Virus genome (UHGV): UHGV-0112814
Direction: 5' to 3' (one strand)
DNA from: a virus
Length of the DNA: 39,031 nucleotides
In this document: one piece after another, positions 1-39,031 of the stretch
Layout of the letters: the number at the start of each line of letters is the position of its first letter
How positions within the stretch are numbered: the stretch's first letter is position 1
Made by a program: the position numbers and the translations under genes
The notes under the pieces: model-generated
Databases searched by the model: none
What the model saw: the letters and a program-made list of their open reading frames with translations, nothing else
Told to the model about the DNA's origin: nothing

Positions 1-40
1 CATGGTTCGCGTCAGATCGTTGACAGCCGCACTCCATGAC

Positions 41-85
41 GGGTAAAAAGTGGATAAAATAATTTTACCCACCGGATTTTTACCC
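41..85 (+). repeat. Cluster of GGGTAAAA-type motifs (two direct at 41..49 and 52..60, two inverted ttttaccc at 63..70 and 78..85) directly upstream of the int start codon
   Basis: Same motif family as at the other window end; typical of integrase arm-type binding sites. Confidence 0.5.
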
Positions 86-1467
86 ATGCTCACCGTTAAG
101 CAGATTGAAGCAGCAAAGCCGAAAGAAAAACCATACCGCCTTCTCGATGGTAATGGCCTGTACCTTTATGTCCCTGTATCAGGGAAAAAGGTATGGCAGC
201 TTCGCTACAAGATTGACGGTAAGGAGAAAATCCTGACCGTAGGAAAATATCCGCTAATGACTTTGCAGGAAGCAAGAGATAAAGCATGGACCGCGAGGAA
301 AGACATCTCGGTTGGCATCGATCCGGTAAAAGCGAAAAAGGCTTCGTCTAACAACAATTCCTTTAGTGCCATTTACAAGGAATGGTACGAGCACAAGAAG
401 CAAGTCTGGTCAGTAGGCTATGCAACTGAACTTGCCAAAATGTTTGATGACGACATTTTACCCATCATCGGCGGTCTTGAGATTCAGGATATTGAGCCGA
501 TGCAACTGCTGGAAGTAATCCGCAGATTTGAAGATCGCGGTGCAATGGAGCGAGCAAATAAAGCCCGCAGAAGATGCGGCGAGGTTTTCCGTTACGCTAT
601 TGTCACCGGCAGGGCTAAATATAACCCGGCACCTGACCTTGCAGACGCCATGAAAGGATACCGCAAGAAGAACTTCCCGTTTCTTCCTGCAGACCAGATC
701 CCGGCATTCAACAAAGCACTGGCAACATTTTCAGGAAGTATCGTATCGCTCATTGCGACCAAAGTTTTACGCTACACAGCCCTAAGAACGAAAGAGCTTC
801 GCTCCATGCAATGGAAGAACGTCGATTTTGAAAACAGGATTATCACCATCGACGCCAGTGTGATGAAGGGACGCAAAATTCATGTGGTTCCTATGTCAGA
901 CCGTTTCTTCCTGCAGACCAGATCCCGGCATTCAACAAAGCACTGGCAACATTTTCAGGAAGTATCGTATCGCTCATTGCGACCAAAGTTTTACGCTACA
1001 CAGCCCTAAGAACGAAAGAGCTTCGCTCCATGCAATGGAAGAACGTCGATTTTGAAAACAGGATTATCACCATCGACGCCAGTGTGATGAAGGGACGCAA
1101 AATTCATGTGGTTCCTATGTCAGACCAGGTGGTTGAACTTCTCACTACGCTAAGCTCAATCACCAAACCAGTATCAGAGTTTGTTTTTGCCGGGCGCAAC
1201 GATAAGAAGAAGCCAATCTGCGAGAACGCGGTACTGCTTGTGATCAAACAAATCGGCTATGAGGGTCTGGAAAGCGGTCACGGATTCAGGCATGAATTCA
1301 GCACGATTATGAACGAGCACGAATGGCCTGCTGATGCTATTGAAGTGCAACTGGCACATGCCAACGGCGGATCTGTGCGCGGGATTTACAACCATGCTCA
1401 GTATCTCGATAAGCGCAGAGAAATGATGCAGTGGTGGGCGGACTGGCTTGATGGGAAGGCGGGCTAA
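86..1467 (+). pseudogene. int: P4/IntS-type tyrosine integrase, reading frame broken by an internal 224-bp tandem duplication (N-terminal fragment ends at stop 1007-1009; C-terminal fragment resumes as ORF 1030..1467)
   Basis: ORF 50..1009 and ORF 1030..1467 share the peptide MQWKNVDFENRIITIDASVMKGRKIHVVPMSD; the second ORF continues into a tyrosine-recombinase C-terminus (HGFRHEF ... GIYNHAQY). ATG at 86 (MLTVKQIEAAKP) preferred over the track start at 50. 224 is not a multiple of 3, so the frame shifts. Confidence 0.85.
677..1124 (+). repeat. Perfect direct tandem duplication, 2 x 224 bp (copy 1 677..900, copy 2 901..1124), with 2-bp CC microhomology at the junction
   Basis: The string ccgtttcttcctgcagaccagatcccggc ... 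gttcctatgtcaga occurs twice back to back, identical by eye. Confidence 0.9.
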
Positions 1468-1754
1468 CCAACTTTGCTATATCGCGGACAGCACAACGCC
1501 TGGCAATCCAGTGTAAAGCTTTGTGCGTATGAGTTTTGTATCGTTACGATCCACACTCCCAGAGAACTATACCATATAGCCCACCTACATCGTATAGTTG
1601 CGTTTTAATGTTGCCAATACCTAACGTATTGTGAGATCTTAGTATTCTCTATAGATAAACAAGGTTTAATGATATCATAATTTCAAATTATTATAGTTGT
1701 TTAATTGTTTGATTTTTAAACTCATTATTAAAATACACTATCAAGGTGATTTAA

Positions 1755-2804
1755 TTGAAACTTAATGATATTTTAAAGAAAGAAAATAACAATATAGATA
1801 TATTCAGAGTCATAGCTGCATGTCTGGTTATATGGGGACACGCTTATGTAATATCACCTGAAGTTGGGAAAAGTGATTTTATCACTTACCTTTTACCTCA
1901 CGACACTAGCGGTTCTATTGCAGTTAAAATATTCTTTTTCTTAAGTGGCTTAGTTGTTACTAACTCGATATTAACAACAAATAGTCCAATAAAATTTATT
2001 GCATCGAGATTTTTCAGGATATGGCCTGCTTTATTTTTCACATGTATTATTTGTGCATATATCATAGGGCCAATCGTTTCGACTCTTCCTTTGAAAGAGT
2101 ATTTCAATCCTGAAAACAGGATTTACCTTTATGTGTTTAACAATATATCGATGATAACGCAATACAATCTCCCCGGAGTTTTCTTGGATAATCCACACCC
2201 CATAAGTGTAAACGGTTCTTTATGGACAATTCCTTACGAGGTATATGCATATATAATTCTTTTATGTCTGTTTTGTATTGGGATTTACAAAAAACCGCTG
2301 CTAGTAGCATTTTTGGCTGTGGCAATAACATTTGAGTCTGTTTCTAAAATAAAAATTGTTTTTTTTAGCACACCATCTAACCCAGAAGTGCCAATGCTTG
2401 CGGCATGTTTTGCGTTCGGCTCAGTATTGGCCGCATATAAAAATGTAATTTCAATAACGTTAAAAACCTTTATCTCCCTATGGATATTGTATATTCTCCT
2501 TATTGATAACCCATATTCAATGTATCTATCCTATGCGGCAATCTTTATTGCCATACTATACTTATCAAAAACAAACACACTATTAAAGATTAAGCCAAAA
2601 GCTGACATATCCTATGGTGTGTATCTTTGGGGCTTTCCTGTTCAGCAAATCATAGCAATGTATTTTCTTAATAAAGGGGTGCTTTTTAACCAAATCTTAT
2701 CGATTTTTATATGCATAGTTCTTGGTTGGGCGTCATGGCACTTGGTAGAGAAAAGATTTATAAATCTCGGAAAGTTGGTGGGGAACCGCTTATCAGGTAA
2801 ATAA
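1755..2804 (+). CDS. oac: Integral membrane acyltransferase (acyltransferase-3 family), O-antigen acetylase-like serotype-conversion moron; TTG start
   Basis: 349 aa, highly hydrophobic multi-pass protein with an N-terminal IDIFRVIAACLVIWGHAY-type motif typical of acyltransferase-3 enzymes; very AT-rich by eye; sits between int and tailspike as oac does in Sf6-type phages. RBS aggtga upstream of TTG. Confidence 0.7.
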   Translation: MKLNDILKKENNNIDIFRVIAACLVIWGHAYVISPEVGKSDFITYLLPHDTSGSIAVKIFFFLSGLVVTNSILTTNSPIKFIASRFFRIWPALFFTCIICAYIIGPIVSTLPLKEYFNPENRIYLYVFNNISMITQYNLPGVFLDNPHPISVNGSLWTIPYEVYAYIILLCLFCIGIYKKPLLVAFLAVAITFESVSKIKIVFFSTPSNPEVPMLAACFAFGSVLAAYKNVISITLKTFISLWILYILLIDNPYSMYLSYAAIFIAILYLSKTNTLLKIKPKADISYGVYLWGFPVQQIIAMYFLNKGVLFNQILSIFICIVLGWASWHLVEKRFINLGKLVGNRLSGK

Positions 2805-2855
2805 ATCTACCCCCCCCACACAATTCCTGTGAGAACGTGGTGGTGGGGGTAGGTA

Positions 2856-5126
2856 TTACAAGCAAGCAGTTAACGGGAATGCAGTGTCTCCAATGTTAAG
2901 GACGACAGCAGCGATATCAATAGCAAAAACAGTACCGACAGGAAGGTTAATATTGACAATAACCTTTTCTTGTGTATCTAGAGAAGCACCTGGCGACATT
3001 TGGGCCACCCTGAAGTGAATAAACCTTCTGTAAAAATTCCCATCGTTTGGTATTGATACTACATTGTCACCCGAGCTTGCAAACCCTCCATTAACAGAAA
3101 CTACTGTTCCAGTGATGCCGCCAACTCCGCCAGCAGTAAACGTTTTAGCATAAAAAGAAAGGCACACATTACACCCCTGAATTTTGGCAGGAGAGATATC
3201 TAATTCAAATTGTAGCTGAAGATATGTTTGATCTGTAGCAGGTGATGTGCATAGTAACTGGAATGCATTTCTTTGCATATCTAATCGGTTTCGCTCATAT
3301 CCTCCTGCTGCAGTATTATTAGTAGTCCTTTTAGTTAGAGTAAAGCTACCTCCGGTTCCATCTGAAACGGCAGTCAACCCGCTTATTCCGAAATTACTAT
3401 TTATAGGAGCAGCGCCAACATATCCATTAATAATATCTGATGCATCCGAAATCTTCACTAGATTTTTTACTCTGCTTTTATATGAAGGCTTGTAAACAGA
3501 TGCGTACTCAGGCTCAATAAGATATCCAATATTATTTAAATTACCATCGTATCTAATAGTGCCAATATCCCAGTTTTTGTGACCAATAATTTCAGGAGAT
3601 TCAATTAACGGGTAGTGATAATGCACAAATGTTGCTTTATCAATAGACAAATCCTCTAATGCTAAATTATTTCCAAATATGAAATATCTACTTACGTGTT
3701 CAGTATTACCCATATTTGCATAACTACCATTTACTGTTAATCTTTTTACAAATGTAGATGCACCATTATCAACCATTCCGGCACCGCCATCGGCCTTACT
3801 GCCTGTAAAATATGGGTCATCATCATATGATAGCTGGATGCATTTAATTACCTCCCCTTCCTCTGGGCCAAATGGTTTCTCTGAGTAGAAATTTAGAAGT
3901 GTTACATCTGCACAACCAGCTGAAATGATAACATCAGTAAGCATGCCATTGTTTGCTCCTCCTTCAATAACCGTGCGCCAACCGCTAATCCAGTAAGCTA
4001 TCCCGCCACGCGACCAGCCAACACCTTCCACCTTATTGTTTGTTGCCGTCAACAATGTACTCCAAAGATCAACAACTTTACCAAGAACATGATCTTCGTA
4101 GTAACCAGGGCAGCGCACAAAGTTTCGTGTATTCACCCTATCAGCTATGAAATCGGTATGGGCCTCGAACAAGCAATCCCTTACCGATACCCTCCAGTTG
4201 TTAAATTCGGCATTAACAGCCCAGGAGCCATCTCCGCCAAACGCACGGAATTCGCAATTAGATACATCGCAATAAGTTACCCAATGAGCAAAATTTATTG
4301 CATATCCTGATGTTGCCCCCCCCTTAAAAACAGCACCTTCAATACTGTAGTGCTTATTAAACGGGGTCTTACCAGTAGCTCCGTTGTAGTCTCCGCTTAG
4401 ATCATATGGGCCCATGTTAAAGGCGTTTCCTGAGCCTAAGTAATGGAATACAGTTCCTTCGCAGATAATTCTTACCGGTCTGGTGAAATGCATGTCTTTA
4501 GAATATGAGATTGTACCTGGTGGGAATAGCACTCCAACAGGAATTCCATCAGTATTAGGTATCGCGTTCACATACTCCACGAAAGCGTTGATCGCATCAG
4601 TAGAGTCAGTACCATCCATCTTTACACCAAAGTCCTGTGGTGTGATGAAATCCTGATTTTTATCGTGTTGCGTCCTGTGTATTGCACCAATCGCAGGGAG
4701 GTGAACACCAATCAGCGCATCACCCTTTGTATCGTCATCGATATAACTGCCATCTTGAGCAAGCTGGTCTTTGAAGTCAGGACCAAACTGATCAGGGTCA
4801 TACTTCAGCACGTTAGGGAAATAGAACTGCTGAGCACCGTACGCATCATAAACAGCCATAGAATGGCCTTGCACAGTTACGAACTTGGCAATCTGTCCGT
4901 TATATACGGGGTAACCAGCAGCGTTAATGATGATTGGTTGCGATACAGGAACGTGAGAGCCGTCTTCGTTCTCTACATAAACCTGAATCTGGTTTTCAGG
5001 ATTTACCGGGTCAGTGTCAATTTTACCGATATAAATTTTGCCATTGGCTACGGCTTTAAAAGAACGAGCCATAGTGAAGAGTTGCGAAGGCATGCTGACC
5101 ACAACATTTGCGGTGATATCTGACAT
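2856..5126 (-). CDS. Tailspike protein with P22-type N-terminal head-binding domain and a divergent receptor-binding body
   Basis: N-terminus [59 protein letters not shown] closely matches the P22 gp9 N-terminus. Start moved to ATG at 5126 (the track start at 5174 adds 16 aa). Confidence 0.9.
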
Positions 5127-5151
5127 TTCATTGCTCCAGACGAATGATATG

Positions 5152-5174
5152 ATGCAATCATGATGTGATTGCAT
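5152..5174. promoter_or_regulatory. Candidate operator: inverted repeat atgcaatca-tgatg-tgattgcat between the tailspike start and mnt
   Basis: Perfect 9-bp half-sites with a 5-bp spacer in the 120-bp divergent intergenic region. Confidence 0.4.
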
Positions 5175-5247
5175 ACCGAAATGGTACTATTGAGTATTTA
5201 TCCAGTAGGTTACGATGCCATTCCACCCAACTGGTGAGACATCAAGG

Positions 5248-5508
5248 ATGTACAGCAAATACGACGAGGCGCAGTTTCACTTGAGACTTCCGCATGAACT
5301 CCACGCGAAAATTAAGCAGCGTGCGAAGATGAATAACAGGTCGCTGAACTCAGAGATAATTGCAGCGATTGAAGAATCATTGGCTAAACAAAGCTCTGCA
5401 TCAGTTTACATTGACGATGCAGAGCGTATGGCAGAACAACAATCTGATATGGTTAAGAAAATTGTCTTTGATACGCTCAAGGAGCTATATAAAAAAGACA
5501 GCAACTAA
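5248..5508 (+). CDS. mnt: Mnt-like ribbon-helix-helix repressor
   Basis: FHLRLPHELHAKIKQRAKMNNRSLNSEII ... DDAERMAEQQSDMVKKIVFDTLKELYKK aligns with P22 Mnt; transcribed opposite to the late genes as in P22. Start ambiguous between 5215 and 5248. Confidence 0.8.
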   Translation: MYSKYDEAQFHLRLPHELHAKIKQRAKMNNRSLNSEIIAAIEESLAKQSSASVYIDDAERMAEQQSDMVKKIVFDTLKELYKKDSN

Positions 5509-5597
5509 CCATCCATTACGGAGGATTTATGCAAAGAGATATGATGAATATTGCATTCTACATATTTGGTTTTTGCACTTTCCTGGTGTTTGCAAAG

Positions 5598-7595
5598 CTA
5601 TTCTGACAACGCATCAGACTTAGCCCCCTGAGTCAGAGCGTTAATGGCCTTTTGTGCCTGCTGCATGGCTTTCTCGAACACTGTTGATCCGCGTGGGGTG
5701 TTTGCCATTCGGAGCATTGCATTTCTGAATGGCTCGCTCTCATAGGCGCGAGTAAGAAGTCCGTAGCTTACTGCTGCGCCAGTTGTTGCAGGGTTCATTG
5801 CCGTCCCATACCCAATAATGAACGGGATGGTTTGCTGCCCTGTTGGTGTTGTTACTGCCGCTTTTGCAGCCTGCTGCGTGGATTGAAGGTAGTTTTTCAA
5901 TCCTTTCAGATAAGCGGCTTCCTGACCTTTAAATGTGATGCCAGTCTGGTTTTGCAGGATGTTAAGCTGTCGAAGGAACTGGTCAGGGGAACCACCTGAT
6001 TTCTCCATCGCCTTTCCAATGATGCCATTGCGCATTTGCGCCCTGCCAACACGACCAACTGAGTTATACAGCGTCTTAATTTCCGATTTGTTCTTGCTGA
6101 ATAGCATGTTGTTGACAACTTCCGGCGTCAGGTCGCCTTTCATGAGAACATTCTTCAGCCTTGTATTCTTTAATTTCGCCGCTTCGTCAGCGTAGACGGC
6201 ATTGGCCTGCTGATATTTACGGAGAGTATCGTTGCCAAGATTCTGACCAATGGCACCATTGATATCGTCTGTCATCGCCTTGTAAACGCGCTGAATGGCA
6301 GCATCGGAACGGTTTGGTAACACTGGTCGTTCCCCCTTCACGTCCATTCTGAACTGGCTGCGCAGATCGCTTAATTGCTTCAAGTCCAGATTTACCGGAC
6401 CATCAGGACCAGCATTGCGAATAAGCTCATCACGATAGGATTGAAGTTTTGAAATCGTCTCGTTATCAGCGACCTTACCAAGCTTCTGCAGGTTAGATAT
6501 TTCTGTATCAATCTGCTGAATTGCTCGAGCAGGCTGGATATTGACTCCCGCCATTGCATTCTGAACCTGCTCAAGACGGTTCCCTGCAGCACGACGAATT
6601 CCTGATGTTTTCGCTTTAAGGCTGTCAATAACAACAGCTGGATCATACTCACAGAATTTATCAGCAAATCTCTGCACCAACTGGCTTCTCGCTTCCTGTT
6701 GCGTTGCTCTCATTCCGCTTGTGCCAGCCAGGGGGATATTTTCCGCTGTCGTCTGCGCCATTTTCCCGACGCGGGAAGTTGGTTGTAACAGGTCTGTGGT
6801 GTGCAGAGGGACTCCTTCACGCTCTGCAAATCTGATAGCCTGCTGCGCTTCTGGCGCAATAGCACCGCGAACGCCACGATAAGCAGCACCTAATCCACGT
6901 CCAGCAGCGTTAATAGCGCCGCCTGCCAGAACTCCAACACCTAAATCGGTAGCGAGTGCTTCCGCATCATCTTTCGCACTATTTACAGCAAGTGATCCAA
7001 CTGCGTTTTCTGCTAGAAGGCGAGTTGCCCCATGAGCAATTCGACCAGCAAGTGTTGGTGCCTGTACCGACGCTCTCTCAACGCCAGCAGGAGTGAGGTA
7101 AGGCAATGCTTCAGCAAATACCCTTCCCTCTGTCGTTTGTGGAGTCAGCGCACCTTGCTGAAGGCCAAAGTCCTGCTCTAATCCCTGCGTTGTTACTCGT
7201 GGTGCTGGTTGATATGTACCATCGCCAATGCCGAGTTTACCGCCAGCCCAAGCCGCCGCGCTTGTTACAGCATCGGCAACTGATGCAGGTATGTTTGCCA
7301 CGTTCACGCCAGCCTGCACCAGTCCACGACCAGTCTCTTTTACTGCTTCACCAAGATCAGGCATAAATCCATTTTGCTGTGGTTGTTGCTGTGCTACTGG
7401 TTGTTGTGTCTCCACTGGCTGCACAGATGGCAATGGATAGGCAGCATAGAAAGCTTGCTTAGCCTGCTCTGCATTTTCTCCGGCTTGCGGGGCCACGACT
7501 TCATTGAAGTATTGCTCCTGAGCCTGCGCTTTTTGTTCTGGTGCTAACGCCTGATACTGTGGAGAGGCGATAACATCTTTCCATGCTTTAGCCAT
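5598..7595 (-). CDS. DNA ejection/internal virion protein (P22 gp16-like)
   Basis: 665 aa; position and order (gp7-gp20-gp16 upstream of the tailspike) as in P22; Ala/Gln-rich. Confidence 0.7.
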   Translation of the reverse strand: MAKAWKDVIASPQYQALAPEQKAQAQEQYFNEVVAPQAGENAEQAKQAFYAAYPLPSVQPVETQQPVAQQQPQQNGFMPDLGEAVKETGRGLVQAGVNVANIPASVADAVTSAAAWAGGKLGIGDGTYQPAPRVTTQGLEQDFGLQQGALTPQTTEGRVFAEALPYLTPAGVERASVQAPTLAGRIAHGATRLLAENAVGSLAVNSAKDDAEALATDLGVGVLAGGAINAAGRGLGAAYRGVRGAIAPEAQQAIRFAEREGVPLHTTDLLQPTSRVGKMAQTTAENIPLAGTSGMRATQQEARSQLVQRFADKFCEYDPAVVIDSLKAKTSGIRRAAGNRLEQVQNAMAGVNIQPARAIQQIDTEISNLQKLGKVADNETISKLQSYRDELIRNAGPDGPVNLDLKQLSDLRSQFRMDVKGERPVLPNRSDAAIQRVYKAMTDDINGAIGQNLGNDTLRKYQQANAVYADEAAKLKNTRLKNVLMKGDLTPEVVNNMLFSKNKSEIKTLYNSVGRVGRAQMRNGIIGKAMEKSGGSPDQFLRQLNILQNQTGITFKGQEAAYLKGLKNYLQSTQQAAKAAVTTPTGQQTIPFIIGYGTAMNPATTGAAVSYGLLTRAYESEPFRNAMLRMANTPRGSTVFEKAMQQAQKAINALTQGAKSDALSE

Positions 7596-8983
7596 TAATC
7601 ACCCCATAGTGAAGAAAAGTTACTGCTGGCTGCTGGCTGTGATACCTGTGCAGGTTGAGATTGCTTCCGCTGAGATTTACCAACATTAACGTTATATTGT
7701 TGGTTGTAATTGTTGGTGTATTCCTGAATTTCACGAATCGACTGCTGCATAGCCTCCGGGCTTGAATAGTCAACCTGCGGCATCCCCTGAAAATACATCT
7801 TCGCTTCTGCAACGGTGTTAATACCACTGGCACCCATGTCCCTTGCTGCCGCCACACCCTGATTCTGCATTCTGCCCTGAATACGTTGTGCTGAGTTATA
7901 TAACTGGCGCTGCTCTTTTCCCGTTAATCGGCTGCGAACATCAGCACCAATTGCTGGATTACCTGCACCGCCTGTCATTCCTGTCATGAAATCGAGAGCA
8001 GAAGCGTCTGCATTTGCGATCGCGTCGATATCCTTCTTCATGGCATAGTTTTGTGCTGATGCAGACGATGTTGCAGGCGCAGCGATTGAACTGGCAGGGA
8101 CGCGAACCATATTCCCCTCGTTGTCGATGCCTTCGTAGAACGCATTAGCCCCAGCGCCATGAAGCTTCCCGCCTACCGTTACAGTTCTGCCATCTGATAA
8201 CTGAACTGTACGCTCATCATTCCCAGCGATTCCTCTTGTTGACGCTCGCTGCATTGCCAAATCCTGACCTCGTCGCGCAGTAGAAGCAGATAAGTCCTGA
8301 CCGCGCATCGTGATGTTCTGGCCTCGTGCTGTTAGCGCCTCGCCAGCCTGATTTCTGCGGATTGTCTCTGCAAGTTTCCCGCGATCAATCTCACGACCAG
8401 CCATCTTGTCCTGAACATTGAAGTAATCAATTGGACCAAGAGCAGCCATTCCAAGGTGATCAACAAACTCACCAAATCCTGAAGGGTTCTGCTGATACAT
8501 CTGAGCAACGCTGTTAGGGTCAACACCTACGCGAGTCAGTTCCTTGGCGTTGTTTTGCAGCCATGATTGCATCGCTTCTGGAGACGATGCCGCAAGGCGA
8601 GCGCCAGCCGCTAAGGTACCGATGGAATTGCGCTGGTCTTCATCAATGAATCCCATGCCTTTACGAACGGATTCAATCTGGTCTGGATATTCAGTAGCTA
8701 ACTGACGCAAAGCACCGCGATCACCAGACGCATAAGCATTAGCGTATGCCTGCTGAAATTCTTTCTGCCGATGAGCCTGCTTTTCCTGCTGAAACACCCC
8801 CGCAATACCTGAAAGGCCTTGCAAAGCAGTCAGCCCAACATTGTTAGCGCCTGAACGCTCAATATCATTGTTCTGCCTGATAAGCTGAAGCGTATTGCCG
8901 ATGTCATTTACGTTCGGAGCGTTTGAGTTGACACCACCGATACCAGCCAACAATCCGCCATTTGTTCCTTGCCAAGTAGCCAT
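7595..8983 (-). CDS. DNA ejection protein (P22 gp20-like)
   Basis: 462 aa, Gly/Ala/Gln-rich, synteny with P22 gene 20 (471 aa). Confidence 0.7.
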
Positions 8984-8992
8984 GATTACCCC

Positions 8993-9688
8993 TTAAAACA
9001 ACGATCCAAGCAGGCCAAGTCCGCCGCCAATTGCCGCACCTAATCCAGTGCCAAGTCCTGGAACAATAGAGCCAAGAGCAGCGCCAGTCATAGCCCCTGA
9101 AGCTCCGCCGCTAATTGCTGTCTGAAGACCTGATGGTTTATTGGCATTAGCAGCGGCAAGAGCCGCACTTTGCTGCAAAATCTGACTCATGTTGTTGGCG
9201 TATGTCTGCCCGGCGTTTGCCTGACCTTGCAGAGCACCAAGACCAACGTTTGCCAGATTGTTGTAATTGCTCATCTGGTTTGATAACCAAGACTGACCGA
9301 GTGTCGGCGCGATCGTAGCCAGTTGATTGCTTGTGGCTGTCGAACCAAGTCCGCCAGTCGCTTCAGCAGCAGCAAGACTCTGGTAACGAGCCTGACCTGC
9401 AAGGTCTTTATACTGCTGAGAGTTGTAATACTGATTAAGTGCCTGCCCCTGACCTTCTAAACTGGAAAGGTTCTGAAGCTGGTTAACATACTGCTCCGCA
9501 AGAGGCGTGAACGGAGCAAGGTTTTTCATGATCGTCTGCCACTGCTGATTTTGCAGGTCTGCGTCATACTTCTGGGCTTCTGCTGCATACTTTGCGCTTT
9601 TATCAGAGCTACCACCTTTCCCGCCTTTTTCATGGCACCAAGGTTCCTCGCCGCGCAGTTTTCTGCCCAGCTTAAATGCATATAACAT
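8993..9688 (-). CDS. DNA ejection protein (P22 gp7-like)
   Basis: N-terminus MLYAFKLGRKLRGEEP...EKGGKGGS resembles P22 gp7; 231 aa versus 229 aa. Confidence 0.8.
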   Translation of the reverse strand: MLYAFKLGRKLRGEEPWCHEKGGKGGSSDKSAKYAAEAQKYDADLQNQQWQTIMKNLAPFTPLAEQYVNQLQNLSSLEGQGQALNQYYNSQQYKDLAGQARYQSLAAAEATGGLGSTATSNQLATIAPTLGQSWLSNQMSNYNNLANVGLGALQGQANAGQTYANNMSQILQQSAALAAANANKPSGLQTAISGGASGAMTGAALGSIVPGLGTGLGAAIGGGLGLLGSLF

Positions 9689-9690
9689 GG

Positions 9691-10146
9691 CTATCTCCCG
9701 TGATTCAGGAAGTCGATTAGTTCTTCGCGTGTGGCGCTGTAAAAAGTCACGTCATCCACACCTTTAAAGTATTTCTTGATGGTCCCGACACGCTTAAGGC
9801 CAATCATTGCGCAGTAAATCTGCCCGTGGCGGAATTTGCGTGCGGCGAACGATGTGACGCACTGAACGGTGGTGTTAGTCAGAATGTATCGCCAGAACGC
9901 CAGCCCGATTTCCTTGCTGAAGCCGCGAATCTCTGGCAGGTACATGGCGTGGCAATCGAATGTCAGCGGCTGAATCTCCTGATAGTAAACAATGCCGCCA
10001 AACTGACCGTGCACGTTAACCTCAAAGTAACGGCATTCAGGCTTGTAGTCGTATCCATCACCGTTGTTGCTCCCGGCGATAATGTCAGGGTGATTTCCGA
10101 CTGCTTCTATCAGGTCGATGTTTCGCGTTGGTTTGAATGTAATCAT
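9691..10146 (-). CDS. Virion-associated protein in the P22 gp14 position (assignment by synteny only)
   Basis: 151-aa ORF between tail needle and gp7, translationally coupled to both. Confidence 0.45.
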   Translation of the reverse strand: MITFKPTRNIDLIEAVGNHPDIIAGSNNGDGYDYKPECRYFEVNVHGQFGGIVYYQEIQPLTFDCHAMYLPEIRGFSKEIGLAFWRYILTNTTVQCVTSFAARKFRHGQIYCAMIGLKRVGTIKKYFKGVDDVTFYSATREELIDFLNHGR

Positions 10147-10784
10147 TAATCAATCAACCCATGTGCACGCAAGGCGTCTTCCAAAGCCTTAGTGCGCCGA
10201 CGCTCAGCAATTAGAGCATTGGCTATAGCCTGGATTTCAGATTGCGTGTAAGTATCGCTAACGGTGAATGTCAGGTCAGCATTGAATACGCCTTTATTCG
10301 CCGTACCTGTTGCCGCGGTCCATCCAGTCTGGCGAGCGCCAACAACTTTTGTACCGTTAACAGAATAACTTCCTGATACGTTAAGGGATGAGGCAAGAGT
10401 TTGAGTTCCTGCTCTGCTGAGTGAAACATAATCAACGATTATCTCTGATACCTTACCGTCGATATCCTGAACTTTTATTTTCAGACCATTAACATCATTC
10501 TCTATTTCAAGAAGCTTTACTTTTATTCCTGAAATATCCTCTTCTGTTTTTGCAATTCTTTTTTCGTGCTCATCAAGAATTACATCCTGCTCATCATTTC
10601 TGACCTGCGCATCATAAGCACCGCCTCCTGCCTTATTTGCCTTTTCTGCAATGGAGCCAACATCAGTACCCTGATTTATGACATACAGAAGGTAAGACTG
10701 ACTGAATATGTTGCGAGGGAGAATAGATGCATCAATGCGTGTAGCCTGAACCACGACAGGCTTATTAAGTGACGGGTCTGCCAT
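10146..10784 (-). CDS. Tail needle protein (P22 gp26-like)
   Basis: N-terminus [43 protein letters not shown] matches the gp26 N-terminal tip; coiled-coil heptads follow. Confidence 0.85.
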
Positions 10785-10787
10785 ATT

Positions 10788-12206
10788 TTACTCCAGACGA
10801 ATTTGACACCCGGATAGTGTTACTGGTGACTTCGTGATAACGCGCAATTTGAAGCCGACATTTTTCCTGATGCGCCCGACTCGCTTCCACAAAACACGTT
10901 TGTCGTAAACGAACGGTTCATTCTGTTCAATCATCTGCTCACGCCCGTAATTGATGCCGTCAGTGGTTGCAGAGAGAAAAAGGCGGTCGGCGTACTGCGC
11001 AACGCCAGTTGACGATTCAACCTCAAGATCAAAGCATCTGGCGTTATCTGCTTTGAAGATTGGAGTAAACAGCAGGTGTTCCTGTTGCTTGTCGTACTGG
11101 CTGCTGATATCGAATTGCAATTTCCCGGTCACGGACTCCAGCTTATCGCCGCACGTTATCTGATTGCCTTCGTAAATGAAGTCGATAGCGCGGTACACAT
11201 CGTCATACAGGCCTGTTTTCAACACACACCATTGCGGACCATTAGCGCTTGAAGATGCATCGTATACGAGGACATGGCGCGGAAGATGGATAATCAGCAA
11301 CTCATGCGCATCAAAGCGCAGCGATTCCATCACACCATCAGCCAGTTCATCAGCAGTGTAGGAGCGTAGTATTTTCTCAATGCTCGCGCTGGCGATTGGT
11401 GATACCTGACCTGATCCGATGATGTATACAGACGGCGCACCCGTTGCCGGGTTGCTGATGAAAGCATAGGAATCAGCAAACGGCGTTTTGCAGTAAGTCC
11501 CGGCGATGCCTTTTTGCACCATCAGTGATGGCTGTGCGACATACAAAGCGGCACCAACGGTAGTTGCGCCTGTCAGGGAGAAATATTCAATCGTCGATGA
11601 ACCAAAGCAGACGATGAAGTCTCGCCATGTGCCTATGCCGATGATGCCATCAGGCTGAGATTCTGCGCGATATTGTGCGCTGTATCGGTCAGGATGCGAT
11701 TCGTCTTCAGGGTCAGTGATAAACCATGAATCAGTGCCGTCTTTTGACCACGCATAACGCCCACGTAAGCGCGTAATGTCACGAACAGAACCTAACTCAT
11801 ACTGCGTGAATCCGCTGTCTGTAGGCCAGTTTGAGACGGTTTTAACCGTGCCATCATAGCGATACTCGACCAGTTGACCATTAACGCCTACCGCCTGAGA
11901 TGTTCGACCATGCGCCATTGATACGCGACCACTTCCGGCAACATCACAGACCTCGCTTTCTCCCTTATACAACTTGCCACCGCAAACGCGATAAACAGCA
12001 TTCTGCGCCATGTTGTACTCGACACCGCGCGATACACCGTTCACATCAGAACGTTTGGCAATGCCCGGGAATGAGCGAAGATATCCGCTGCTGTTCAGGA
12101 TTTCTTTGGGTGTAGCCAGCATATTCACTGGCAGATAGTCGATATAGTCGGCGTTTCTAAAGTCTTTGCCGACGCCTTTCATGAGCGGAAGTTGCTGAAT
12201 CGGCAT
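10788..12206 (-). CDS. Tail hub/head-completion protein (P22 gp10-like)
   Basis: 472 aa, same length and position as P22 gp10. Confidence 0.8.
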   Translation of the reverse strand: MPIQQLPLMKGVGKDFRNADYIDYLPVNMLATPKEILNSSGYLRSFPGIAKRSDVNGVSRGVEYNMAQNAVYRVCGGKLYKGESEVCDVAGSGRVSMAHGRTSQAVGVNGQLVEYRYDGTVKTVSNWPTDSGFTQYELGSVRDITRLRGRYAWSKDGTDSWFITDPEDESHPDRYSAQYRAESQPDGIIGIGTWRDFIVCFGSSTIEYFSLTGATTVGAALYVAQPSLMVQKGIAGTYCKTPFADSYAFISNPATGAPSVYIIGSGQVSPIASASIEKILRSYTADELADGVMESLRFDAHELLIIHLPRHVLVYDASSSANGPQWCVLKTGLYDDVYRAIDFIYEGNQITCGDKLESVTGKLQFDISSQYDKQQEHLLFTPIFKADNARCFDLEVESSTGVAQYADRLFLSATTDGINYGREQMIEQNEPFVYDKRVLWKRVGRIRKNVGFKLRVITKSPVTLSGCQIRLE

Positions 12207-12215
12207 TTATTCACC

Positions 12216-12677
12216 TCACGTACTCGGATCATCTTTCTCGATGTAAAACCGATTCCACGTAAACGCGCTTTTGTTACCACTACCGCGAGGCATGTCATTT
12301 CGCCGCTCAAGTGGTGGTATTTTGGTTAAAGCGATACAGATTGTTTGATATGCACTGTCAGCAGCGGTAAGGAGAGCGTCTGACGGCTGAATGACGTTAT
12401 CCATGCACACTTGCACAGCGAGTTTCAAAGCGACGCCATCATTTGCCCATGCAGGGATACCTGAATCATCGTCAGGTAACGGCATGATGCCGTTTTCTGT
12501 ATCAGAAAACTGATACCCAAGCTCGATACCTTTCGCCTGCCATGCTGCCATCATGTCTTCGAGGTCATTAATGGCATCTTCAATTGCCTGAGGGTCAACA
12601 TCTGTCAACGTGGCATTGGAATACAACCCGGCTTTTCGTAAAGCCTTTAGAACGAGATCACCCTTCGTTTTTGCCAT
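12216..12677 (-). CDS. Tail accessory factor (P22 gp4-like)
   Basis: 153-aa ORF between coat and gp10; synteny and size. Confidence 0.65.
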   Translation of the reverse strand: MAKTKGDLVLKALRKAGLYSNATLTDVDPQAIEDAINDLEDMMAAWQAKGIELGYQFSDTENGIMPLPDDDSGIPAWANDGVALKLAVQVCMDNVIQPSDALLTAADSAYQTICIALTKIPPLERRNDMPRGSGNKSAFTWNRFYIEKDDPST

Positions 12678-12846
12678 CTTCTTCCGCCTTAGCCACTTTT
12701 TGCTTCGTTGCGGTTTCTTCAGGAGTTTTTACCCAACCTTTTTTCAGGTGAGATTTAACTTCTTCGTCATCAACAATGACGTAATCGACAGCAAACTGAC
12801 CACAGGTGATCATGTTGCCCGGCTTATAGAGCATTGTTCGTGCCAT
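12658..12846 (-). CDS. Small hypothetical protein between coat and gp4
   Basis: ATG at 12846 preceded by gggagaa RBS, directly after the post-coat terminator hairpin. Confidence 0.4.
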   Translation of the reverse strand: MARTMLYKPGNMITCGQFAVDYVIVDDEEVKSHLKKGWVKTPEETATKQKVAKAEEDGKNEG

Positions 12847-12857
12847 TGTCTTCTCCC

Positions 12858-12880
12858 AATAAAAATGGGGCCGAAGCCCC
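12858..12880 (-). terminator. Intrinsic terminator/attenuator immediately downstream of the coat gene
   Basis: On the minus strand: ggggcuucggcccc hairpin followed by a U-run, 8 nt after the coat TAA. Confidence 0.55.
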
Positions 12881-12887
12881 ACCAAAA

Positions 12888-14141
12888 TTACTGCCCGGCA
12901 ATAACGATGCCCGTATATTCAGGAACAAGTACAGAGCAACCGTACAGAGTGGTGAAACGAGCAGTGGTTACGCCTTTGATGTGGTCGAAGGCGTAAGACA
13001 TGATCAGCGTAGCGCCCTGCTCGGTGGTTGCCGTCATTACCTGTGGCCCCTGACCAGTTGGGAACGCCAGTTTGCCGTACATCAGTTCAACAGAACCATC
13101 AGCCCAGAACAGGTTAGCCGGTGCGGCATTTTTGTTGAGAATGGTGATTGCTGCGCTACTTGCCGCATTAGCATCAACGTTTGCATATGGACGGCTGGCG
13201 ACATCCGCGTTGTCAGGCGGCAGAATTTTCGGGGAGATAGTTACTGTCGTTCCGCTAACTGCCAGAACACGGAATACCTGCGGCTGCCCGGTGGTATCTT
13301 TGGTGATCTGGTGTACGGAATTCACCCCTGCGATGGTAAACGCATCGCCAACCTGCAAACCTTCAGCAGATACCGTAATGGTCCCCTGTCGGTTATCCAC
13401 TGGCATATCGTTAGCATCTTTCGCTTCAACCTTGTGCGCAGGTGCTGCTGCCAGCGTAATGGAAGTTGCTGTACCCTTCGGAACACGACCAGAAATATCG
13501 GTCTTGTAGCTATCAAAGGAAGCAACCGGAGGGATCTGCGCTTTTTCGTATGCTGTCAGGGTTGCGCCCTGAGCATAGGCACGGTGACCAAGCTCGCCAG
13601 CAAGGTCTTTGTAGTTGAAGGGGTTCCAGAAAGAGCGGCGGTTGATACCCTGTGGTACACCAATCGCCGTCATGGTGGCATCAATACCTGCCGCACAGTT
13701 CCACAAATCACGGCCCTGTGAACCAGTGGTTGAGTCAGCCATTGTGATCACGTTAGTAGCACGCTGCGTGACCATGGAAATCAGGTCAGAGTCAATCTGT
13801 GCAGCAAGGCGCATACCTGCGGCGCGACCAGCTTCAGTTTTATGTTCCGGGTCACGCATTTCACGCGCATCCAGAGTGTACAGAATGTTTTTCGGCTCCT
13901 TGAACACAGAAGGAACAAGGCGCTGAACCAGTGCTGTTGGCGTTTTGCTGCTGAGGTCGAGGCCTTCCTCAATATTCATGTGGTAATGCTGCGGACGATA
14001 CAGAACATCACCTGCTCGCTGCATTGCTGTATCACCGGGACGGAATTTTTTAGCGTTACGGGAAACTACGCAGGCGGCCTCAAATCCTTCAACGTAGTTT
14101 TCGAACATGATTTCAAGGTCTTTTGCTAATTGGTTAGCCAT
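12888..14141 (-). CDS. Major capsid (coat) protein, P22 gp5-like
   Basis: 417 aa, in coat position between scaffold and gp4; followed by attenuator hairpin. Confidence 0.85.
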   Translation of the reverse strand: MANQLAKDLEIMFENYVEGFEAACVVSRNAKKFRPGDTAMQRAGDVLYRPQHYHMNIEEGLDLSSKTPTALVQRLVPSVFKEPKNILYTLDAREMRDPEHKTEAGRAAGMRLAAQIDSDLISMVTQRATNVITMADSTTGSQGRDLWNCAAGIDATMTAIGVPQGINRRSFWNPFNYKDLAGELGHRAYAQGATLTAYEKAQIPPVASFDSYKTDISGRVPKGTATSITLAAAPAHKVEAKDANDMPVDNRQGTITVSAEGLQVGDAFTIAGVNSVHQITKDTTGQPQVFRVLAVSGTTVTISPKILPPDNADVASRPYANVDANAASSAAITILNKNAAPANLFWADGSVELMYGKLAFPTGQGPQVMTATTEQGATLIMSYAFDHIKGVTTARFTTLYGCSVLVPEYTGIVIAGQ

Positions 14142-14159
14142 GCTTAATGCTCCGATAGG

Positions 14160-15053
14160 TTATTTTTTTGCCTTTTTAGCGGCGAAATACGGCGTCCAGT
14201 CACCAGTTTCCAGCGCCTTGGCTTTCAGTTTGTCGAGGTTATTGATTACTGCGCCGTTGCTCCCCTTAACTGTCGGGGTTGTGGCTGCCGTGGTTTTTGC
14301 TTTTGGCATGATTTTGGCCTTTGATTCGATACGTTCCAGCAGACGACCAATTGCTACGGGGTTGGTAGCTTCTGCCAGTTGCTTGCGCAGTTCAGCGTTG
14401 CGGCCGAGTGCCAGAACAACGATTTCCGGCTTCTCTGACTCAAACAAGATCGCGTTTTGTGTCTCGATGGGGATTTCCTCGAGTACGGCCTGCTCAGCTT
14501 CCTGATAGCCAGGAACTTTGAGAGCCTTAACACGTTGCTGATATTTGGATAATCGCTCTTGATAGGCAGCCTGAAGCTCCTGCTCCTTCTGCTTGCGAGC
14601 CATCTCCTGTTGCTGGTACTTGCCGTTATCCTCTGCCCACTTAGCCATGCGTTGCTGATAGATTTCTTCATCGAAACCGATGTCCTCATCATCCAGTTTT
14701 GGCATTCGCGGTGGTTGAGTGATTACCGGCTGCTGCTCGACGGGTTTCTGAGACTGACGCATCAGCTCTTTCAGCTCGCGGTCTTTCTCTTTAATCGTCT
14801 TGCGCAGGTGTTTTACCAGTCCATGCTCTGCGCTATCTTCGCTGGTTGGCGAATCCAGCTTTTCTTCACCAAAGTAGAATTCCTGTTCTGATTCGTCGTC
14901 ATCAGTTTCAGTAGCTTCCTCTGCATCATTGCCGGAGGACTCACTGCCATCTTCTGTTTCGACTTCTTCAGCCAGTTCGACATCATCAGGAATCTGCTCT
15001 GACGCGTCGGTTTCGATTTCAACTTCTGGTGTGTTTTCTGCCATCTGGTCCAT
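14160..15053 (-). CDS. Scaffolding protein
   Basis: 297 aa, highly acidic N-terminus, coiled-coil, Lys-rich C-terminal tail; between portal and coat. Confidence 0.75.
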   Translation of the reverse strand: MDQMAENTPEVEIETDASEQIPDDVELAEEVETEDGSESSGNDAEEATETDDDESEQEFYFGEEKLDSPTSEDSAEHGLVKHLRKTIKEKDRELKELMRQSQKPVEQQPVITQPPRMPKLDDEDIGFDEEIYQQRMAKWAEDNGKYQQQEMARKQKEQELQAAYQERLSKYQQRVKALKVPGYQEAEQAVLEEIPIETQNAILFESEKPEIVVLALGRNAELRKQLAEATNPVAIGRLLERIESKAKIMPKAKTTAATTPTVKGSNGAVINNLDKLKAKALETGDWTPYFAAKKAKK

Positions 15054-15143
15054 TTGTTACCCCTGTTTACTCGATGTTCAGCCCATCGGAAGGCAATAGG
15101 GTGCCAGGCCTCATAAAGACAGCCATTGCACGTTATGGGTTAA

Positions 15144-17342
15144 TTACTGCTGTGGTTGTTGCCGGGTTGATTTTTGCAGGATGCTGCTGATGTCCATGCG
15201 CTGCGCATGGCCCTGTGCCTGACTTTTCAGGACAAGCTCTGCATCAGCACGGGCATTGTCTCCTTGCTGTTGCTGGAACTGTCCGAGCAGTTTCAGAGCC
15301 TCGCGGATATCAGATTTCTGCTGGCTATCGGCAGATGCGAGTATTTTCACAACATTTGCCGCTGCAACCTGAGCATCAGTCTGTGCCTGGAATGCTTTAA
15401 CCTGAATGGCTGCCTGTTCGTTCTGCGCTTTCTGCAATTCAGCCTGACCAACAAGAAGCTGACCTTGCGCTGCAACCATAGCCGGATCTGGCTGACTGGC
15501 CTGTTGTTGTTTCGCCTGTTCAACCATCTGCTGTTCTTCAGGCGTTCTCGGCTTGATAACGCCAGACAGAAGCAACTGATTGCGGTTGTATTCTTTCAGA
15601 TCGTCCATCCCTTCGCCGTCCATATTGTCGAGAATCATCGACGATACAAGGTCGTGCTTCGGCGTTCCTGGTGGGATAAGTGCCAGCATGGAAAGTAACG
15701 ACTTAACCGTTGCGTCACGGCGAGTAGCGAACGACTGACCGACATCGACAGTCACTTCATAGTTACCCTGCGAAAGGTCATTAAGCGCGATAACCTGCCC
15801 TGTCTGACGGTCAACCACTTCACCAGTCATCAGCGCCACGTCATCGCTGCCGTCCTCATTAACGATACGCATCGGCGTATCACTGCCATAGACTTCACGA
15901 GCCATAGAAAGCCACACGACGCCAGCACGGCGCATGGATTTAGCCATGTTGTCCATGTAGATATAGGACTGCGTGTCCATCCGGTTAAAGATGCTATCAA
16001 CGGTATCGGTAGCGACGTTGCTCGGCATGTTCTCAAGCTGCGACGCACCTGTAATTTGCTGAATAGCCGTTCCGGTGTACTGCAATAGCCCGGCAAGAGC
16101 TGGAGGCATTTGTGTCTGAGGCGTATAACTGCTGACCTGAGCCTGCGCAGTAATATCTCCGTTTTTGTTTTTCAGACTGACCATCGGCAGGAACGCCGGG
16201 CGCTTTTTGTTGCGCTCCGCCCAATGAGTGGCGAGAGGACCAGGAATCATGTCAACATCAACTACAGGAATGCCATCACCGCCAGCCTGAGTAGAGTTAT
16301 CTGCAATCATGGAAACCATCAGGTTCTCAAGACGCTGTGCATCCATCGCTTTTGCTGCGTGACCTTCGATTCGCTCCTGATTATCAACAAATGAACGACG
16401 CCCATATACCGGGATGAGAGGAATATGTTCGCCCGGAATGCGCTTCGGTTCTTCCAGCCATTCAGCGCCAGACAGAAGTCCACAATAAACGCGGCGTTTC
16501 TTTACTGTCCGCTCGCCAATCAGTTCGAATGCGCCATCGGTCAGCTCGTCAACAATATCTTTGATTTGCTCTTCATCATAGATTGCCGTTTCTCCGCTAA
16601 CAGGGTTGCGCCACGCCGTGAGCTTCACCTTCTCTATGCGAACTTCGTAGTAGCGTCCAACATAGATGGCATCGGGCGTTGACCAGTCATATTGAGTGCC
16701 AGTGCCATCACGAGAAAGGCTTGCCGCGGTGGAATCAGGGTATTCAGCCTCGAACGCTTTAGGCGTCATGGAGAACATTTCCATAGCCCACATAGCATCA
16801 GAGCGGTCATATTGCTTGCTGTCCTGATCAAAGAAGACGCATGTCGCTGGGTCGTAAACAGGGAGAAGGCTTATACGGCGTTGCTCGTTACTCGGATCCA
16901 TTTCATCTTCATAATCGGCACACATGCGGAAACAACCGAATCCGCCCGTTACGGCATCATCAAATGCGTTATCACACGCTTCGCCACCGGATGTTTCCTG
17001 ATAGTCAGCGCGGAATTTGCCGTTCATTTTTTCGGCTAACGCTTCCGATGCCTTGTCATCCTTCGGCCTGAATTTAACGCTGATGCGATTCTGTCGATAC
17101 TCGCCAATGATGCGATCACATTCACGGGCAATCTTATTCAGTTCAAAGCGCGGGTAATGCTCAAACCTGCCTTCATCAAATGAGTAACCAGCGTTTGTGC
17201 TGCCTTCCCACTGTGCGCCGGACACCCGGACGAAACGTTGAGCCTCAATAATCTGCTCACGCATATCCTGAGTTGCTGACCAGGCATTATCAAAGTTGCA
17301 CAGCACCTTGCGATGCCAGTCAGTCATCTTTTTTTCTGCCAT
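15144..17342 (-). CDS. Portal protein (P22 gp1-like, with C-terminal barrel extension)
   Basis: 732 aa; conserved blocks such as GEHIPLIPVYG and a Gln-rich C-terminal helix as in P22 portal. Confidence 0.9.
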   Translation of the reverse strand: MAEKKMTDWHRKVLCNFDNAWSATQDMREQIIEAQRFVRVSGAQWEGSTNAGYSFDEGRFEHYPRFELNKIARECDRIIGEYRQNRISVKFRPKDDKASEALAEKMNGKFRADYQETSGGEACDNAFDDAVTGGFGCFRMCADYEDEMDPSNEQRRISLLPVYDPATCVFFDQDSKQYDRSDAMWAMEMFSMTPKAFEAEYPDSTAASLSRDGTGTQYDWSTPDAIYVGRYYEVRIEKVKLTAWRNPVSGETAIYDEEQIKDIVDELTDGAFELIGERTVKKRRVYCGLLSGAEWLEEPKRIPGEHIPLIPVYGRRSFVDNQERIEGHAAKAMDAQRLENLMVSMIADNSTQAGGDGIPVVDVDMIPGPLATHWAERNKKRPAFLPMVSLKNKNGDITAQAQVSSYTPQTQMPPALAGLLQYTGTAIQQITGASQLENMPSNVATDTVDSIFNRMDTQSYIYMDNMAKSMRRAGVVWLSMAREVYGSDTPMRIVNEDGSDDVALMTGEVVDRQTGQVIALNDLSQGNYEVTVDVGQSFATRRDATVKSLLSMLALIPPGTPKHDLVSSMILDNMDGEGMDDLKEYNRNQLLLSGVIKPRTPEEQQMVEQAKQQQASQPDPAMVAAQGQLLVGQAELQKAQNEQAAIQVKAFQAQTDAQVAAANVVKILASADSQQKSDIREALKLLGQFQQQQGDNARADAELVLKSQAQGHAQRMDISSILQKSTRQQPQQ

Positions 17343-17343
17343 A

Positions 17344-18759
17344 TCAACCTACACCACAAGGAATTGAGTAACTGGAATAGTCGGGTTGCGCAGCCGACTC
17401 CGGGCAATGCATACACATCATCAGCGCATCAGCCAGGTTAGGAGATGGAATACCGAGCTTCTGCTTCATTTCGACCTTAGTCATAAGCTCCAGCTTCCCG
17501 TTATTATTGAATTTGCGCTGAATCTGCGTCAGTTCTGCAAACAGCTTCTCCAGCATCTTCTCGCCTATCGCTTCTTTGTCGAAACTCAGCATGTCGTCGG
17601 GGTCTGCATACTCACCGTAAACAACCGCCCGATATGTCAGATACAGCCTGTCAGCCAGCGCGTAATAGAATTGCGCTCGCTTATTGCGGAACACATCACC
17701 AATAGTGCGAACGTTGTCGCCCTGCACGACTTCATCAGCCCATGCTCCGGCCTGATATGGTGCATCTTCATCGAATGGCGATTCACTGCCCTTGAACATC
17801 GTGGCGGTGATTTTCTTGCCGGAGAACGCTTCCGTTGTCTGTCTGCGTAGCCCCGCACCGACGCCATCACCATCCCACAGGTAATGGTCAGCGCCGTCTT
17901 CAATCGCCAGCGAAGTAGCCCAGTCAGCACCCTCGTTGATGTCCATCAGCAGACCTTCGGCAATGCGCTTAACTACCGAACCGTGACGCGATGCGTAACC
18001 TTTAGCATCTGGCCCTGTATCTGATGGGTCATGCGCAGAGACAACCGCGCCCTTCGCTTTCCATCCGAGTTTCTTGTGCGCATCGGTTGCGGCTTCAAGC
18101 CATTCACGTTTGATGATTGCCATATCACTTGCGCTTACTGGCTCACCAAGCCAGATGTGACGATACAGTGTCGGATTTCTGCGTTTACACTCTTCCATCT
18201 CCAGACGGAGGACTTCAGGAAAATGCGGGTTGTCGGTGTAGTTCACCGTCAGCAGGCAAATATCATCGGGAGGATTTACGACGAATCGCTGATAGGTATC
18301 GTCGAGGATGTTTTTCGGGTTGAAACTTACCCATATTTCAGAGAACGGCTTACGGATGGTTGGAATCAGGATATCCCACGATTCCTTCGTTACCGCTTCC
18401 GCTTCTTCCACCCAGCAGATATCAATGCCTTCGAGCGATTTAATCTTCGTCGGGTTGTTTTTGATGCCGTAGAACATGAATTCAGCATTCGTTCCGAGAT
18501 GACGAATCATGGAACGCTGAATTTCAAACTCAGCCGAATACCCTTCCCGCTCTATGGTGTCTTCAAGCAACCGAATTACCGAATCGCTGATACTGTTTTG
18601 CAGCTCACGAGCGCAAAGTATGCGCACAGGCTGCCGACGCGCCGCTTCAACAAGCAGCCTCGCAATTGCCCATGATTTGCCGCTACCTCGACCGCCTTTG
18701 GCGACTTTGTAGCGATGCGCCTCAATGAACGGTTCAAAGATAGGATTAATCGAGGTCAT
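17344..18759 (-). CDS. Terminase large subunit
   Basis: 471 aa; Walker A-like KGGRGSGKS near the N-terminus; position upstream of portal. Confidence 0.9.
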   Translation of the reverse strand: MTSINPIFEPFIEAHRYKVAKGGRGSGKSWAIARLLVEAARRQPVRILCARELQNSISDSVIRLLEDTIEREGYSAEFEIQRSMIRHLGTNAEFMFYGIKNNPTKIKSLEGIDICWVEEAEAVTKESWDILIPTIRKPFSEIWVSFNPKNILDDTYQRFVVNPPDDICLLTVNYTDNPHFPEVLRLEMEECKRRNPTLYRHIWLGEPVSASDMAIIKREWLEAATDAHKKLGWKAKGAVVSAHDPSDTGPDAKGYASRHGSVVKRIAEGLLMDINEGADWATSLAIEDGADHYLWDGDGVGAGLRRQTTEAFSGKKITATMFKGSESPFDEDAPYQAGAWADEVVQGDNVRTIGDVFRNKRAQFYYALADRLYLTYRAVVYGEYADPDDMLSFDKEAIGEKMLEKLFAELTQIQRKFNNNGKLELMTKVEMKQKLGIPSPNLADALMMCMHCPESAAQPDYSSYSIPCGVG

Positions 18760-19196
18760 TTTCCGAATAGAGTGCTCATCGGTGATGTTTCAATCTGAAT
18801 TGCGCCGCCGTCTTTGCCTGTTAGTTCGTGATCAACCTTGTCGCGCCATTTATCCTTCTGTCGGTTCTTAAGCCAGAAGATGGCGGCGGTTGTATCAGGC
18901 GGGTAATACTTCTCAAGCGGAGTTTCGACAATTCTGTTTTCAATAACACGAATATCGATGTCTGGAGCCACGAAGCCCATAGCGCGTTGATAAAGACGGT
19001 CACTAACTTCTGCATCAGCAACGGCCTTACCCTTTTTTATGGACTCCGAAAACTCAGGATAATCAAGCTTCCACTTGTTAATAGTTGACTCACTGACTTC
19101 GAAGAAATCAGCAAGCTCTGCATCGGTGTAGCCCAGCAAGCACAGTTTGCGTGCCTGTTCGGCGTACGCCTCTTGATACTTTGTTGGGCGCGCCAT
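18756..19196 (-). CDS. Terminase small subunit
   Basis: 146-aa ORF with stop/start overlap onto TerL; HTH-like N-terminal region. Confidence 0.7.
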   Translation of the reverse strand: MARPTKYQEAYAEQARKLCLLGYTDAELADFFEVSESTINKWKLDYPEFSESIKKGKAVADAEVSDRLYQRAMGFVAPDIDIRVIENRIVETPLEKYYPPDTTAAIFWLKNRQKDKWRDKVDHELTGKDGGAIQIETSPMSTLFGK

Positions 19197-19198
19197 GT

Positions 19199-19441
19199 TT
19201 ATGCTCCGGTAGTGAACAGGTCTAACGCTTCCTTCGATTTACGCACCGCTTCAAATGTGCGGATCGTGATATCTGAATTAGCGCCACCTGACTGGAAGTG
19301 AATTTTGAATAGCTCAAGCTTCAGTTCGTCAGTGCCGATGAATTGAAATGCTTCCTCTGCGGCTGCGTTCTGGTTCATGACCAGCTTGTAAATCTCTAAC
19401 TGGAATTTCTGTTCTTCAGTCATGGGAATAATCTCTGCCAT
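19199..19441 (-). CDS. Hypothetical protein upstream of the terminase genes
   Basis: 80-aa ORF with ggag RBS, immediately upstream of TerS. Confidence 0.5.
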   Translation of the reverse strand: MAEIIPMTEEQKFQLEIYKLVMNQNAAAEEAFQFIGTDELKLELFKIHFQSGGANSDITIRTFEAVRKSKEALDLFTTGA

Positions 19442-19668
19442 TGTTGGCTCCGTTTATCCGTTAAAAGGGATATCAGTTAAGTTATCCCGTGCAGGGTATA
19501 AGCCATTGTCGAGACCACTCATTGAATGGCCTCTGCAATAACCGATGTCTTTCCATCAGTCCGCCACCACAAAGAATCTTTTTTGCCATAAGGCAGGAGG
19601 TTCATCTTTCAGTGGCTGCCAGTGTTATTTCCCCACTTACTGGCTTGGGTTGCTTCGTGGTACTGCCG

Positions 19669-20211
19669 TTAACTGGTGAGTCCGGGGATTACGGTTTGCC
19701 CGTGCTGTTCAAGGCGTTCAATTCTCGCCAGTAGCTGAGGCTTCTTAATTTTTCCCCAGCGATTGAGCAGACGACCTGACATGCTGGCAACATCCTTCTC
19801 TTTCATGTACTCCAGCATTACGGCATTTCTCTCTTCTTCAAATTGACGATGACCAACCTGAAGCATGGCGTACATCCAGTTAAATGCGTTGATGTAAGCA
19901 ATTTTGATACGCATTGCTTCTTTTTTGGTGTAGGACATAACCAAAAGCATCAACCCATCCTTACGGAGACGGTAGAATTTTTGCGGCTTACCATTCTGTA
20001 ACTCATTGTTTTTATAGCAAAGCTCAAAGTTGAGCTTTGTATCAAACTCAGGAGGGCAAGCTTCTATGGTTCGCTCAATGTCACGGACTACGTTCTTCGG
20101 CAGCTTTCCAAATGCTTTTGCCACCATAAAAGAATCTGTAACCGGATCGTTGTTTGCTACAAAAATTAGGTCTCTGAAATCTATATCGTTAACAACGGTT
20201 GGGTAGTTCAT
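19669..20211 (-). CDS. rha: Rha-family phage regulatory protein
   Basis: N-terminal region around NNDPVTDSFMVAKAFGKLPKNVVRDI is Rha-domain-like; start taken at MNYPTVV. Confidence 0.7.
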   Translation of the reverse strand: MNYPTVVNDIDFRDLIFVANNDPVTDSFMVAKAFGKLPKNVVRDIERTIEACPPEFDTKLNFELCYKNNELQNGKPQKFYRLRKDGLMLLVMSYTKKEAMRIKIAYINAFNWMYAMLQVGHRQFEEERNAVMLEYMKEKDVASMSGRLLNRWGKIKKPQLLARIERLEQHGQTVIPGLTS

Positions 20212-20352
20212 TGCGTCTTTACCTTTTAGAAAGTGAGCCTGTCTCACAGAAAAGCCGCCCGAGAGAGGTCGCCACCTATAACGGCATTTCTCAGGCTCGC
20301 TTACTGAAAGGCTCTCGTTAATATGCGCGTGAGATGCGCGTTTACTGCGGAC

Positions 20353-20379
20353 ATAAAAAAGCCCCGCATCGCGAGGCTC
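20353..20379 (-). terminator. Intrinsic terminator downstream of Rz
   Basis: Minus-strand hairpin agccucgc-gau-gcggggcu (one G.U pair) followed by uuuuuu. Confidence 0.5.
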
Positions 20380-20409
20380 ATTAAATGGACTTTGTGATTT
20401 GCAAAAAAA

Positions 20410-20877
20410 TTATTTCAGGCACTGAGTCCTGATGTACTCCTGCAGGTAGTTAACCTGCGCGGTTATCTTGTCGATTCCACTTCGGAGACGGTAATAATTG
20501 AGTTCAGCATCTGCTGTAAGTCCTGGGCTTTCTCCATCGCCCATGCCGCCGGCTCCGGTCGTTGACTTTGCACAGGTGGCGGCGACTTGCAGGCGCTTAC
20601 GACCAGCAATGACATCGCTATGCAGACGCTCAATGGTTTCTTTCGCATCAGCCAGTTCTCCGGTGTATTTGGCATCCATTGCAGCGACATCACGCTGGCG
20701 GGTCTGCATGTCTTTAATGGTGGCGGTCGCCAGGAGGAGTTTCTCAGTGGCCTTATCGCGCTGGTCTCTGTAAGTGATGGCGTTGTCGCGGTAGTGGTTC
20801 ACGAAGAAAGCCAGTGCGCCGATTAACGCCAGCACCAGCAACTGCAGCCAGTAACGCTTAACCAGTGCGCTAATCAT
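20410..20877 (-). CDS. Rz: Inner-membrane spanin Rz
   Basis: ALIGALAFFVNHYRDNAITYRDQRDK ... RQRDVAAMDAKYTGELADAK closely resembles lambda Rz. Confidence 0.85.
   Translation of the reverse strand: MISALVKRYWLQLLVLALIGALAFFVNHYRDNAITYRDQRDKATEKLLLATATIKDMQTRQRDVAAMDAKYTGELADAKETIERLHSDVIAGRKRLQVAATCAKSTTGAGGMGDGESPGLTADAELNYYRLRSGIDKITAQVNYLQEYIRTQCLK
20463..20648 (-). CDS. Rz1: Outer-membrane lipoprotein spanin Rz1, embedded in the +1 frame of Rz
   Basis: MRKKPLSVCIAMSLLVVSAC lipobox signal followed by a Pro-rich segment; fully nested in Rz. Confidence 0.7.
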   Translation of the reverse strand: MRKKPLSVCIAMSLLVVSACKSPPPVQSQRPEPAAWAMEKAQDLQQMLNSIITVSEVESTR

Positions 20878-21323
20878 GACAGGAACAGAGCTCGCTCTGC
20901 CTTGCGGCGATTCGTGAGCCCCGGCATCACCTTTCCGCCTGATTTATTCCAGCGCAGAAATTCATCTGCCGCGCCTTTTATATCGCCAGCATTCAGCTTT
21001 TTCAGCAGTGTAGATGTGGAAAGAGCACGCGACCCAACGTTGTAAGCGAACGACACCAGTGCGTCGAACTGGCCTTGTGTCAGCTTCACCCTGACAACTT
21101 TCAGCACGTCATTCTCATAACCAACAAGCCCTGTTTTCAGAAGCCTGTCAGCGGTTTGCTGGTCGATAGTCATACCGCGCTTTACTGGCTTTCCGTCAAC
21201 CGGATGGGTCCAGCCATAGCCGATGGTCCACGGCGCATCTCCCGTTCCGGGGTCGGGGTAAGCAGTCAGCCGACAACCTTCAAATTTTTTTATCAGAGCA
21301 ATTCCGTCAGGACTGGTTTGCAT
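20874..21323 (-). CDS. Endolysin (lysozyme, P22 gp19-type)
   Basis: [10 protein letters not shown] ... TIGYGWTH ... C-terminal [11 protein letters not shown] resembles the P22 lysozyme; start at ATG 21323 overlapping the holin stop. Confidence 0.85.
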
Positions 21324-21630
21324 CGTCAACTCCCGCCTTTTTTGCTGCAAGTTTTTTAATAAGATTGCCGATCGAATCGGTGCCGATGTATCCAATAAAG
21401 ACGCTGGCTATGTAGGCGAGGTTGCTGCTCAGGCCGATAAAGTCCAGAAGGTCACGAACGAACCAGGCAATCATCGCGCACATCAGCGCATCAATTAGCG
21501 TTTTTGTTACCGCGCCGCCGTTATAGCGACCACGCAGATACGCCATGATAAAAGCCAGCATTGCACCAATACCCTGCTCCTTGGCGGCAAGTAGCGCAGC
21601 GATGAAATCTTGTTTGTATGGCATTTTCAT
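21307..21630 (-). CDS. S: Class I holin with dual-start motif (lambda S-like)
   Basis: [40 protein letters not shown] ... closely matches lambda S, including the Met-Lys-Met start. Confidence 0.9.
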
Positions 21631-22012
21631 AGGCCTCACCTCCGATTTTCCGGATGGTGCTGTGTGTGTTTGTAGGGGAAAGGCCGTCAGACTCTGATTG
21701 CTACATGGCATCTGAAAATGATATCTGCGGCCTGCAATAAAAAAGACCACGGCGCGGTGGGCAATAGAGGGTAGTGCGTTGAGCTTTTGCTCTTATGGTC
21801 CTGGTAGGTATTTGGTGTGTGGTGACCGGTGCTGTGTTTTCCGGCATGTAAATGAACTACCCGTCGTCGCCATGGTGAGCCTTTACCTCACCATCTAGCT
21901 GATAAGTTAGCGCATCAGCCTGCGCATTCACCACAACGATAATTGCACTGCGCCTGTTTCGGTTAGCGTAACGGGATTAACCGGTCACCCCAATGCAATT
22001 ATCTGTTGTGCA

Positions 22013-22047
22013 GATACAAAAAAAGCCCCGAGCTATTAACTCAGGGC
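22013..22047 (-). terminator. Intrinsic terminator a few tens of nt downstream of pR' (tR'-like; 6S-like short RNA end)
   Basis: Minus-strand hairpin gcccugag-uuaauag-cucggggc followed by uuuuuuu and then tgtatctgcac, as after lambda tR'. Confidence 0.6.
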
Positions 22048-22083
22048 TTTATTTAACGAGTGCATTTATCCATCGTTGAGTCA

Positions 22084-22112
22084 AATTTACCCAACTTTAT
22101 TCAAAAAGTCAA
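22084..22112 (-). promoter_or_regulatory. Late promoter pR' with Q-utilisation region (lambda-like)
   Basis: Minus strand reads TTGACT-17 nt-TAAATT-tgactcaacgatgg, nearly identical to the lambda pR' region. Confidence 0.7.
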
Positions 22113-22154
22113 TATCATGCCGTTAATATGTTGCCATCCGTGGCAATCATGCTG

Positions 22155-22778
22155 CTAACGTGTGACCGCATTCAAAATGTTGTCTGCGATTGACTCTTCT
22201 TTGTGGCATTGCACCACCAGAGCGTCATACAGAGGCTTAACAGTGCGTGACCAGGTGGGTTGGGTAAGGTTTGGGATTAGCATCGTCACAGCGCGATATG
22301 CGGCGCTTGCTGGCATTCTTGAATAGCCGACACCTTTGCATCTTCCGCACTCTTTCTCAACAACTCTCCCCCACTGCTCCGTTTTGGCTATATCAACCGC
22401 ACGGCCTGTACCGTGGCAATCTCTGCATCTTGCCCCCGGCGTCGCGGCACTACGGCAATAATCCGCATAAGCGAATGTTGCGAGCACTTGCAGTACCTTT
22501 GCCTTAGTATTTCCTTCGAGCTTTGCCACACCACGGTATTTCCCCGATACCTTGTGTGCAAATTGCATCAGATAGTTGATAGCCTTTTGTTTGTCGTTCT
22601 GGCTGAGTTCATGCTTACCGCAGAATGCAGCCATTCCGAATCCAGCTTGTGATTGCGCCATCCCCATAGCAGCCATCACATCAGTACCGGAAAGAGAGTC
22701 AGAAGCCGTGGCCCGTGGTGAGTCGCTCATCATCGGGCTTTTTGGCGAATGAAATTTAGCTACACTTTCGAGTCTCAT
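22155..22778 (-). CDS. Q: Late antiterminator Q (lambda Q type)
   Basis: MRLESVAKFHSPKSPMMSDSPRATASDSLSG ... matches lambda Q over its length; start at M12 of the track ORF. Confidence 0.9.
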   Translation of the reverse strand: MRLESVAKFHSPKSPMMSDSPRATASDSLSGTDVMAAMGMAQSQAGFGMAAFCGKHELSQNDKQKAINYLMQFAHKVSGKYRGVAKLEGNTKAKVLQVLATFAYADYCRSAATPGARCRDCHGTGRAVDIAKTEQWGRVVEKECGRCKGVGYSRMPASAAYRAVTMLIPNLTQPTWSRTVKPLYDALVVQCHKEESIADNILNAVTR

Positions 22779-22920
22779 CGTCTTCCCCTCTATCCTTTGC
22801 AATGACACCACACTTCAAACATTCGTTTCACAACCTCACGGCAGTAGAAACCGCTAATATCGCGGGAAAGATCGTAGCGATTGCCATAACGCTGGCGCAT
22901 ATATCGTTCGAATGCTTTGT

Positions 22921-23283
22921 TCATACGTTCTCCAGTTCGGTGATTTTTATTCCAAGCCGTCCGCCTGGTACTTTCACACCACGAATTACGCGAATGTCAT
23001 CGAATTGCTCGTCGTCTTCCGCAAATCCGGCGTGGATAAGGGAGTCGAGTAAACCTTTCAGGATGTTGTCGAGGTCGCGGCGGCGGGAGTCTGGAACGTC
23101 TGCGATGACTTTGATGCGGAGTCGTGATTTGGTGAAAATGTCTAACTTAAGTTGGCGGATGATTTGCTGAACGTCTTTTCGGTATTTCTGGCCTTTATCG
23201 CTGATGTAGTATTGGCTTCCCCGTCTTCGCCAGTAGGTATTCAGCGACGGTGGGTATGGAAGCACAAACTGATATTCGTTCAT
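22921..23283 (-). CDS. rusA: RusA-family Holliday junction resolvase
   Basis: 120 aa with conserved RRRDLDN block; nin-region position. Confidence 0.8.
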   Translation of the reverse strand: MNEYQFVLPYPPSLNTYWRRRGSQYYISDKGQKYRKDVQQIIRQLKLDIFTKSRLRIKVIADVPDSRRRDLDNILKGLLDSLIHAGFAEDDEQFDDIRVIRGVKVPGGRLGIKITELENV

Positions 23284-23570
23284 GGCTTAATCTTCCCCTC
23301 CTTCAGTAGTATCGCCTGCGTCCTGATCACGCCTTCGAGGTGGTAAAGTCTGGCGTCTTTGTTGTCGAGATTATGGGTGCGTCGGTCGATCTCCGCGTGG
23401 CAGTCACTACAAGCCCATGCGCCGATCAGGTCGTCAGGCTTCATTCCCGTTCCGCAAATTCCAGCCATCCGGTAATGTGCCAGAACTGTAGTTTCAGGAT
23501 TACCATTGCATATGCCGTAAATACGTACCTGGCATTCTCTGCCGCGCGCTTCTTTGCGTAGATTAGCCAT
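23280..23570 (-). CDS. YbcO-like zinc-binding putative nuclease (DUF1364-like)
   Basis: 96 aa, RGRECQVRIYGICNGNPETTVLAH ... CSDCH pattern resembles DLP12 YbcO. Confidence 0.6.
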   Translation of the reverse strand: MANLRKEARGRECQVRIYGICNGNPETTVLAHYRMAGICGTGMKPDDLIGAWACSDCHAEIDRRTHNLDNKDARLYHLEGVIRTQAILLKEGKIKP

Positions 23571-23775
23571 TTACCTTCCCTCGCAATTGAAGAATTGACT
23601 GAAGGTCTTTTTTAATAAATATGCGAGTGCGGATTGAGCAGTAGTTTTCCTTCATTCTGGCGTAGTAATAGTCCTTTCGTTGTTTAAGCTTGTTGGCATC
23701 CGCAGTCATCCAGTCTTTTACAGCAAACTTAATTAACCAGCGGTGGCAGAGATACCATTTCAGGTAATCACTCAT
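23563..23775 (-). CDS. Hypothetical nin-region protein
   Basis: 70-aa ORF with start/stop overlaps on both sides. Confidence 0.45.
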   Translation of the reverse strand: MSDYLKWYLCHRWLIKFAVKDWMTADANKLKQRKDYYYARMKENYCSIRTRIFIKKDLQSILQLRGKVNG

Positions 23776-23938
23776 CGTCTTCTTCCTCGTACATTGAGCT
23801 ATTCGGATCGCTCATCAGTTCTGCGCAGCAATCGGAGCACACGTGAACTTCCAGCACATGCAGCTTCTGACCGCAGTTAGCGCACGTTAAAGCTCGCTCG
23901 ACACTTCCTTGTTCGTAACTTCGATTTTGGTCAATCAC
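23768..23938 (-). CDS. ninF: NinF-like small Cys-rich protein (GTG start)
   Basis: Own translation gives ...[45 protein letters not shown], resembling lambda NinF; below the ORF-track size cutoff. Confidence 0.5.
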
Positions 23939-24117
23939 CTTGTTTTCCTCGCACGTTCTCTAAGCCACCGGATATCCCACAGGTGAGCCGTGTAGTTGAA
24001 GGTTTTTACGTCAGATTCTTTTGGGATTGGCTTGCGTTTATTTCTGGAGCGTTTCGTTGGAAGGTATTTGCAGTTTTCACAGATGATGTCGGTGATACTT
24101 CGTCGCTGTCGTCTCAT
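23935..24117 (-). CDS. ninE: NinE
   Basis: [52 protein letters not shown] matches lambda NinE. Confidence 0.8.
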
Positions 24118-24644
24118 GCCGCCCTCCTGACGCCCTGCCCGATCGCCATCAATGCCGCTTTGGATACGGTAGTAAACATCCGTCGAGGACTGATGAACGG
24201 TCGCCAAATCAGCAGCATGGAGCCTTTGCTGTTTCCCTTCTTCTCCAGCCCTGTCGATGGTTCGATAAAATTAATCCGTCCATCAGTGATAATGCGAACT
24301 TCGTCGACACTCTCCAGAGCCTTGCTGAACCATCCGACAGACATATCCTCTGGCACAAGCATCACTACCGTCTGTCGCTGTTGTATGCACTGCTCAGCTG
24401 CTTTTTCCACCCACGGCCTGATATTGCTGTACGGTGGGTTATTCCAGATTGCACCGTGACTTACCCACTCAGAATTGAGCGCGTCGTCGGCCTCAGTTAG
24501 CCAGTGAGCGCACAGAGCATTTTTGTCGCTCGCTGCCGAATCCAGCCAGAATCCAAACTCAATATCCAGTGCATCAAAAAGCCAGAGCGGCGTTTGCCAG
24601 CAGTCTCTAACTTCTTTTGGTGTTTCTGATTTATGCTTAATCAT
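24114..24644 (-). CDS. Phage-type DNA N6-adenine methyltransferase (Dam-like, orphan)
   Basis: 176 aa with NPPYS catalytic motif; ATGA-type overlaps with flanking genes. Confidence 0.75.
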
Positions 24645-25168
24645 ACAACCTTCGCATATTGTCCGTGATATTTGTTGATAGCCTCACTGGCAACCAAACA
24701 AGCAAGTTCAAGATCTTCATAGAGCCCAAAATACAACCGGCCAAAATCTGTGCGCACTTGAACGGCCCATTTATTTTTTTGCTTGTTCCATAAAACATTT
24801 TTTATTCCAGAACGGCTATTGCACTTAGTTTTCTGATTTCGGCTGTTTGCTATCCGGCCTGCCTCCCTAAGATTTTTTGGGGAATTGTCCAGCCTGTTTC
24901 CGTTAATATGGTCAATATTTTTCAATGGCATTCTTTTGTTGTGCAGCGCAAAAACAACTACGTGAACAAACATCTGAATGCCTGCAAAACACACCTGTCT
25001 ATACCCAGATCCATTTATCGATGTTTTAATTTCATCTCCTGCCCGGTGGCTGTGGTTGGGGTGTTTTAGCGAGTCCTTTTTGTATCTGACTGTATCTCCG
25101 TCTAAATACAGATAATCCTCAATAAGCCGATACCTATCTGACGCTGGCGTATTTGATTTGATAGTCAT
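24641..25168 (-). CDS. HNH endonuclease (homing-endonuclease-like)
   Basis: IDHINGNRLDNSPKNLR HNH motif; AT-rich relative to neighbours by eye; start at ATG 25168 overlapping the NinB stop. Confidence 0.7.
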   Translation of the reverse strand: MTIKSNTPASDRYRLIEDYLYLDGDTVRYKKDSLKHPNHSHRAGDEIKTSINGSGYRQVCFAGIQMFVHVVVFALHNKRMPLKNIDHINGNRLDNSPKNLREAGRIANSRNQKTKCNSRSGIKNVLWNKQKNKWAVQVRTDFGRLYFGLYEDLELACLVASEAINKYHGQYAKVV

Positions 25169-25605
25169 GCAGCCCGATCTCCCCATCGCGCTTTCCATTC
25201 GAGAGCCAGTCGCGCTTCGTCTGACCACTTAACGCCACGCTCTGTACCGAATGCTTGTATAAGCTCTAATAGCTCCGCAAATTCGCCTACACGCATCCTG
25301 CTGGTTGACTGGCCTATTACCACAAAGCCATTCCCGGCAAGGTTAGGAACAACGTCCTGCTGCTTTAATGCTGCGGTAAACACACACTTCCAGCTTTCTG
25401 CATCCAGCCAACGCCCATGCCATTCAACCTGACGAGAGACGTCACCAAGGCAAGCCCAAAGCTTCCGATTCTGGTCTAAGCTGCGGTTGCGCTCCTGAAT
25501 GATCACTACGATTGGCTTGGTTTGGTCTGGAAGGATTTGCTGTACTGCGTGAATAGCGCTTTGCTGATGTGCCGGAGATCGAATTTCAAAGGTTAGTTTT
25601 TTCAT
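25165..25605 (-). CDS. ninB: NinB recombination protein
   Basis: MKKLTFEIRSPAHQQSAIHAVQQILPD ... matches lambda NinB; start at M7 of the track ORF. Confidence 0.9.
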   Translation of the reverse strand: MKKLTFEIRSPAHQQSAIHAVQQILPDQTKPIVVIIQERNRSLDQNRKLWACLGDVSRQVEWHGRWLDAESWKCVFTAALKQQDVVPNLAGNGFVVIGQSTSRMRVGEFAELLELIQAFGTERGVKWSDEARLALEWKARWGDRAA

Positions 25606-25682
25606 GACTTCCCTCTCCCCCAAATAAAAAGGCCTGCGATTACCAGCAGGCCTGTTACAAGCTCAGTGATGTAGATGGTCAT

Positions 25683-27563
25683 TTAATACTCCGTCACGTT
25701 TTCCTGTCGCCACGCCTCGTCATATTCCGATTTCGGCATATTGGCGATGTAGCTATAAGGCGATCCTGATTCAAGTTGCAGGAACTGGTGCGATTGCTCG
25801 TCAAGGAACAACGGGACACCACCTTCCCAACCTTCGCCGTTACGTTGTTTTTCAAGCATCAAAACAGATGCCGGAGATGCCAGTAGCTGTTCGTCCTTCT
25901 CTGACATCTTTTCACCACTCTGAACTCTCTGTAACGCTCTCTCGCGAGCCTTGTTACGCCAGATGATAAAAAGGTTGTCTGTCAGGTCTGTTATCGCTCC
26001 AGAGCCTTTTACGTCCATTTTCCCGGTTGGTTTTTCTTCGCTATCTCCTTTTCTGGAGTGAGTAACGAGAATGACGTGGGAGTTTGTTTTGTTTTTGAAG
26101 TCACAAATCGAGTCAACAAATGCTTTCTGCCCGTTATAGTCATCGTCACCTATGCCGCATTTCATCAGGCTGTCGATGATGAATAACTGGATGCCGTATC
26201 GGCGGCGAGCGTAGTCGAATATTTCGATCAGCCTGTCGGCTTTCGCCGTTCCAGTCAGGCCAAACACCCAAAATCTTTCGTCATAAAATTTAAATGCAGA
26301 GTCAATTTCCAGCACTGGCGGCATCTTGCAGCACGTCGCCTGACGGGTAAGGCGCTTAAGGAGAATACCAGGCTTCAGCTCAAGTGACGCGATGCACGTC
26401 TTCACACCCTGACGCATTGCCTCAAGTGCCATATGCCCGACAACCTCCGTTTTTCCGTGACCGTTCACACCATTGACCAGCGTCAACTCGGCCTCACGGA
26501 ACTGGAATTTATCTGCCAGAGATTCCCACGGTGGATTAAACAGATACTGCTGCTTGCCGTAGAAAGCGTTGATAGTGTCCTGGTAAAACTCTCGCGCGCT
26601 GTAGAGTTCTTCAGGATCGAAGTAGGATGCCGTGCCGATGTACTGCCAGATTTCATCCTCGGTAACACCGTTCATCAGGCATTCGTTGATGTCTTTGTAC
26701 GGCAGAGTAACAAGACGGCAACGATGTTCACCGAGTCGGCTTGCGATTTCCCTTGCGGCTTCACGACCAACATCATCAACGTCCATCGAGATGAATATTT
26801 CCTCAAACCTGTCGAGGTTGTGATACTCAAACTCAATCCACTGTTGCTTAGCGCCTTTCCCGCCACCAAACGGCACGGATAACGCCGAGATGCCGTATTG
26901 CGCATAGCTCATACAATCAATTTCGCCTTCGCAAAGTACAACCGCCCTCACGCCAGCGTCCAGAGCCTGCCATCCAAACAGACAAGGTTCGCAATCACCT
27001 TCTGCCATAATGACTTTCTTCCCGTCCGGTCGCTCAGTGCTGATTCGCTTGACCTGCAACAACTCACCATCGCGTTTGTACGGAAGCACCAGTGCATCAA
27101 GTTCTCGTTCTCCATTCCACACCTTGCCGCTGACAACCTCGTAGCGCTTTACGACTTCTGGCGATATGCCACGCGATTGCAGGTACTCAAGATGGGATTC
27201 TGTTCTGGTAACGTAGCGGGCGATTTTCTTGCGGTCAGGTCTGGAGAATTTCTTCTCACGTTTGGCATCGAAATGGTGATCGTCATCCTTGATTCCGAGA
27301 AAGGCTTTCGCTTCCTGCATAGCCTGATGCAGGTTAATTCCACGACATGCCATCCACAAATCAAGCATGTCACCGCCGTCTCCCTCAGCGAAATCAGCCC
27401 ATTTTTTCTTGCCGCTAAGGTTGACCTTAAGGCTGTTTCCCTTGTCACCGTTGACGTTACCGGCAACCCACTCATGCCCCTCTTTCTTGCCGTTTGGCAA
27501 CAGGTGCGGAGCCACCCTGTCAACCTGCGCCCAAAGCAGGTCACTGAGTTCACTTGGAGTCAT
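25683..27563 (-). CDS. Bifunctional primase (TOPRIM)/DnaB-like helicase replication protein
   Basis: 626 aa; TOPRIM-like VVLCEGEIDCMSYAQYG segment and Walker A-like VNGVNGHGKTEV segment. Confidence 0.8.
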   Translation of the reverse strand: MTPSELSDLLWAQVDRVAPHLLPNGKKEGHEWVAGNVNGDKGNSLKVNLSGKKKWADFAEGDGGDMLDLWMACRGINLHQAMQEAKAFLGIKDDDHHFDAKREKKFSRPDRKKIARYVTRTESHLEYLQSRGISPEVVKRYEVVSGKVWNGERELDALVLPYKRDGELLQVKRISTERPDGKKVIMAEGDCEPCLFGWQALDAGVRAVVLCEGEIDCMSYAQYGISALSVPFGGGKGAKQQWIEFEYHNLDRFEEIFISMDVDDVGREAAREIASRLGEHRCRLVTLPYKDINECLMNGVTEDEIWQYIGTASYFDPEELYSAREFYQDTINAFYGKQQYLFNPPWESLADKFQFREAELTLVNGVNGHGKTEVVGHMALEAMRQGVKTCIASLELKPGILLKRLTRQATCCKMPPVLEIDSAFKFYDERFWVFGLTGTAKADRLIEIFDYARRRYGIQLFIIDSLMKCGIGDDDYNGQKAFVDSICDFKNKTNSHVILVTHSRKGDSEEKPTGKMDVKGSGAITDLTDNLFIIWRNKARERALQRVQSGEKMSEKDEQLLASPASVLMLEKQRNGEGWEGGVPLFLDEQSHQFLQLESGSPYSYIANMPKSEYDEAWRQENVTEY

Positions 27564-27667
27564 GATTCCCTCAGATTGAGATTTTTAAACCAGAAATCGA
27601 CAAACGAAATACTTAACCAGCCGTGGTTATAACCAGCGACCAGTAGCGATTTGATTTTTGATTTCAT
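27560..27667 (-). CDS. Small ORF (35 aa) translationally coupled between the O-like gene and the primase-helicase gene
   Basis: Own translation MKSKIKSLLVAGYNHGWLSISFVDFWFKNLNLRES; its ATG lies 3 nt after the O-like stop and its stop overlaps the primase ATG. Confidence 0.3.
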   Translation of the reverse strand: MKSKIKSLLVAGYNHGWLSISFVDFWFKNLNLRES

Positions 27668-27670
27668 GGT

Positions 27671-28531
27671 TCACCTGTCGAAAAACACGTAGCCAGTTTT
27701 CGATACGGTGATTGCGGATGATGGTTTGGATTGTGGTTGAATAGTTTCTGGCTTCTCGTCGTTCCAGCGCTGACCGTTCAGGTAGCTCGATGGTAACAAC
27801 CTGTCGAATCCGAACTGCTTACCATTCCTGCATGCGATGTCTTCTGCCAGCATCGTGGCAAACTCGCTTGCCGTACCCCTGGTAGTTTTACGCCATTCCC
27901 TGAACTGTGTTCTGAATGCCGAAGCTGCGTTTTTCTTCCCGGCTTTCCGCATGCCTGCACACCAGAATATTTCCTCGAATGCCTTGTCGGTTTCTTCGTG
28001 ACGGTCAGGTGATTTTTCACACTCCGTCCGAACACTTTCGGACATAGTGTTTTTATTATTTCTTTTTTCTTTTGTAATAGTTTCTTTTGTGTGTCCCTGT
28101 TTTGGTGACAGCGCTGTCACCGTTTTGGTGACACTTTTTGTCACCAATGCAGTGACATTATCACCAGAGTAGTGACACCCTTCGATTTGCCATTCTTCGA
28201 TGTTCTTGTTAGGCCCGATTTGCTGGCCTTCGCGAAGGATAACCTTCATCGCGATAAGCTCATTCTTGGCCTTGTTTACCTTCTGTCTTGGCAGCCTGGT
28301 AATTTGAGCTAACTGACTATCAGAAATGCGATCCATCTTTTTACCGTAGCCGTATGTTTTACGGCATATGGCGTGGGCAACCTTGCTCTGATTTTTCGTT
28401 AAATCTGCGCCGATAAGCTCTTCATACAGGGCATTTGCAAGACGGGTATAACCATCTTCAACTTCTGCCACACGACGCTCCACAGGCCGTTGTGAAGGCC
28501 TTAAATGTGTTACGGTTGCAAGATTACTCAT
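27671..28531 (-). CDS. Replication initiator with lambda O-like N-terminal domain
   Basis: N-terminal [37 protein letters not shown] resembles the phage O N-terminal domain; ori iterons lie inside the gene. Confidence 0.75.
28100..28180. repeat. Candidate replication origin iterons (GTGACA/TGTCAC core repeated about 6 times in both orientations) next to an AT-rich stretch at 28050..28095
   Basis: tttggtgacag / ctgtcaccg / ttttggtgacac / tttttgtcacc / agtgacatt / agtgacaccc inside the O-like gene, as lambda ori lies inside O. Confidence 0.55.
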
Positions 28532-28679
28532 GACCTTTCTCCTTCTGCATCAGCTTCACTTTTTCCAACTCAGCCCGGAATCGACCAGGCTGCTTGAAGC
28601 TGGACAGGAAGCGATCACGTAGTATGTGTTTGTGAATTTTGTCTGGTAAGGACTGAGTTGTTTTGTCATAATGACTCCT

Positions 28680-28757
28680 GTTGATAGATCCAGTAATGAC
28701 CTCAGAATTCCATCTGGATTTGTTCAGAACGCTCGGTTGCCGCCGGGCGTTTTTTAT
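28680..28757 (+). ncRNA. oop: oop antisense RNA (lambda-like), overlapping the 3' end of cII
   Basis: gttgatagatccagtaatgacctcagaa(t)tccatctggatttgttcagaacgctcggttgccgccgggcgttttttatt is near-identical to lambda oop, including its terminator. Confidence 0.75.
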
Positions 28758-28995
28758 TGGTGAGAATCGAAGCAACTTGTCGTGCCAATCGAGCCATGTC
28801 GTCGTCAACGACCCCCCATTCAAGAACAGCAAGCAGCATTGAGAACTTTGGAATCCAATCCCTCTTCCACCTGCTGATCTGCGACTTATCAACTCCCACA
28901 GCTTCCGCTGTCTTCTCAGTTCCAAGCATTGCGATTTTGTTAAGCAACGCACTCTCGATTCGTAGAGCCTCGTTGCGTTTGTTTGCACGAACCAT
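28702..28995 (-). CDS. cII: CII transcriptional activator (lambda CII)
   Basis: [62 protein letters not shown] ... is essentially lambda CII. Confidence 0.95.
28973..28986 (+). promoter_or_regulatory. pRE -35 region with CII-binding TTGC-N6-TTGC direct repeat
   Basis: ttgcgtttgtttgc inside the 5' end of cII, oriented toward cI as in lambda. Confidence 0.6.
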
Positions 28996-29074
28996 ATGTA
29001 AGTATTTCCTTAGATAACAATTGATTGAATGTATGCAAATAAATGCATACACCATAGGTGTGGTTTAATTTGAT

Positions 29075-29106
29075 GCCCTTTTTCAGGGCTGGAATGTGTA
29101 AGAGCG
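29075..29106 (-). promoter_or_regulatory. nutR (boxA cgctctta at 29099..29106; boxB gccctgaaaaagggc at 29075..29089), followed by tR1-like sequence
   Basis: Minus strand reads cgctcttacacattccagccctgaaaaagggcatcaaattaaacc..., matching lambda nutR. Confidence 0.85.
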
Positions 29107-29114
29107 TTGATAAC

Positions 29115-29345
29115 TTAAGCAGCCATTAATTCAGGCCAGATGCTTTCCCAATCAACCGGATGAAGGTCTTTGCGAGTCACTTCACCATTGCTGAACTTCT
29201 CAATCAGAACACAAAGTGCTGCGCCCAATTCATGATTACGGCTAAGTGCTTTCCTCAAATAGCCGATAGAAGTTCCGCACTTGGTGGCAAATTCTCTCTG
29301 CTCTTCCAGTGAAAGGGAGTTCAGATACAAGCGGAGTTCTTCCAT
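29115..29345 (-). CDS. cro: Cro-like repressor (non-lambda specificity)
   Basis: 76-aa ORF divergent from cI across the operator region, RBS aaggag; HTH-like segment TKCGTSIGYLRKAL. Confidence 0.7.
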   Translation of the reverse strand: MEELRLYLNSLSLEEQREFATKCGTSIGYLRKALSRNHELGAALCVLIEKFSNGEVTRKDLHPVDWESIWPELMAA

Positions 29346-29377
29346 TTGCTATCTCCTTCCCGTTGTTGAATAAGGTG

Positions 29378-29406
29378 AGTTTACCTGCAGGTAAAAAACA
29401 AATCAA
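29378..29406 (-). promoter_or_regulatory. Putative pR promoter (-35 ttgatt, -10 taaact) overlapping operators
   Basis: Minus strand: ttgatt-17 nt-taaact upstream of the cro RBS. Confidence 0.5.
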
Positions 29407-29433
29407 TACCCACAGGTTATTTACCGATAGGTA
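29382..29433. promoter_or_regulatory. oR: three operator sites (29382..29393 perfect TACCTGCAGGTA; 29407..29418 and 29422..29433 variants)
   Basis: 12-bp palindrome and two degenerate copies in the cro-cI intergenic region. Confidence 0.6.
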
Positions 29434-29453
29434 ATCAAAGATAGAATTAAATC

Positions 29454-30140
29454 ATGGATAAATACGAACAAAGACGACTAAGGCTGATAGAGATAAGAGA
29501 CCGATTCTGTAATGGAAAGGCCTCAGAGTTGGCTCGTCGAATAGAAAGGGAACCATCATACGTTTCCAGAATGCTGTATCCGGAAGGAAAAAGCGGAAAA
29601 AAACGCATTGCTGACGATATGATGGAACTAATTGAAAAATCTTTTAATCTCCCACGCGGATGGATGGACATGCTTGCAGATAGCAAAGTTGGATCTGCAG
29701 ACCATCTTGAGTTTGCGGGTAACGTTCGTGCGGGTTTTGTTCCGGTAATTGGTGAAGCCGTTTTGGGAGTTGATGGCTCAGTGGATATGATTGAATTCAG
29801 ATCCGGTTGGTTAAGCATCTACAGTGGCGATAAAGATGCTTACGGTCTGAAGGTTAAGGGTGACAGCATGTGGCCAAGGATTCAGTCAGGAGAATATGTT
29901 GTTATTGAACCAAATACGCCAGTACATCCAGGTGATGAAGTCTTTGTAAGGACCAAAGATGGTCATAACATGATAAAGATCATGAACAAAACAAGAGACG
30001 GAGACTATCAGTTTAGTAGTATAAACAGCGATCACCGTCCAATCACTCTTCCTGTTGAAGAAGTTGATAAAATGCATTTTGTTTCAGCTATTGTGAAACA
30101 CACTAGGTACGTAGACCAGGACGATCTGCCAAAATTTTGA
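29454..30140 (+). CDS. cI: CI-type prophage repressor with C-terminal S24 (LexA-like) autopeptidase domain
   Basis: 228 aa; C-terminal GDSMWPRI ... GDEVFVR ... IKI is a LexA/S24 Ser-Lys dyad pattern; divergent from cro. Confidence 0.9.
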   Translation: MDKYEQRRLRLIEIRDRFCNGKASELARRIEREPSYVSRMLYPEGKSGKKRIADDMMELIEKSFNLPRGWMDMLADSKVGSADHLEFAGNVRAGFVPVIGEAVLGVDGSVDMIEFRSGWLSIYSGDKDAYGLKVKGDSMWPRIQSGEYVVIEPNTPVHPGDEVFVRTKDGHNMIKIMNKTRDGDYQFSSINSDHRPITLPVEEVDKMHFVSAIVKHTRYVDQDDLPKF

Positions 30141-30451
30141 GGATAAAGCAGCAAATGTTTATACCAGGTATAGTGGTCGCTGTTGTAATCATCTGCTTCA
30201 TATGGGCAAAGTTATCTCCTGTAAGCTCTAAGCATACAGCTGAACTCATGAAGAAGAAGCATCTTATACATGAGGCAGAAACGATAATTAAGAAGTTCAA
30301 AGGCATGTCATATGACGACATGTCATCAGATCAGATTGCTATGTATAAATGCGCCATTGAGCGTCTTGACCACTTAAACGGACTCAAACCCAAACACACC
30401 CCGGTAGAATCAAAATTGCCGCAATGGCCAAGCAATCCAAATAGCTTCTGA
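30137..30451 (+). CDS. Small membrane-anchored protein co-transcribed with cI (candidate lysogen-expressed exclusion function)
   Basis: 104 aa; N-terminal TM helix MFIPGIVVAVVIICFIWA; start overlaps the cI stop; followed by a strong terminator. Confidence 0.6.
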   Translation: MRIKQQMFIPGIVVAVVIICFIWAKLSPVSSKHTAELMKKKHLIHEAETIIKKFKGMSYDDMSSDQIAMYKCAIERLDHLNGLKPKHTPVESKLPQWPSNPNSF

Positions 30452-30462
30452 CATCTCCTTTC

Positions 30463-30486
30463 AGCCCGCAAAGCGGGCTTTTTTAT
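30463..30486 (+). terminator. Intrinsic terminator ending the cI operon
   Basis: agcccgc-aaa-gcgggct perfect stem followed by ttttttata. Confidence 0.75.
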
Positions 30487-30548
30487 ATCAATCCAAAAAA
30501 TTAATTACCTGAAAATTCAAACAGGTAAACTCTCACACCAATTTTATT

Positions 30549-30585
30549 TACCTGCAGGTATAGACAACAGTTTTACCTGCAGGTA
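30549..30585. promoter_or_regulatory. oL: two perfect TACCTGCAGGTA operators (30549..30560, 30574..30585) overlapping pL
   Basis: Same 12-bp palindrome as in oR, centre-to-centre spacing 25 bp. Confidence 0.6.
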
Positions 30586-30589
30586 TATT
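30561..30589 (+). promoter_or_regulatory. pL promoter (-35 tagaca, -10 tatatt), predicted +1 near 30597
   Basis: 17-bp spacing; downstream leader atcagcaggacgcac... matches the lambda pL transcript start. Confidence 0.55.
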
Positions 30590-30630
30590 TTAAGCCATCA
30601 GCAGGACGCACTAACCACCATGAAGGTGAT

Positions 30631-30660
30631 GCTCTTAAAAATTAAGCCCTGAAGAAGGGC
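30631..30660 (+). promoter_or_regulatory. nutL (boxA gctcttaaa, boxB gccctgaagaagggc at 30646..30660)
   Basis: gctcttaaaaattaagccctgaagaagggcagca matches lambda nutL. Confidence 0.85.
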
Positions 30661-30858
30661 AGCATTCAAAGCAGAAGTCTTTTGGATTGGATGAATGCGC
30701 AGGCTGATGCTCGACCAATGTATAAACAGCGCTCATGGCAAGCAGTAACCAATCTGCGCCTCAAGACAGCGTCACTGGTAGTGCGGGCGCTCTAACCAGT
30801 AAGCCGGAGTTCAGCGCCGGCCATCCAATCACCAAAGCTAACTGACAGGAGAATCCAG

Positions 30859-31185
30859 ATGGATGCACAAACACGCCGCCGCGAACGTCGCGCAGAGAAA
30901 CAGGCTCAATGGAAAGCAGCAAATCCCCTGTTGGTTGGGGTAAGCGCAAAACCAGTTAACCGCCCTATTCTCTCGCTGAATCGCAAACCGAAATCACGAG
31001 TAGAAAGCGCACTGAATCCGATAGACCTTACGGTGCTGGCTGAATACCACGAACAGATTGAAAGCAACCTGCAACGTATTGAGCGCAAGAATCAGCGCAC
31101 ATGGTACAGCAAGCCACGCAGTGAAATGGGTGTGACTTGTGTTGGTCGCCATAAAACGAAGGGCAAATCCATCGCATTAATCTGA
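30859..31185 (+). CDS. N: Antiterminator N (lambda N)
   Basis: MDAQTRRRERRAEKQAQWKAANPLLVGVSAKPVNRPILSLNRKPKSRVESALNPIDLTVLAEYH ... is lambda N, including the Arg-rich boxB-binding motif. Confidence 0.95.
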   Translation: MDAQTRRRERRAEKQAQWKAANPLLVGVSAKPVNRPILSLNRKPKSRVESALNPIDLTVLAEYHEQIESNLQRIERKNQRTWYSKPRSEMGVTCVGRHKTKGKSIALI

Positions 31186-31193
31186 GGTGGCCC

Positions 31194-31295
31194 ATGAAGA
31201 ACAGCATCAAGTGCCCGGTATGCGGTCGTGACTTCGATCCACGCACTCCGGTCTGCCACATCAGCAAGTATCACCAGTCAGCGAAGAACTGCTAG
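31194..31295 (+). CDS. Small Cys-rich (zinc-ribbon-like) ORF just downstream of N
   Basis: Own translation MKNSIKCPVCGRDFDPRTPVCHISKYHQSAKNC; RBS gaggtgg; below track cutoff. Confidence 0.3.
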   Translation: MKNSIKCPVCGRDFDPRTPVCHISKYHQSAKNC

Positions 31296-31354
31296 CTGGA
31301 GAAGATACGCGATGCCCGGCGGCAATATTTCAAAGTAACAGCGAGTGAGGTTCG

Positions 31355-31696
31355 GTGATGGAAAATAAAACGGCTAACGGGATGTACGTACTGCGTGGTG
31401 AGCTGAAAAAGGGACTGATAGCGGAGCTGGTAAAGGCATACGACCAGCTGACTCAGGAGTCAGAAAAATTAAAGATCCTCGGACTCAGGTATAACACCCC
31501 TCGACGCATTGTTTATGGCTTTATGTATGAGGTTGCAGCATTAACCGTCAAGGAAATTATGTTTAAAACTGAGGGTGGCTTTTACATCCCACAGGATGAC
31601 TTCGAATCGAGCGACGATATCGATTCATTAGCCAAAGAGATCATCGATGTAATTGACTGTAATGGCGCATTCCTTGAGCGCCTTCTTAAGGAGTAG
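31355..31696 (+). CDS. Hypothetical early-left protein (acidic C-terminus)
   Basis: 113-aa ORF with no recognisable motif; first sizeable gene after N. Confidence 0.55.
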   Translation: MMENKTANGMYVLRGELKKGLIAELVKAYDQLTQESEKLKILGLRYNTPRRIVYGFMYEVAALTVKEIMFKTEGGFYIPQDDFESSDDIDSLAKEIIDVIDCNGAFLERLLKE

Positions 31697-31697
31697 C

Positions 31698-31836
31698 CAT
31701 GAAAAAACTGTATGAAAAACTCCCGTTCGTAGTGCAGGGGGTCATTTTGGGTCTGCTTATCACTGCGGCCATTCTTCTGTCTACCCCGCCAGTCGTCATG
31801 TTTCTTCGTTGGTGGTTCAGAGTTTGGGGTGTCTGA
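31698..31836 (+). CDS. Small hydrophobic membrane peptide (46 aa), translationally coupled to the upstream gene
   Basis: Own translation MKKLYEKLPFVVQGVILGLLITAAILLSTPPVVMFLRWWFRVWGV; strong aaggag RBS; ATG 2 nt after the upstream stop. Confidence 0.4.
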
Positions 31837-31911
31837 TCGGCGCAAGCATTACGCACAGAACGAATCGAGCGGGTCGAGTGGCCTGCGGTGAATAAACAAA
31901 GGGGTGAGGGT

Positions 31912-32094
31912 ATGGAAAATTTGGACAATGAACTGAAAAGAGTAGTTCAGGAACTGGCCAATGAAGAAGGCATCAGTTTTGCCGATGCCGTGGACGTTTC
32001 GATTAAGACGCTTCGTTACGAAATTCAGCACAGAAAGTCTTTTAATGGGTCGCCTGACCCCGATGGAGGCGCATCAGGAGTAGAGGTACGCTGA
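31912..32094 (+). CDS. Hypothetical small protein
   Basis: ORF-track 31888..32094; internal ATG at 31912 (MENLDNELK) preferred. Confidence 0.4.
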   Translation: MENLDNELKRVVQELANEEGISFADAVDVSIKTLRYEIQHRKSFNGSPDPDGGASGVEVR

Positions 32095-32233
32095 CCAAAT
32101 ATCGAAGCGGCAAACAAAAATCGCTGGGGTTTGACGATTGGTGTAACTGGATAGATACGGAACTTGGTGGGATAAATAACAGGTAACTTAAGCGTATTTA
32201 CTTTCGCAGCAAACCACTTATTTGAGGTGATAT

Positions 32234-32683
32234 ATGGAAGAACAAGCAAACAAGATTCTCGTAGAACTACTGCAAAAAGCCAGTAATGGAATAGACGCGG
32301 CTGTTTCATTCAGCCAGGCACAGATTCCTGATGTTGTTCATCAGTTGCTGCTATGGAATATGGTTGACAGTCTGATTAAAACATTAATGGCCATTCTAAC
32401 AATCCCACTGGTTTTCTGGTTTATGAAGAAGCAGTGCCAAAGAGTTGAGACAGGTAAAATCGGTGATGAAGGATATTCATGGGAGAAAGGAAATCCCAAA
32501 TACATGCCGACAATGGTTTGGGATAGCAAAGGTGATATTAATCTTCTTATCATGCCATTGGTTGTAGTTTTGACTCTGTGGGGGATTTTTATTATTGGTG
32601 TAGTAACCAATATGACTTGGTTAAAAATTTGGCTGGCCCCAAAGCTTTACCTTATCGAATATGCAGCATCATTGGTTAAGTAA
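32234..32683 (+). CDS. Two-TM membrane protein, moron-like (candidate superinfection exclusion/abortive infection)
   Basis: 149 aa with two hydrophobic segments (LIKTLMAILTIPLVFWFM; INLLIMPLVVVLTLWGIFIIGVV); preceded by a 139-bp gap with a possible promoter and followed by a terminator. Confidence 0.6.
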   Translation: MEEQANKILVELLQKASNGIDAAVSFSQAQIPDVVHQLLLWNMVDSLIKTLMAILTIPLVFWFMKKQCQRVETGKIGDEGYSWEKGNPKYMPTMVWDSKGDINLLIMPLVVVLTLWGIFIIGVVTNMTWLKIWLAPKLYLIEYAASLVK

Positions 32684-32688
32684 TTTCA

Positions 32689-32712
32689 GGCCGCATAGTC
32701 GGCCTTTATTTT
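32689..32712 (+). terminator. Intrinsic terminator after the membrane-protein moron
   Basis: ggccg-catagt-cggcc stem followed by tttatttt. Confidence 0.5.
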
Positions 32713-32729
32713 GGGCATAAACAACAGAG

Positions 32730-33026
32730 GTGAATATGAAATATACGCCAGGTCCATGGAAGTGGTGGACAAGTAACAGCTTCCTGCGATTAAGCAGCCA
32801 GGCTACAGGTAAAGATGGTGGAGTAATTGACTCTTATGTGATGCGTGATGGTCATCCTTCACTGCGCGTTAGCAAAGAAGATATGGCTCTAATAGCTGCA
32901 GCTCCAGATTTACTCGAAGCTCTGCAAGATTTGCTTATTCGTGTCGCTGATGATGAAGAGTATGGGCCTGAACATGCAATTACTCGGGCTCGCGCAGCAA
33001 TCAGTAAGGCTCTTGGGGAGGAGTGA
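32730..33026 (+). CDS. Hypothetical protein
   Basis: 98-aa ORF; stop overlaps the next start. Confidence 0.5.
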   Translation: MNMKYTPGPWKWWTSNSFLRLSSQATGKDGGVIDSYVMRDGHPSLRVSKEDMALIAAAPDLLEALQDLLIRVADDEEYGPEHAITRARAAISKALGEE

Positions 33027-33280
33027 TGGGTAATTTAGATAACGGTGGTTATGCATTCCCTATTCCGAATGCAGATTTTCAGACGTTTGCACCACACACT
33101 GTTGATGAATATAGGCGCATTCAATCAGGAATGACATTACGTGATTACTTCGCGGCAAAGGCTATGCAAGCAATGATTAGCAATCCATCGATTATCGATA
33201 ATGATTCTGATGGAGCTGTTAATTATGCAGCAAGCGCTGCATATAAGTTTGCAGACGCAATGCTCAAAGCTCGCGAATAA
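33023..33280 (+). CDS. Hypothetical protein
   Basis: 85-aa ORF, translationally coupled to the upstream gene. Confidence 0.5.
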   Translation: MMGNLDNGGYAFPIPNADFQTFAPHTVDEYRRIQSGMTLRDYFAAKAMQAMISNPSIIDNDSDGAVNYAASAAYKFADAMLKARE

Positions 33281-33375
33281 GCACTGTGTATTCATTCCAA
33301 CGAGTGAATACACGGAGCAATGTCGCTCGTAACTAAACAGGAGCCGACTTGTTCTGATTATTGGAAATCTTCTTT

Positions 33376-33401
33376 GCCCTCCAGTGTGAGGGCCTTTTTA
33401 T
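33376..33401 (+). terminator. Intrinsic terminator in the early-left operon, upstream of the cIII-like gene
   Basis: gccctc-cagtgt-gagggc perfect stem followed by ctttttatat. Confidence 0.55.
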
Positions 33402-33465
33402 ATGCATACCAATAACGCTTCACTCGAGGCGTTTTCGTTATGCAATCAAACAGAAGGAGCATCCT

Positions 33466-33636
33466 ATGCAACAGTTCGCTATTGCAGGGGCGGCATCGGT
33501 TCGCCCTTTCAACCCGATTTTATCGGTGCAGCATTCACGAAAAAATATTTTAACCGGAGCAGACTTTAAACAACCTCGCGTTAAGAGCTTGCTGGATCGT
33601 CTTGTTGAGTTTCTGAATCAAAAGGTACAGCCATGA
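33466..33636 (+). CDS. cIII: CIII-like small protein (possible FtsH inhibitor)
   Basis: 56 aa, MQQFAIAGAA ... KSLLDRLVEFLNQ loosely resembles lambda CIII; RBS aaggag. Confidence 0.45.
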   Translation: MQQFAIAGAASVRPFNPILSVQHSRKNILTGADFKQPRVKSLLDRLVEFLNQKVQP

Positions 33637-33797
33637 AAAAACCAACTTACGAGGAACTGGAAGAAGCCCTGAAAGAGCTTAGAAGAATAGCTTTCGCCAG
33701 ACGCACTAACTCTCACAACTGCGGCCCATTTCAGTACTCGGATTTATGCGAGGACATCATTGAGGTAACTCAACTGATTAAGGTCGTTAAGCAATGA
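33633..33797 (+). CDS. Small hypothetical protein (54 aa)
   Basis: Own translation MKKPTYEELEEALKELRRIAFARRTNSHNCGPFQYSDLCEDIIEVTQLIKVVKQ; start overlaps the cIII-like stop. Confidence 0.35.
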   Translation: MKKPTYEELEEALKELRRIAFARRTNSHNCGPFQYSDLCEDIIEVTQLIKVVKQ

Positions 33798-33878
33798 GTA
33801 TTGCGGATACATGGTCAGACGAAGAATTCATTCGTCAGATGAACAAAATGCTCAATCAGCACAAAGAACAGGATAAAG

Positions 33879-34190
33879 ATGATGATTCTGACTCTGAATG
33901 ATAAGCGTGAAATATCGCAAATAATCGCAAGTTTTACTGATGAAGATTACGAACGAATCAACAGTGAAGTTGATCGCCTCTGCAAACGTTGCGACCCAAT
34001 AAGCGAAATGCTTCGCTCATATAAACCAGATGAACACACTAAGGACGCTATCGACTGGCTGGAAGATGATGACTGTAACTATCAGGAAAAAGCCGCTGAA
34101 TGGTTCTGGGATGCAATAACCGAAAGAGTTAAGGCTGAATATGCCTTCGCAATATTCAAACGCAGACACATTTTTGGAGAAGCAGCATGA
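33879..34190 (+). CDS. Hypothetical protein
   Basis: 103-aa ORF immediately upstream of recT with stop/start overlap. Confidence 0.5.
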   Translation: MMILTLNDKREISQIIASFTDEDYERINSEVDRLCKRCDPISEMLRSYKPDEHTKDAIDWLEDDDCNYQEKAAEWFWDAITERVKAEYAFAIFKRRHIFGEAA

Positions 34191-35098
34191 GCAATATCGT
34201 TGAATTCGTTAAACAGCAAGAGCAGTTATTCTGCGGAGCATTGACTGAACAGACGGTGACATGGGCTAAGGAAAGCCAGTTTGCAATTCAGTATTTCCAG
34301 AAAAATGATTACCTGGCTAAAACTGCACTGGCAAATCCAACCAGCGCACAGAACGCCATCATCAATGTTGCGGCGATCGGCATCACCTTAAACCCGGCTA
34401 GCAAACTGGCTTATCTGGTTCCGCGCGACGGCATGGTGTGCCTTGATATCAGCTATATGGGATTACTACATATTGCAATGGAGTCTGGTGTTATCTCATG
34501 GGGTCAGGCAAAGCTTGTTCATGCTAACGATACTTATGAGTCAAACGGACTTGATAAAGCACCAACCCATAAATACAACGCCTTCGGTGATCGTGGCGAT
34601 ATCGTTGGTGTTTACTGCACAGTTAAGACGCCAGCAGGTGATTATCTAACGGAAGAGATGAGTCTGGCTGAAATTGAGGCTGTAAGGAAAACAAGCAAGG
34701 CGGCATTCAGCGATAAAGGACCATGGGTAAATCACTGGAATGAGATGGCGCGAAAGACGGTCGTAAAGCGTGCAAGCAAGTATTGGCCTAAGGCATCACG
34801 TCTTGATAGTGCTATTCACGTACTAAACGAAGAAGAAGGTGTATGGACTGAACCAGTTATGCCGCACAAATCAGAGGAAGATATACGCGAAGATGAACGG
34901 AAACGCCAGCAGGAAATAACGGATAAAGCACAACTTCTTTGTGATGAAATGGCTCAGGCTGAAAACATGGATGATTTGAAGAGATATTTTGCAGAAGCAT
35001 ATCGCCTGACATCTGGAATGAAATTGCAGCAGAACATACAAGCCATTTACATAGAATGCAAAGCGAAACTGGAGGTTGCCAGTGAGCAAACTATATGA
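34187..35098 (+). CDS. recT: RecT-family single-strand annealing recombinase
   Basis: 303 aa; pattern INVAAIGITLNP ... LAYLVPRDG ... ISYMGLLHIA ... WNEMARKTVVKR typical of RecT/Redbeta proteins. Confidence 0.8.
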   Translation: MSNIVEFVKQQEQLFCGALTEQTVTWAKESQFAIQYFQKNDYLAKTALANPTSAQNAIINVAAIGITLNPASKLAYLVPRDGMVCLDISYMGLLHIAMESGVISWGQAKLVHANDTYESNGLDKAPTHKYNAFGDRGDIVGVYCTVKTPAGDYLTEEMSLAEIEAVRKTSKAAFSDKGPWVNHWNEMARKTVVKRASKYWPKASRLDSAIHVLNEEEGVWTEPVMPHKSEEDIREDERKRQQEITDKAQLLCDEMAQAENMDDLKRYFAEAYRLTSGMKLQQNIQAIYIECKAKLEVASEQTI

Positions 35099-35564
35099 AA
35101 TTGCCAATGAATACGCAAAATTGATGGATTCAGATTTAGAACCAGAGATGATTGCTGACACAATAGAAGGCATGGAAGGAGAATTTACCGATAAAATAGA
35201 ACAACTTCTTTCCGTCATTAAAAATGAATCTGGTTATGCCGAACGCCTCAAGGAAGAGGCAAAGTCACTGAATGAGCGAGCCGCAGTAATTCAAAATAAG
35301 ATTGACAGCATCAAATCATATATAGCGTCATCGCTTGAAATGGTTGGCAAGAAAAATATTCGAGCAGGTATTCACCAGGTAACAATCCGCAAACCGTCAG
35401 AAATTGTAGAAATAATCGACTCAAGCGCCCTTCCTCCTGAATACGTTGAGTTTGAAACGACAATTAAAGCCGACAAACTGGCAATCAAGCACCAACTAAA
35501 AGCAGGAATAAATATTCCCGGTGCTCAACTCAAGGTTGGGAAACCTTCACTTCTTATCAAATAA
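35082..35564 (+). CDS. Gp157-family protein (accessory to recombination genes); GTG start
   Basis: ORF-track 35076..35564; GTG at 35082 has the better ggagg RBS spacing. Confidence 0.55.
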   Translation: MSKLYEIANEYAKLMDSDLEPEMIADTIEGMEGEFTDKIEQLLSVIKNESGYAERLKEEAKSLNERAAVIQNKIDSIKSYIASSLEMVGKKNIRAGIHQVTIRKPSEIVEIIDSSALPPEYVEFETTIKADKLAIKHQLKAGINIPGAQLKVGKPSLLIK

Positions 35565-35575
35565 CGGTATCGCCT

Positions 35576-35890
35576 ATGAAAAAGACTCCATGGGAGAAAT
35601 GGGAAGTCGATTTCTTGCGCGAAGTAGCGGCGACAATGCCAGTTGAAGTTATCGCTGAAAAACTGGGAAGGACTGAAAAAGCAGTAATGGCGAAAGCAAC
35701 AAGGATTGGCGCTGACATTGTTAGCCGACTTCGTGGAAGACGATGGACAAGAGCCGAAGTATCACTTTTCGGTAAGTTCTCCGCAGAAGAAATAGCAATT
35801 GCAACCTGCCGCTCAATTTATTCAGTAAGAGCTATGCGATACAAGCTAAAAAAACTCGATGAAGAAAGAGCAGGCATACGAATAAATTAA
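35576..35890 (+). CDS. Hypothetical protein with two internally similar ~40-aa segments
   Basis: 104-aa ORF; the two halves share W..EV..L...EEIA..R..AV.A pattern. Confidence 0.5.
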   Translation: MKKTPWEKWEVDFLREVAATMPVEVIAEKLGRTEKAVMAKATRIGADIVSRLRGRRWTRAEVSLFGKFSAEEIAIATCRSIYSVRAMRYKLKKLDEERAGIRIN

Positions 35891-35906
35891 CATGGAGTAA
35901 TTAACA

Positions 35907-36188
35907 ATGAAGCTAAACATCGACCTCGGAAAATACGTTATTACCGGAACCAAACACGACCTGATTCTTAGCGAAAGAGGAATTATCAAAGAAGGCGAGA
36001 ATGCAGGGAAAGAAACACTAAGTCGTATCGGTTATTACAGCAAGTTTGAGCATCTGGTTAAAGAGTTATGCAACCGTGAAATCCTGTTATCTCAGGCGCA
36101 GACGCTACAGGATATTCAGCAGCATATCGAAACTTTAGGTATGTCACTTAGCATGGCTGTTGACCAGTTCGTGGAGAGTAAATCATGA
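35907..36188 (+). CDS. Hypothetical protein
   Basis: 93-aa ORF in the early-left operon. Confidence 0.5.
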
Positions 36189-36349
36189 GAGGACTTGCAT
36201 ACAATCCCGGCATTCTTCCGGCAGAAATGATTATTCGCCAACGCGTAAAGCCAATGCCATCGAGAGAGGAATTGCTTAAGAGAAAGAGTTTCGGTTCTGT
36301 TAATGACAACAAATATCTGAATGCTATGTGGCGGAGTGGGAAGAAATGA
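36185..36349 (+). CDS. Small hypothetical protein (54 aa)
   Basis: Own translation [54 protein letters not shown]; ATGA overlaps on both sides. Confidence 0.3.
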
Positions 36350-36936
36350 AACAAATGACACTAATTGAGATGGATGGCTTTCTGAAAGGTAAATGCATCC
36401 CACGAGATTTAAAGGTTAACGAAACAAACGCTGAATATCTGGTGCGTAAATTTGCTGAAGCGGAGGCCAAGTGCGCGGCGCTGGCTTCGGAGAATGCGGG
36501 GCTGAAGGCTGCGTTTGACAAGCCTCAAGCCTATCTATCCTGGCACACTATCCCGCCAACATGGGAAGACCCTCTCCCGTGCGGTGAGTATCTTGATGTT
36601 CACGATGATGCTGGCCACAAGAATTCCGACGGTACTGATTGCTGGCCGGTATATGCCAAGCCAGAAATCAACACCCCGGCCACCGACGCTTTCCTGGCTG
36701 AAGTACGGGCGCAAGCCCACAAGGAAGGCGCTCACTTTGTTGCCAACCGAACGCTGGCTGCATGGGAGGCTGGTTTTATTGATGATACTGCGAAGAACGC
36801 CGCTGATATTGCCCGGATGATTCTTACCTCTACTGAGTTTATGGCTAATGCGCCGGAAGGCGATTTCGATCGCTCGTTCGCTGATGGTGTACTCGAAGAC
36901 ATCGCCGCCCAGCTTCGCAAAGGAGCCTCGCTATGA
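36346..36936 (+). CDS. Hypothetical protein
   Basis: ORF-track 36328..36936; ATG at 36346 overlaps the upstream stop. Confidence 0.5.
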
Positions 36937-37145
36937 GAAAATATCCGAGAGTTGAAGGTGTCTTGTCTAAAAAGAAAAACACTTCCGCGAAATGTCGTTG
37001 TGGCGCAGTGGCTAAATATAAAACCACGGTGCAGGTAGATATTTTTCGTGGCGATGATGAGGTTTTCTGGTCATGTGCCGAACACAAAAATGACTGTGTG
37101 TTTCTGCTAGATGGCGCAGTCGAGAGCAAAGGAGCATCCCAATGA
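36933..37145 (+). CDS. Small Cys-rich hypothetical protein
   Basis: 70-aa ORF with CRCG ... C ... H ... C spacing suggestive of a zinc-binding fold. Confidence 0.5.
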   Translation: MRKYPRVEGVLSKKKNTSAKCRCGAVAKYKTTVQVDIFRGDDEVFWSCAEHKNDCVFLLDGAVESKGASQ

Positions 37146-37423
37146 CAGCACTCAACAAACAGGCGCTGCGCCAAACAGCTGAGAAAGCTCAAGAGCATGG
37201 CGTGTTCAACATGGATATACATTCACAAACCGTTCTGGCGCTGCTGGATGAGCTGGAAGCCGCAGAGAAGCGGATTGCTGAGCTGGAGCGTAAAGAACAG
37301 CACAGTGACCGACAGTCAGTAATTGATGCGTTGGCTAGTTCGGGTGAGGAATGGAGTGATATCGAAGAATACATGCAGAAGTGGGACGCGGAACGCGCCG
37401 CCGCAGCCGGTAAAGGAGAGTGA
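37142..37423 (+). CDS. Hypothetical coiled-coil protein
   Basis: 93-aa ORF; heptad-like LLDELEAAEKRIAELERKE. Confidence 0.5.
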   Translation: MTALNKQALRQTAEKAQEHGVFNMDIHSQTVLALLDELEAAEKRIAELERKEQHSDRQSVIDALASSGEEWSDIEEYMQKWDAERAAAAGKGE

Positions 37424-37424
37424 A

Positions 37425-37706
37425 ATGGCTAAATTTACAGACGTACACGACCTGTTAACTGCTTATCAAAAACAGGCCCGAAAAGTACCGCCTAAGGGAG
37501 TTTACGCATCAAAGCAGCGACAACAGGAAGTCCAGGCGGCGCACACGAGAAAGGTAATGCGCCAGCGTAAGCGCTCTGTTGGAAAGTCTAACAAATTAGG
37601 ATTTCGTCGCCGGGCAGAAACTACGGCGGCGCTGATTTGCGAAATGAATTTTTGGGCGCTGGTGTGTCGTTCAAACCGCAAGAATTCCATCCAGGGTGAG
37701 GGATAA
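37425..37706 (+). CDS. Hypothetical basic protein
   Basis: ORF-track 37323..37706; internal ATG at 37425 has RBS aaaggagag and starts 2 nt after the upstream stop. Confidence 0.45.
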   Translation: MAKFTDVHDLLTAYQKQARKVPPKGVYASKQRQQEVQAAHTRKVMRQRKRSVGKSNKLGFRRRAETTAALICEMNFWALVCRSNRKNSIQGEG

Positions 37707-37708
37707 CC

Positions 37709-38455
37709 ATGAGCACTATTACCAAAGAATTAACCAAAGAGCAGTTACAGCAAATTATCGAAACTGACCACGTTCAATGCGGTGAGGCTTCGGCGCTGGC
37801 GCGTATCGCGCTGGCATCGCTCGAAGCGGAGCCTGTGGCGTGGGCGCACAGATTAATCAACAAGCGTAACGGAGTCGTTCACCCTTGGGTTTACGGTAGC
37901 GCAGAGGCGTGTCCAAGCGAGGGGGATATCTTCAATATTGAGGTAATGCCGCTCTACACCGCCCCGCCAGCGCCGGTATCTGTGCCCGCTACGATGGAAA
38001 TTGATGATGACTTTGACAGCGCGTTTGAACACGGAAAAGCTGTCGGCTGGAACGCCTATCGCGCCGCCATGCTTCAGGCCGAACCTGTAAGTAATAGTGA
38101 TGAGTTACCGCTGGACTATCTGCAAGGTCACAAAGACGGCCTTGAATGGGCTGCACAATTGGCAGAAGCCAATCATCCGCAAACAGGTGACTGGTTGTAC
38201 GACGACCAAATCGATCTTGCCAGGGCGATTCGCAAAGGTCCGGATATGCCTACTGTTCAGGGTGGCAACTCTCCGGTGATTCCAGATGGTTGGGTGATGG
38301 TGCCGGTTGAGCCTACGATAGCCATTCTAGACGAATTCGATTCGATTATTGATTACGGCGCTGAGGATTCTAAGGATGCGTGGAGTCGTCTTCTGGCAGC
38401 CGCTTGGATTAAATCGCTGCCAGCAGCGCCGCGGCAGGAGGTTAACCGTGGCTAA
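37709..38455 (+). CDS. Hypothetical protein
   Basis: 248-aa ORF, acidic, Pro/Ala-rich linker. Confidence 0.55.
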   Translation: MSTITKELTKEQLQQIIETDHVQCGEASALARIALASLEAEPVAWAHRLINKRNGVVHPWVYGSAEACPSEGDIFNIEVMPLYTAPPAPVSVPATMEIDDDFDSAFEHGKAVGWNAYRAAMLQAEPVSNSDELPLDYLQGHKDGLEWAAQLAEANHPQTGDWLYDDQIDLARAIRKGPDMPTVQGGNSPVIPDGWVMVPVEPTIAILDEFDSIIDYGAEDSKDAWSRLLAAAWIKSLPAAPRQEVNRG

Positions 38456-38555
38456 CCTGCAACTTGCCGTCAAAGGTGAATAACAATCCTCGCACTCGCG
38501 GGGATTTCTTTTATCTGAACTCGCTACGGCGAGTTTTGCTTTATGGAGATGATAA

Positions 38556-38723
38556 ATGCACTTCCGAGTCACAGGTGAATGGAATGGAGAACCATTCAAC
38601 AGAGTTATCGAAGCAGAGGACATCAACGACTGCTATGACCACTGGATGATATGGGCGCAGATAGCACATGCAGACGTAACCAATATTCGAATTGAAGAAC
38701 TGAAAGAACACCAAGCCGCCTGA
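38556..38723 (+). CDS. Small hypothetical protein (55 aa) ending inside a terminator hairpin
   Basis: Own translation MHFRVTGEWNGEPFNRVIEAEDINDCYDHWMIWAQIAHADVTNIRIEELKEHQAA. Confidence 0.3.
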   Translation: MHFRVTGEWNGEPFNRVIEAEDINDCYDHWMIWAQIAHADVTNIRIEELKEHQAA

Positions 38724-38737
38724 TGGCGGTTTTTTAT
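38714..38737 (+). terminator. Intrinsic terminator upstream of xis
   Basis: agccgcc-tgat-ggcggtt stem (one G.U pair) followed by ttttttatt. Confidence 0.55.
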
Positions 38738-38780
38738 TGCCTGATTTGCAGGTTCGATTCCCTATTCGGAGATAGCACTC

Positions 38781-38981
38781 ATGCAACACGAACTACAACC
38801 TGATTCACTGGTTGATTTGAAATTCATCATGGCTGATACTGGCTTCGGTAAGACCTTCATCTATGACCGGATTAAGTCCGGCGACCTGCCTAAAGCCAAA
38901 GTTATCCACGGACGAGCAAGATGGTTATATCGTGACCATTGTGAATTCAAAAATAAGCTCTTAAGCCGCGCCAATGGGTAA
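38781..38981 (+). CDS. xis: AlpA-family excisionase / DNA-binding protein
   Basis: 66 aa; TGFGKTFIYDRIKSGDLPKAKVIHGRARWLYRD fits the AlpA/Xis HTH pattern; last gene before the int end of the element. Confidence 0.6.
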   Translation: MQHELQPDSLVDLKFIMADTGFGKTFIYDRIKSGDLPKAKVIHGRARWLYRDHCEFKNKLLSRANG

Positions 38982-38998
38982 AATAGCGGGTAAAATAT
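38977..38998 (+). repeat. Two direct GGGTAAAATA repeats with 12-bp period, immediately after xis (candidate Int arm-type sites)
   Basis: gggtaaaatagc-gggtaaaatatt; the first overlaps the xis stop codon. Confidence 0.5.
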
Positions 38999-39031
38999 TT
39001 TTCACATCTAAAAAACACCATTCCAATCAAT

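Follow-up and report, generated by a model that had tools for sequence, protein, structure and literature searches.

What are the short repeats at the two ends of this phage genome for, and what do they say about where the element begins and ends? The window, i.e., the whole 39,031-nt stretch of UHGV virus genome UHGV-0112814 analyzed here, carries copies of GGGTAAAA in direct and inverted orientation before int at its left end and in direct orientation at the end of xis on its right, and a preliminary description had taken these for integrase arm-type sites flanking an att core just outside the window. Gene order and BLAST hits place the window among the temperate P22-like phages (Lederbergvirus) of the Sf6/HK620/CUS-3 group, as a mosaic genome that has no end-to-end match in the records searched (phage and E. 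coli genome collections). We find that the repeats are very probably (a probability of about 0.93, judged from the sequence and its homologues) arm-type binding sites of an IntS-type tyrosine integrase and belong to an argW-specific recombination module. This module is common to KplE1/CPS-53, HK620, Sf6 and CUS-3, and the window shares with it the integrase type, a recombination directionality factor (RDF) as last gene, a promoter inside the arm, and two direct P-arm repeats after the RDF gene (Table 1).

Exact matches to GGGTAAAA number seven on both strands of the whole window against 0.84 expected, a count that none of 100 shuffles reaches, and five of the seven fall in the 85 nt before int and the ~50 nt after xis. 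With one mismatch allowed, the word is found 37 times against 26.5 expected, i.e., without window-wide enrichment, so that the signal resides in the terminal cluster: five exact copies crowd into 141 terminal nt, where the window-wide rate predicts ~0.003 (Poisson P ~2e-15). The four copies originally counted before int turn out to be three exact ones and a fourth, GGATAAAA, that carries one mismatch. Both direct copies reported after xis, at 38977..38998, are present, at slightly different coordinates (38976-38995), and "just after xis" holds only in part, as the first of them runs over the final Gly codon and the TAA stop codon of the gene. The exact copies at 456 and 12727 are probably there by chance. 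The HK620 record annotates the int-internal copy at 456-463 as an attP repeat; we considered it as a functional site and rejected it, since it is missing from K-12 intS and is neither conserved nor co-varying in relatives.

Table 1 Positions in the window of the predicted att arms, the flanking genes and related features
Feature	Position	Strand	Remarks
RDF (TorI) sites TGGTTCGC and CAGATCGT	3-10, 13-20	+	KplE1 I4 and I5 by coordinate mapping; abut the -35 box
int promoter PintS	-35 TTGACA 20-25; -10 TAAAAA 44-49	+	18-nt spacer; matches the published KplE1 boxes
Putative P' arm-type Int site a, GGGTAAAA	41-48	+	Overlaps the -10 box; apparent equivalent of KplE1 P'1
Putative P' arm-type Int site b, GGATAAAA	52-59	+	One mismatch; 11 nt after site a
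Putative P' arm-type Int site c, GGGTAAAA	63-70	-	Placed from sequence and relatives
Putative P' arm-type Int site d, GGGTAAAA	78-85	-	Last base adjoins the int ATG (86)
int, IntS-type tyrosine integrase, disrupted	86-1467	+	Reads 86-1009 (307 aa); rest of catalytic domain out of frame, 1030-1467
Perfect 224-nt tandem duplication inside int	677-900 and 901-1124	+	Not part of the att site
TTGCAGGTTCGATTCC, exact 16-nt copy of the argW T-arm	38746-38761	+	Upstream of xis; not the recombination core
xis, RDF, TorI (HkaC)	38781-38981	+	Last gene; transcribed towards the att site
P arm, two putative direct arm-type Int sites GGGTAAAA	38976-38983, 38988-38995	+	12 nt apart
All exact copies of GGGTAAAA	41-48 (+), 63-70 (-), 78-85 (-), 456-463 (-), 12727-12734 (-), 38976-38983 (+), 38988-38995 (+)		

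The arm-type reading is borne out at both ends by comparison with the E. coli K-12 prophage KplE1/CPS-53. On the left, positions 1-85 are 84/85 identical to its attL P' arm, which lies between argW and intS, and on the right, positions 38958-39031 are 73/74 identical to its attR P arm, which follows torI in K-12. In KplE1 attL the IntS arm-type P' sites all share TAAA and have been mutated and tested, P'1 shares bases with the intS -10 box, and five TorI sites are arranged in two blocks, with I4 and I5 abutting the -35 box (Panis et al. 2010, PMC2951348). We placed I4 and I5 by mapping the published KplE1 coordinates (I3;4;5 block, 2464472-2464499; intS ATG, 2464565; TorI site cores GTTCG/GATCG/GTCCG; PMC2951348) onto the window, where GTTCG stands at 5-9 and GATCG at 15-19; by the same mapping, I3 and the I1/I2 block are outside the window. 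Repeats of the GTTCG type are kept in an alignment of 18 genera.

The left cluster is an int promoter/operator as well as an att arm. Positions 3-49 differ from K-12 at a single base, so that the window has the promoter-in-P'-arm architecture of the KplE1 module, whose intS promoter has been described as -35 TTGACA and -10 TAaAAa with an experimentally determined transcription start (PMC2951348). A generic promoter scan of the window did not call PintS, because its -10 box is without the final T. In KplE1, PintS is repressed ~5-fold by IntS and ~5-fold by TorI; repression by IntS is attributed to the P' site at the -10 box, which is not separable genetically from promoter activity, and excision requires a narrow range of IntS concentration (PMC2951348).

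At the right end, the Xis protein is identical at 66/66 residues to TorI of K-12 (b4501; PDB 1Z4H), and the P arm corresponds to an attP repeat in the HK620 annotation. Excision of KplE1 has been reconstituted in vitro with a 220-bp attL, extending from the argW T-arm into intS, and a 135-bp attR (PMC3509656); the attR substrate opens with CTCTTAAGCCGCGCCAATGG (window 38958-38977), directly before both P-arm repeats (PMC3509656).

Where, then, is the crossover core? A search of the window for CTGCAGGGGACACCA, allowing up to three mismatches, finds no match, and tRNA and Rfam scans of the window find nothing; the 16-bp core CTGCAGGGGACACCAT, which is the argW 3' end and marks both junctions in the KplE1/HK620/Sf6 module, is thus at neither junction within the window. 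It probably lies outside the given sequence rather than being missing from the element. In relatives, i.e., the HK620 attP and E. coli prophages, the core is found 90 nt to the left of the position-1 equivalent and 23 nt to the right of the position-39031 equivalent, as expected from the claim that it would be just outside. On E. coli chromosomes, the argW tRNA-Arg(CCU) gene ends 90 nt before the position-1 equivalent, with the 3' end ...TTGCAGGTTCGATTCCTGCAGGGGACACCA, and on the right the core begins 24 nt after the 39031 equivalent and is followed by dsdC. This is the duplicated 3' tRNA piece that the preliminary description had proposed to look for beyond xis, here a 16-bp repeat beyond torI in E. 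coli; K-12 annotation gives a 15-nt tRNA fragment beyond torI as pawZ. The tRNA gene proposed for the int side is likewise found in homologues: the annotation of strain CX12 places tRNA-Arg(CCT) upstream of intS, and this tRNA adjoins int in 21 of the 23 other-genus relatives, the other two showing no tRNA, one of them with too little upstream DNA. HK620, whose record is circular, has ~114 nt that join the right end (...CCAATCAAT) to the left end (CATGGTTCGC...), and the window is without those bases. With int leading and xis closing the gene order, and neither end crossed by a phage gene, the view that the window is close to a whole prophage also holds. We infer from the homologues that the window is an integrated or excisable copy with the core just outside both ends, and that its integration site is argW.

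In the layout that we propose, the circular phage would read xis, a P arm with two direct sites, ~58 nt, the 16-bp core, ~115 nt, the P' arm and int, where the ~115 nt between core and P' arm would carry five TorI sites and the P' arm would consist of two direct and two inverted sites. With the core being the 3' end of tRNA-Arg CCU, integration would leave the P' arm and int in attL beside argW, and xis and the P arm in attR. The N-terminal Arm-DNA-bind_3 domain of Int would bind all six arm sites, of which the P arm has two and the P' arm four, while the C-terminal domains would bind the crossover core; bends induced in the arms by IHF would, together with Int, give the intasome, and TorI bound to the GTTCG-type sites of the P' arm would drive the reaction in the direction of excision. 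The P' sites would sit on the int promoter, the first overlapping the -10 box and the last abutting the ATG, so that Int would repress its own gene through the same sites, and TorI would repress PintS via the two sites next to the -35 box.

Comparison across the Enterobacterales, for which one genome per species was scanned, returns IntS relatives in many members of the order, and 23 from other genera were examined. Neither the -35 TTGACA nor the first GGGTAAA varies among 18 aligned sequences of different genera, and the other P' sites keep their position and orientation, the position of site b reading GGGTAAA or GAGTAAA; the 12-nt spacer that separates the first site from the -35 box, by contrast, is free to vary. 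GGGTAAA is present on both arms in the window, K-12, HK620 and Klebsiella phage Chronis. A sister integrase class has the same geometry with GGGCATA in place of GGGTAAA (L019, L027-L030 and L034, upstream of int); over their full length its integrases share ~58-72% identity with IntS, and in the first 100 residues they share 45-56% with the window Int. The complete phages g341c of Salmonella (L095, 640-905) and phiEt88 of Erwinia (L096, 640-905) have GGGCATA both after xis and before int, and their P arms consist of two direct GGGCATA copies at the same 12-nt spacing. The arm word thus changes on both arms together, as expected if one protein reads all of the sites.

The arm-binding domain of the GGGCATA class shows consistent, class-specific changes at four positions: N23G, Q38R, T51V and the loss of K54. 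It is possible, although we hold it at somewhat less than even odds, that the argW-targeting IntS family is split into two mutually orthogonal arm codes, GGGTAAA and GGGCATA, with matched changes in PF13356 and with core, tRNA target and site geometry unchanged; as the two motif classes are two clades, the match between motif and N-domain is suggestive only and may partly reflect shared ancestry. If true, orthogonal codes would let two related elements share argW in tandem without forming hybrid intasomes, and they would constitute a natural recognition-code swap for a widespread, structurally little-studied arm-binding domain. Three loci (L088, L089 and L092), which have GGGTAAA after xis and GGGCATA across the core, were considered as a counter-example to co-variation and rejected, since downstream they have no int, only an aqpZ-like host gene. 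In L089 (IMGVR_UViG_2548876974_000004), read from ~420 nt before to 300 nt after its GGGCATATTGTGGGCAT match, the attR of a GGGTAAA-class prophage (xis, the P arm and the core CTGCAGGGGACGCCA) abuts a remnant P' arm of a GGGCATA-class element, which indicates successive or tandem occupancy of argW and not a circular or hybrid attP.

Might the left cluster be mainly a nucleic-acid structure, a hairpin or cruciform in the int leader that controls translation or terminates read-through from xis, rather than a docking site for a protein? Sites a and d would pair, as would b and c. The RNA of positions 36-100 does fold into a nested hairpin of -15.6 kcal/mol (z = -2.28), a value matched by 7 of 200 shuffles, and relatives retain the inverted order of the sites, also in the GGGCATA class, where the switch of motif would resemble compensatory change. 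Against this, the outer 5' arm of the hairpin shares bases with the -10 box, so that it precedes the mapped transcription start (PMC2951348) and is not part of the PintS mRNA; the copies on the P arm are direct and partnerless, with no folding excess (z = 0.0), yet have the same motif and switch with the P' arm; Xenorhabdus relatives have three sites only; and the published repression by IntS is assigned to the P' site at the -10 box (PMC2951348). We consider a primarily structural role very improbable, with odds of a few in a hundred.

A regulator other than the integrase, such as TorI or the phage repressor, might instead use the repeats as operators that flank the att core by coincidence, and we give this the same slim chance as the hairpin. 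The left cluster does overlap a promoter that TorI represses (PMC2951348), but the TorI sites are a different word (GTTCG/GATCG/GTCCG) situated upstream of the -35 box, their mutation removes TorI repression of PintS, and KplE1 keeps the repeats despite having no CI module (PMC2951348). The motif moreover switches along with the integrase class, although the excisionase also differs between the classes, so that co-variation alone does not exclude an excisionase. That an A/T-rich word came to cluster by chance in promoter-like intergenic DNA is the least credible account of all, since five exact copies crowd into the terminal 141 nt, keep position, orientation and spacing in 18 genera and lie in stretches near-identical to functional KplE1 att arms, even if the one-mismatch word is barely enriched and the exact copies at 456 and 12727 look random.

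Arm-type binding by an IntS-type integrase is the reading that we retain, and in this copy the gene for that integrase is damaged. The N-terminal part is in place, with Arm-DNA-bind_3 (PF13356) at residues 2-86 (E = 1.2e-25) and Phage_int_M present, while Phage_integrase (PF00589) is represented in the 307-aa product only by profile positions 2-75 of 172, i.e., the catalytic domain is not intact. The tandem duplication shifts the frame after residue 272 and has a 2-nt CC microhomology at its boundaries; with one copy removed, int encodes a 385-aa protein that is identical to K-12 IntS at 381 of 385 residues, and thus of the IntS type. The duplication junction is absent from the phage, E. coli genome, IMG/VR and JGI metagenome collections, and the duplication may be a recent mutation or an assembly artefact. 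If a recent mutation, it could lock the prophage in place, reversibly by recombination between the copies. We infer that the frameshifted Int can still bind arm sites and is unable to catalyze recombination; with int frameshifted, the sites may currently serve no recombination in this copy. Directly downstream of int, at 1755-2804, is an acyltransferase (PF01757) gene whose product is 33% identical to the Sf6 O-antigen acetylase Oac, likely a lysogenic-conversion gene with a specificity unlike that of Sf6 Oac.

The boundaries of such elements are complicated by a second piece of tRNA sequence, the 16-nt copy of the argW T-arm upstream of xis (Table 1), the T-arm being the tRNA segment that immediately precedes the recombination core on its 5' side. 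The xis ATG lies 19 nt beyond the end of the copy and 18 nt beyond the end of its GGTTCGATTCCC stretch; the copy contains GGTTCG, resembling a TorI site, and HK620 annotation describes the region as a cII-activated promoter. The copy is shared with K-12 and HK620 but not with Klebsiella phage Chronis or Salmonella phage g341c; Erwinia phage phiEt88 has a 13-nt version, AGGTTCGATTCCC, at the same distance from the xis start. An alignment-based locus search with this element returned only 100%-identical TorI loci, and a pattern scan that excluded the E. coli type gave only unrelated tRNA-like matches.

The CUS-3 record (CP000711; L003 1-16, L097 893-908) labels this T-arm 16-mer "attL core" and "attR core". 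By using the T-arm repeat as core, the record stops before xis and omits both xis and the P arm; as KplE1, HK620 and further E. coli prophages indicate, the true attR core is ~330 nt to the right of the label, and the right boundary of CUS-3 appears to be mis-set. Many IMG/VR provirus contigs (TorI loci L098-L177) end exactly 3 nt past the torI stop, and automated provirus boundaries thus commonly cut off the P arm and the core. For the window, mainly the annotation is settled: it is a P22-like element of the Sf6/HK620/CUS-3 type, a prophage with int and xis as its limits. The practical consequence is for boundary calling, as the true 16-bp core would lie just beyond both ends and the decoy T-arm copy has already misled the CUS-3 record; the underlying biology of the arm sites is nothing new.

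The closest known system is KplE1, which has the same -35 and -10 boxes, the same TorI sites I4 and I5 and the same order, int to xis, as the window. At 10 kb KplE1 is a remnant; the window, by contrast, spans a P22-like genome at full length, including the regions for head, tail, lysis and immunity; the window int has the 224-nt frameshifting duplication, and the core, I1-I3 and the tRNA lie beyond the window. Binding, autorepression and in vitro recombination have been shown for KplE1 (PMC2951348, PMC3509656), and a later survey counts KplE1 among the few fully characterized heterobivalent systems. HK620 (GenBank AF335538) has four annotated attP repeats, equivalent to window 40-61, 61-86, 454-464 and 38975-38997, with the core CTGCAGGGGACACCAT between attP repeats and an int-proximal promoter also marked. 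The HK620 record reportedly goes back to Clark et al. 2001, Sf6 is said to be covered by records X59553/AF547987, and detailed footprints of the KplE1 att sites are said to be given by Panis, Mejean and Ansaldi 2007 (JBC) and Panis 2010 (Virology). With the repeats annotated in 2001 for HK620 and the biochemistry of KplE1 dating from 2007-2010, the finding is already known: the GGGTAAAA arm sites are ordinary ones, the observation made on the window is confirmed, and its interpretation is supported.

The GGGCATA class (g341c / vB_SemP_Emek, phiEt88 and prophages of Pantoea, Kluyvera and Xenorhabdus) uses the same tRNA target and core, and has the geometry of the window, two sites after xis plus two direct and one or two inverted sites over the int promoter; several of its members carry a GTTACC-type repeat at the positions that TorI sites occupy in the GGGTAAA class. 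More distantly, lambda attP (P1, P2, P'1-P'3) likewise has a repeated word unlike the core on both arms in mixed orientation, and the N-domain of the heterobivalent tyrosine recombinase binds these arm sites, helped by IHF and the RDF (PMC2951348). The window and its relatives conform to this paradigm, in that a word unlike the core is present on both arms and changes with the integrase. The lambda word is a different one, and the N-domain of the IntS system is PF13356, of the P4/IntS type; its RDF sites are on the int-proximal P' arm (attL), whereas those of lambda are on the P arm. Unlike in lambda, int is autoregulated from its own promoter inside the att site, and transcription of xis and int is uncoupled (PMC2951348). 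Satellite phage P4 has an Int of the same broad type that binds close to its own promoter in the att region and represses it, and its RDF, Vis, also lowers int expression (PMC2951348). Vis has been proposed to act on mRNA, whereas TorI acts on DNA, and the attachment tRNA and the repeat word differ.

Follow-up and report, generated by a model that had tools for sequence, protein, structure and literature searches.

Related phages and mosaic composition

Being P22-like already makes a phage lambdoid. Full-length comparison of the 39,031-nucleotide stretch of DNA analysed here (the window) with five named reference genomes places CUS-3 (CP000711) nearest, at about 38% nucleotide similarity. The deposited CUS-3 sequence likewise has the prophage arrangement attL-int ... 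attR at argW, and amino acid identity is 95–100% for TerS, TerL, portal, scaffold, coat and gp4, whereas its tailspike is an endosialidase, neuO and an ant/mnt region are present, and it differs in immunity, N, replication genes and gp16/gp20, its Q measuring 519 nt and not the 624 nt of the lambda type. Sf6 (NC_005344) shares Int, Xis, the attP core position, an oac-type gene between int and tailspike, gp16, gp7, gp14, gp10 and the N-terminal half of gp20 (92–98% amino acid identity), and TerL (99.8%). However, coat, scaffold and portal are of another type in Sf6 (no coat match, portal 55%), its immunity is distinct, its acyltransferase is only distantly related, its Q belongs to the phage 21 type, and its recombination genes include Erf where the window has RecT.

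mEp043 (NC_019706; genus Aguilavirus, with other virion genes) is identical at about 95–97% of nucleotides in cI with its neighbouring 98-aa ORF, in cro, in the genes for the O-like initiator and the Toprim primase/helicase and in a portion of the nin region. Nevertheless, it falls outside Lederbergvirus, has tail-fibre genes, a thrW-type integration site and Erf, and lacks the HNH gene between ninB and dam. Lambda (NC_001416) provides close counterparts of N (91.7% amino acid identity), cII (99%), Q (99.5%) and ninB, both boxB sequences are identical, and conservation extends to pR', the oop terminator and the pRE/paQ boxes, although lambda aligns to no more than 7% of the window and cI, cro, operators, O, endolysin, cIII, all virion genes and att/int are unrelated or distant. 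P22 (NC_002371) shares virion gene order, gp10 and gp14 (93% amino acid identity), the tailspike head-binding domain and Q-pR'-tR' (95% of nucleotides), but coat (29%), portal (35%) and gp16 (34%) diverge, sieA, sieB, ant and gtrABC are missing from the window, the att site is another one and overall nucleotide similarity is 14%. Finally, KplE1 (CPS-53) of E. coli K-12 shares the argW site and the placement of int and the recombination directionality factor at opposite prophage ends (PMC2951348), and IntS and TorI are the RefSeq product names of the close homologues; it is described as a defective remnant without a cI module (PMC2951348), whereas the window holds a whole phage with a duplication in intS.

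Nucleotide similarity of the window to P22, Sf6, HK620 and CUS-3 lies between 14 and 38%, inside the 13–43% found among these four phages. The combination of a CUS-3-type head with ejection proteins of the Sf6 type, immunity and replication of the mEp043 type and lambda-type N/nut/cII/Q is the usual mosaic. The segments aligned to lambda by blastn are the following:

22055–22792: Q and pR', 96.8% nucleotide identity
23773–24110: ninE/F, 94.4%
25165–25682: ninB, 94.8%
28662–29106: nutR-cII-oop, 98.9%
30596–30685: nutL, 95.6%
30830–31172: N, 93.0%

These data bear on the preliminary description of the element as a P22-virion/lambda-regulation hybrid, in which whole-genome comparison with these phages and lambda was proposed. 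Lambda-like segments do alternate with others, but those called lambda-identical reach 93–99% of nucleotides, the nutL and nutR boxB being exact, and the holin gene S, counted among them, fails at 73% of nucleotides and 79% of amino acids. The hybrid itself was overstated: regulation is lambda-type in N/nut/cII/Q while immunity and replication are of the mEp043 type, and the virion is P22-like in a broad sense, with coat, packaging and head of the CUS-3 type and ejection proteins of the Sf6 type.

Prophage boundaries and host site

The window probably represents a lambdoid temperate prophage of the P22-like (Lederbergvirus) type, located at the 3' end of argW tRNA-Arg(CCT) in an E. coli chromosome from a metagenome assembly, with intS inactivated as written by a 224-nt tandem duplication, and with the layout and regulation of the scheme proposed below. 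The prophage is essentially complete and belongs to an ordinary P22-like temperate phage, its one oddity being the 224-base duplication in the integrase gene.

1–39031, both strands: prophage body (source contigs L012, L013 and L019 100% identical to the window)

Direct reading of the source contigs revealed two 16-bp att cores (CTGCAGGGGACACCAT), arranged as direct repeats 75 nt upstream and 23 nt downstream of the window, and a search of the window found no copy inside it. Measured from outer end to outer end of the two cores, attL and attR, the prophage is 39,161 bp long, of which 39,031 bp are in the window, whose edges cut it about 50 nt outside the first and last ORFs. The tRNA-Arg(CCT) gene ends 76 nt before the window and is accompanied in the upstream flank by yfdC, mlaA, yfdF, fadL, yfcZ, fadI and fadJ, while homologues of dsdC, dsdX, dsdA, emrY, emrK, evgA and evgS occupy the downstream flank, both flanks being 98.2–98.7% identical to E. 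coli chromosomes. Examined for further phage genes, the flanks held E. coli genes on both sides instead, in agreement with the earlier view of a self-contained element, and no phage gene or second att site was seen within 10 kb on each side. The window is an integrated prophage and not a free genome, with the att cores just outside its edges.

The layout, which opens with attL-intS and closes with torI(xis)-attR, is that of the KplE1/HK620/Sf6/CUS-3 recombination module, described with uncoupled transcription of intS and torI (PMC2951348), and the att core occupies the matching position in Sf6, HK620 and CUS-3. The source contig ENA ERZ651920 NODE_51 matches window 1–11009 at 100%, and a second assembly, ENA ERZ28576098 scaffold_27, is 100% identical to window 27709–39031, 1–731 and 848–4467, its coordinates giving a co-linear prophage of equal length. 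The two assemblies possibly stem from one read set, in which case their agreement is not independent biological evidence.

Integrase duplication and excisionase

86–1467, plus strand: split intS-type tyrosine integrase gene (phrog_1 integrase, E 8.5e-52 for ORF A and 3.1e-33 for ORF B)
677–1124, plus strand: perfect tandem duplication of 2 x 224 nt (677–900 = 901–1124; TRF: period 224, 100% matches; repeat search, family D1)
38781–38981, plus strand: excisionase, a recombination directionality factor (phrog_66)

Since 224 is not a multiple of 3, the duplication, which the preliminary description missed, shifts the intS reading frame. ORF A (86–1009) encodes 307 aa, namely Int residues 1–272 and a 35-aa out-of-frame tail, whereas ORF B (1030–1467; 145 aa) holds the catalytic C-terminal part of Int. 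Removal of one repeat copy in silico restores a 385-aa Int, identical at 380/385 residues to Sf6 Int and at 383/385 to IntS of E. coli TB06053. The excisionase is identical (66/66) to TorI, Sf6 gp18 and HK620 HkaC, and Int and Xis form the IntS-TorI module of KplE1/Sf6/HK620. All essential modules are present within about 39 kb in the order given before, but as written the one for integration/excision is disrupted. Because the duplication inactivates intS as written, the prophage should be unable to excise, and excision should be blocked, as predicted from the sequence, unless the two copies recombine and the duplication collapses to give an intact 385-aa IntS.

The duplication joint shows a 2-nt CC microhomology. 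The second assembly is broken at 731 (677+54) and 1072 (1126-54), i.e., k-1 = 54 nt inward from each border of the repeat, a finding that speaks against an oddity of a single assembler; this is the behaviour of a k=55 de Bruijn graph when the reads hold the repeat-closing junction, and thus points to junction k-mers in the reads. The frameshifted ORF A occurs in exactly one contig of a public gene collection, and neither IMG/VR nor the GTDB representative genomes contain the duplication junction 40-mer.

Virion genes

Module assignments rest on PHROGs and Pfam HMM matches, mostly very strong. The virion genes, from TerS to the tailspike, span 2856–19196, all on the minus strand:

2856–5126: tailspike, 756 aa (PF09008, E 2.8e-67)
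5598–7595: ejection protein gp16, Sf6 type (97.7% amino acid identity to Sf6 over the whole length)
7595–8983: ejection protein gp20, Sf6 type (92.4% over residues 1–236)
8993–9688: ejection protein gp7, Sf6 type (96.8% over residues 1–190)
9691–10146: gp14
10146–10784: tail needle gp26
10788–12206: gp10
12216–12677: gp4 (98.7% to CUS-3)
12888–19196: CUS-3-type procapsid and packaging module (PHROG matches), comprising
12888–14141: coat (95.0% to CUS-3)
14160–15053: scaffold (98.6%)
15144–17342: portal (98.9%)
17344–18759: TerL (99.6%)
18756–19196: TerS (100%)

PHROG matches identify gp16, gp20 and gp7 (5598–9688; phrog_770, phrog_917, phrog_598) and gp14, gp26, gp10 and gp4 (9691–12677; phrog_651, phrog_1219, phrog_578, phrog_637). 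The coat protein is only 28.8% identical to that of P22. Residues 1–113 of the tailspike form a P22-type head-binding domain, alongside a rare receptor-binding domain, and PDB sequence matches are limited to residues 1–192. The tailspike cassette is 99.2% identical in the prophage of E. coli TB06053, and relatives of the tailspike occur on two IMG/VR contigs (98% and 80% amino acid identity).

Lysis, late control and nin region

The lysis cassette, Q and the nin region lie on the minus strand, with a cII box on the opposite strand:

20410–21630, minus: lysis cassette (phrog_13, phrog_7, phrog_126)
20410–20877, minus: Rz (PHROG)
about 20463–20648, minus: embedded Rz1 lipoprotein (reading frame, lipobox VVSAC)
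20874–21323, minus: GH24-type endolysin (PHROG; 21% amino acid identity to lambda)
21307–21630, minus: lambda-family holin S (PHROG)
22022–22050, minus: tR' terminator (terminator scan)
22084–22112, minus: pR' (promoter scan)
22155–22778, minus: Q (206/207 aa identical to lambda)
22478–22491, plus: paQ-like cII box (TTGC-N6-TTGC match)
22790–25653, minus: nin region (PHROG matches; genes to 25605, then a terminator)
before RusA, minus: 44-aa ORF
22921–23283, minus: RusA (PHROG)
23280–23570, minus: DUF1364/HNH-like ORF (PHROG)
23563–23775, minus: nin-region ORF
24114–24644, minus: Dam methyltransferase (PADLOC orphan MTase)
24641–25168, minus: HNH endonuclease (PHROG)
25165–25605, minus: ninB (97.9% amino acid identity to lambda)
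25630–25653, minus: tR2-like terminator (terminator scan)

The genes ninF and ninE, in this order, lie between the ORF at 23563–23775 and Dam; NinE and NinF are 91.7% and 91.1% identical in amino acids to their lambda counterparts.

Replication, immunity and antitermination

25683–28670, minus: replication module, mEp043/ES18 type (phrog_239, phrog_277; 95.6% of nucleotides to mEp043)
25683–27563, minus: Toprim primase/helicase (Pfam Toprim_2)
27671–28531, minus: O-like initiator (PHROG)
28524–28670, minus: orf48/hkaW-like 48-aa ORF (reading frame)
28702–28995, minus: lambda-type cII (96/97 identical)
28726–28753, strand opposite to cII: oop terminator (terminator scan)
28973–28986: pRE cII box (cII-box match)
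29074–29090: nutR boxB (exact lambda sequence)
29099–29106: nutR boxA (exact match)
29115–30589, both strands: immunity region, mEp043 type (PF00717 Peptidase_S24; phrog_4, phrog_35; 95.6% of nucleotides to mEp043)
29115–29345, minus: cro (PHROG)
29381–29434: three OR sites, TTACC-N4-GGTAA (palindrome search)
29454–30140, plus: cI, S24 repressor (PF00717)
30155–30451, plus: 98-aa membrane ORF co-transcribed with cI (reading frame)
30463–30479: terminator 3' of the 98-aa ORF (terminator scan)
30548–30589: two OL sites overlapping pL (palindrome search; pL from promoter scan)
30630–30637, plus: nutL boxA-like TGCTCTTA (sequence read)
30645–30661, plus: nutL boxB (exact lambda sequence)
30859–31185, plus: N (99/108 aa identical to lambda N; phrog_271)

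The operator palindromes are enriched in the window (9 found against 0.57 expected), and cI, cro and operators are not lambda-type, with cI and Cro at about 22% amino acid identity to lambda.

Early-left operon

31358–33280, plus: six early-left ORFs of 112 aa, 45 aa (one predicted TM), 60 aa, 149 aa (membrane protein), 96 aa and 84 aa
33466–38723, plus: rest of the operon (PHROG matches)
33466–33636, plus: cIII-like
33633–33797 and 33879–34190, plus: ORFs
34187–35098, plus: RecT
35082–35564, plus: Gam-like/Gp157
35576–35890 and 35907–36188, plus: ORFs
36185–36349, plus: phrog_1117 ORF, tagged Pfam DUF2737
36346–38455, plus: ORFs
38556–38723, plus: lambda orf55 homologue (54/55 identical)

Pfam tags of the genes in 33466–38723, including DUF2737, were taken from the gene table of the source contig. 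The six ORFs at 31358–33280 gave no match in Pfam, PADLOC or NCBIfam, and those of 112, 45 and 60 aa gave none in PHROGs either. The DNA at 31190–32240 is present in 1 of 50,697 phage records and 3 of 5,426 E. coli genomes.

Proposed life cycle and alternative explanations

By homology, a LexA-like S24 repressor of the mEp043 immunity type would silence pL and pR via the TTACC-N4-GGTAA operators. After repressor cleavage, lambda-type N would work at the lambda-identical nut boxB sites, and DNA would be replicated by the O-like initiator and the Toprim primase/helicase. Lambda-type Q would then read past tR' into the lysis genes and the CUS-3-type headful packaging and head module, the virion being completed by Sf6-type ejection proteins and a serotype-specific tailspike. 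Lysogeny would be set up by lambda-type cII, whose pRE and paQ boxes are present, and the cIII-like protein, and in the lysogen an Oac-like membrane acyltransferase, whose gene neighbours that of the tailspike, probably alters the O-antigen.

The prophage could instead be fully functional, the duplication being an assembly artefact or confined to a minority of cells while the dominant genome keeps an intact intS. Contig coverage of only about 14.5x (from the contig name), the 100-N gap that replaces the resolved repeat in the second assembly, the junction 40-mer missing from both genome collections and the intact look of the remainder would suit this explanation. It is nonetheless unlikely: a de Bruijn assembler cannot produce a repeat-closing junction without reads containing it, the breaks k-1 nt inside both borders need a branch and thus junction k-mers in the reads, and a 2-nt microhomology is typical of real slippage duplications. 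Somewhat less likely still is a cryptic prophage in decay, with hidden lesions besides that in int; one gene is already broken, and further lesions could sit in promoters, the pac site or small genes, but PHROG profile matches span nearly the whole ORF for most genes of known function, virion proteins are 92–100% identical to those of plaque-forming phages, and neither IS elements nor other split genes were seen in the window.

A chimeric misassembly of two phages, joining lambda-like and P22-like parts, is highly improbable. Even though the source is a metagenome and near-identical segments among lambdoid phages can mislead assemblers, the second assembly agrees at 100% wherever sequence was read and its scaffold spans exactly the expected length, mosaic joints coincide with gene or module boundaries, and lambda-type N, cII, Q and ninB alleles are known from further P22-like and lambdoid phages and prophages that have been sequenced. 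The probability that the window is a free, circularly permuted virion genome is close to nil, although int and xis at opposite ends would suit a circle opened between them: the window lacks the 116 nt, attP core included, that join xis to int in Sf6, and this candidate was already refuted by the source contigs running on into E. coli genes on both sides.

Accessory genes of the integrated prophage

1755–2804, plus: O-antigen acyltransferase-like conversion gene (PF01757 Acyl_transf_3, E 2.3e-23; phrog_3333 O-acetyltransferase, E 1.2e-35)
5215–5508, plus: Mnt/Arc-family repressor (PF03869 Arc, PF11423 Repressor_Mnt, phrog_795)
19199–19441, minus: DUF2560-like ORF (PHROG)
19669–20211, minus: Rha-family regulator (PHROG; phrog_571 and phrog_518 for 19199–20211)

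The cargo comprises the Oac-like acyltransferase, the rare tailspike receptor domain, Dam, HNH and about 10 small ORFs without an assigned role. The Mnt/Arc repressor gene is a remnant of the immI region, without an ant gene. The acyltransferase gene, with the position and orientation of Sf6 oac, is AT-rich (GC 0.37–0.40), has a TTG start and is 33% identical to Sf6 Oac (E 3e-33).

Gene Content and Affinities of the Prophage

The window is a temperate P22-like phage of new mosaic composition, integrated at argW of E. coli; the finding is real but ordinary. ORF listing and profile searches reveal a single unbroken phage gene set, and the modules named in a preliminary description of this DNA, made from the sequence alone (integration, immunity, antitermination, replication, nin, late activation, lysis, packaging, head, tail, and ejection), were all recovered by these searches. 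The regulation and structure of the prophage are wholly accounted for by known modules, and the sole unexpected feature is a tandem duplication in the integrase gene intS, which the preliminary description overlooked. The genes are arranged along the window as follows, and neither tRNA genes (ARAGORN) nor Rfam families at gathering thresholds were found in it.

Gene layout of the prophage (window coordinates and strand)
86–1467, +, tyrosine integrase, at the left end
1755–2804, +, Acyl_transf_3 membrane acyltransferase, at the left end
2856–5126, −, tailspike
2856–19196, −, complete P22-type virion cluster: tailspike, gp16, gp20, gp7, gp14, needle gp26, gp10, gp4, coat, scaffold, portal, TerL, TerS
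18756–19196, −, TerS
19669–20211, −, Rha, between TerS and the lysis genes
20410–21630, −, Rz/Rz1, endolysin, holin
22022–22778, −, tR', pR', Q
after Q, −, nin region: RusA, NinF, NinE, Dam, HNH endonuclease, NinB
beyond the nin region, −, Toprim primase/helicase, O-like initiator, cII, cro
from 29454, +, S24 repressor, 98-aa membrane ORF, N
after N, +, series of small ORFs followed by a cIII-like gene, RecT, Gam-like/Gp157, and Ea-type ORFs
38781–38981, +, excisionase, the last gene

The virion genes follow the synteny of Lederbergvirus, TerS–TerL–portal–scaffold–coat–gp4–gp10–gp26–gp14–gp7–gp20–gp16–tailspike, on the minus strand from 19196 down to 2856, as assigned by PHROG and by tblastn against P22, Sf6, CUS-3, and HK620. 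The tailspike begins with the P22 head-binding domain (PF09008, E = 2.8e-67, residues 1–113), and its PDB matches are the N-termini of the Sf6 and P22 tailspikes. Moreover, the early genes keep the lambdoid order, running from xis through recombination genes, cIII, N, cI/cro, cII, replication, nin, and Q to lysis.

The preliminary description regarded the element as a hybrid of a P22 virion with lambda regulation and proposed its comparison with whole phage genomes. This comparison places the window within the range of relatedness of the P22-like phages: nucleotide similarity over the whole window amounts to 38% for CUS-3, 31% for Sf6, 23% for HK620, and 14% for P22, that is, 14–38%, while these four phages share 13–43% with one another; lambda, in turn, accounts for only 7% of the window. 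No identical deposited genome was found, since none of the phage records extends over more than ~64% of the first or the second half of the window, and complete E. coli genomes reach at most 72% of its first 25 kb. The window combines CUS-3 heads and Sf6 ejection proteins with immunity and replication genes of mEp043, N, cII, and Q of lambda, and an acyltransferase/tailspike pair that is new, which offers little beyond the cataloguing of one further mosaic combination in a very well-studied group.

Modular Origin of the Genome

The procapsid and packaging module is of CUS-3 type, with amino acid identities of 95.0% for coat, 98.6% for scaffold, 98.9% for portal, 99.6% for TerL, and 100% for TerS; gp4 also belongs to this type, so that the entire gp4–TerS module is 95–100% identical to CUS-3. 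In contrast, the coat and portal of P22 share only 28.8% and 34.7% with the proteins of the window, while Sf6 has no coat match and a portal with 55% identity. The ejection proteins gp16 and gp7 and the N-terminal half of gp20 are nearest to Sf6 (92–98% aa). The genes for cI, Cro, the 98-aa ORF, the O-like initiator, and the primase/helicase are ~95.6% identical at the nucleotide level to mEp043, an Aguilavirus with different virion genes.

Lambda-like DNA is restricted to short blocks, namely Q–pR' (96.8% nt), ninE/F (94.4%), ninB (94.8%), nutR–cII–oop (98.9%), nutL (95.6%), and N (93%), together with two further short pieces that are intergenic or lie in small ORFs. At the protein level, N (91.7%), cII (99%), Q (99.5%), and NinB (97.9%) are close to their lambda counterparts, S is intermediate (79%), and cI (22%), Cro (21%), O (39%), and endolysin (21%) are distant. 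The segments initially labelled as lambda-identical are therefore similar to lambda in the case of N, nut, cII–oop, Q/pR', ninB, and ninE/F (93–98.9% nt), for which "identical" is too strong a word, whereas S, at 79% aa, does not belong in that list. Labels of this kind assigned by eye need checking gene by gene, as the cases of S, cI, cro, and O show, none of which is of lambda type.

The tail needle gp26 (10146–10784) comprises 212 aa, compared with 233 aa in P22 (702 nt, a length common to CUS-3 and HK620) and 282 aa in Sf6, and the stretch 10406–10540 of its gene has no nucleotide match in any of eight reference sequences.

Immunity and Antitermination

On the basis of its sequence, the immunity region is not that of lambda. 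The repressor cI and Cro share 21.9% and 21.1% identity with the lambda proteins; in place of the 17-bp operators of lambda type, the operators have the form TTACC-N4-GGTAA, and the region is 95.6% identical at the nucleotide level to that of mEp043. Antitermination, on the other hand, is of the lambda N–nut type, with 99 of 108 residues of N identical and both 17-nt boxB elements (nutL and nutR) exact; boxA is exact in nutR and carries one mismatch in nutL with respect to lambda. Late regulation corresponds to the lambda/P22-type Q–qut system: Q is identical in 206 of 207 residues, the lambda-type pR' region is aligned, and tR' is found at 22022–22050. The cII boxes of pRE and paQ are present. 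Other elements located in the sequence are pL, pR', tR', the oop terminator, and a terminator behind the cI operon.

Accessory Genes

The accessory genes include an orphan Dam methyltransferase, an HNH endonuclease, a Mnt-like repressor without ant, and Rha. The HNH endonuclease ORF (24606–25168) is situated between ninB and dam, whereas mEp043 has these genes immediately side by side, with no HNH gene at that spot; the ORF looks like a putative homing-endonuclease insertion. The gene for the Mnt/Arc-family repressor (5215–5508) occupies the immI position without any ant gene, and Rha lies elsewhere (19669–20211).

The spot after N and that in the cI operon are classical hotspots for exclusion genes and morons. 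In the former, a cassette of three ORFs (31358–32094) encodes proteins of 112 aa, 45 aa (a TM peptide), and 60 aa, with no Pfam, PHROG, PADLOC, or NCBIfam family. Its DNA (31190–32240) is rare, being found in one of 50,697 phage records (Wanchaivirus PDP110P2) and in three of 5,426 complete E. coli genomes. In the latter, an ORF of 98 aa that has a hydrophobic segment in its N-terminal part (30155–30479, including a strong terminator) directly follows cI, in the position of lambda rexAB, and is shared with mEp043 (F850_gp49; phrog_10450, a family without assigned function). Both the cassette and this membrane ORF thus sit in such moron hotspots and match no known family, apart from phrog_10450 for the 98-aa ORF. 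A scan of ten small ORFs returned nothing in Pfam, PADLOC, or NCBIfam.

Integration at argW

The element is an integrated prophage and not a free circular genome. In the recombination module of KplE1, HK620, Sf6, and CUS-3, int and the gene of the directionality factor are transcribed separately (PMC2951348). The excisionase is a TorI-type recombination directionality factor, identical in 66 of 66 residues to E. coli TorI, Sf6 gp18, and HK620 HkaC. Since int and xis of the IntS/TorI class stand at opposite ends, a window extending from integrase to excisionase corresponds to an integrated prophage. CUS-3 was deposited in the same layout (attL core, int, phage body, attR core), and in E. coli argW prophages one end shows tRNA-Arg followed by intS, while at the opposite end torI gives way to host genes. 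The alternative of a circle opened between xis and int would also place these two genes at the ends, but it is rejected because the 116 nt that join xis and int in Sf6 are missing from the window and host DNA flanks the element on the source contigs.

These contigs, recovered through exact matches to proteins encoded in the window, define the boundaries. Contig NODE_51 (163 kb) of ENA ERZ651920 is 100% identical to window positions 1–11009, and scaffold_27 (227 kb) of ENA ERZ28576098 is 100% identical to positions 27709–39031, 1–731, and 848–4467, with coordinates that yield a co-linear prophage of the same length. A 16-bp core, CTGCAGGGGACACCAT, lies at the 3' end of argW and is repeated at both ends of the prophage in the loci extracted from the contigs (L012 and L013), outside the window in each case; the attP core CTGCAGGGGACACCAT is also contained in the 116-nt xis–int join of Sf6. 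As the IntS–TorI argW module requires, intS is beside attL and torI beside attR. The left flank contains tRNA-Arg(CCT), whose end is 76 nt upstream of position 1 of the window, and beyond it yfdC, mlaA, yfdF, fadL, yfcZ, fadI, and fadJ; on the right, the core begins 24 nt past the last base, and the genes beyond it match dsdC–dsdX–dsdA–emrYK–evgAS according to Pfam content and E. coli alignment. Both flanks are 98.2–98.7% identical to E. coli chromosomes. The claim that the element is self-contained, which further phage genes in the flanking sequence would have contradicted, is thus borne out, as the flanks carry E. coli genes and no further phage genes.

From core to core the prophage measures 39,161 bp, of which the window lacks 91 bp at its left end and 39 bp at its right. 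The left end of the window lies 49 nt upstream of the first listed ORF (GTG at position 50) and its right end 50 nt downstream of the stop codon of xis, which suggests that a pipeline cut it at gene calls ± 50 nt and, therefore, left both att cores just outside.

A 16-nt sequence upstream of xis, TTGCAGGTTCGATTCC (38746–38761), equals the argW T-arm immediately 5' of the att core (L012, 9810–9825), a match with a chance expectation of ~2e-5. Alignment with Sf6 puts it inside a region that the Sf6 annotation gives as the putative pI promoter.

The Tandem Duplication in intS

Positions 677–900 and 901–1124 form a perfect 224-nt tandem duplication in int that shifts the reading frame. An intact IntS, as belongs to the IntS–TorI module, is not encoded as written, since the ORF is split by the duplication: ORF A (86–1009) consists of Int residues 1–272 followed by 35 unrelated residues, and ORF B (1030–1467) provides the C-terminal catalytic part, including HGFRHEF and the C-terminal tyrosine region. 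Removal of one repeat copy restores a 385-aa IntS with 380 of 385 residues identical to Sf6 Int.

The frameshifted ORF A occurs on exactly one contig of a public gene collection, and the junction 40-mer of the duplication is absent from IMG/VR and from GTDB representative genomes. The second assembly shows a gap of 100 N at this site, where the left contig ends at window position 731 (677 + 54) and the right one starts at 1072 (1126 − 54). Such breaks, exactly k − 1 nt inside both repeat borders, are expected from a de Bruijn graph with k = 55 that contains a cycle, and a cycle requires reads with the repeat-closing junction. Therefore, the duplication is probably real in the read data; it may be present in only part of the population, and the two assemblies may stem from one read set. 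That the duplication is a leftover from trimming the overlap of a circular contig is rejected, as the element forms a linear part of a chromosomal contig of 163 kb.

In this module, IntS is presumably needed for both excision and integration. Because excision would require it, the prophage as written should be excision-defective, but it could revert through recombination between the repeat copies. The intS duplication is a clean natural case of a lesion which might hold a prophage in place and yet be reversible. In P22, replication and packaging of the prophage in situ precede its excision (PMC8575938). A prophage locked in this way would, speculatively, be expected to package from pac leftwards through attL into host DNA and to yield no complete phage genomes. 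We consider it quite improbable, as a joint reading, that the duplication acts as a reversible lock and not as a permanent loss and that, separately, the cassette at 31358–32094 and the 98-aa ORF of the cI operon provide undescribed exclusion or defence functions. According to this joint reading, the prophage would be unable to excise with the duplication in place and, on induction, would only replicate and package in situ. Headful packaging would proceed from pac towards attL into the argW–yfdC–mlaA–fadL side of the chromosome, comparable to lateral transduction by P22, and RecA-mediated collapse of the repeat would render the phage fully competent again.

The Acyltransferase–Tailspike Cassette

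Between int/att and the tailspike gene, the prophage carries a gene of the Sf6 Oac type that encodes an Acyl_transf_3 (PF01757) membrane protein with 33% identity to Sf6 Oac across its whole length (344 aa). Sf6 oac has the same position and orientation, and the gene of the window lies in AT-rich DNA; hence, our best guess is that the acyltransferase may modify the O-antigen. Beyond residue 192, neither Pfam nor PDB sequences match the adjacent tailspike, whose receptor-binding domain comprises approximately residues 200–756 (window 2856–4500). A 40-mer from this domain has no match in IMG/VR, although a search at the protein level detected two IMG/VR contigs that carry relatives. Among complete E. 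coli genomes, TB06053 carries the acyltransferase–tailspike cassette with 99.2% identity, also at argW, and MB46 carries it with 76% coverage and 98.3% identity. The tailspike receptor-binding domain and the acyltransferase gene travel as one cassette.

Follow-up and report, generated by a model that had tools for sequence, protein, structure and literature searches.

A private 224-bp tandem duplication has probably inactivated the integrase of an otherwise intact P22-like prophage at argW

The integrase IntS of the Escherichia coli K-12 element CPS-53/KpLE1 and the integrases of phages Sf6 and HK620 have in common a three-domain layout, insertion at the argW-yfdC site and an attP core. What happens to a phage of this general type when integrase is removed has been described for P22, of which engineered delta-int/delta-xis prophages in Salmonella are 'locked in', that is, their replication takes place in situ and the adjoining chromosome is amplified; the P22 pac site lies in terS and packaging is directed toward the terS 3' end (PMC8575938). 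The behaviour of a gene interrupted by a repeat of part of itself has been followed in tetA null alleles, which revert by precise deletion between the tandem copies; a chromosomal construct in wild-type E. coli gave no revertants, deletions being below detection (PMC7145654).

The window considered here is the whole stretch of DNA that was analyzed, 39,031 nucleotides of UHGV virus genome UHGV-0112814, and the element that it represents is a P22/Sf6/HK620-like prophage at the tRNA-Arg gene argW of E. coli from a human gut metagenome. When one copy of the repeat described below is ignored, positions 1-1459 are 97.0-97.4% identical at the DNA level to the int regions of Sf6 (gene 16) and HK620, and the gene follows IntS, Sf6 and HK620 in its three domains, its argW-yfdC site and its attP core. 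It differs from all three, however, in a 224-bp internal duplication that leaves two open reading frames (ORFs) of 307 and 145 aa, an arrangement present in no other copy examined. We consider it likely, with a probability of roughly 75%, that this is a real, very recent and private duplication within IntS, in an otherwise intact P22-like argW prophage that is probably int-null. The gene is thus IntS, the phage belongs to the P22-like group, and the lesion is of an ordinary spontaneous kind. The features on which the following account draws are these:

1..85, plus strand: region upstream of int with the excision promoter and arm-type attP repeats, placed by homology to phage HK620
86..1009, plus strand: N-terminal integrase fragment, 307 aa, made of native IntS residues 1-272 and 35 out-of-frame residues, ending in TAA
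677..900, plus strand: copy 1 of the 224-bp unit, encoding IntS residues 198-272, the start of the catalytic domain
901..1124, plus strand: copy 2 of the unit, 100% identical to copy 1, with the novel junction at 900|901
1007..1009, plus strand: premature TAA stop resulting from the frameshift, seen in the ORF translation
1015..1020, plus strand: AAAGAG, a putative weak Shine-Dalgarno-like motif read from the sequence
1030..1467, plus strand: C-terminal integrase fragment, 145 aa, native IntS residues 241-385
1125..1126, plus strand: CC microhomology, the first two bases of the unit recurring after copy 2
1755..2804, plus strand: acyltransferase (Acyl_transf_3, Pfam PF01757) between int and the tailspike gene
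2856..5126, minus strand: tailspike with P22 head-binding domain (Pfam), 756 aa as called
18756..19196, minus strand: terminase small subunit (phrog_309), expected by analogy with P22 to contain the pac site
38781..38981, plus strand: 66-aa homologue of HK620 HkaC and Sf6 gp18, the last gene before attR

The preliminary description of this DNA had reported two identical, directly adjacent 224-bp copies, and both Tandem Repeats Finder and a string comparison bear this out. The former returned a single strong array at 677-1126 (period 224, 2.0 copies, 100% matches, 0 indels, score 900), and by the latter 677-900 equals 901-1124, the match extending by 0 bases to the left and by 2 bases (CC) to the right. 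A perfect repeat of this length is far beyond chance and cannot have arisen by it. The ancestral sequence that we infer reads ...AACTT[CC GTTTC...GTCAGA]CC AGGTGG..., in which the two end points of the bracketed unit share the 2-bp microhomology; apart from this CC, no flanking repeats or hairpins were found at the end points. The most likely origin of the duplication is template switching or slipped misalignment at the CC during replication. A template-switching origin at this site is plausible but weakly supported, since two bases would agree by chance in about 1 of 16 cases. Because the two copies show zero divergence and the gene is intact apart from the duplication, the event appears to be recent. 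It can be dated no closer than by this identity of the copies because a near-identical single-copy prophage was not found, the nearest one being 99.1% identical over 11.3 kb. Apart from the 224-bp array, the 39 kb contains a single tandem repeat, a weak one of two 21-bp units (9558-9599, 81% matches) within the gene of a gp7-like ejection protein, and it is probably meaningless.

A duplicated unit of 224 bp, a length not divisible by 3, shifts the reading frame of int, and an in-frame repetition of a domain was ruled out on the same ground. The ORF that starts at the native ATG at 86 loses the original frame on passing into copy 2 and ends at the TAA at 1007-1009, and the motifs HGFRHEF and GIYNHAQY are both carried by the separate ORF at 1030-1467, so that the frameshift and the detached C-terminal part previously noted are confirmed by translation. 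When one copy was deleted in silico, a 385-aa ORF was obtained and intact IntS was restored. This collapsed protein agrees at 383 of 385 positions with an intact E. coli TB06053 protein annotated as 'prophage integrase IntS', the gene of which adjoins tRNA-Arg downstream of yfdC. A protein identical to the collapsed one throughout is encoded on 208 public contigs, from E. coli and Salmonella enterica, and bears the same label.

We compared the domain content of the collapsed protein with that of the two fragments by Pfam. The collapsed protein contains an N-terminal arm-type domain (Arm-DNA-bind_3 at residues 2-86, E=1e-25), a core-binding domain (Phage_int_M at 93-188) and the Phage_integrase catalytic domain (199-365), and at residues 87-196 it has the exact sequence of PDB 2kj8, a domain of the CPS-53 integrase. 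The N-terminal fragment has Arm-DNA-bind_3 and Phage_int_M at these same positions and only positions 2-75 of the 172 of the Phage_integrase profile; the C-terminal fragment covers positions 44-170 of the same profile. As the catalytic residues we take, from the box I and box II motifs and not from a structure, R234 (in TALRTKEL), K264 (MKGRK), H324 and R327 (HGFR), H350 (LAH) and Y360 (GIY). The N-terminal fragment then has R234 and K264 and lacks H324, R327, H350 and Y360, whereas the C-terminal fragment has K264, H324, R327, H350 and Y360 and lacks R234. The whole catalytic domain together with the complete R-K-H-R-H-Y set is consequently absent from any one polypeptide as encoded, and is found in one after removal of a copy in silico. 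The C-terminal fragment, moreover, could be made only through a translational restart at the ATG at 1030. Because the active site is split, with R234 set apart from H324, R327, H350 and the nucleophile Y360, the function of the integrase has probably been lost. Across all called genes of the element, the recombinase domain PF00589 was detected on these two fragments only and no further recombinase domain was found, in agreement with the earlier statement that the duplication lies inside the only integrase gene.

The remainder of the element gives the impression of an intact phage. A P22-like (Lederbergvirus) set of virion and ejection genes with a head-binding tailspike was found by Pfam, namely P22_portal, P22_CoatProtein, P22_Tail-4, Phage_stabilise, P22_gp7, Inj_translocase, Phage_P22_gp16 and Head_binding, and the PHROG matches, most of them profile-wide, agree. 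Full-length ORFs are present for the ejection proteins, head closure, coat, portal, both terminase subunits and the tailspike; for holin, lysozyme and Rz, a Q-like antiterminator, NinB, RusA, Dam, CII and RecT; and for a replication O-like protein, a primase-helicase and a Peptidase_S24 repressor. Coat, portal, head-closure and DNA-transfer proteins match their profiles from end to end, and the terminase subunits, primase/helicase, repressor and Q-like antiterminator match part of a larger profile. The view that the rest of the element is intact accordingly holds at the level of full-length ORFs for the major genes, although some of these cover part of a profile only.

The sites on which the integrase acts were located in the source contigs. 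The first ORF of the window (GTG at 50) is preceded by 49 nt and the last (stop at 38981) is followed by 50 nt; the window was evidently cut on gene coordinates, with the att cores lying outside. To the left of the window, at a distance of 75-90 nt, the 3' end of argW forms the attL core CTGCAGGGGACACCAT; these 16 nt recur at attR, 24-39 nt to the right of the window, followed by genes of dsdC-dsdX-dsdA type. The element is thus inserted in a tRNA gene with the core repeated at both ends. Because both att cores are intact, the substrates of excision appear to be sound and the enzyme alone broken. The region upstream of int is likewise preserved, in that positions 2-85 of the window are identical to 1501-1584 of the HK620 locus that we retrieved, the 'prophage excision' promoter of HK620 mapping to 20-69 and its attP repeats to 40-86. 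At the far end of the element, the 66-aa HkaC-like protein is possibly an excisionase; it had no match in Pfam or NCBIfam. Just upstream of its gene, at 38746-38762, a 17-nt sequence, TTGCAGGTTCGATTCC, equals the T-arm region of argW 5' of the att core and overlaps the region that HK620 annotates as a cII-activated integration promoter. This similarity could be due to chance or be the relic of an old attachment site.

Because the sole integrase is split and the remaining genes and att cores are intact, a prophage that can no longer excise, as had been suggested, is the best reading of the locus, and its most likely state is that of a prophage recently locked in and excision-defective. Without Int, excision by recombination between attL and attR should fail, and any progeny should be unable to lysogenise. 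On induction, replication should still begin in situ, by analogy with the locked-in P22 prophages. Because terS is encoded on the minus strand, headful packaging would be expected to move toward lower coordinates, that is, leftwards from terS through the late genes, int and attL and into argW-yfdC-mlaA-fadL. By the same analogy the first headful would contain roughly 19 kb of phage DNA and then host DNA, and the outcome would be defective or transducing particles instead of viable phage.

The resemblance to locked-in P22 (delta-int/delta-xis and Mud-P22) lies in headful packaging, a full set of lytic genes and an Int activity that is probably absent. On the other hand, the P22 derivatives are engineered deletions in Salmonella, whereas the present allele is a duplication that arose spontaneously in a wild E. 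coli of the gut and is in principle revertible. A comparable relation holds for the tetA repeat alleles (101-bp/787-bp, pSTL57 / pSTL55), in which an internal duplication likewise gives a null allele and precise deletion restores the gene (PMC7145654); those, however, are laboratory constructs carried mostly on multicopy plasmids, whereas the present unit is 224 bp long and chromosomal. The locus offers a clean natural case of the first step by which a temperate phage becomes a trapped, defective prophage, through one replication error in its integrase gene. If the junction is confirmed in reads, it would be the wild counterpart of the engineered 'locked-in' P22 used for the study of in situ replication and lateral transduction. 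Its importance beyond one strain is small.

We searched for the junction in other genomes. With a 40-nt query it was absent from 5,426 complete E. coli genomes, and with a 36-nt query and exact scanning it was absent from GTDB (100,044 species representatives) and from IMG/VR viral contigs and JGI metagenome contigs, collections none of which includes the source of the window. A 100-nt junction query gave, in the E. coli genomes, two-piece matches spanning 226 bp only, which is the single-copy arrangement; about 1,660 of the complete genomes carry this segment of int, always as a single copy. The frameshifted 307-aa product was found on 1 contig only in a collection of 15 billion proteins, this being the ERZ651920 contig NODE_51 to which the window itself corresponds. 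All 19 related loci from isolates and metagenomes, retrieved through a shared acyltransferase, tailspike or Mnt module, encode an intact 385-aa Int and lack the junction. The allele is private to one sampled strain.

An allele confined to one strain raises the question of whether the duplication was made by the assembly, through a loop wrongly traversed or an overlap left unmerged, or by chimeric molecules in the library. Taken together these origins are unlikely. They derive some credit from the nature of the data, namely a short-read metagenome assembly of modest coverage, a 224-bp repeat exceeding the k-mers used, so that the assembler set the number of loop traversals, and the failure to find the junction in the E. 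coli, GTDB, IMG/VR and JGI collections. The window corresponds to ENA ERZ651920 NODE_51_length_163316_cov_14.5 with 0 mismatches over 11,009 bp, and three other assemblies of the same strain match it with 0 mismatches over 7-22 kb. One of these (ERZ28576098, FENG16-1_SAMEA4378238 scaffold_27) carries the same junction: one of its contigs begins 53 nt before the junction and spans all of copy 2, and the preceding contig stops 55 nt into copy 1, with 100 N between the two, a gap within copy 1 that might itself be held against the duplication. The junction is nevertheless internal to a contig, and not at a join, in two assemblies made by different software, and was seen neither solely at a contig join nor in the output of one assembler alone.

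The two remaining assemblies break off within the repeat, and the positions of the breaks are informative. The MEGAHIT contig k127_45205 (ERZ917625; run ERR1578629, PRJEB15111, human gut metagenome) ends at window position 1000, its terminal 127-mer consisting of the last 125 nt of the unit followed by CC. This is the node preceding the branch at k=127, after which the paths split into ...A, leading to the right flank, and ...G, leading to the junction. The Logan contig ERR1578629_11063 agrees with the window at every position over 22,199 bp, and its end, computed from its length, falls at window position 1097, where 28 nt of the unit and CCA make up a 31-mer (k=31). The ends of the two contigs, the second as computed, fall exactly at the branch nodes, of k=127 and k=31, respectively, which is to be expected if reads lead on into the right flank as well as into the junction. 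In addition, De Bruijn assemblers create no k-mers of their own, and an overlap of 2 bp could not lead them to connect the end of the unit with its start by mistake; a rare chimeric read is normally dropped as a low-coverage edge.

Because the four programs behave as for a graph that loops on the unit, we conclude from the assemblies that the junction is present in the reads, and that it is very unlikely to be an artefact of the assembler. The number of copies in the contig, which may in reality be 2 or more, is the assembler's choice. The assemblies differ by 0 mismatches and almost certainly share one read set; all four very probably derive from ERR1578629, with which a library-level artefact would be compatible. 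The concern about assembly expressed in the preliminary description has thus been largely answered by a second assembly with the junction and by two that break at the branch k-mer, but its remaining part persists to the extent that the reads are probably shared. An overlap artefact of the kind seen in circular phage contigs was ruled out, the element being flanked on either side by host genes within a chromosomal contig of 163 kb. The case shows that, for perfect internal tandem repeats in metagenome contigs assembled from short reads, a check is possible even when the reads are not at hand, by comparing the break points of independent assemblies of the same run.

A second alternative accepts the duplication and makes it one state of a reversible switch, such that the population holds both single-copy and duplicated int, and gain and loss of the repeat toggle an excision-proficient and a locked-in prophage. 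This, too, we regard as improbable. A pure and a mixed population would give an identical assembly graph, perfectly identical copies are the best substrate for repeat deletion, collapse would restore exactly the wild-type protein, and intragenic tandem repeats do revert by deletion in tetA assays. However, only one state is documented; the event has not recurred in the roughly 1,660 E. coli genomes with the int segment or in the 19 close relatives, as would be expected of a phase-variable locus; formation at a 2-bp microhomology is rare and non-programmed; and neither a hairpin, nor a longer flanking repeat, nor any other accessory feature was found at the end points. Because the chromosomal construct gave no revertants in wild-type E. 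coli, deletion between its repeats being too rare to be detected in the cited assay (PMC7145654), a low rate of reversion is to be expected.

A rare collapse could restore the gene, which is a generic, low-frequency trait of any tandem repeat, and nothing suggests an evolved switch; a literature search for published integrase switches based on tandem duplication returned no relevant case. The earlier proposal of a switch as the function of the repeat is therefore not upheld, given an allele in one strain, intact Int in all 19 relatives and one documented state. It is more doubtful still that the allele is polymorphic among the E. coli of this gut and reverts often enough to matter, the lineage alternating between a temperate phage and a locked-in prophage. 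If this were true, the locked-in state would, on SOS induction, package the adjacent argW-yfdC-mlaA-fadL side of the chromosome, and the prophage would be a natural, reversible lateral transducer of the Mud-P22 kind.

Least probable by our estimate is a split but still active enzyme, in which the N-terminal fragment (1-272) would pair with a restart product (241-385) to reconstitute a working recombinase, so that the prophage still excises: fragment complementation is known for Cre recombinase, the fragments jointly cover every residue with a 32-residue overlap, and translation may restart at the ATG at 1030, which lies 20 nt past the premature stop and is preceded at 9 nt by the weak AAAGAG (itself 6 nt past that stop), but the break falls inside the catalytic domain and separates Arg234 from the rest of the active site, the N-terminal fragment bears 35 unrelated residues, a dimerising module is lacking, expression of the C-terminal fragment is putative, and no natural two-piece IntS was seen, the cluster members of about 145-170 aa being labelled 'partial' and lying on short contigs, so that complementation is conceivable but unsupported. 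We thus retain the reading of a recently locked-in prophage.

The prophage was also compared with known P22-like phages. DNA identity over shared modules is 94-98% for Sf6, HK620, CUS-3, Kapi1 and others; of the first 25 kb, 36-61% aligns with CUS-3, Kapi1, Sf101 and others, and identity within the aligned part is 94-96%. The order int-oac-tailspike of Sf6 is matched here, the acyltransferase gene holding the place of the O-antigen acetylase gene oac. The exact acyltransferase protein occurs on 110 contigs; like the collapsed integrase, it is recorded in identical form from both Escherichia coli and Salmonella enterica, and the int-acyltransferase module appears to be common to the two genera with no amino-acid change.

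Three further regions differ from relatives or deserve mention. At the position of the tail needle (10146-10784, minus strand), the window encodes a protein of 212 aa with no Pfam hit, whereas most relatives have a 282-aa Phage_tail_NK protein there, and the tail-needle gene is a module swap. Between the tailspike gene and the gp16 ejection gene, a lone gene for a 97-aa Arc/Mnt-like repressor (5215-5508, plus strand) stands with no antirepressor called beside it, whereas some relatives carry P22_AR or Bro-N at this place; the locus may be a reduced immI region. In the nin region (24114-25228, minus strand), genes for an HNH_3 endonuclease and a Dam-family methyltransferase, both recognised by Pfam, adjoin NinB.

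Follow-up and report, generated by a model that had tools for sequence, protein, structure and literature searches.

The 39,031-nt stretch of DNA analyzed here (the window; UHGV virus genome UHGV-0112814) is a P22-like Escherichia coli prophage with argW as its integration site. A single gene for a stand-alone membrane O-acyltransferase of the acyltransferase-3 (AT3) family lies between the integrase and tailspike genes (Table 1). This gene probably (with a likelihood of roughly 70%) represents a lysogenic-conversion cassette, whose product would acetylate the O71 O-antigen, the likely receptor of the neighboring tailspike.

In the integrated prophage of strain TB06053, argW, intS, the AT3 gene, and the tailspike gene follow each other contiguously in this order. 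The integrase gene of the window is split over two open reading frames by an apparent perfect 224-nt tandem duplication (positions 677-900 and 901-1124, 100% identity); the same gene is intact and encodes a 385-aa protein in strains TB06053 and MB46 and at three further loci (L004-L006). The AT3 gene DNA was absent from all 50,697 phage records searched, and the best phage genome covered 71% of the central 25 kb of the window. Phage Kapi1 was considered as the same phage and rejected, being a different argW phage with another gene in this slot. That gene is acyltransferase-like, and its overexpression caused no visible change on LPS gels, which counts against the function proposed for the AT3 gene.

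Table 1. Features at the integrase end of the window
Feature	Position	Strand	Comments
IntS-type integrase gene	86-1467	+	Arm-DNA-bind_3, Phage_int_M, Phage_integrase (Pfam)
Backbone segment 3' of int, outside the cassette	1468-1542	+	Kept among IntS prophages
Cassette-specific AT-rich leader	1543-1754	+	Candidate promoters, Shine-Dalgarno
AT3-only membrane O-acyltransferase gene	1755-2804	+	349 aa, TTG start; PF01757, motifs, AlphaFold model
GC-rich hairpin	2805-2854		Between AT3 stop 2802-2804 (+) and tailspike stop 2856-2858 (-)
Tailspike gene	2856-5126	-	756 aa; Pfam Head_binding, E 3e-67

Family assignment, catalytic motifs, and selection

The initial annotation, made from the nucleotide sequence without database searches, described a multi-pass protein of the acyltransferase-3 family, and profile searches bore this out. 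Residues 11 to 323 of the protein match positions 1 to 316 of the 326-position Pfam profile PF01757 (Acyl_transf_3) with an E value of 2.3e-23 and a score of 83.2 bits (cut-off, 31), and PHROG 3333, "O-acetyltransferase," matches with an E value of 1e-35. There is no family (and no equivalog) in NCBIfam that matches either this protein or the tailspike. PF01757 is the only Pfam domain found, and the protein stops at residue 349, straight after the AT3 domain; a C-terminal SGNH domain as in OafA, OafB, and OatA is absent.

The RXXR motif of the AT3 family sits at the cytoplasmic face of helix 3. In this protein, it is represented by R85-F-F-R88, in which both arginines are invariant among the 66 sequences compared and align with R73 and R76 of the Oac protein of Shigella phage Sf6 (Lederbergvirus Sf6). 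The other signature, R-X10-H, consists of R18 and H29, separated by 10 residues; among the 66 homologs, H29 is invariant and R18 is conserved in at least 90%. This motif, located in the first membrane helix, has been reported to be absolutely conserved and essential in the AT3 family (PMC9833829). Additional motifs retained in the protein are S64-G65, G154-S-L-W-T158, S286-Y-G288, F294-P-V296, and E332.

The AlphaFold2 model (pLDDT 94.3, pTM 0.91) contains approximately 10 membrane helices, in agreement with the ten-helix fold predicted for this family. Long helices are modeled at residues 14-33, 52-75, 78-108, 154-175, 181-196, 212-227, 236-248, 255-271, and 286-348, the last of which corresponds to two membrane spans; the hydropathy peaks are consistent with these assignments. 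Structure searches contributed nothing beyond the Pfam result. Sequence comparison with PDB gave no matches and Foldseek against PDB gave none that were significant, the sole suggestive one being HGSNAT (8vli; probability, 0.69), and a search of BFVD returned one unnamed protein of the size of AT3-SGNH proteins.

The gene is intact and under long-term purifying selection, since its comparison with a diverged allele (locus L025, 83% identical DNA) yields a dN/dS ratio of 0.079 over a dS of 0.77. On at least 10 contigs, whose backbones differ, the encoded proteins are identical or separated by a single residue. One 206-aa E. coli copy that appeared truncated is cut by the contig end and does not represent a biological truncation.

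Base composition, start codon, and the convergent hairpin

The low GC content of the gene, initially judged by eye, was borne out by a windowed calculation. The gene has a GC fraction of 0.339 (0.320 at third codon positions), compared to 0.474 for the whole window and 0.479 for the integrase gene. Among 1,050-nt windows (mean, 0.475; standard deviation, 0.041), the lowest of all 39 kb are all found at 1401-1851, with a minimum of 0.318, which places the AT3 region approximately 3.3 to 3.8 standard deviations below the mean. Given that the homologs were just as AT-rich in all of the hosts and phages examined, low GC content loses much of its value as proof of recent import and may instead be a property of this gene family.

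The intergenic region between the integrase stop (1467) and the AT3 start (1755) is exactly 287 bp long, as originally stated, but it is not uniformly AT-rich: the GC fraction is 0.229 at positions 1611-1754 and 0.467 at positions 1468-1542. Megablast showed the latter segment to be conserved after intS in ∼1,900 E. coli records; the matches to these records and to other phages end at query positions 140-143, i.e., at approximately position 1542 of the window. The TTG start, which had been flagged as uncertain, now appears to be the correct one. It is preceded, 6 nt upstream, by the Shine-Dalgarno sequence AAGGTG (1743-1748), and no other canonical start in this frame precedes the essential residues R18 and H29. 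PGAP annotates the same start in strain TB06053, both TTG and AAGGTG are retained in the L025 allele, and the N termini of the homologs align at the same residue.

The proposal that the gene has its own promoter fared less well. A scan for σ70-like sites found 10 of them versus 6.5 ± 2.8 expected, i.e., no enrichment, and the two candidates in the leader (1652-1681 and 1669-1697) come from the same scan. Transcription from a dedicated promoter can therefore only be presumed. The gene is also presumed to be expressed in the lysogen. The combination of a TTG start with very AT-rich DNA could result in weak expression or in silencing by H-NS. Phase variation of the Dam/OxyR type, as in Salmonella gtr and oafB, was rejected: the region upstream of the gene contains only two GATC sites (1548 and 1635), which are 87 nt apart, and OxyR half-sites occur at the chance level (13 versus 13.8 ± 3.6), the lone match in the spacer being one without GATC. 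An Rfam scan of positions 1-6000 found nothing relevant; its sole match, isrK within the integrase gene, had an E value of 0.34 and was under the gathering score.

The two convergent genes share the GC-rich hairpin that had been proposed to end them both. Its predicted folding energies are -26.1 kcal/mol on the plus strand and -27.2 kcal/mol on the minus strand (z-scores of -2.4 and -2.6, respectively, against shuffled sequences). In L025, a hairpin of a different sequence is found in the same place, with energies of -27.2 and -30.8 kcal/mol (z-scores of -2.9 and -3.9), so it is the structure that is conserved. The C-run in the left arm of the hairpin varies among strains, with eight residues here and ten in TB06053 and MB46. 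Only on the tailspike strand does the hairpin lead into a U-rich tail, AUUUAUUUA; the tail on the AT3 strand is GGUAUUACAAG. A scan with the terminator consensus found no canonical terminators, owing to the lack of a T-run after the hairpin on the plus strand. The hairpin likely serves as a terminator of the tailspike (late) transcript and as a barrier or stabilizer for the AT3 transcript.

Tailspike linkage, O71 hosts, and the proposed acceptor of the acyl group

The tailspike consists of a P22-type head-binding domain (approximately 4740-5126) and a receptor-binding part (2856-4739). At all eight other loci that contain the AT3 gene or its remnant, the tailspike is 97.6 to 99.6% identical to this one at the amino acid level, and the downstream prophage backbones differ among these loci. 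Similarly, the diverged allele in L025 is followed by a hairpin and then by the 3' end of the tailspike gene. Thus, the AT3 gene is strictly linked to one type of tailspike. That type is restricted to O71 hosts. DNA coding for its receptor-binding part is found in 2 of the 5,426 complete E. coli genomes, and a third encodes a tailspike with 65% identity; all three belong to serogroup O71, whose wzy gene is present in only 11 of the 5,426 (hypergeometric p ∼6e-9). TB06053 and MB46 have a common insertion site and many identical proteins and are possibly one clone, in which case the association rests on two independent events (p ∼4e-6). An intact copy of this AT3 gene is present in 1 of the 11 complete O71 genomes; in MB46, ∼850 bp of the gene is missing, and a third O71 prophage, in MSB1_9I (the genome with the 65%-identical tailspike), has a gtrA/gtrB/gtrC-like cassette next to the tailspike, at the position of the AT3 gene.

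The O71 repeat unit has the structure ->4)-a-D-Quip3NAc-(1->3)-a-L-Rhap-(1->4)-b-D-Galp-(1->3)-a-D-GalpNAc-(1->, and PMC3967211, citing the primary structure papers, reports a non-stoichiometric O-acetyl group on its b-D-Gal residue. Another literature match for "O71" referred to Proteus O71 and is irrelevant. The O71 gene cluster encodes one hexapeptide acyltransferase, located beside FdtA-like and DegT genes and needed for N-acetylation of Qui3N; neither an AT3 gene nor any other candidate O-acetyltransferase was found in this cluster.

Based on what is known of the family (PMC9833829, PMC9558356), acetyl-CoA from the cytoplasm would enter a transmembrane pore with the R-X10-H and RXXR residues along its walls, and the acetyl group would be passed to the O-antigen on the periplasmic side. 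The acceptor is most likely the O71 repeat unit, also the likely receptor of the adjacent tailspike. Its acetylation would alter the surface antigen of the lysogen, and tailspikes of the same type would bind or cleave it less well, which would result in superinfection exclusion and in fewer progeny lost on lysogen debris. The best candidate for the product is the partial O-acetylation of the O71 galactose reported in the paper cited above, for which the O-antigen cluster offers no obvious gene.

The evidence that ties the enzyme to the O-antigen also bears on its possible action on some other glycan of the surface or periplasm. Candidates are enterobacterial common antigen, which is modified by WecH, capsule or colanic acid, and the periplasmic glucans modified by MdoC/OpgC; the tailspike-adjacent position would then be simply the usual landing site for phage cargo. 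AT3 proteins indeed have diverse substrates (PMC9558356), no characterized homolog exceeds 33% identity, no NCBIfam equivalog matches, and homologs with 50 to 54% identity occur in non-LPS, non-phage chromosomal settings, such as the Raoultella genes (at most 54% identity), which are lone chromosomal genes amid unrelated metabolic ones. Nevertheless, co-inheritance with a single tailspike type that is confined to O71 hosts, the gtr cassette in the same slot of a sister prophage, the precedent of Sf6 oac, and a reported O71 O-acetyl group that lacks an O-acetyltransferase gene in the cluster make this explanation unlikely. Even less probable, and in fact quite improbable, is that the gene is just a passenger, silent or in decay, i.e., AT-rich DNA of horizontal origin without expression or any contribution in its present hosts. 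The deletion remnant in MB46 fits such a picture, as do the IMG/VR copy L026, which aligns in two overlapping pieces and so may contain a frameshift or an error of sequencing, and the TTG start, the AT-rich leader typical of H-NS targets, and the chance-level promoter count. It is difficult to reconcile with an intact reading frame encoding nearly invariant proteins on different backbones, with the retention of all catalytic motifs and the low dN/dS value, and with the conservation of the translation start signals in the diverged allele.

A closer competitor accepts the O71 O-antigen as the substrate and places the acetyl group elsewhere than on the reported galactose, which would be acetylated by another host enzyme, the phage gene then creating a new O71 subfactor. 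Another enzyme would have to exist if O-acetylation is a general trait of O71, since the intact gene is found in only 1 of the 11 genomes, and O-acetylation has been reported for chemically studied O71 strains; furthermore, several Oac-type enzymes of Shigella acetylate different positions of one backbone (PMC9558356). Against it, the O71 cluster encodes no other candidate, and non-stoichiometric, strain-variable acetylation is just what would be expected from a mobile and easily lost gene. Modification at a different position is therefore considered possible but on the whole rather doubtful. About as tentative is the more ambitious proposal that the AT3 gene is the missing enzyme of O71 galactose O-acetylation and that, in addition, the tailspike and the enzyme have been swapped as a module between Aeromonas and Escherichia phages. 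Such a receptor-matched exchange is conceivable because E. coli O71, Aeromonas veronii O16, and Salmonella O28 share one O-antigen backbone. It would fit with the nearest AT3 relatives (62 to 66% identity) being found in Aeromonas prophages and with the top phage match for the receptor-binding part of the tailspike being a phage of Aeromonas salmonicida (38% identity, 91% query coverage). The gtr cassette of MSB1_9I, which could make the side-branch Glc of Salmonella O28, would also fit.

Should the galactose assignment be correct, a gene could be assigned to an O-antigen modification of O71 that is known but has had no genetic explanation, and the partial and strain-variable character of this acetylation would be explained. 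Serogroup O71 includes Shiga-toxin-producing strains. Strains TB06053 (intact gene), MB46 (deletion), and MSB1_9I (gtr cassette) provide a natural test set. The occurrence of such genes on unrelated phage types in different genera matters for sequence-based serotyping, which reads only the O-antigen cluster and misses modifications encoded by prophages, and for the prediction of phage host ranges.

Comparison with known serotype-converting systems

The possibility that the best homologs would turn out to be non-LPS acyltransferases did not materialize: they are uncharacterized prophage-borne proteins, and the closest characterized one is Sf6 Oac (33% identity; E value, 3e-33). The nearest relatives (60 to 66% identity over the full length) come from P2-like prophages of Aeromonas dhakensis and A. 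salmonicida (P0003-P0010). Like the gene studied here, they are prophage cargo next to int, are AT-rich (GC fractions of 0.35 to 0.36 in loci of 0.54 to 0.61), and have the same N terminus. In contrast, they reside in P2-like phages (Phage_GPA/Ogr), start with ATG, have no adjacent tailspike gene, and are part of the lysogeny module, where they have the CI repressor gene on one side and int, which they overlap by a few bases, on the other, in the same orientation. Homologs with 62 to 66% identity are present in the Aeromonas genomes GCA_046078895.1, GCA_049169595.1, and GCA_048259925.1. Thus, one AT-rich acetyltransferase lineage is found on unrelated phage types in different genera. Another IntS prophage (L040) carries int, an AT3 gene with 38% identity, and a tailspike with a head-binding domain.

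The arrangement had initially been recognized as the classic one for lysogenic serotype conversion. This view is reinforced by the tailspike linkage, by the gtr-like cassette in the related prophage, and by the same slot and gene order in Sf6, where an IntS-type integrase gene, oac, a hairpin or terminator, and a convergent tailspike gene follow one another. In Sf6, attP lies upstream of int, so that the cassette stays whole in the prophage. Sf6 Oac (OacA) is likewise a stand-alone AT3 protein, of 333 aa compared to 349 aa here. Of its critical residues (PMC3467182), SG52-53, R73, R76, P79, GS138-139, WT141-142, SYG274-276, and FPV282-284 are retained, whereas R75 (F87 here), F78 (W90), RK110-111, GR269-270, and D333 are not. 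The Sf6 gene also differs in its GC fraction (0.42 versus 0.34), and the gene described here has a TTG start and is associated with another host O-antigen (O71) and another tailspike.

The Salmonella proteins OafA and OafB share with this protein the AT3 domain with its R-X10-H and RXXR motifs but are AT3-SGNH fusions, and the 11th helix and the periplasmic SGNH domain are both missing here. The OafB gene is carried by prophage BTP1, and its product confers protection from that phage's own tailspike (PMC9558356). In P22-like and KplE1-type prophages, as in MSB1_9I, the slot beside the tailspike is filled by gtrABC cassettes, which probably serve the same purpose as the AT3 gene, namely, altering the O-antigen used by the phage. 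They differ in the chemistry (glucosyl rather than acyl transfer), in consisting of three genes rather than one, and in the Dam/OxyR signature of the Salmonella gtr and oafB genes, which was not detected here. The AT3 gene leaves the understanding of such systems unchanged: it is a new gene in an ordinary serotype-conversion arrangement, a system of a known kind.

Gene order at the integrase end of the prophage

A complete prophage genome of P22-like (Lederbergvirus) type makes up the window, with an excisionase-like gene at the opposite end from int. The initial annotation described a cassette between int and the tailspike gene that consists of a spacer, an acyltransferase (AT3) gene, and a hairpin, and its coordinates and description of this region were accurate on re-analysis.

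Features at the integrase end of the prophage
Feature	Position	Strand	Remark
IntS-type integrase gene	86-1467	+	One end of prophage
Spacer, 287 bp	1468-1754		Directly 3' of int
Candidate sigma-70 promoters	1652-1681 and 1669-1697
AT3 ORF, 1,050 nt	1755-2804	+
GC-rich hairpin, 50 nt	2805-2854		Between AT3 gene and tailspike stop codon
Tailspike gene	2856-5126	-	Convergent to AT3; P22 head-binding domain at N-terminus

The mechanical tailspike ORF (2856-5174, 772 aa) uses an upstream ATG; with the start at 5126, as in the homologues and PGAP calls, the protein has 756 aa. The integrase gene contains a perfect 224-nt tandem duplication (677-900 = 901-1124, 100% identity), which causes a frameshift and divides int between ORFs 50-1009 and 1030-1467; the E. 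coli genomes TB06053 and MB46 and draft contigs have an unbroken intS of 385 aa. Either the duplication arose very recently and has left the prophage incapable of excision, or it is an artefact of assembly.

Candidate sigma-70 sites for the promoter previously proposed for the AT3 gene do exist, but their number in a consensus scan (10 observed, 6.5 ± 2.8 expected) is not above chance, so that the gene's own promoter stays putative. No Dam/OxyR phase-variation signature was found upstream of the AT3 gene, and no Rfam elements are present in the region scanned (1-6000). The convergent hairpin reported as common to the AT3 and tailspike genes is present and stable, folding at -26 to -27 kcal/mol on both strands (z about -2.5). 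Given that a U-rich tail follows it on the tailspike strand only, it is better termed the probable tailspike terminator, which would also close the AT3 transcript. The locus with a diverged AT3 allele (L025) has at the equivalent place a hairpin that differs in sequence and is at least as stable, which argues that the structure is functional. The run of C residues in the left arm (2810-2817) numbers eight in the window and ten in TB06053 and MB46; either the homopolymer in the stem varies in length, or one of the sequences contains an error.

The acyltransferase and its base composition

Judged from its sequence, ORF 1755-2804 encodes a real AT3 acyltransferase. Its product matches Pfam Acyl_transf_3 over the full length (E = 2.3e-23) and PHROG 3333, "O-acetyltransferase" (E = 1e-35). 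Alignments with 10 and with 66 homologues show that it keeps both motifs that define the family (PMC9833829), R18-X10-H29 and R85-x-x-R88, as well as most of the residues known from mutagenesis to be critical in Oac (PMC3467182), the O-antigen acetylase of Shigella phage Sf6. The AlphaFold2 model, very confident at pLDDT 94.3 and pTM 0.91, consists of approximately ten membrane helices; PDB sequence and structure searches found no solved AT3 structure for comparison. As the protein has no SGNH domain, it is an "AT3-only" enzyme, like Oac. The TTG start at 1755, previously considered uncertain, is sound: it is the sole canonical start 5' of the essential R18 and H29, it is preceded at 6 nt by AAGGTG, and it is identical in the PGAP annotation of TB06053. 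Both elements are kept in the L025 allele (83% DNA identity), and Aeromonas homologues have ATG at the aligned residue. The dN/dS of 0.079 between the two alleles (dS 0.77) indicates that the protein has been under purifying selection.

The GC content of the AT3 gene, judged by eye to be far below that of the phage backbone, is indeed 0.339 (GC3 0.320) versus 0.474 for the whole window, and the ten lowest-GC 1,050-nt windows of the 39 kb all fall at 1401-1851. The description of the spacer as AT-rich holds for its cassette-specific part (1611-1754, 0.229 GC) but not for 1468-1542, a backbone segment (0.467 GC) that is kept downstream of intS in ∼1,900 E. coli records. AT3 homologues from Aeromonas genomes and IMG/VR viral contigs are also AT-rich (0.31-0.42 GC; their loci, 0.45-0.61), so low GC appears to characterise the gene family and does not simply mark recent import. 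The receptor-binding part of the tailspike gene contains a second low-GC patch (0.30-0.39; window ∼3300-3900). This module looks as foreign as the AT3 gene because of its low GC3 (0.33, versus 0.45 in the head-binding part) and because Aeromonas salmonicida phage TSW001 provides its best phage match, with 38% identity across 91% of the query.

Linkage to the tailspike and to serogroup O71

The AT3 DNA has no match among 50,697 phage records and, of 5,426 complete E. coli genomes, only that of TB06053, a freshwater strain from Galapagos, has it intact (99.8% identity). The protein, identical or one residue off, is encoded on at least 10 draft contigs. The contigs listed either carry genes from the argW side or start within int, and continue with AT3 and a 756-aa tailspike; the prophage backbone farther downstream varies. 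Every locus carrying the AT3 gene has the same tailspike (97.6-99.6% amino acid identity), including an IMG/VR contig (98.3%). In the metagenomic viral contig IMGVR_UViG_3300045988_053274 (25-1052), which has the same AT3-tailspike pair, AT3 aligns as two overlapping pieces, residues 3-205 and 200-349, suggesting a frameshift or sequencing error near codon 200. The same end of the prophage is found in MB46, which has lost ∼850 bp of the cassette (window ∼1656-2502) and retains only the last 99 AT3 codons. A 40-nt perfect palindrome, TTGACATCCTCCCCGCCCTAAAGGGCGGGGAGGATGTCAA (8257-8296 of the MB46 locus), takes the place of the deleted segment; it occurs in one copy each in 14 further complete E. 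coli genomes, in 11 cases on plasmids. One plasmid has 31 nt of it at the 3' edge of a tnpB/insQ gene. These occurrences suggest a small palindromic mobile element, or a footprint, related to IS200/IS605.

The DNA for the receptor-binding part of the tailspike is found in exactly two of the 5,426 complete genomes, TB06053 and MB46, and a third, MSB1_9I, encodes a tailspike 65% identical to that of the window over the full length. All three carry the O71 O-antigen cluster, present in only 11 of the 5,426. The MSB1_9I tailspike belongs to a different P22-like prophage adjoining bioA-ybhB (L021 2202-6933). In place of the AT3 gene, the slot beside it holds a gtrA/gtrB/gtrC-like cassette encoding GtrA, a GT2 (GtrB-like) protein, and a 385-aa hypothetical (GtrC-like) protein. 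Thus, two unrelated, putatively O-antigen-modifying cassettes occupy one position next to related tailspikes in the same host serogroup.

The O71 cluster encodes RmlBDAC, an FdtA-like isomerase, a DegT aminotransferase, Wzx, Wzy, two GT2 glycosyltransferases, a 472-aa protein without a Pfam match, and a single hexapeptide acyltransferase, which is required for Qui3NAc synthesis; it contains no AT3 gene. PMC3967211, citing MacLean 2010 and Hu 2010, gives the O71 unit as ->4)-a-D-Quip3NAc-(1->3)-a-L-Rhap-(1->4)-b-D-Galp-(1->3)-a-D-GalpNAc-(1->, in which b-D-Gal is O-acetylated non-stoichiometrically. It describes the backbone as common to Aeromonas veronii O16 and Salmonella O28 Dakar, the latter with an added Glc branch. 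The MSB1_9I cassette might add a Glc side-branch as in the Salmonella O28 version. The partial O-acetylation of Gal, combined with the lack of AT3 in the cluster, makes the prophage gene a good candidate for the source of the O71 O-acetyl. The probability that it modifies the O-antigen can be put at about 0.7; its identification with the maker of the published Gal O-acetyl group is distinctly more tentative. This assignment (O71, with galactose O-acetylation as the putative reaction) is specific and cheaply testable, and the intact, deleted, and replaced AT3 slots provide a natural variant set.

Relatives in Aeromonas and comparison with Sf6

The nearest homologues outside E. coli (60-66% identity) are from Aeromonas dhakensis and A. 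salmonicida, where the gene lies between the CI-type repressor and integrase genes of P2-like prophages, in the same orientation. In such loci (L003 and L008-L014), the last ∼14-20 nt of the gene overlap the start of int, an arrangement that suggests transcription together with the lysogeny genes; the homologue there has 0.35 GC in DNA of about 0.6 GC. Homologues of ≤54% identity include lone chromosomal Raoultella genes with uninformative neighbours. These Aeromonas relatives, the TSW001 match, and the backbone common to O71 and O16 provide circumstantial evidence suggesting that receptor-specific modules moved across genera.

The annotated Sf6 genome has the order excisionase-like gene, attP core, int, oac with a putative promoter, terminator, and convergent tailspike gene, so that Sf6 and the window share the gene order around the slot. 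With attP upstream of int, the cassette remains beside int and the tailspike gene in the integrated prophage, as confirmed by the order tRNA-Arg (argW), intS, AT3, tailspike in TB06053. The proposed serotype conversion is supported by context, not by function. The homology search against Oac did return a match, but at only 33% identity (E = 3e-33), which indicates that the gene shares its slot with oac but is distinct from it and no allele of it. The context supports viewing it as a new, uncharacterised member of an already well-known kind, the prophage-borne AT3-only O-antigen acetyltransferases of the int-tailspike slot.

Follow-up and report, generated by a model that had tools for sequence, protein, structure and literature searches.

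Chimeric tailspikes, in which a conserved virion anchor carries a swapped receptor-binding part, are textbook biology. [quoted passage not shown] The same study mentions that the receptor-binding protein gene may be followed by a modification gene, although not that the two move as a joint block. Conversion genes are themselves mobile between phage types (PMC2629481). The Oac proteins of Sf6 and phiV10 acetylate the O-antigen and confer immunity to the carrier phage, and in Sf6, BTP1 and phiV10 it is the phage's own tailspike that acetylation blocks (PMC9558356). Movement of a receptor-binding body and a modification gene as one block is described neither in PMC10408124 nor in PMC2629481, nor in the other literature matches that we retrieved, whose coverage is incomplete.

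The locus considered here lies in a stretch of viral DNA of 39,031 nucleotides (UHGV virus genome UHGV-0112814; hereafter the window), and it invites comparison with three described systems. With Sf6 it shares a head-binding domain that is 92% identical to that of gp14 (residues 1–113), a homologous neck and beta-helix cap up to residue ~192, and the gene order tailspike, convergent AT3-only acetyltransferase, int. Past residue ~192, however, there is no sequence similarity to the Sf6 protein, which has 623 residues as opposed to 756; the C-terminal domain of the window protein is predicted to resemble a carbohydrate-binding module, Sf6 Oac and the window acyltransferase share only 33% identity, and the predicted O-antigen is O71 rather than that of S. 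flexneri Y. The P22 endorhamnosidase, gp9, has the same PF09008 anchor (75% identity over residues 1–118) and the same place in the virion gene set, but the window body is unrelated to it in sequence, and the window tailspike is therefore not an endorhamnosidase orthologue. In phiV10, as here, a receptor-binding part and a convergent oac are found between a conserved anchor and lysis genes, whereas the receptor-binding part of phiV10 itself is unrelated, identity to its Oac reaches only 29% (over 120 residues), and its anchor is of the phrog_1640 type. Two relatives of phiV10, L004 and L012, carry the very block of the window.

We consider it probable that the gene encodes a mosaic P22-like tailspike whose body, together with a spacer and the neighboring acyltransferase gene, forms an exchangeable cassette, with the O71 O-antigen as the likely receptor. 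The basic mosaic is ordinary; what is useful is a rare body family with no characterised member, a testable prediction of O71 specificity, and a clean, base-pair-resolved case of a receptor-binding part and a receptor-modifying gene moving together between genera. Such joint movement bears on host-range engineering by domain grafting and on the prediction of serotype conversion from prophage sequence.

Anchor, neck and genomic setting

The features of the locus are collected in Table 1. Read from the ATG at position 5126, the tailspike ORF yields the protein of ~756 aa that a first-pass annotation, made from the sequence alone, had reported. All homologues use the same start, as does RefSeq for the gene in E. 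coli TB06053, whose 99%-identical product (WP_052011680.1) is labeled a 756-aa ‘phage head-binding domain-containing protein’. The frame stays open for another 48 bp upstream (5127–5174), to an ATG at 5174 that would add 16 residues and could mislead automatic gene callers; this start has support in none of the homologues examined.

Table 1. Features of the tailspike locus in window coordinates; a point in the strand column marks features given without strand.
Feature	Position	Strand	Basis or remark
Tailspike gene	2856..5126	-	756 aa plus stop; ORF and start codon
Head-binding (virion anchor) domain, residues 1–113	4788..5126	-	Pfam PF09008 Head_binding
Linker/neck, residues 114–154, ending in KGDxLxGV...RTQHDKN motif	4665..4787	-	DNA alignments, identity bins
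Predicted right-handed parallel beta-helix, residues ~160–530	3537..4649	-	Structure prediction
Predicted C-terminal beta-sandwich, residues ~566–756, carbohydrate-binding-module-like	2859..3431	-	Within AT-rich part of gene
Spacer between convergent genes, 51 bp	2805..2855	.	G+C-rich hairpin, U-rich tail on minus strand
AT3-only membrane acyltransferase (oac-like), 349 aa	1755..2804	+	TTG start; GC 0.34
Block common to phiV10-like prophages	1743..4673	.	Acyltransferase, spacer and tailspike residues ~153–756; blastn
Near-identical block vs TB06053 prophage	1400..4679	.	4 differences; mismatch map; backbone 91–97% identical

The first-pass annotation had also recognized a P22-type head-binding domain in the first ~110 residues and had taken the protein to be a chimera, and both views are borne out. 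PF09008 covers residues 1–113 end to end (positions 1–113 of 113, E 2.8e-67), as is found in P22-like (Lederbergvirus-type) tailspikes, identity to P22 gp9 over these residues is 74.6%, and a PDB sequence search matches the anchor to Sf6 gp14 and P22 gp9. Likeness to P22 then stops at residue ~118, and matches to other tailspikes end at residue 340 (HK620, 45%) and residue 120 (CUS-3). Colinear full-length homology was found to none of P22 gp9, Sf6 gp14, HK620 gp9 and the CUS-3 endosialidase, and among deposited phages none covers at least 80% of the tailspike protein. In the mechanism we propose, residues 1–113 would dock the tailspike trimer onto the tail of a P22-like prophage integrated at argW, and a short neck ending in RTQHDKN would follow.

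The setting is that of such a prophage. By megablast the window is 94–96% identical over the virion genes to CUS-3, Sf101, Kapi1, Sf6 and HK620, and the same element is present in complete genomes at the tRNA-Arg (argW)/yfdC site; a scan of the window returned no tRNA genes and no Rfam families. The genes are arranged in the order int, acyltransferase, tailspike (convergent), mnt-like repressor and ejection proteins, and the P22-like set of virion genes, conversion gene and int is found in order both in the window and in locus L001. The repressor-like gene (5215–5508) encodes a 97-aa protein with an Arc-like ribbon-helix-helix domain and a C-terminal Mnt domain. Between it and the tailspike gene there is no antirepressor (ant) or arc gene in the window, whereas the MB46 and L005 prophages have them, so the immI region is variable among similar prophages.

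A DNA block shared between two prophage lineages

The case for a cassette rests above all on a 2.93-kb block of DNA (Table 1) that aligns by blastn, each time in one uninterrupted alignment, to L004 (97.2%) and to L012 (97.5%), two independent contigs of phiV10-like (Uetakevirus) prophages whose tailspikes have a different N-terminal anchor and whose flanking genes are unrelated to those of the window. The left end of the block lies ~10 bp upstream of the TTG start of the acyltransferase gene, at the ribosome-binding site. At the other end, perfect identity to L004 starts at the codon for H154 (CAC GAT AAA AAT, encoding HDKN) and further upstream conservation is limited to the protein motif, which places the recombination joint at nt ~4668–4680, codons ~149–154, within the codons of the RTQ–HDKN motif. 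The comparison with TB06053 points to the same right-hand joint: only four differences fall in the region ~1400–4679 of the mismatch map, as against 3–9 differences per 100 bp in its flanks, the head-binding domain included, and the first differences to the right of the block, counted against TB06053 and MB46, appear at 4680 and 4698. A joint after the head-binding domain had been proposed in the first-pass annotation, and it is real, but its position was wrong, as the joint lies ~40 residues further on than residue ~110.

L004 is also informative when set beside phiV10. Homology between the two extends to tailspike residue ~178 and resumes 34 bp past the acyltransferase start; between those points body and oac are both replaced while the flanks are conserved, and recognition and modification have thus been exchanged together. 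The earlier suggestion that the two functions were acquired jointly is therefore supported by the DNA block, and not by composition, to which we return below. Within the block, the start of the acyltransferase part (1743–1943) is only ~82% identical to L004 and the remainder ~99%, a step that points to another recombination joint within the acyltransferase gene itself.

It might be argued that the tailspike and the conversion gene were acquired separately and are neighbors only because conversion genes have a standard slot after the tailspike gene. The layout of tailspike, conversion genes and int is indeed a standard one (Sf6 and phiV10 annotations; PMC2629481), the partners of related bodies are gtrABC-type genes or another acyltransferase, and relatives of the oac gene are present in Aeromonas P2-like prophages without a tailspike. 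Yet adjacency of this kind does not sit well with a 97% alignment that extends without a break over the two genes and their spacer in a pair of phage lineages whose flanks are unrelated, nor with the near-identical island shared with TB06053, which also covers both genes; as L004 and L012 come from two independent samples, an assembly chimera is an unlikely source of the block. We regard separate acquisition as very improbable.

On the explanation that we prefer, that of an exchangeable cassette, the body, spacer and acyltransferase gene would have moved recently between P22-like and phiV10-like prophages, with recombination at two places, inside the neck-motif codons and at the ribosome-binding site of the acyltransferase gene. 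No conserved recombination motifs were reported for the two temperate genera in PMC10408124, whereas the joint in the window falls in the RTQHDKN codons. It is tempting to go further and to propose that an ‘attack and shield’ cassette hops as a unit between Lederbergvirus and Uetakevirus by way of a portable recombination site that encodes RTQHDKN, a generalization that we put forward tentatively, as plausible rather than probable. If the cassette were general, the substrate of an acyltransferase or of GtrC could be read from the linked tailspike, and the reverse.

The acyltransferase matches Pfam PF01757 (Acyl_transf_3) over positions 1–316 of 326 (E 2.3e-23) and phrog_3333, ‘O-acetyltransferase’ (E 1.2e-35). 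It has no fused SGNH domain and its 349 residues fall within the size range of the Sf6 Oac type (~330–360 aa). Its translation contains R18-X10-H29 and R85-F-F-R88; an R/K-X10-H motif in TM1 and an RXXR motif have been described as essential in the acyltransferase family (PMC9558356). Judging from where it lies and from the examples of Sf6 and phiV10, the enzyme most likely O-acetylates the O-antigen that the tailspike attacks. Both this target and a function in exclusion are what we infer for it: in the lysogen, acetylation would convert the serotype and block re-adsorption, as with Sf6 Oac and phiV10 Oac.

Among deposited phages no relative of the acyltransferase is closer than Sf6 Oac. The nearest foreign proteins are from Aeromonas (62–66% identical), where they sit in P2-like prophages between repressor and integrase. 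An Aeromonas origin that would link acyltransferase and tailspike was considered and rejected, as those P2-like prophages have no tailspike nearby. Aeromonas supplies the nearest outside relatives of body and acyltransferase alike, in different contexts.

The spacer hairpin has a folding energy of -26 to -27 kcal/mol (z-scores -2.4 and -2.6) and is a probable terminator of the tailspike transcript; it went uncalled in a simple terminator scan. Scans for promoters and terminators performed at chance level. The hairpin holds a C8/G5 run, and the sole indel against TB06053 in the shared block, at 2809, lies in that run.

Base composition does not mark the joint. The distal part of the tailspike gene had been described as AT-rich, like the adjacent oac gene, and this is correct for the last half only and not at the domain border. 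GC3 is 0.40–0.47 for residues 1–400 and 0.17–0.28 for residues 401–680, and the gene, which is not uniform in composition, has one significant change point, after codon 385, where GC3 drops from 0.431 to 0.267 (0 of 1000 permutations reach its likelihood ratio). GC3 of the acyltransferase gene is 0.32 and that of most other long ORFs of the window 0.43–0.56. As a marker of the recombination joint composition was rejected, because the AT-rich zone starts ~230 codons past the joint.

The change point does match the composition of the acyltransferase gene, and it could be read as the border of a smaller foreign unit, in which the acyltransferase is joined only by the AT-rich 3' end of the tailspike gene (residue ~385–470 onward, comprising the last helix rungs and the beta-sandwich), with the N-terminal two-thirds of the beta-helix as an older, separately evolving segment. 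The same reading draws on the L005 prophage, whose tailspike (P0006) is 98–100% identical to that of the window up to codon ~450–465 and ~60% identical thereafter, and in which the tailspike gene is followed by an unrelated 359-aa Acyl_transf_3 gene; here a second joint at residue ~465 swaps the C-terminal part together with a different acyltransferase. In P0008 and P0010 identity also falls after residue ~450, and a prophage remnant in E. coli MSB1_9I keeps exactly int, the L005-type acyltransferase and the C-terminal 449 residues. The exchange between genera, however, takes the whole body from codon 153, and low GC3 in the 3' half is seen in other members of the tailspike body family as well, so that composition may be a family property. 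We find the smaller unit possible but doubtful, and in any case it complements the cassette explanation and does not exclude it.

Close relatives of the body carry three kinds of anchor: the P22 head-binding domain, PF09008 (P0001, P0006, P0011, P0013), the phiV10/epsilon15-type domain, phrog_1640 (P0002–P0004, 846 aa), and PF18668 Tail_spike_N (P0008–P0010 and P0015, in siphovirus-type contexts). Breakpoints in the identity profiles fall at residue ~130 (P0013, P0017), ~150 (P0002), ~210 (P0011, MSB1_9I) and ~465 (P0006). More distant bodies, 58–65% identical (L003, L006, L007), are followed by gtrA/B/C-type genes, and in lytic-type contexts (L008, L009, L013, L014) no gene follows the body.

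In the MB46 prophage a 40-bp segment (L002 4156–4195) takes the place of 849 bp (window 1655–2503) that comprise the promoter region and the greater part of the acyltransferase gene. The same tailspike (98% nucleotide identity) and the 3' 300 bp of that gene are retained. As a genome that has the tailspike but lacks an annotated acyltransferase, MB46 was weighed as a case against linkage and rejected as such: because these 300 bp remain, the loss is a secondary deletion. The MB46 lysogen has presumably lost O-antigen acetylation. Given the L005 arrangement, the gtr-type neighbors, the lower identity to L004 at the start of the acyltransferase gene, the Aeromonas acyltransferases and the MB46 deletion, the cassette is a recent and breakable association and not an ancient fixed unit.

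The receptor-binding body

Pfam, PHROG and PDB sequence searches with the body produced no match past ~110 residues into the query, or about residue 227 in the numbering of the full protein. Structure prediction gives a beta-helix body, as in P22-like tailspikes, followed by a beta-sandwich (Table 1), in monomer models derived from shallow alignments (13–16 sequences). A glycosidase fold had been anticipated for this part of the protein, and while the beta-helix is indeed predicted, the fold search did not single out a glycosidase class: it retrieved only the generic pectin-lyase fold, at 9–15% identity to hydrolases, lyases, epimerases and adhesins alike, and because the match is generic an enzyme class is not assignable from it. 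HK620, Det7 gp208, APK14 gp49 and the CBA120 TSPs have 9–14% structure-based identity to the body, and the comparison established no catalytic signature in common.

The tailspike hydrolases of P22, Sf6 and HK620 use conserved carboxylates for catalysis. In a set of 16 tailspike relatives with identities as low as 26%, D353 and E416 never vary and D437 is kept in all but one (15/16); by analogy with those hydrolases, the three would be candidate catalytic carboxylates of the predicted beta-helix. R216, Y229, Y260, Y414 and Y469 are also invariant in the same set. We infer a hydrolase chemistry from this pattern: the beta-helix would bind, and probably hydrolyse, the host O-polysaccharide with D353, E416 and D437 as candidate catalytic residues, and the beta-sandwich would cap the trimer and may bind sugar.

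One might suppose that the body is not an O-antigen hydrolase but a lyase, a spike that only binds, or an enzyme for capsule or colanic acid. We think this unlikely, given that the body is restricted to O71 hosts among the complete E. coli genomes scanned, that it is paired with AT3 or gtrABC modification genes in every temperate relative examined, and that it has three conserved carboxylates, as do the hydrolases of P22, Sf6 and HK620.

The body family is rare. A scan of 1.84 billion protein cluster representatives yielded 101 matches (E 1e-3 or better), and of these about a dozen at most span all or nearly all of the region, in that they cover most or all of the body, the rest sharing the first 170–270 residues of the helix. 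The nearest relative of the body (2856–4635) in a deposited phage is from Aeromonas phage TSW001, at 38% identity.

Host serogroup and the state of the prophage

The O-antigen clusters of TB06053 and MB46 are annotated with O71-family wzx and wzy. Among 5,426 complete E. coli genomes, O71 wzy is present in 11 and a blastn-detectable relative of the body in only three (TB06053, MB46 and MSB1_9I), all of which lie among the 11. The chance of such an overlap is p ~6e-9, or ~4e-6 if TB06053 and MB46 are counted as one lineage; these two have identical protein accessions in the O-antigen region and appear clonal there, and the O71 link is thus one of two or three lineages. Serogroup subtypes have been defined by at least 30% identity, at least 60% coverage and a consistent host serogroup (Pas et al., 2023), and in the window's family three of three carrier genomes are O71, a count drawn from complete genomes of few lineages. 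The serogroups validated in that study include no O71 subtype. The likely receptor is probably the E. coli O71 O-antigen, with the understanding that the presence of a prophage reports past infection of a host and not the specificity of an enzyme. A literature search for an O71 tailspike returned nothing relevant, an absence that is weak evidence as coverage was incomplete.

MSB1_9I, which is O71, bears traces of more than one element. The remnant at argW (L019, 4.47 Mb) consists of int, a 359-aa acyltransferase that is 100% identical to the L005 type, and a C-terminal tailspike fragment of the P0006 type (~449 residues, 96%). A second P22-like prophage (L003, 1.47 Mb) has a diverged tailspike of the P0011 type adjoining gtrABC. 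The strain may have undergone successive infections on a modified O-antigen. Were the cassette general, an arms race on one O-antigen would be recorded in the three tailspike variants of O71 hosts, whose modification genes all differ.

The int gene of the window (50–1467) contains a perfect 224-bp tandem duplication (677–900 = 901–1124), which shifts the frame and splits the integrase into ORFs 50–1009 and 1030–1467. It reflects either a defective prophage or an assembly artefact; TB06053, MB46 and L005 have a single copy of the segment and an intact 385-aa IntS.

Follow-up and report, generated by a model that had tools for sequence, protein, structure and literature searches.

A predicted Mnt operator, a putative tailspike-leader hairpin, and a small peptide gene in a probable reduced immunity-I region of a P22-like prophage

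A probable reduced immunity-I region between gene 16 and the tailspike gene

Within the window, i.e., the 39,031-nt stretch of virus genome UHGV-0112814 that we analyzed, a 480-bp region is probably the reduced immunity-I (immI) region, or “ant moron,” of a P22-like (Lederbergvirus) prophage. It appears to be composed of four separate elements: an mnt repressor gene, a TACC-N5-GGTA operator, a tailspike-leader hairpin, and a peptide gene. This reading draws on homology, selection, operator/protein covariation, and RNA-type covariation. The landmarks named in the original prediction (an Mnt homologue, a palindrome, a 25-codon open reading frame [ORF], and the absence of arc and ant) are all present where it had placed them. 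The features of the locus are as follows.

2856..5126, minus strand: tailspike gene, with a P22-type head-binding N-terminus (ORF list and sequence)
5152..5174, minus strand: predicted tailspike mRNA leader hairpin, i.e., the 9-5-9 palindrome, with sense RNA AUGCAAUCA-CAUCA-UGAUUGCAU (inverted repeat and fold)
5172..5188, no strand: predicted Mnt operator (Omnt homologue), with TACC at 5174..5177, N5, and GGTA at 5183..5186, centered on 5180
5190..5216, plus strand: Pmnt homologue, with -35 TTGAGT at 5190..5195 and -10 TACGAT at 5211..5216 (homology with the annotated P22 Pmnt)
5214..5243, no strand: second conserved stem, GATGCC at 5214..5219 with GGCATC at 5238..5243, inner CACC/GGTG
5248..5508, plus strand: mnt, 86 amino acids, divergent from the tailspike gene (profile and structure matches)
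5385..5425, minus strand (late-sense): terminator-like hairpin inside mnt, GCUCUGCAUC-N13-GAUGCAGAGC followed by UUUGUUUA (inverted repeat and fold)
5529..5606, plus strand: 25-codon ORF MQRDMMNIAFYIFGFCTFLVFAKLF, with Shine–Dalgarno (SD) GGAGG at 5520..5524 (homologues, pN/pS, and tblastn)
5598..7595, minus strand: gene 16 homologue (ejection/DNA-transfer protein) of the L/Sf6/BTP1 type (ORF list; aligned with gp16 of BTP1, L, and P22)

mnt encodes a predicted repressor without arc or ant partners

The Mnt protein matches the Pfam families Arc (PF03869, 7.5e-15, residues 7-49) and Repressor_Mnt (PF11423, 3.4e-14, residues 57-82) and, in the PDB, 1mnt (3.4e-19, aligned residues 6-79) and 1qey (1.7e-08). 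By these matches, it combines an N-terminal Arc-type ribbon-helix-helix DNA-binding domain with a C-terminal coiled coil of the tetramer type. This is the architecture of P22 Mnt, to which it is 49% identical, and its product is predicted, as part of the overall explanation that we favor, to be a functional tetrameric ribbon-helix-helix repressor. The recognition strand reads QFHLRL in the window and HFNFRM in P22. The gene lies between gene 16 and the tailspike gene and is transcribed against the late operon, which is the place and orientation seen in P22 immI; the two genes occupy opposite strands, so the proposed divergence of an Mnt homologue from the tailspike gene is borne out. An intergenic region of 121 nt separates mnt from the tailspike gene, which has an SD GGAG at 5137..5134; the DNA coding for the tailspike N-terminus has matches in the tailspike genes of Sf6 and HK620, among others. 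The start of mnt at 5248 is also used in the RefSeq annotation of near-identical Escherichia coli prophages. A longer ORF from 5215 was rejected because its ATG lies inside the Pmnt -10 and the RefSeq start is 5248; its extension varies nonconservatively or is closed in relatives.

The window had been said to contain no Arc or antirepressor gene, and our searches agree. In tblastn searches of the window, no match with an E value below 0.2 was obtained for P22 Arc, Ant, and SieA or for four other proteins of antirepressor type, and ANT, Bro-N, and KilAC domains were all absent from 30 further window ORFs scanned with Pfam. The only antirepressor-related match in the window is a Rha-family gene in the late region (19669..20247, minus strand). 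A complete immI (mnt-arc-ant-sar) has arc and ant downstream of Pant, and the window differs from P22 in lacking arc, ant, sar, and Tant. For the sar antisense RNA, an Rfam scan of 4800..5900 returned noise only, and the arc-ant junction that it would overlap is absent.

Mnt is thus an “orphan” in having no arc/ant partner, but it is not unusual in this respect. An mnt gene without arc/ant between gene 16 and the tailspike gene has been published for ST64T, ST104, and L (PMC2629481, PMC8022706), and the window-type module is common in E. coli, occurring in 366 of 5426 complete genomes. These phages, together with ST160, SE1, and Gally, share with the window the series of tailspike gene, hairpin, operator, Pmnt, and mnt, without arc/ant. 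They differ from it by an L-type Mnt and operator (QFNLRLP, AGACCAC-N-GTGGTCT) and by a P22-type GC-rich leader hairpin. CUS-3, which has two mnt genes and ant without arc, was set aside as too different.

The predicted operator is a dyad adjoining the palindrome

The annotated Omnt of P22 spans 52-74 nt before the mnt start and immediately precedes the Pmnt -35. At this position, the window reads ATACCGAAATGGTACT, then ATTGAGT. Its TACC-N5-GGTA dyad aligns with P22 Omnt relative to both the mnt start and the Pmnt -35, which it abuts as the P22 operator does, although the P22 sequence is different (GGTCCAC-N-GTGGACC). In relatives chosen by Mnt similarity alone (VSe13, JEP4, Escherichia sp. 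E1V33, Buttiauxella, and Serratia), TACC-N5-GGTA is kept while the flanks and the central 5 bp vary. The single exception among the relatives sampled in this way is a Citrobacter copy in which GGTA has become AGTA, and codon 5 of its mnt is a nonsense codon. Among 80 close relatives, a core half-site is changed (TACC to TACA) in only two loci (L025 and L092).

Loci were also sampled by operator pattern, a design that tests the protein class given the operator and not operator conservation. In about 250 loci, operator class and recognition-strand class correspond one-to-one (HFNFR with GGTCCAC, QFNLR with AGACCAC, and QFHLR with TACC-N5-GGTA). Operator GGTCCACnGTGGACC is found with recognition strand HFNFRMP in 67 loci, the gene on its other side being arc-like in 65. 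Operator AGACCACnGTGGTCT is found with QFNLRLP in 39 loci, and the gene on the other side is the tailspike gene in 39 L-type loci (38 QFNLRLP and 1 QFNLRMS). The window type, TACC-N5-GGTAC with QFHLRL[PTS], accounts for 105 loci, with a tailspike gene on the other side in 83 and an arc-like gene in 0. As judged from this covariation, TACC-N5-GGTA is a third Mnt specificity class.

In the window, the dyad is directly upstream of the Pmnt -35, and its class matches the recognition strand. Positional homology and covariation hence both point to the TACC-N5-GGTA dyad adjoining the palindrome, and not to the palindrome itself, as the likely Mnt operator. The dyad is unique, with no second copy elsewhere in the 39-kb window; a two-mismatch match inside the coat gene was discarded, as it breaks GGTA and is within chance expectation.

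The promoters on the two sides of the dyad have fared differently. The Pmnt homologue corresponds to TTGAGA-17-TATCAT in P22, its spacer being 15 nt in the window lineage vs. 17 nt in most other lineages. A 15-nt spacer normally weakens a promoter. Although spacers have diverged, TTGnnn and TAnnAT are kept in all lineages. A generic sigma-70 promoter/terminator scan of 4900..5900 yielded site numbers no higher than those in shuffled sequence, and Pmnt was not among its calls. As for Pant, its -35 is TTGACA in full modules (P22, L273, and L284) but ATGGCA or TCGGCA in orphan modules. The window hexamers homologous to P22 Pant (TTGACA-17-TATATT) are ATGGCA and TAAATA with 15-nt spacing, and the scan calls nothing on the Pant strand in the window, which by sequence lacks the strong leftward Pant, overlapped by Omnt, of a complete immI. 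By alignment, the consensus hexamers of Pant are lost in every orphan module examined, while Pmnt is retained.

A 25-codon gene may encode an exclusion peptide

The 25-codon ORF begins 20 nt past the stop codon of mnt and shares 9 nt with the stop end of gp16, so the earlier description of a small ORF with a ribosome-binding site converging on gp16 over 9 bp was accurate, and pN/pS values indicate that it is a real gene. Homologues are present in IME10, E1V33, Gally, Sf6, L, and BTP1, and pN/pS in its frame is 0.16-0.30 in 9/9 full-length pairs. By tblastn, 38 phage records contain the small ORF, in every case beneath the gene 16 3′ end; an exact look-up of five peptide variants in a collection of 15 billion proteins found none of them. 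The peptides are 23-25 residues long with one hydrophobic stretch, their mean Kyte–Doolittle value from residue 5 to the end being 1.8-2.35. The ORF is, as its conservation indicates, a real, unannotated gene for a predicted single-pass hydrophobic peptide.

The small ORF travels with the L/Sf6-type gene 16. It occurs without mnt in Sf6 and BTP1, and mnt occurs without it in Sf101, VSe13, and JEP4. We rejected a toxin–antitoxin reading of the two genes because they occur independently and do not form a conserved pair. In phage L, a terminator and orf62 stand between mnt and the small ORF, in contrast to the 20-nt gap in the window. Since a terminator follows mnt in both L and ST64T, driving the small ORF cannot be a general role of mnt.

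In the Salmonella prophage BTP1, the homologue of the small ORF, with a GGAGG SD, sits inside the “antisense RNA” STnc6030, which excludes superinfecting phage and leaves induction unaffected (Owen et al. 2020, PMC7067206). STnc6030 is prophage-expressed and runs antisense from the 5′ region of the tailspike gene into the 3′ end of an L/Sf6-type gene 16 (PMC7067206), and the putative Pmnt transcript of the window would span the same ground. However, BTP1 lacks mnt, and STnc6030 has its start within the tailspike gene and has been described as a noncoding antisense RNA. In P22, the same genomic slot, converging on the 3′ end of gene 16, is occupied by sieA, which encodes a prophage-expressed inner-membrane protein with escape mutations in gp16 (G532W and P546S). 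The SNPs that allow escape from STnc6030 alter gp16 at residues 583-595, and the residue aligning with P22 P546 lies within this segment. SieA itself is different, with 164 residues and several membrane segments vs. 23-25 residues and one hydrophobic stretch for the small ORF, and tblastn found no SieA homology in the window (E 4.9 or worse).

From these parallels, we tentatively suggest, as a possibility that is on balance doubtful, that the small ORFs encode an unrecognized family of mini superinfection-exclusion membrane peptides (23-25 codons) that would act on incoming gp16 as SieA does. STnc6030 would then be the mRNA of such a peptide, and in the window lineage, the orphan Mnt would persist as the autoregulated driver of an mnt-peptide operon expressed from the prophage.

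What Mnt may control

The scheme that we infer takes in Mnt binding, promoter activity, the direction of autoregulation, cotranscription of mnt and the small ORF, and the function of the peptide. Mnt would bind the dyad at 5172..5188, as it does Omnt in P22, and would autoregulate a prophage-expressed transcript running from Pmnt through mnt into the 25-codon ORF. In the interval from gene 16 to the tailspike gene, this transcript would be antisense to the late message. With Pant degenerate, at most a weak tailspike-directed start would remain for Mnt to silence. An autoregulatory loop alone would offer no explanation for the selection that keeps mnt.

The suggestion that Mnt regulates the tailspike survives in part. 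A role at the tailspike junction is reasonable and had been raised earlier by Villafane et al. 2008 (PMC2629481), but direct control of a tailspike promoter is doubtful because the Pant consensus is lost in every orphan module examined. An indirect route, in which operator-bound Mnt, or Pmnt transcription opposing the late operon, would limit the late transcripts reaching the tailspike gene, is unlikely but is the most probable of the alternatives considered. In P22, an influence of the moron on the amount of tailspike has been reported (Adams et al. 1985, as cited in PMC2629481), although that effect may depend on Pant, which is degenerate in the window. The window-type module is beside the tailspike gene wherever the neighbor is identifiable (83/105 loci). 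Furthermore, the late-sense path to the tailspike gene crosses the operator, two conserved late-sense hairpins, and a terminator-like hairpin.

One of these hairpins, the second conserved stem, extends from the Pmnt -10 to the mnt SD. It emerged when 13 diverse relatives were aligned; L and Buttiauxella carry replacements in the inner stem, and the consensus fold is -11.5 on the late-sense strand vs. -7.1 on the mnt-sense strand; in the window itself, the right arm reads GACATC. The window lineage retains the terminator-like hairpin, also in G·U variants that alter an Mnt residue; in E1V33, it is degraded. Nevertheless, Q-type antiterminated polymerase usually passes obstacles, and a lower tailspike yield seems costly.

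Quite improbable, in turn, is a role in trans, in which Mnt would repress the Pant of incoming arc-ant relatives with the same operator type and spare the lysogen antirepressor-driven induction. Against superinfecting P22, Mnt is known to do just this. Exactly the L-type operator is found in complete mnt-arc-ant modules (L220, L273, and L284), so L-type orphan Mnt proteins could act in this way. For the window type, however, such targets did not come to light: no arc-like neighbor, and no complete immI module, was found in the 105 Mnt-linked IMG/VR loci with this operator, and a composite pattern of window operator plus consensus Pant -35 gave only nine matches, i.e., chance level. A purely trans role would also not require a retained cis operator.

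As judged from its substitution pattern, mnt is not decaying and is under strong purifying selection. Over residues 1-50, the DNA-binding half, dN/dS among arc/ant-less relatives is 0.01-0.11 (0.11 vs. E1V33 and 0.01 for VSe13 vs. JEP4), with dS near saturation in comparisons with other genera. Intact mnt, operator, and Pmnt are kept across five genera (Escherichia, Shigella, Salmonella, Buttiauxella, and Serratia). That mnt is a decaying remnant of a complete immI without present function, a possibility left open for phage L by Zaworski et al. 2020 (PMC8022706) and in keeping with the loss of arc, ant, sar, and the Pant consensus and with one Citrobacter mnt pseudogene, is highly improbable in view of these values, this retention, the frequency of the module in E. 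coli, and the covariation of operator and protein.

The palindrome is probably a tailspike-leader RNA hairpin

The perfect 9-5-9 inverted repeat reported upstream of the tailspike gene is indeed there, in a single copy in the window, with arms ATGCAATCA and TGATTGCAT at 5152..5160 and 5166..5174. When the 121-nt intergenic region was shuffled 5000 times, arms of at least 9 arose in 13 of the shuffles, a figure that overstates independence since many of the sequences are closely related, and the whole 39 kb holds four such repeats. As tailspike-sense RNA, the palindrome folds at -9.6 kcal/mol (z = -3.2), the 3′ end of the hairpin being about 25 nt before the tailspike AUG.

Its substitutions follow RNA pairing. 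Most relatives carry ATGCAACCA...TGATTGCAT, which gives U·G in the sense RNA, while L047 and L050 have a compensated C-G, so that one pair shows U-A, U·G, and C-G states across relatives. In E1V33, another pair has undergone a G-C to U-A double change. Of 62 distinct leaders, 55 are more stable as sense than as antisense RNA (Wilcoxon p = 1.7e-10, with kinship overstating independence). At the same position, P22, L, epsilon34, HK620, Sf6, and BTP1 carry hairpins that are unrelated in sequence, and three of these phages (HK620, Sf6, and BTP1) have no mnt. In the P22-type hairpin family, 97.4% of cells pair vs. at most 56% with slid partners, and RNAalifold predicts the same six pairs. The palindrome was rejected as an intrinsic terminator (the stem is AT-rich, with a T-run after it on neither strand) and as a repeated protein site (the window has no other copy within three mismatches).

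The original prediction can be read as making the palindrome the Mnt operator, from which bound Mnt would directly repress the tailspike gene. The perfection of the repeat, improbable by chance, its position 22-48 nt upstream of the tailspike AUG, and the one base that its right arm shares with the predicted operator all lend themselves to this idea, which is nonetheless very unlikely to be correct. VSe13, JEP4, Buttiauxella, and Serratia have the same recognition strand (..EAQFHLRL..) but a different, GC-rich hairpin in place of the palindrome, and all four keep the neighboring TACC-N5-GGTA at the P22 Omnt position. In its most frequent E. coli form, the repeat has a mismatch at the DNA level (C·A) and is paired only in the sense RNA, as U·G. 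The arms evolve like an RNA stem on the tailspike-sense strand. Furthermore, a hairpin stands at the same place in mnt-less phages, and no Omnt class is related to the palindrome in arm spacing or sequence. Within our overall explanation, the 9-5-9 palindrome is therefore more plausibly the window lineage's version of a conserved tailspike-leader RNA hairpin than a protein site. Stabilization of the 5′ end or processing of the tailspike message is one possible role.

Discussion

The purpose of Mnt without ant has been a question in the P22 literature since at least 2008, and it is narrowed here, not closed: the gene is strongly selected, its predicted operator is named to the base, and its obvious target promoter has decayed. 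An RNA hairpin precedes every P22-like tailspike gene examined, and its conservation points to posttranscriptional handling of the tailspike gene, the one late gene located downstream of prophage-expressed antisense transcription. If the exclusion reading of the small ORF is true, the peptide would offer a simple alternative mechanism for the published exclusion “asRNA” STnc6030 and would explain why STnc6030 blocks infection but not induction. Finally, the three operator/Mnt classes make a clean natural data set for DNA recognition by ribbon-helix-helix proteins.

A repressor cassette between gene 16 and the tailspike gene

We read the window, the genome of a P22-like phage (Lederbergvirus), against its late operon. 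Genes gp7, gp20, gp16 and the tailspike gene lie on the minus strand, and two plus-strand ORFs sit between the last two.

2856..5126, minus strand, tailspike gene
5248..5508, plus strand, 86-codon ORF (mnt)
5529..5606, plus strand, 25-codon ORF (small ORF)
5598..7595, minus strand, gp16

Near-identical DNA is found in phages IME10, Sf101 and ECO26.1, and in 366 of 5,426 complete E. coli genomes. The 86-residue product is unannotated in IME10, a "partition protein ATPase" in Sf101, and an "Arc family DNA-binding protein" in RefSeq for the E. coli genomes. The annotated records of phages L, ST160, Gally, VSe13 and JEP4 also place mnt beside the tailspike gene, and the gene 16-to-gene 9 interval has been named the "ant moron" (Villafane et al. 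2008).

As originally predicted, the 86-codon ORF encodes an Mnt homolog, with matches to the Pfam families Arc (7.5e-15) and Repressor_Mnt (3.4e-14) and alignments to the known structures of P22 Mnt, 1mnt and 1qey. The predicted lack of an Arc or antirepressor gene holds as well: tblastn detected no Arc, Ant or SieA homologues in the window, and Pfam scans of 30 other ORFs revealed no antirepressor domain. The sole related gene belongs to the Rha family (19669..20247, minus strand; Phage_pRha and ORF11CD3 domains) and sits in the late region, flanked by the lysis and terminase genes; the P22-like phage BTP1 likewise has a late-region Rha-family gene, and no Mnt-type operator was found near the window's copy. 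Instead of a single integrase ORF the window has two, 50..1009(+) (arm-binding domain, central domain and catalytic-domain positions 2-75) and 1030..1467(+) (catalytic positions 44-170), reflecting either a disrupted int, perhaps of a defective prophage, or a sequencing error.

The Mnt operator and its specificity classes

The P22 annotation places the Mnt operator (Omnt) 52-74 nt before the start of mnt, where it extends into the -35 of the mnt promoter (Pmnt); the region reads AGGTCCACCGTGGACCT, then ATTGAGA. At the same position, the window reads ATACCGAAATGGTACT, then ATTGAGT. The predicted operator core is TACC (5174..5177), N5 and GGTA (5183..5186), a dyad unique in the window, and Mnt would bind it across 5172..5188. 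In relatives collected by Mnt similarity alone (VSe13, JEP4, E1V33, a Buttiauxella MAG and Serratia), both half-sites are kept while the central five bases and flanks vary, and the Buttiauxella operator is a perfect GTACC-N5-GGTAC. The only broken operator among genome-derived relatives, GGTA to AGTA in a Citrobacter locus (L012), accompanies an mnt nonsense codon at position 5 (4001..4015). Among 80 IMG/VR loci with Mnt 95-100% identical, a core half-site is changed (TACC to TACA) in only two (L025 and L092).

We then scanned IMG/VR for three operator types and read the neighbouring ORFs.

Operator types, Mnt recognition strands and neighbours in IMG/VR
Operator; Mnt strand; loci; gene on the other side
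GGTCCACnGTGGACC; HFNFRMP; 67; arc-like in 65
AGACCACnGTGGTCT (L-type); QFNLRLP (38 loci) or QFNLRMS (1); 39; tailspike in 39
TACC-N5-GGTAC; QFHLRL[P/T/S]; 105; tailspike in 83, arc-like in 0

In these loci, operator class follows the Mnt recognition strand; since the operator was the basis of sampling, the table shows which protein class accompanies a given operator and is no test of operator conservation. A divergent Mnt starting MEELETQFHLRLP also adjoins a TACC-type operator. The AGACCAC operator occurs in three further loci, L220, L273 and L284, which are complete mnt-arc(-ant) modules with an operator, TAAGACCACGGTGGTCT, identical to that of the orphan L, ST64T and ST160 Mnt; the two longer modules, L273 and L284, show an ant homologue of the P22 type. 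Because the operator is identical in these complete modules, an orphan L-type Mnt could repress such phages in trans.

Promoters, late-sense stems and the role of Mnt

The hexamers TTGnnn and TAnnAT of Pmnt are retained in every lineage, with unrelated spacers.

Pmnt hexamers and spacer lengths
P22: TTGAGA-17-TATCAT
L: TTGTGG-17-TATGAT
VSe13: TTGTTG-17-TACGAT
Window: TTGAGT-15-TACGAT

All members of the E. coli lineage have the 15-nt spacer, which would be expected to make Pmnt weaker. The opposite strand carries Pant, the ant promoter that Mnt represses in P22; its -35 matches the consensus (TTGACA) in P22 and in complete L-type modules. Orphan modules have ATGGCA or TCGGCA at that position, and their -10 equivalents (TAAATA, TATATC, TGCATC) lack the usual final T. 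With both consensus hexamers lost, the known target promoter of Mnt has decayed, while the operator and Pmnt have been kept. On the reading we favour, Mnt binds the 5172..5188 dyad and autoregulates Pmnt, whose transcript in the window lineage would also carry the small ORF, and any residual leftward initiation would be silenced.

An autoregulatory loop alone is insufficient to explain mnt retention. One possible but doubtful role, favoured by the tight mnt-tailspike linkage and by the P22 precedent, is that the Mnt region limits late transcripts entering the tailspike gene. Repression of incoming ant-carrying phages in trans is plausible for the L-type class and improbable for window-type Mnt: none of the 105 loci of the window's class has an arc-like neighbour, and a composite pattern search gave chance matches only. 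We give very little credence to mnt being a remnant. The gene is under selection, with dN/dS in arc/ant-less relatives, over Mnt residues 1-50 (the DNA-binding half), of 0.11 for the window versus Escherichia sp. E1V33, 0.01 for VSe13 versus JEP4, and 0.05-0.09 between genera, where synonymous sites are near saturation.

A terminator-like hairpin lies inside mnt on the late-sense (minus) strand (5385..5425), with a 10-bp perfect stem GCUCUGCAUC/GAUGCAGAGC and a 13-nt loop, followed by UUUGUUUA. The window lineage retains it, also in variants where a G·U pair alters an Mnt residue (S to N, S to P), and it is degraded in E1V33. It may stand in for terminators that L, epsilon34 and HK620 have annotated at the 3' end of mnt. 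A second conserved stem (5214..5243), GATGCC/GGCATC around an inner CACC/GGTG, reaches from the Pmnt -10 to the mnt SD and is stabler on the late-sense strand (alifold -11.5 versus -7.1). Its inner stem is swapped compensatorily in L (CACTT/AAGTG) and Buttiauxella (GTCC/GGAC), and the right arm of the window's own copy has A for G.

A hairpin in the tailspike leader

The perfect 9-5-9 inverted repeat of the original prediction is real, with exact arms at 5152..5160 and 5166..5174. It is unique in the window, and shuffling the intergenic region 5000 times gave an equally long arm 13 times. That it is the Mnt operator is poorly supported and highly improbable. VSe13, JEP4, L and P22 lack the palindrome and have in its place, equally far from the tailspike start, a GC-rich hairpin that reads CCGUAGC-CAY-GCUGCGG as tailspike-sense RNA; the mnt-less HK620, Sf6 (CCGGACA...UGUCCGG) and BTP1 have a hairpin at that position too. 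The observations of the original prediction stand, while its interpretation does so only in part.

The palindrome instead behaves as an RNA hairpin of the tailspike leader, as the pattern of base changes suggests. In 62 distinct leaders, the stem ends 21-28 nt before the AUG (modes 25 and 27 nt). The perfect palindrome is a minority form in the window's hairpin family, the majority reading ATGCAACCA...TGATTGCAT, which mismatches as C·A in DNA and pairs as U·G in sense RNA; full compensation to C-G is seen in L047 and L050, and in E1V33 a G-C pair is replaced by U-A, both sides having changed. In the P22-type family, RNAalifold and our own pair count both give six pairs, with pairing in 97.4% of cells versus at most 56% with slid partners. 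Two adjacent pairs alternate, reading either G-C with U·G or G·U with C-G, and a single pair occurs as G-C, A-U and U-A. Of the 62 leaders, 55 form a more stable fold as sense than as antisense RNA (means -9.8 versus -7.5 kcal/mol; Wilcoxon p = 1.7e-10, which overstates independence since the leaders are related). An intrinsic terminator was ruled out, the stem having no U-run. Speculatively, the hairpin might stabilise or define the tailspike mRNA 5' end downstream of a stretch transcribed antisense in the lysogen.

An unannotated small ORF beneath the end of gene 16

The 25-codon ORF, with its GGAGG and 9-nt gp16 overlap, is as first described. Homologues with the same start context adjoin the gene 16 3' end in several phages, with further variants in IME10, E1V33 and Gally.

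Small-ORF peptides
Window: MQRDMMNIAFYIFGFCTFLVFAKLF
Sf6 (no mnt): MQRDLLNIAFYIVGFCTFLVFAKLF
L: MNRDLLNFAFLIFGIVVGRLLFA
BTP1 (no mnt): MERDLLNFVFLIFGLVVGKLLFA

The frame has a pN/pS of 0.16-0.46 over all pairs, with nine synonymous changes between L and BTP1 (including Arg AGA to CGT); in the other frames the signal is absent or stops are present. By tblastn, the ORF occurs in 38 phage records, all Lederbergvirus, always beneath the end of a gene 16 homologue. It has no CDS of its own in the records of Sf6, L, IME10, Gally and BTP1, and five peptide variants are absent from ~15 billion predicted proteins. Sf6 and BTP1 have been described as lacking the ant moron; both have an unannotated 23-25-codon ORF in their short gene 16-tailspike gap (Sf6, locus L095 1650..1745; BTP1, locus L217 14014..14082). 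The ORF goes with L/Sf6-type gp16, is missing where Sf101-type gp16 replaces it, and in the window lineage starts 19-20 nt after the mnt stop. It is damaged in two close relatives, with CTG instead of ATG in L017 and unrelated sequence after the SD in L054.

The BTP1 ORF (D23580 404253..404321), with a GGAGG SD, lies inside STnc6030, a 786-nt prophage-expressed transcript (D23580 403942..404727) antisense to the tailspike 5' end and gene 16 3' end, which from a plasmid confers total immunity to BTP1 and leaves induction unaffected (Owen et al. 2020, PMC7067206). That study excluded only ORFs >60 aa, and STnc6030 was still classed as an antisense RNA in a 2025 review. Escape maps to four SNPs at 404041..404078, each altering gp16 (PMC7067206), at residues 583-595. 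P22 escapes SieA through G532W and P546S (Leavitt et al. 2024, PMC10883804); these residues align to BTP1 G576 and V589, so that P546 falls inside the escape segment. P22 sieA occupies the same genomic slot as the small ORF. We hypothesize that the peptide is an exclusion effector blocking DNA entry, which would explain why STnc6030 leaves induction unaffected. However, such a SNP overlap would arise by chance about once in eight, four non-synonymous SNPs are unremarkable, and classical genetics describes phage L, which has the ORF, as lacking exclusion systems.

Overall, the arrangement of the Mnt cassette is familiar and widespread, and the window adds to it a member with a third operator-specificity class; the results that are newer, and easier to test, are the leader hairpin and the unannotated micro-gene.

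Follow-up and report, generated by a model that had tools for sequence, protein, structure and literature searches.

A putative free-standing HNH homing endonuclease cassette at the 5′ end of a prophage dam gene

Gene order and anatomy of the insertion

The window is the whole 39,031-nucleotide stretch of virus genome UHGV-0112814 that was analyzed. It encodes the recombination functions RecT, NinB, and RusA. The locus described here contains four neighboring genes, all on the minus strand, and an overlap that joins the second and third.

25605-25165, minus strand: ninB, the upstream neighbor, encoding an Orf-family recombination mediator (Pfam NinB, 2.4e-53)
25168-24641, minus strand: HNH open reading frame, 175 amino acids (Pfam HNH_3, 5.2e-10; PHROG 99, 2.8e-42)
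24644-24114, minus strand: dam (Pfam PF05869 Dam, 8.2e-66)
24117-23935, minus strand: ninE, the next gene after dam
24641-24644, minus strand: second ATGA, carried by the cassette described below (tcat on the plus strand), where the HNH TGA overlaps the new dam ATG

The TGA of ninB (25167-25165) overlaps the HNH ATG, so that the plus-strand tcat at 25165-25168 is a minus-strand ATGA. Overlaps of the ATGA type on both sides of the HNH gene were reported in a preliminary description of this DNA and are read directly from the sequence. By themselves they are not special, because overlapping junctions are the rule in this operon (4 nt each at dam/ninE, ninE/ninF, and ybcO/rusA; 8 nt at ninF/orf70 and orf70/ybcO). 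The same description called the HNH gene AT-rich, and the composition agrees. G+C is 0.404 (40%) in the 537-nt insert defined below, compared with 51-53% in its flanks (0.512 in ninB and 0.530 in the dam core) and 0.474 in the whole window. Ranked by G+C among 537-nt windows, the insert is in the lowest 7.4% and is therefore moderately AT-rich, not extreme.

A longer HNH reading frame starting at 25186 (MGRSGC...) was considered and rejected, as it occurs only with lambda-type ninB, whereas every context has the (A/G)TGA start.

Comparison of the ninB-dam junction with HNH-less relatives, which the preliminary description had suggested, showed that the HNH gene is sporadic. Among phages (more than 400) and E. 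coli genomes (about 1,800) that lack HNH, dam has its start at this same ATGA, and the opening 26 nt of this dam and of the HNH reading frame are identical. The segments delimited by this comparison are as follows.

25143-25168, minus strand: captured dam 5′ end, 26 nt including the start codon (ATGACTATCAAATCAAATACGCCAGC, MTIKSNTPA), now the first HNH codons
24606-25142, minus strand: inserted cassette, 537 nt in place of 10 nt (ACACGACAAG) of naive dam
24649-24653, minus strand: putative Shine-Dalgarno-like GAAGG within the last HNH codons, 4 nt before the dam ATG
24606-24644, minus strand: patch of 13 replacement dam codons
24114-24605, minus strand: resident dam core, from the DCWQTP motif onward and including NPPY

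The gene order ninB/HNH/dam given earlier stands, but the HNH gene does not lie between ninB and dam: the alignments place it inside the first codons of dam, with the insert in frame within codons 9-13. The captured 26 nt are common to all HNH-positive loci, and alignments show the same sequence at the dam start of mEp043, 933W, and Dewey. HNH-less E. coli loci match HNH-positive queries exactly as far as nt 26. Homology breaks at 25143 and 24605, a net change of +527 nt, and the cassette contains the HNH body, the stop/start ATGA, and the 13 replacement dam codons. In every E. coli-type copy the junctions fall after dam nt 26 and before the GACTGCTGG (DCW) motif. Since the cassette is in frame after dam nt 26, the nuclease is predicted to be translated from the start codon of dam itself, which overlaps the ninB stop. 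The first in-frame ATG after this captured start encodes Met66. The overlap between ninB and the HNH gene is the ninB-dam overlap of HNH-less phages.

An insert within a coding sequence, in frame on its 5′ side, might be an endonuclease gene carried by a self-splicing intron or intein in dam. The chance of this appears negligible: the HNH reading frame is closed by a stop codon and dam has a new ATG of its own, a search of positions 23800-25800 against Rfam gave no intron family even at E ≤ 1, and Pfam gives HNH_3 only, with no Hint or intein domains.

Compared with the resident MTIKSNTPAHDK, the patch has 14 substitutions and is one codon longer. The resident gene resumes precisely at the conserved DCWQTP motif, and a full-length Dam reading frame with a substituted N-terminus is therefore kept. 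This patch-type start (ATGATTAARCAYAARTC...; MIKHKS-type) occurs only with the cassette or with deletion derivatives of the cassette. At the Shine-Dalgarno-like site, the other cassette haplotype reads GAGGG, as does a second dam lineage (L002, described below). The insertion also accounts for the inconsistent annotation of dam start sites at such loci.

Residues 5-170 of the predicted Dam match PF05869, covering profile positions 1-167 of 169, with the DCWxTP and NPPY motifs present. Over its whole length the protein is 95% identical to Dam of 933W, Dewey, and mEp043, and the differences are concentrated in the first 13 codons. As judged by alignment, the dam core is indistinguishable from dam of HNH-less phages. 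None of the 69 variable columns of the core in E. coli is diagnostic of HNH-positive alleles and no co-conversion tract is visible; HNH-positive and HNH-less cores have polymorphisms in common.

The HNH protein and a second dam lineage

Two parts of the HNH protein could be assigned.

24836-24913, minus strand: catalytic HNH motif, residues 86-111 (DHINGNRLDNSPKNLREAGRIANSRN)
24656-24808, minus strand: C-terminal AP2-like domain, predicted to bind DNA, residues about 121-171 (three strands and a helix in the model)

I-HmuI is encoded in a group I intron of a DNA polymerase gene and nicks one strand. It was the only match in a sequence search of solved structures (2.5e-8). In an HMM alignment to 1u3e, residues D86, H87, N99, and N108 correspond to D-H...N-L-R...N of I-HmuI, and they are invariant or nearly so in the alignment columns of 19 relatives. 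The AF2 model of the HNH protein has a pLDDT of 85.6. Foldseek with this model also returned I-HmuI as the top match, but a weak one (E 1.9e-3, TM 0.38). The C-terminal domain superposes on TEM1 AP2 domains (Foldseek, rmsd 1.5-1.7 Å over 45-48 columns, probability 0.97-1.00). Pfam AP2 matches 10 of the 19 relatives and gives no significant match in the window protein. From sequence and model together, the enzyme appears to be I-HmuI-like, with an HNH_3 catalytic core and an AP2-like DNA-binding domain. It has the same D-H...N...N arrangement as I-HmuI of Bacillus phage SPO1 (PDB 1U3E) and a similar N-terminal beta-rich DNA-binding part. The window element, known here from sequence and model, differs from I-HmuI in having no intron and in its AP2-like C-terminal domain.

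Relatives of the HNH protein at 40-50% identity are found at unrelated phage loci, with 1-4 nt overlaps, beside thioredoxin or tail-fibre genes and not methylases. A contig scan with the HNH alignment, using one very generic peptide pattern, returned only distant relatives in unrelated bacteria (27-43% identity over most of the query).

The cassette also occurs in a dam gene that is only 50% identical and belongs to a different phage group. In this second lineage (L002 and L210-L213) the order is DUF1367, HNH, ATGA, dam, and dam begins MIKHKSQTPIESR. The HNH protein starts with MTDKS or MTDIS, resembling the start of Dam (MTDRS...) in the HNH-less Erwinia phage Eho49. The 3′ junction is identical to that of the E. 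coli-type copies. Between the window and L002, nucleotide identity is 74% in the HNH gene, 77% in the patch, and 56% in the dam core. Within the L002 lineage, a block that is 97-100% identical (-344 to about +615) is embedded in divergent dam cores. These comparisons indicate that the cassette has a history different from that of the dam core.

The HNH gene has a dN/dS of 0.11 relative to the L002 homologue, with a synonymous divergence of 1.56. This indicates purifying selection, and the HNH protein has therefore been kept functional. It had been proposed that selection maintains the coupling of the two genes. For the upstream ATGA this does not follow, as that overlap is inherited from the ninB-dam junction. 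The downstream ATGA fits the proposal: it is carried by the cassette and is conserved in L002, where the HNH protein is 75% identical.

Distribution, mobility, and loss

About a third of E. coli genomes contain this dam. The cassette is present in 34 of 5,426 E. coli genomes, of which about 1,874 have the flanks of the locus, and in 0 of 426 related phage records. A blastn search of the HNH gene against 50,697 phage records gave no match. At about 98% of the loci dam is found without HNH.

Copies of the HNH gene that are 100% identical in nucleotide sequence adjoin unrelated ninB alleles, and on that side the shared sequence is only the 26 nt. The exact HNH protein occurs in at least six sets of neighbors. 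Alleles of ninB are also shuffled beside HNH-less dam. Seven E. coli genomes have HNH in two places; for the second copy in these genomes, two context-specific queries returned known copies only. E. coli E89 contains a (defective) HNH-positive prophage and an unconverted naive dam locus on the same chromosome. Silence of the operon in lysogens would account for the unconverted locus, which gives homing no support.

Some of these observations suit an immobile relic or passively spread mosaic module. The HNH gene would have entered dam once or twice and been spread by ordinary homologous and illegitimate recombination in the nin region; the nuclease would have had no part in this, and might be inactive or serve another phage function. 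Mosaicism is marked in lambdoid nin regions, and ordinary recombination could carry the cassette along with no nuclease activity. The polymorphisms common to HNH-positive and HNH-less cores show that recombination is frequent, no core SNP marks the HNH-positive alleles of E. coli, and the naive locus of E89 was not converted despite the co-resident HNH-positive prophage. We nevertheless consider this explanation unlikely. The low dN/dS over a high synonymous divergence argues against it, as do the identical copies beside unrelated ninB alleles with so little sequence shared on that side. The cassette has also crossed between dam genes whose 56% nucleotide identity is too low for ordinary homologous exchange.

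Decayed copies are found as well, including frameshifted, truncated, and IS100-disrupted HNH genes. Loss of HNH is seen in at least three classes of deletion that retain the patch and HNH remnants, and in a fourth HNH-less class with the patch only; eight E. coli genomes have the patch without HNH. Such HNH-less patch alleles occur, for instance, in E. coli E308 and TW10590. The HNH gene has thus been removed repeatedly with dam left intact. At one locus (L007) the reverse is seen, an intact HNH gene adjoining a truncated dam.

This record bears on a second proposal of the preliminary description, a nuclease-methylase pair with a restriction-like or anti-restriction function. Such a pair, which might also act in superinfection exclusion, would have the HNH nuclease attack DNA without phage Dam methylation while the Dam coupled to it shields the carrier. 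Restriction-modification systems with HNH nucleases are known, and in both lineages HNH is always directly upstream of the Dam gene and translationally coupled to it. As in Type II systems with HNH nucleases, the nuclease and N6-adenine methylase genes are adjacent and co-oriented. In contrast to those systems, the methylase here is overwhelmingly alone and the nuclease is dispensable, decaying, and of homing type. The insertion site fully explains the HNH-dam linkage, several deletions of HNH have spared dam, and L007 retains the nuclease beside a broken methylase gene. The protein groups with I-HmuI-type enzymes, and its relatives at 40-50% identity are unlinked to methylases. There is no conserved GATC at the junction. 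The GATC at 25179-25176, 8 nt upstream of the start, is present only with lambda-type ninB, and a nuclease dependent on Dam sites was rejected on this basis. A functional pair is thus highly improbable. The evidence does not support a restriction system, and no new defence system is revealed.

A probable homing cassette and its relation to known elements

The homing-endonuclease insertion that the preliminary description had offered as its other possibility is well supported. What the locus contains is probably a free-standing HNH homing endonuclease cassette that resides at the 5′ end of PF05869 phage dam genes. We favor this explanation because of the sporadic distribution, the site that is constant to the nucleotide, the I-HmuI-like protein, the separate histories of cassette and dam core, and the decayed and deleted copies; homing itself we infer from these patterns. 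An HNH gene that is kept functional yet repeatedly lost without harm to dam is the pattern expected of a selfish nuclease.

A homing cycle at this locus may proceed as follows. Lytic growth or induction of the prophage would bring expression of the nin operon. In a cell that also contains an HNH-less relative, the enzyme would nick or cut the intact dam 5′ region of that relative. The break would be repaired from the HNH-positive copy by phage recombination functions (RecT, NinB, RusA), and the repair would copy the cassette and short flanks into the recipient. With 537 nt interrupting its own site and the 36 nt next to it rewritten, the carrier would be immune. Later the cassette may decay, or may be deleted between short repeats of its own making. 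What remains would be HNH-less alleles in which the patch persists, and these are probably resistant.

We regard the element as a neat variation on an established type of mobile gene, and our literature searches did not find it described. The start codon of T4-type mobE overlaps the stop codon of the upstream gene (UAAUGA, PMC2988022). MobE (between nrdA and nrdB) is likewise free-standing, an HNH homing gene outside any intron or intein, and its insertion in or beside a conserved phage gene has left the function of that gene intact. In Aeh1 mobE splits nrdA ("genes in pieces") and the host protein is made as two polypeptides that reassemble, whereas the window has a single near-full-length Dam reading frame. 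The window nuclease also differs from that of Aeh1 in being fused to the first nine codons of dam, with a cassette that brings a substitute N-terminus. Its host is a temperate lambdoid or P22-like prophage and not a T4-like phage.

The ShiLan-domain element is a hidden HNH gene in an actinophage DNA methylase gene (PMC11855218). It too is a homing-type gene without a detectable splicing element, sporadic, and within the coding sequence of a phage methylase. However, it is inserted mid-gene and read through in the methylase frame, with HNH in another frame and a GTG start. In the window, HNH shares the frame of dam, occupies the extreme 5′ end of that gene, and terminates, and dam re-initiates. 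The methylase families, HNH families, and hosts all differ. Gene 31 of Salmonella phage epsilon34 shows the same start-codon capture as the window HNH gene (PMC2629481), although its place is the early-left operon rather than dam, and no replacement 5′ end is described for the interrupted gene.

We see about an even chance that these features together form a self-contained way for a homing endonuclease to live in coding sequence without an intron or intein. The start-codon fusion would guarantee expression, the portable restart and substitute N-terminus would rebuild the target gene, and the rewritten segment would immunize both the carrier and the HNH-less scar alleles. If this is true, patch-bearing HNH-less dam alleles are resistance alleles made by the element, and the homing cycle is still under way at the 5′ end of dam in enterobacterial prophages, where ordinary genome data allow it to be traced.

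Free-standing homing endonucleases have been studied thoroughly in lytic phages of the T4 type but far less in temperate lambdoid or P22-like prophages, where gene mosaicism is usually ascribed to ordinary recombination. The locus may provide a nucleotide-resolved example of a selfish nuclease within a host gene that offsets its own damage by capturing the start codon and carrying a replacement 5′ end. Every stage of invasion, decay, and loss appears to be visible in public E. coli genomes. With E. coli prophages and phages such as mEp043, HK140, and 434 as possible naive recipients, the locus would make an easy experimental system, and this system could show how much homing contributes to the mosaicism of the nin region.

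The nin operon of the prophage

The window is a P22-like prophage with a tailspike head-binding domain, P22-type portal and coat proteins, and an injectosome protein; it also encodes a Q antiterminator, an S24 repressor, and RecT. The HNH-dam locus belongs to the early-right "nin" operon, which is encoded by the minus strand.

Gene order of the nin operon
27563-25683 (-), Toprim primase-helicase
25605-25165 (-), ninB
25168-24641 (-), HNH_3 gene, 175 aa
24644-24114 (-), PF05869 Dam gene
Downstream of dam (-), in order: ninE, ninF, 70-codon ORF, ybcO, rusA

The preliminary description of an AT-rich HNH gene with ATGA start/stop overlaps on both sides is borne out. In a windowed check, the G+C content is 0.40 in the HNH stretch (in the lowest 7% of same-sized windows) versus 0.51 in ninB and 0.53 in the dam core, and the overlaps appear as plus-strand tcat at 25165-25168 and 24641-24644. 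Because 4- or 8-nt overlaps connect nearly all genes of the operon, those of the HNH gene alone are not unusual. The 70-codon ORF (23563-23775, -) overlaps ninF and ybcO by 8 nt each; it has no family assignment (a GNAT_C match is below threshold) and is conserved in mEp043, where it is annotated as a hypothetical protein.

The integrase gene is probably broken: it occurs as two adjacent ORFs (50-1009 and 1030-1467, +) that each match Pfam Phage_integrase, at profile positions 2-75 and 44-170. Excision of the prophage may therefore no longer be possible. Near the integrase end, an Acyl_transf_3 gene (1755-2804, +) adjoins the tailspike gene (2856-5174, -); in P22-like and Sf6-like phages, this position is occupied by genes for O-antigen modification (serotype conversion).

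An insertion inside dam

The HNH gene had been placed between ninB and dam; comparison with HNH-less ninB-dam junctions instead puts the insert inside dam. Alignment with mEp043, 933W, and Dewey shows that dam of HNH-less phages begins at the very ATGA that overlaps the ninB stop. This naive dam and the window HNH ORF share their first 26 nt without a difference (ATGACTATCAAATCAAATACGCCAGC, MTIKSNTPA), and similarity returns only at GACTGCTGG (position 24605), which encodes Asp-Cys-Trp of the conserved DCWQTP motif. The insert is thus 24606-25142, 537 nt in place of the 10 nt ACACGACAAG. Its final 39 nt supply dam with a new start and 13 codons (the patch), which are homologous to the resident MTIKSNTPAHDK yet clearly different, with 14 substitutions and one extra codon. 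Two larger E. coli searches confirm the 5′ junction: exact matches of HNH-less loci to HNH-carrying queries end at ORF nt 26 both with 933W-type ninB (>1,400 genomes) and with Dewey-type ninB (51 genomes). As judged from these alignments, the HNH gene is an insertion inside dam.

The HNH ORF uses the original initiation site of dam (the next in-frame ATG start is only at Met66). Within the cassette lie a Shine-Dalgarno-like GAAGG/GAGGG and an ATGA, together with a substitute N-terminus that is in frame with the rest of dam. In carriers, the resident target sequence is split and rewritten. An HNH gene borne on an intron or intein, which we regard as practically out of the question, is excluded by this stop/restart structure and by the absence of any Rfam or Hint signal at the window locus.

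Annotation of the dam start site is inconsistent across records. In the patch-bearing loci L005, L006, L008, and L197-L204, the RefSeq dam CDS starts on ATT, 3 nt downstream of the ATG in ATGA, and its first base is the last base of the upstream stop. The mEp043 depositors placed the start 18 nt upstream, within ninB.

The HNH protein and its relatives

The protein matches Pfam HNH_3 and PHROG 99 ("HNH endonuclease", 2.8e-42). Using a profile of 19 relatives, the sole solved structure matched by sequence is the homing endonuclease I-HmuI (1U3E, E 2.5e-8), and D86-H87, N99, and N108 align on its catalytic D-H...N...N residues. The top Foldseek match of the AlphaFold model (pLDDT 85.6) is I-HmuI, a weak match (E 1.9e-3). 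The C-terminal three-strand-plus-helix domain of the model superposes on plant AP2 domains at 1.5-1.7 A (Foldseek); the AP2 Pfam model matches 10 of the 19 relatives and not the window protein. By its sequence, the enzyme belongs with the I-HmuI-type HNH homing endonucleases. A dN/dS of 0.11 (dS 1.56) between the window and the L002 contig indicates that the protein has been kept functional.

Relatives with 40-50% identity occupy other phage loci, beside a thioredoxin gene or in tail-fibre modules, and likewise overlap their neighbours by 1-4 nt; only the window/L002 sub-lineage is tied to dam. Different HNH_3 genes, none of them in the window, lie at other nin sites in related prophages: after ninF, between ybcO and rusA, and between dnaB and ninB, the last with an AP2 match (L243 4394-4903, L247 4394-4960, L248 4886-5410, L249 1550-2161, and phage Dewey CDS0060, L004 1567-1655). 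Free-standing HNH genes seem to have a general hot spot in the nin region.

Distribution, loss, and probable spread of the cassette

A megablast of window 23900-25700 matched 426 phage records, and the HNH gene was covered in none. The best (mEp043, SfI, HK140, 434, Sf101, and others) align to both flanks at 96-98%, leaving a gap of 527 nt. HNH alone had no match in 50,697 phage records by sensitive blastn. Of 5,426 complete E. coli genomes, 1,874 have the flanks (2,551 places) and 34 have HNH (43 places). Seven genomes have two HNH places, though only ~2% of dam loci carry HNH (these include Z1323CEC0001/0009/0016, GPEC79-13-647, GPEC403-625, 23CRST013, and Br_190_kylling); the pairs could reflect conversion between co-resident prophages. 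E. coli E89 (NZ_CP121157.1) holds an HNH-carrying defective prophage (L007, 3290225-3290931) and also an unconverted naive dam locus with Dewey-type ninB (1531726-1532002).

HNH copies with 95-100% nucleotide identity are found in prophages from E. coli and IMG/VR in at least four unrelated upstream contexts (lambda/mEp043-type, 933W-type, Dewey-type ninB, where the ORF begins with GTG, and one other), joined to several replication and downstream modules. The two HNH haplotypes, ending in ...AKVV and ...ARVE, are each found with several ninB types. The exact window protein is recorded in 485 blocks of an assembly collection, with at least six different neighbour sets among the matches listed (10 places). 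Across these contexts, the cassette acts as one unit and has a history of its own.

A second lineage (P0003, 75% identical protein) is found on L002 and four IMG/VR contigs. Its HNH gene sits between a DUF1367 gene and a Dam with 50% protein identity to that of the window, and also ends in ATGA; its dam starts MIKHKSQTPIESR-DCW. The HNH-less counterpart, Erwinia phage vB_EhrS_49, has a homologous DUF1367-like gene and then a dam starting MTDRSNTAPEHKDAWRTP. The HNH N-terminus is MTDKS or MTDIS; as in the window, the opening codons of the nuclease ORF are those of the resident dam. Between the lineages, HNH is 74% identical in nucleotides, the patch 77%, and the dam core 56%. Members of the L002 lineage share a block of 97-100% identity that extends from ~344 nt upstream of HNH to ~65 nt into the dam core, and the remaining dam drops to 62-85%, as would be expected if an element had been copied into different alleles together with short flanks. 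The main alternative to homing, that general mosaic recombination alone now moves the cassette, seems to us unlikely. L002 also has a C5 cytosine methylase gene (3447-4553, PF00145, 368 aa) between ninE and ninF, so its nin region carries two methylase genes.

Some HNH copies are frameshifted or truncated (P0002, P0004-P0006, L021, L022). In two loci, L008 (E. coli 503440, 1497-2830) and L023, IS100 (IS21 family) interrupts the 5′ part, and the fragments are annotated as hypothetical proteins. The patch occurs in 42 E. coli genomes, 34 with HNH and 8 without.

HNH-less patch classes (the 8 E. coli loci and 4 IMG/VR loci)
Class 1: ninB 3′ end fused to the last 11-13 nt of HNH
Class 2: clean ATGA/TTAAGC junction
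Class 3: last 27 nt of HNH kept
Class 4: in-frame deletion via CTATCAA microhomology; a 14-codon mini-ORF (MTINKYHGQYVRVE) still coupled to dam

The HNH remnants in classes 1, 3, and 4 mark losses, not ancestors; it follows that HNH can be dispensed with and that a patched dam persists in its absence. L007 shows the reverse, an intact HNH adjoining a dam that is truncated and fused to a DUF1073 fragment. A degenerate patch search of 2.9 million IMG/VR contigs found 23 stretches, all from one of the two cassette lineages or a deletion derivative, and no MIKHKS-type dam 5′ end as a native allele. The earlier suggestion of a restriction-like nuclease-methylase pair conflicts with the ~98% of dam loci without HNH, the repeated loss of HNH, and the truncated dam beside an intact HNH; we consider it very improbable.

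We think it likely that this is a homing endonuclease cassette spreading by cleavage and repair. During lytic growth, the enzyme would cleave the intact dam 5′ region of HNH-less relatives, and the break would be repaired from the HNH-carrying copy by phage RecT/NinB/RusA functions. Where ninB alleles differ, the homology available for repair on the ninB side would be limited to 26 nt. HNH-less dam alleles bearing the patch are probably resistant to cutting.

Our literature search found no description of a dam-targeting HNH cassette or of the replacement 5′ end that it carries. MobE of T4-like phages, like the window HNH, overlaps the stop of its upstream gene, and in Aeh1 it splits nrdA into two working pieces (PMC2988022). 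The ShiLan element, an HNH hidden in an actinophage methylase, also sits in a phage methylase gene without an intron and is laid out differently (PMC11855218). Gene 31 of phage epsilon34 has been described as joining the N-terminus of a resident gene in frame to an HNH homing endonuclease (PMC2629481). In lifestyle, the cassette resembles the free-standing HNH genes found in T4-like phages; it does not represent a new type of system, though it is resolved well and lends itself to easy testing.
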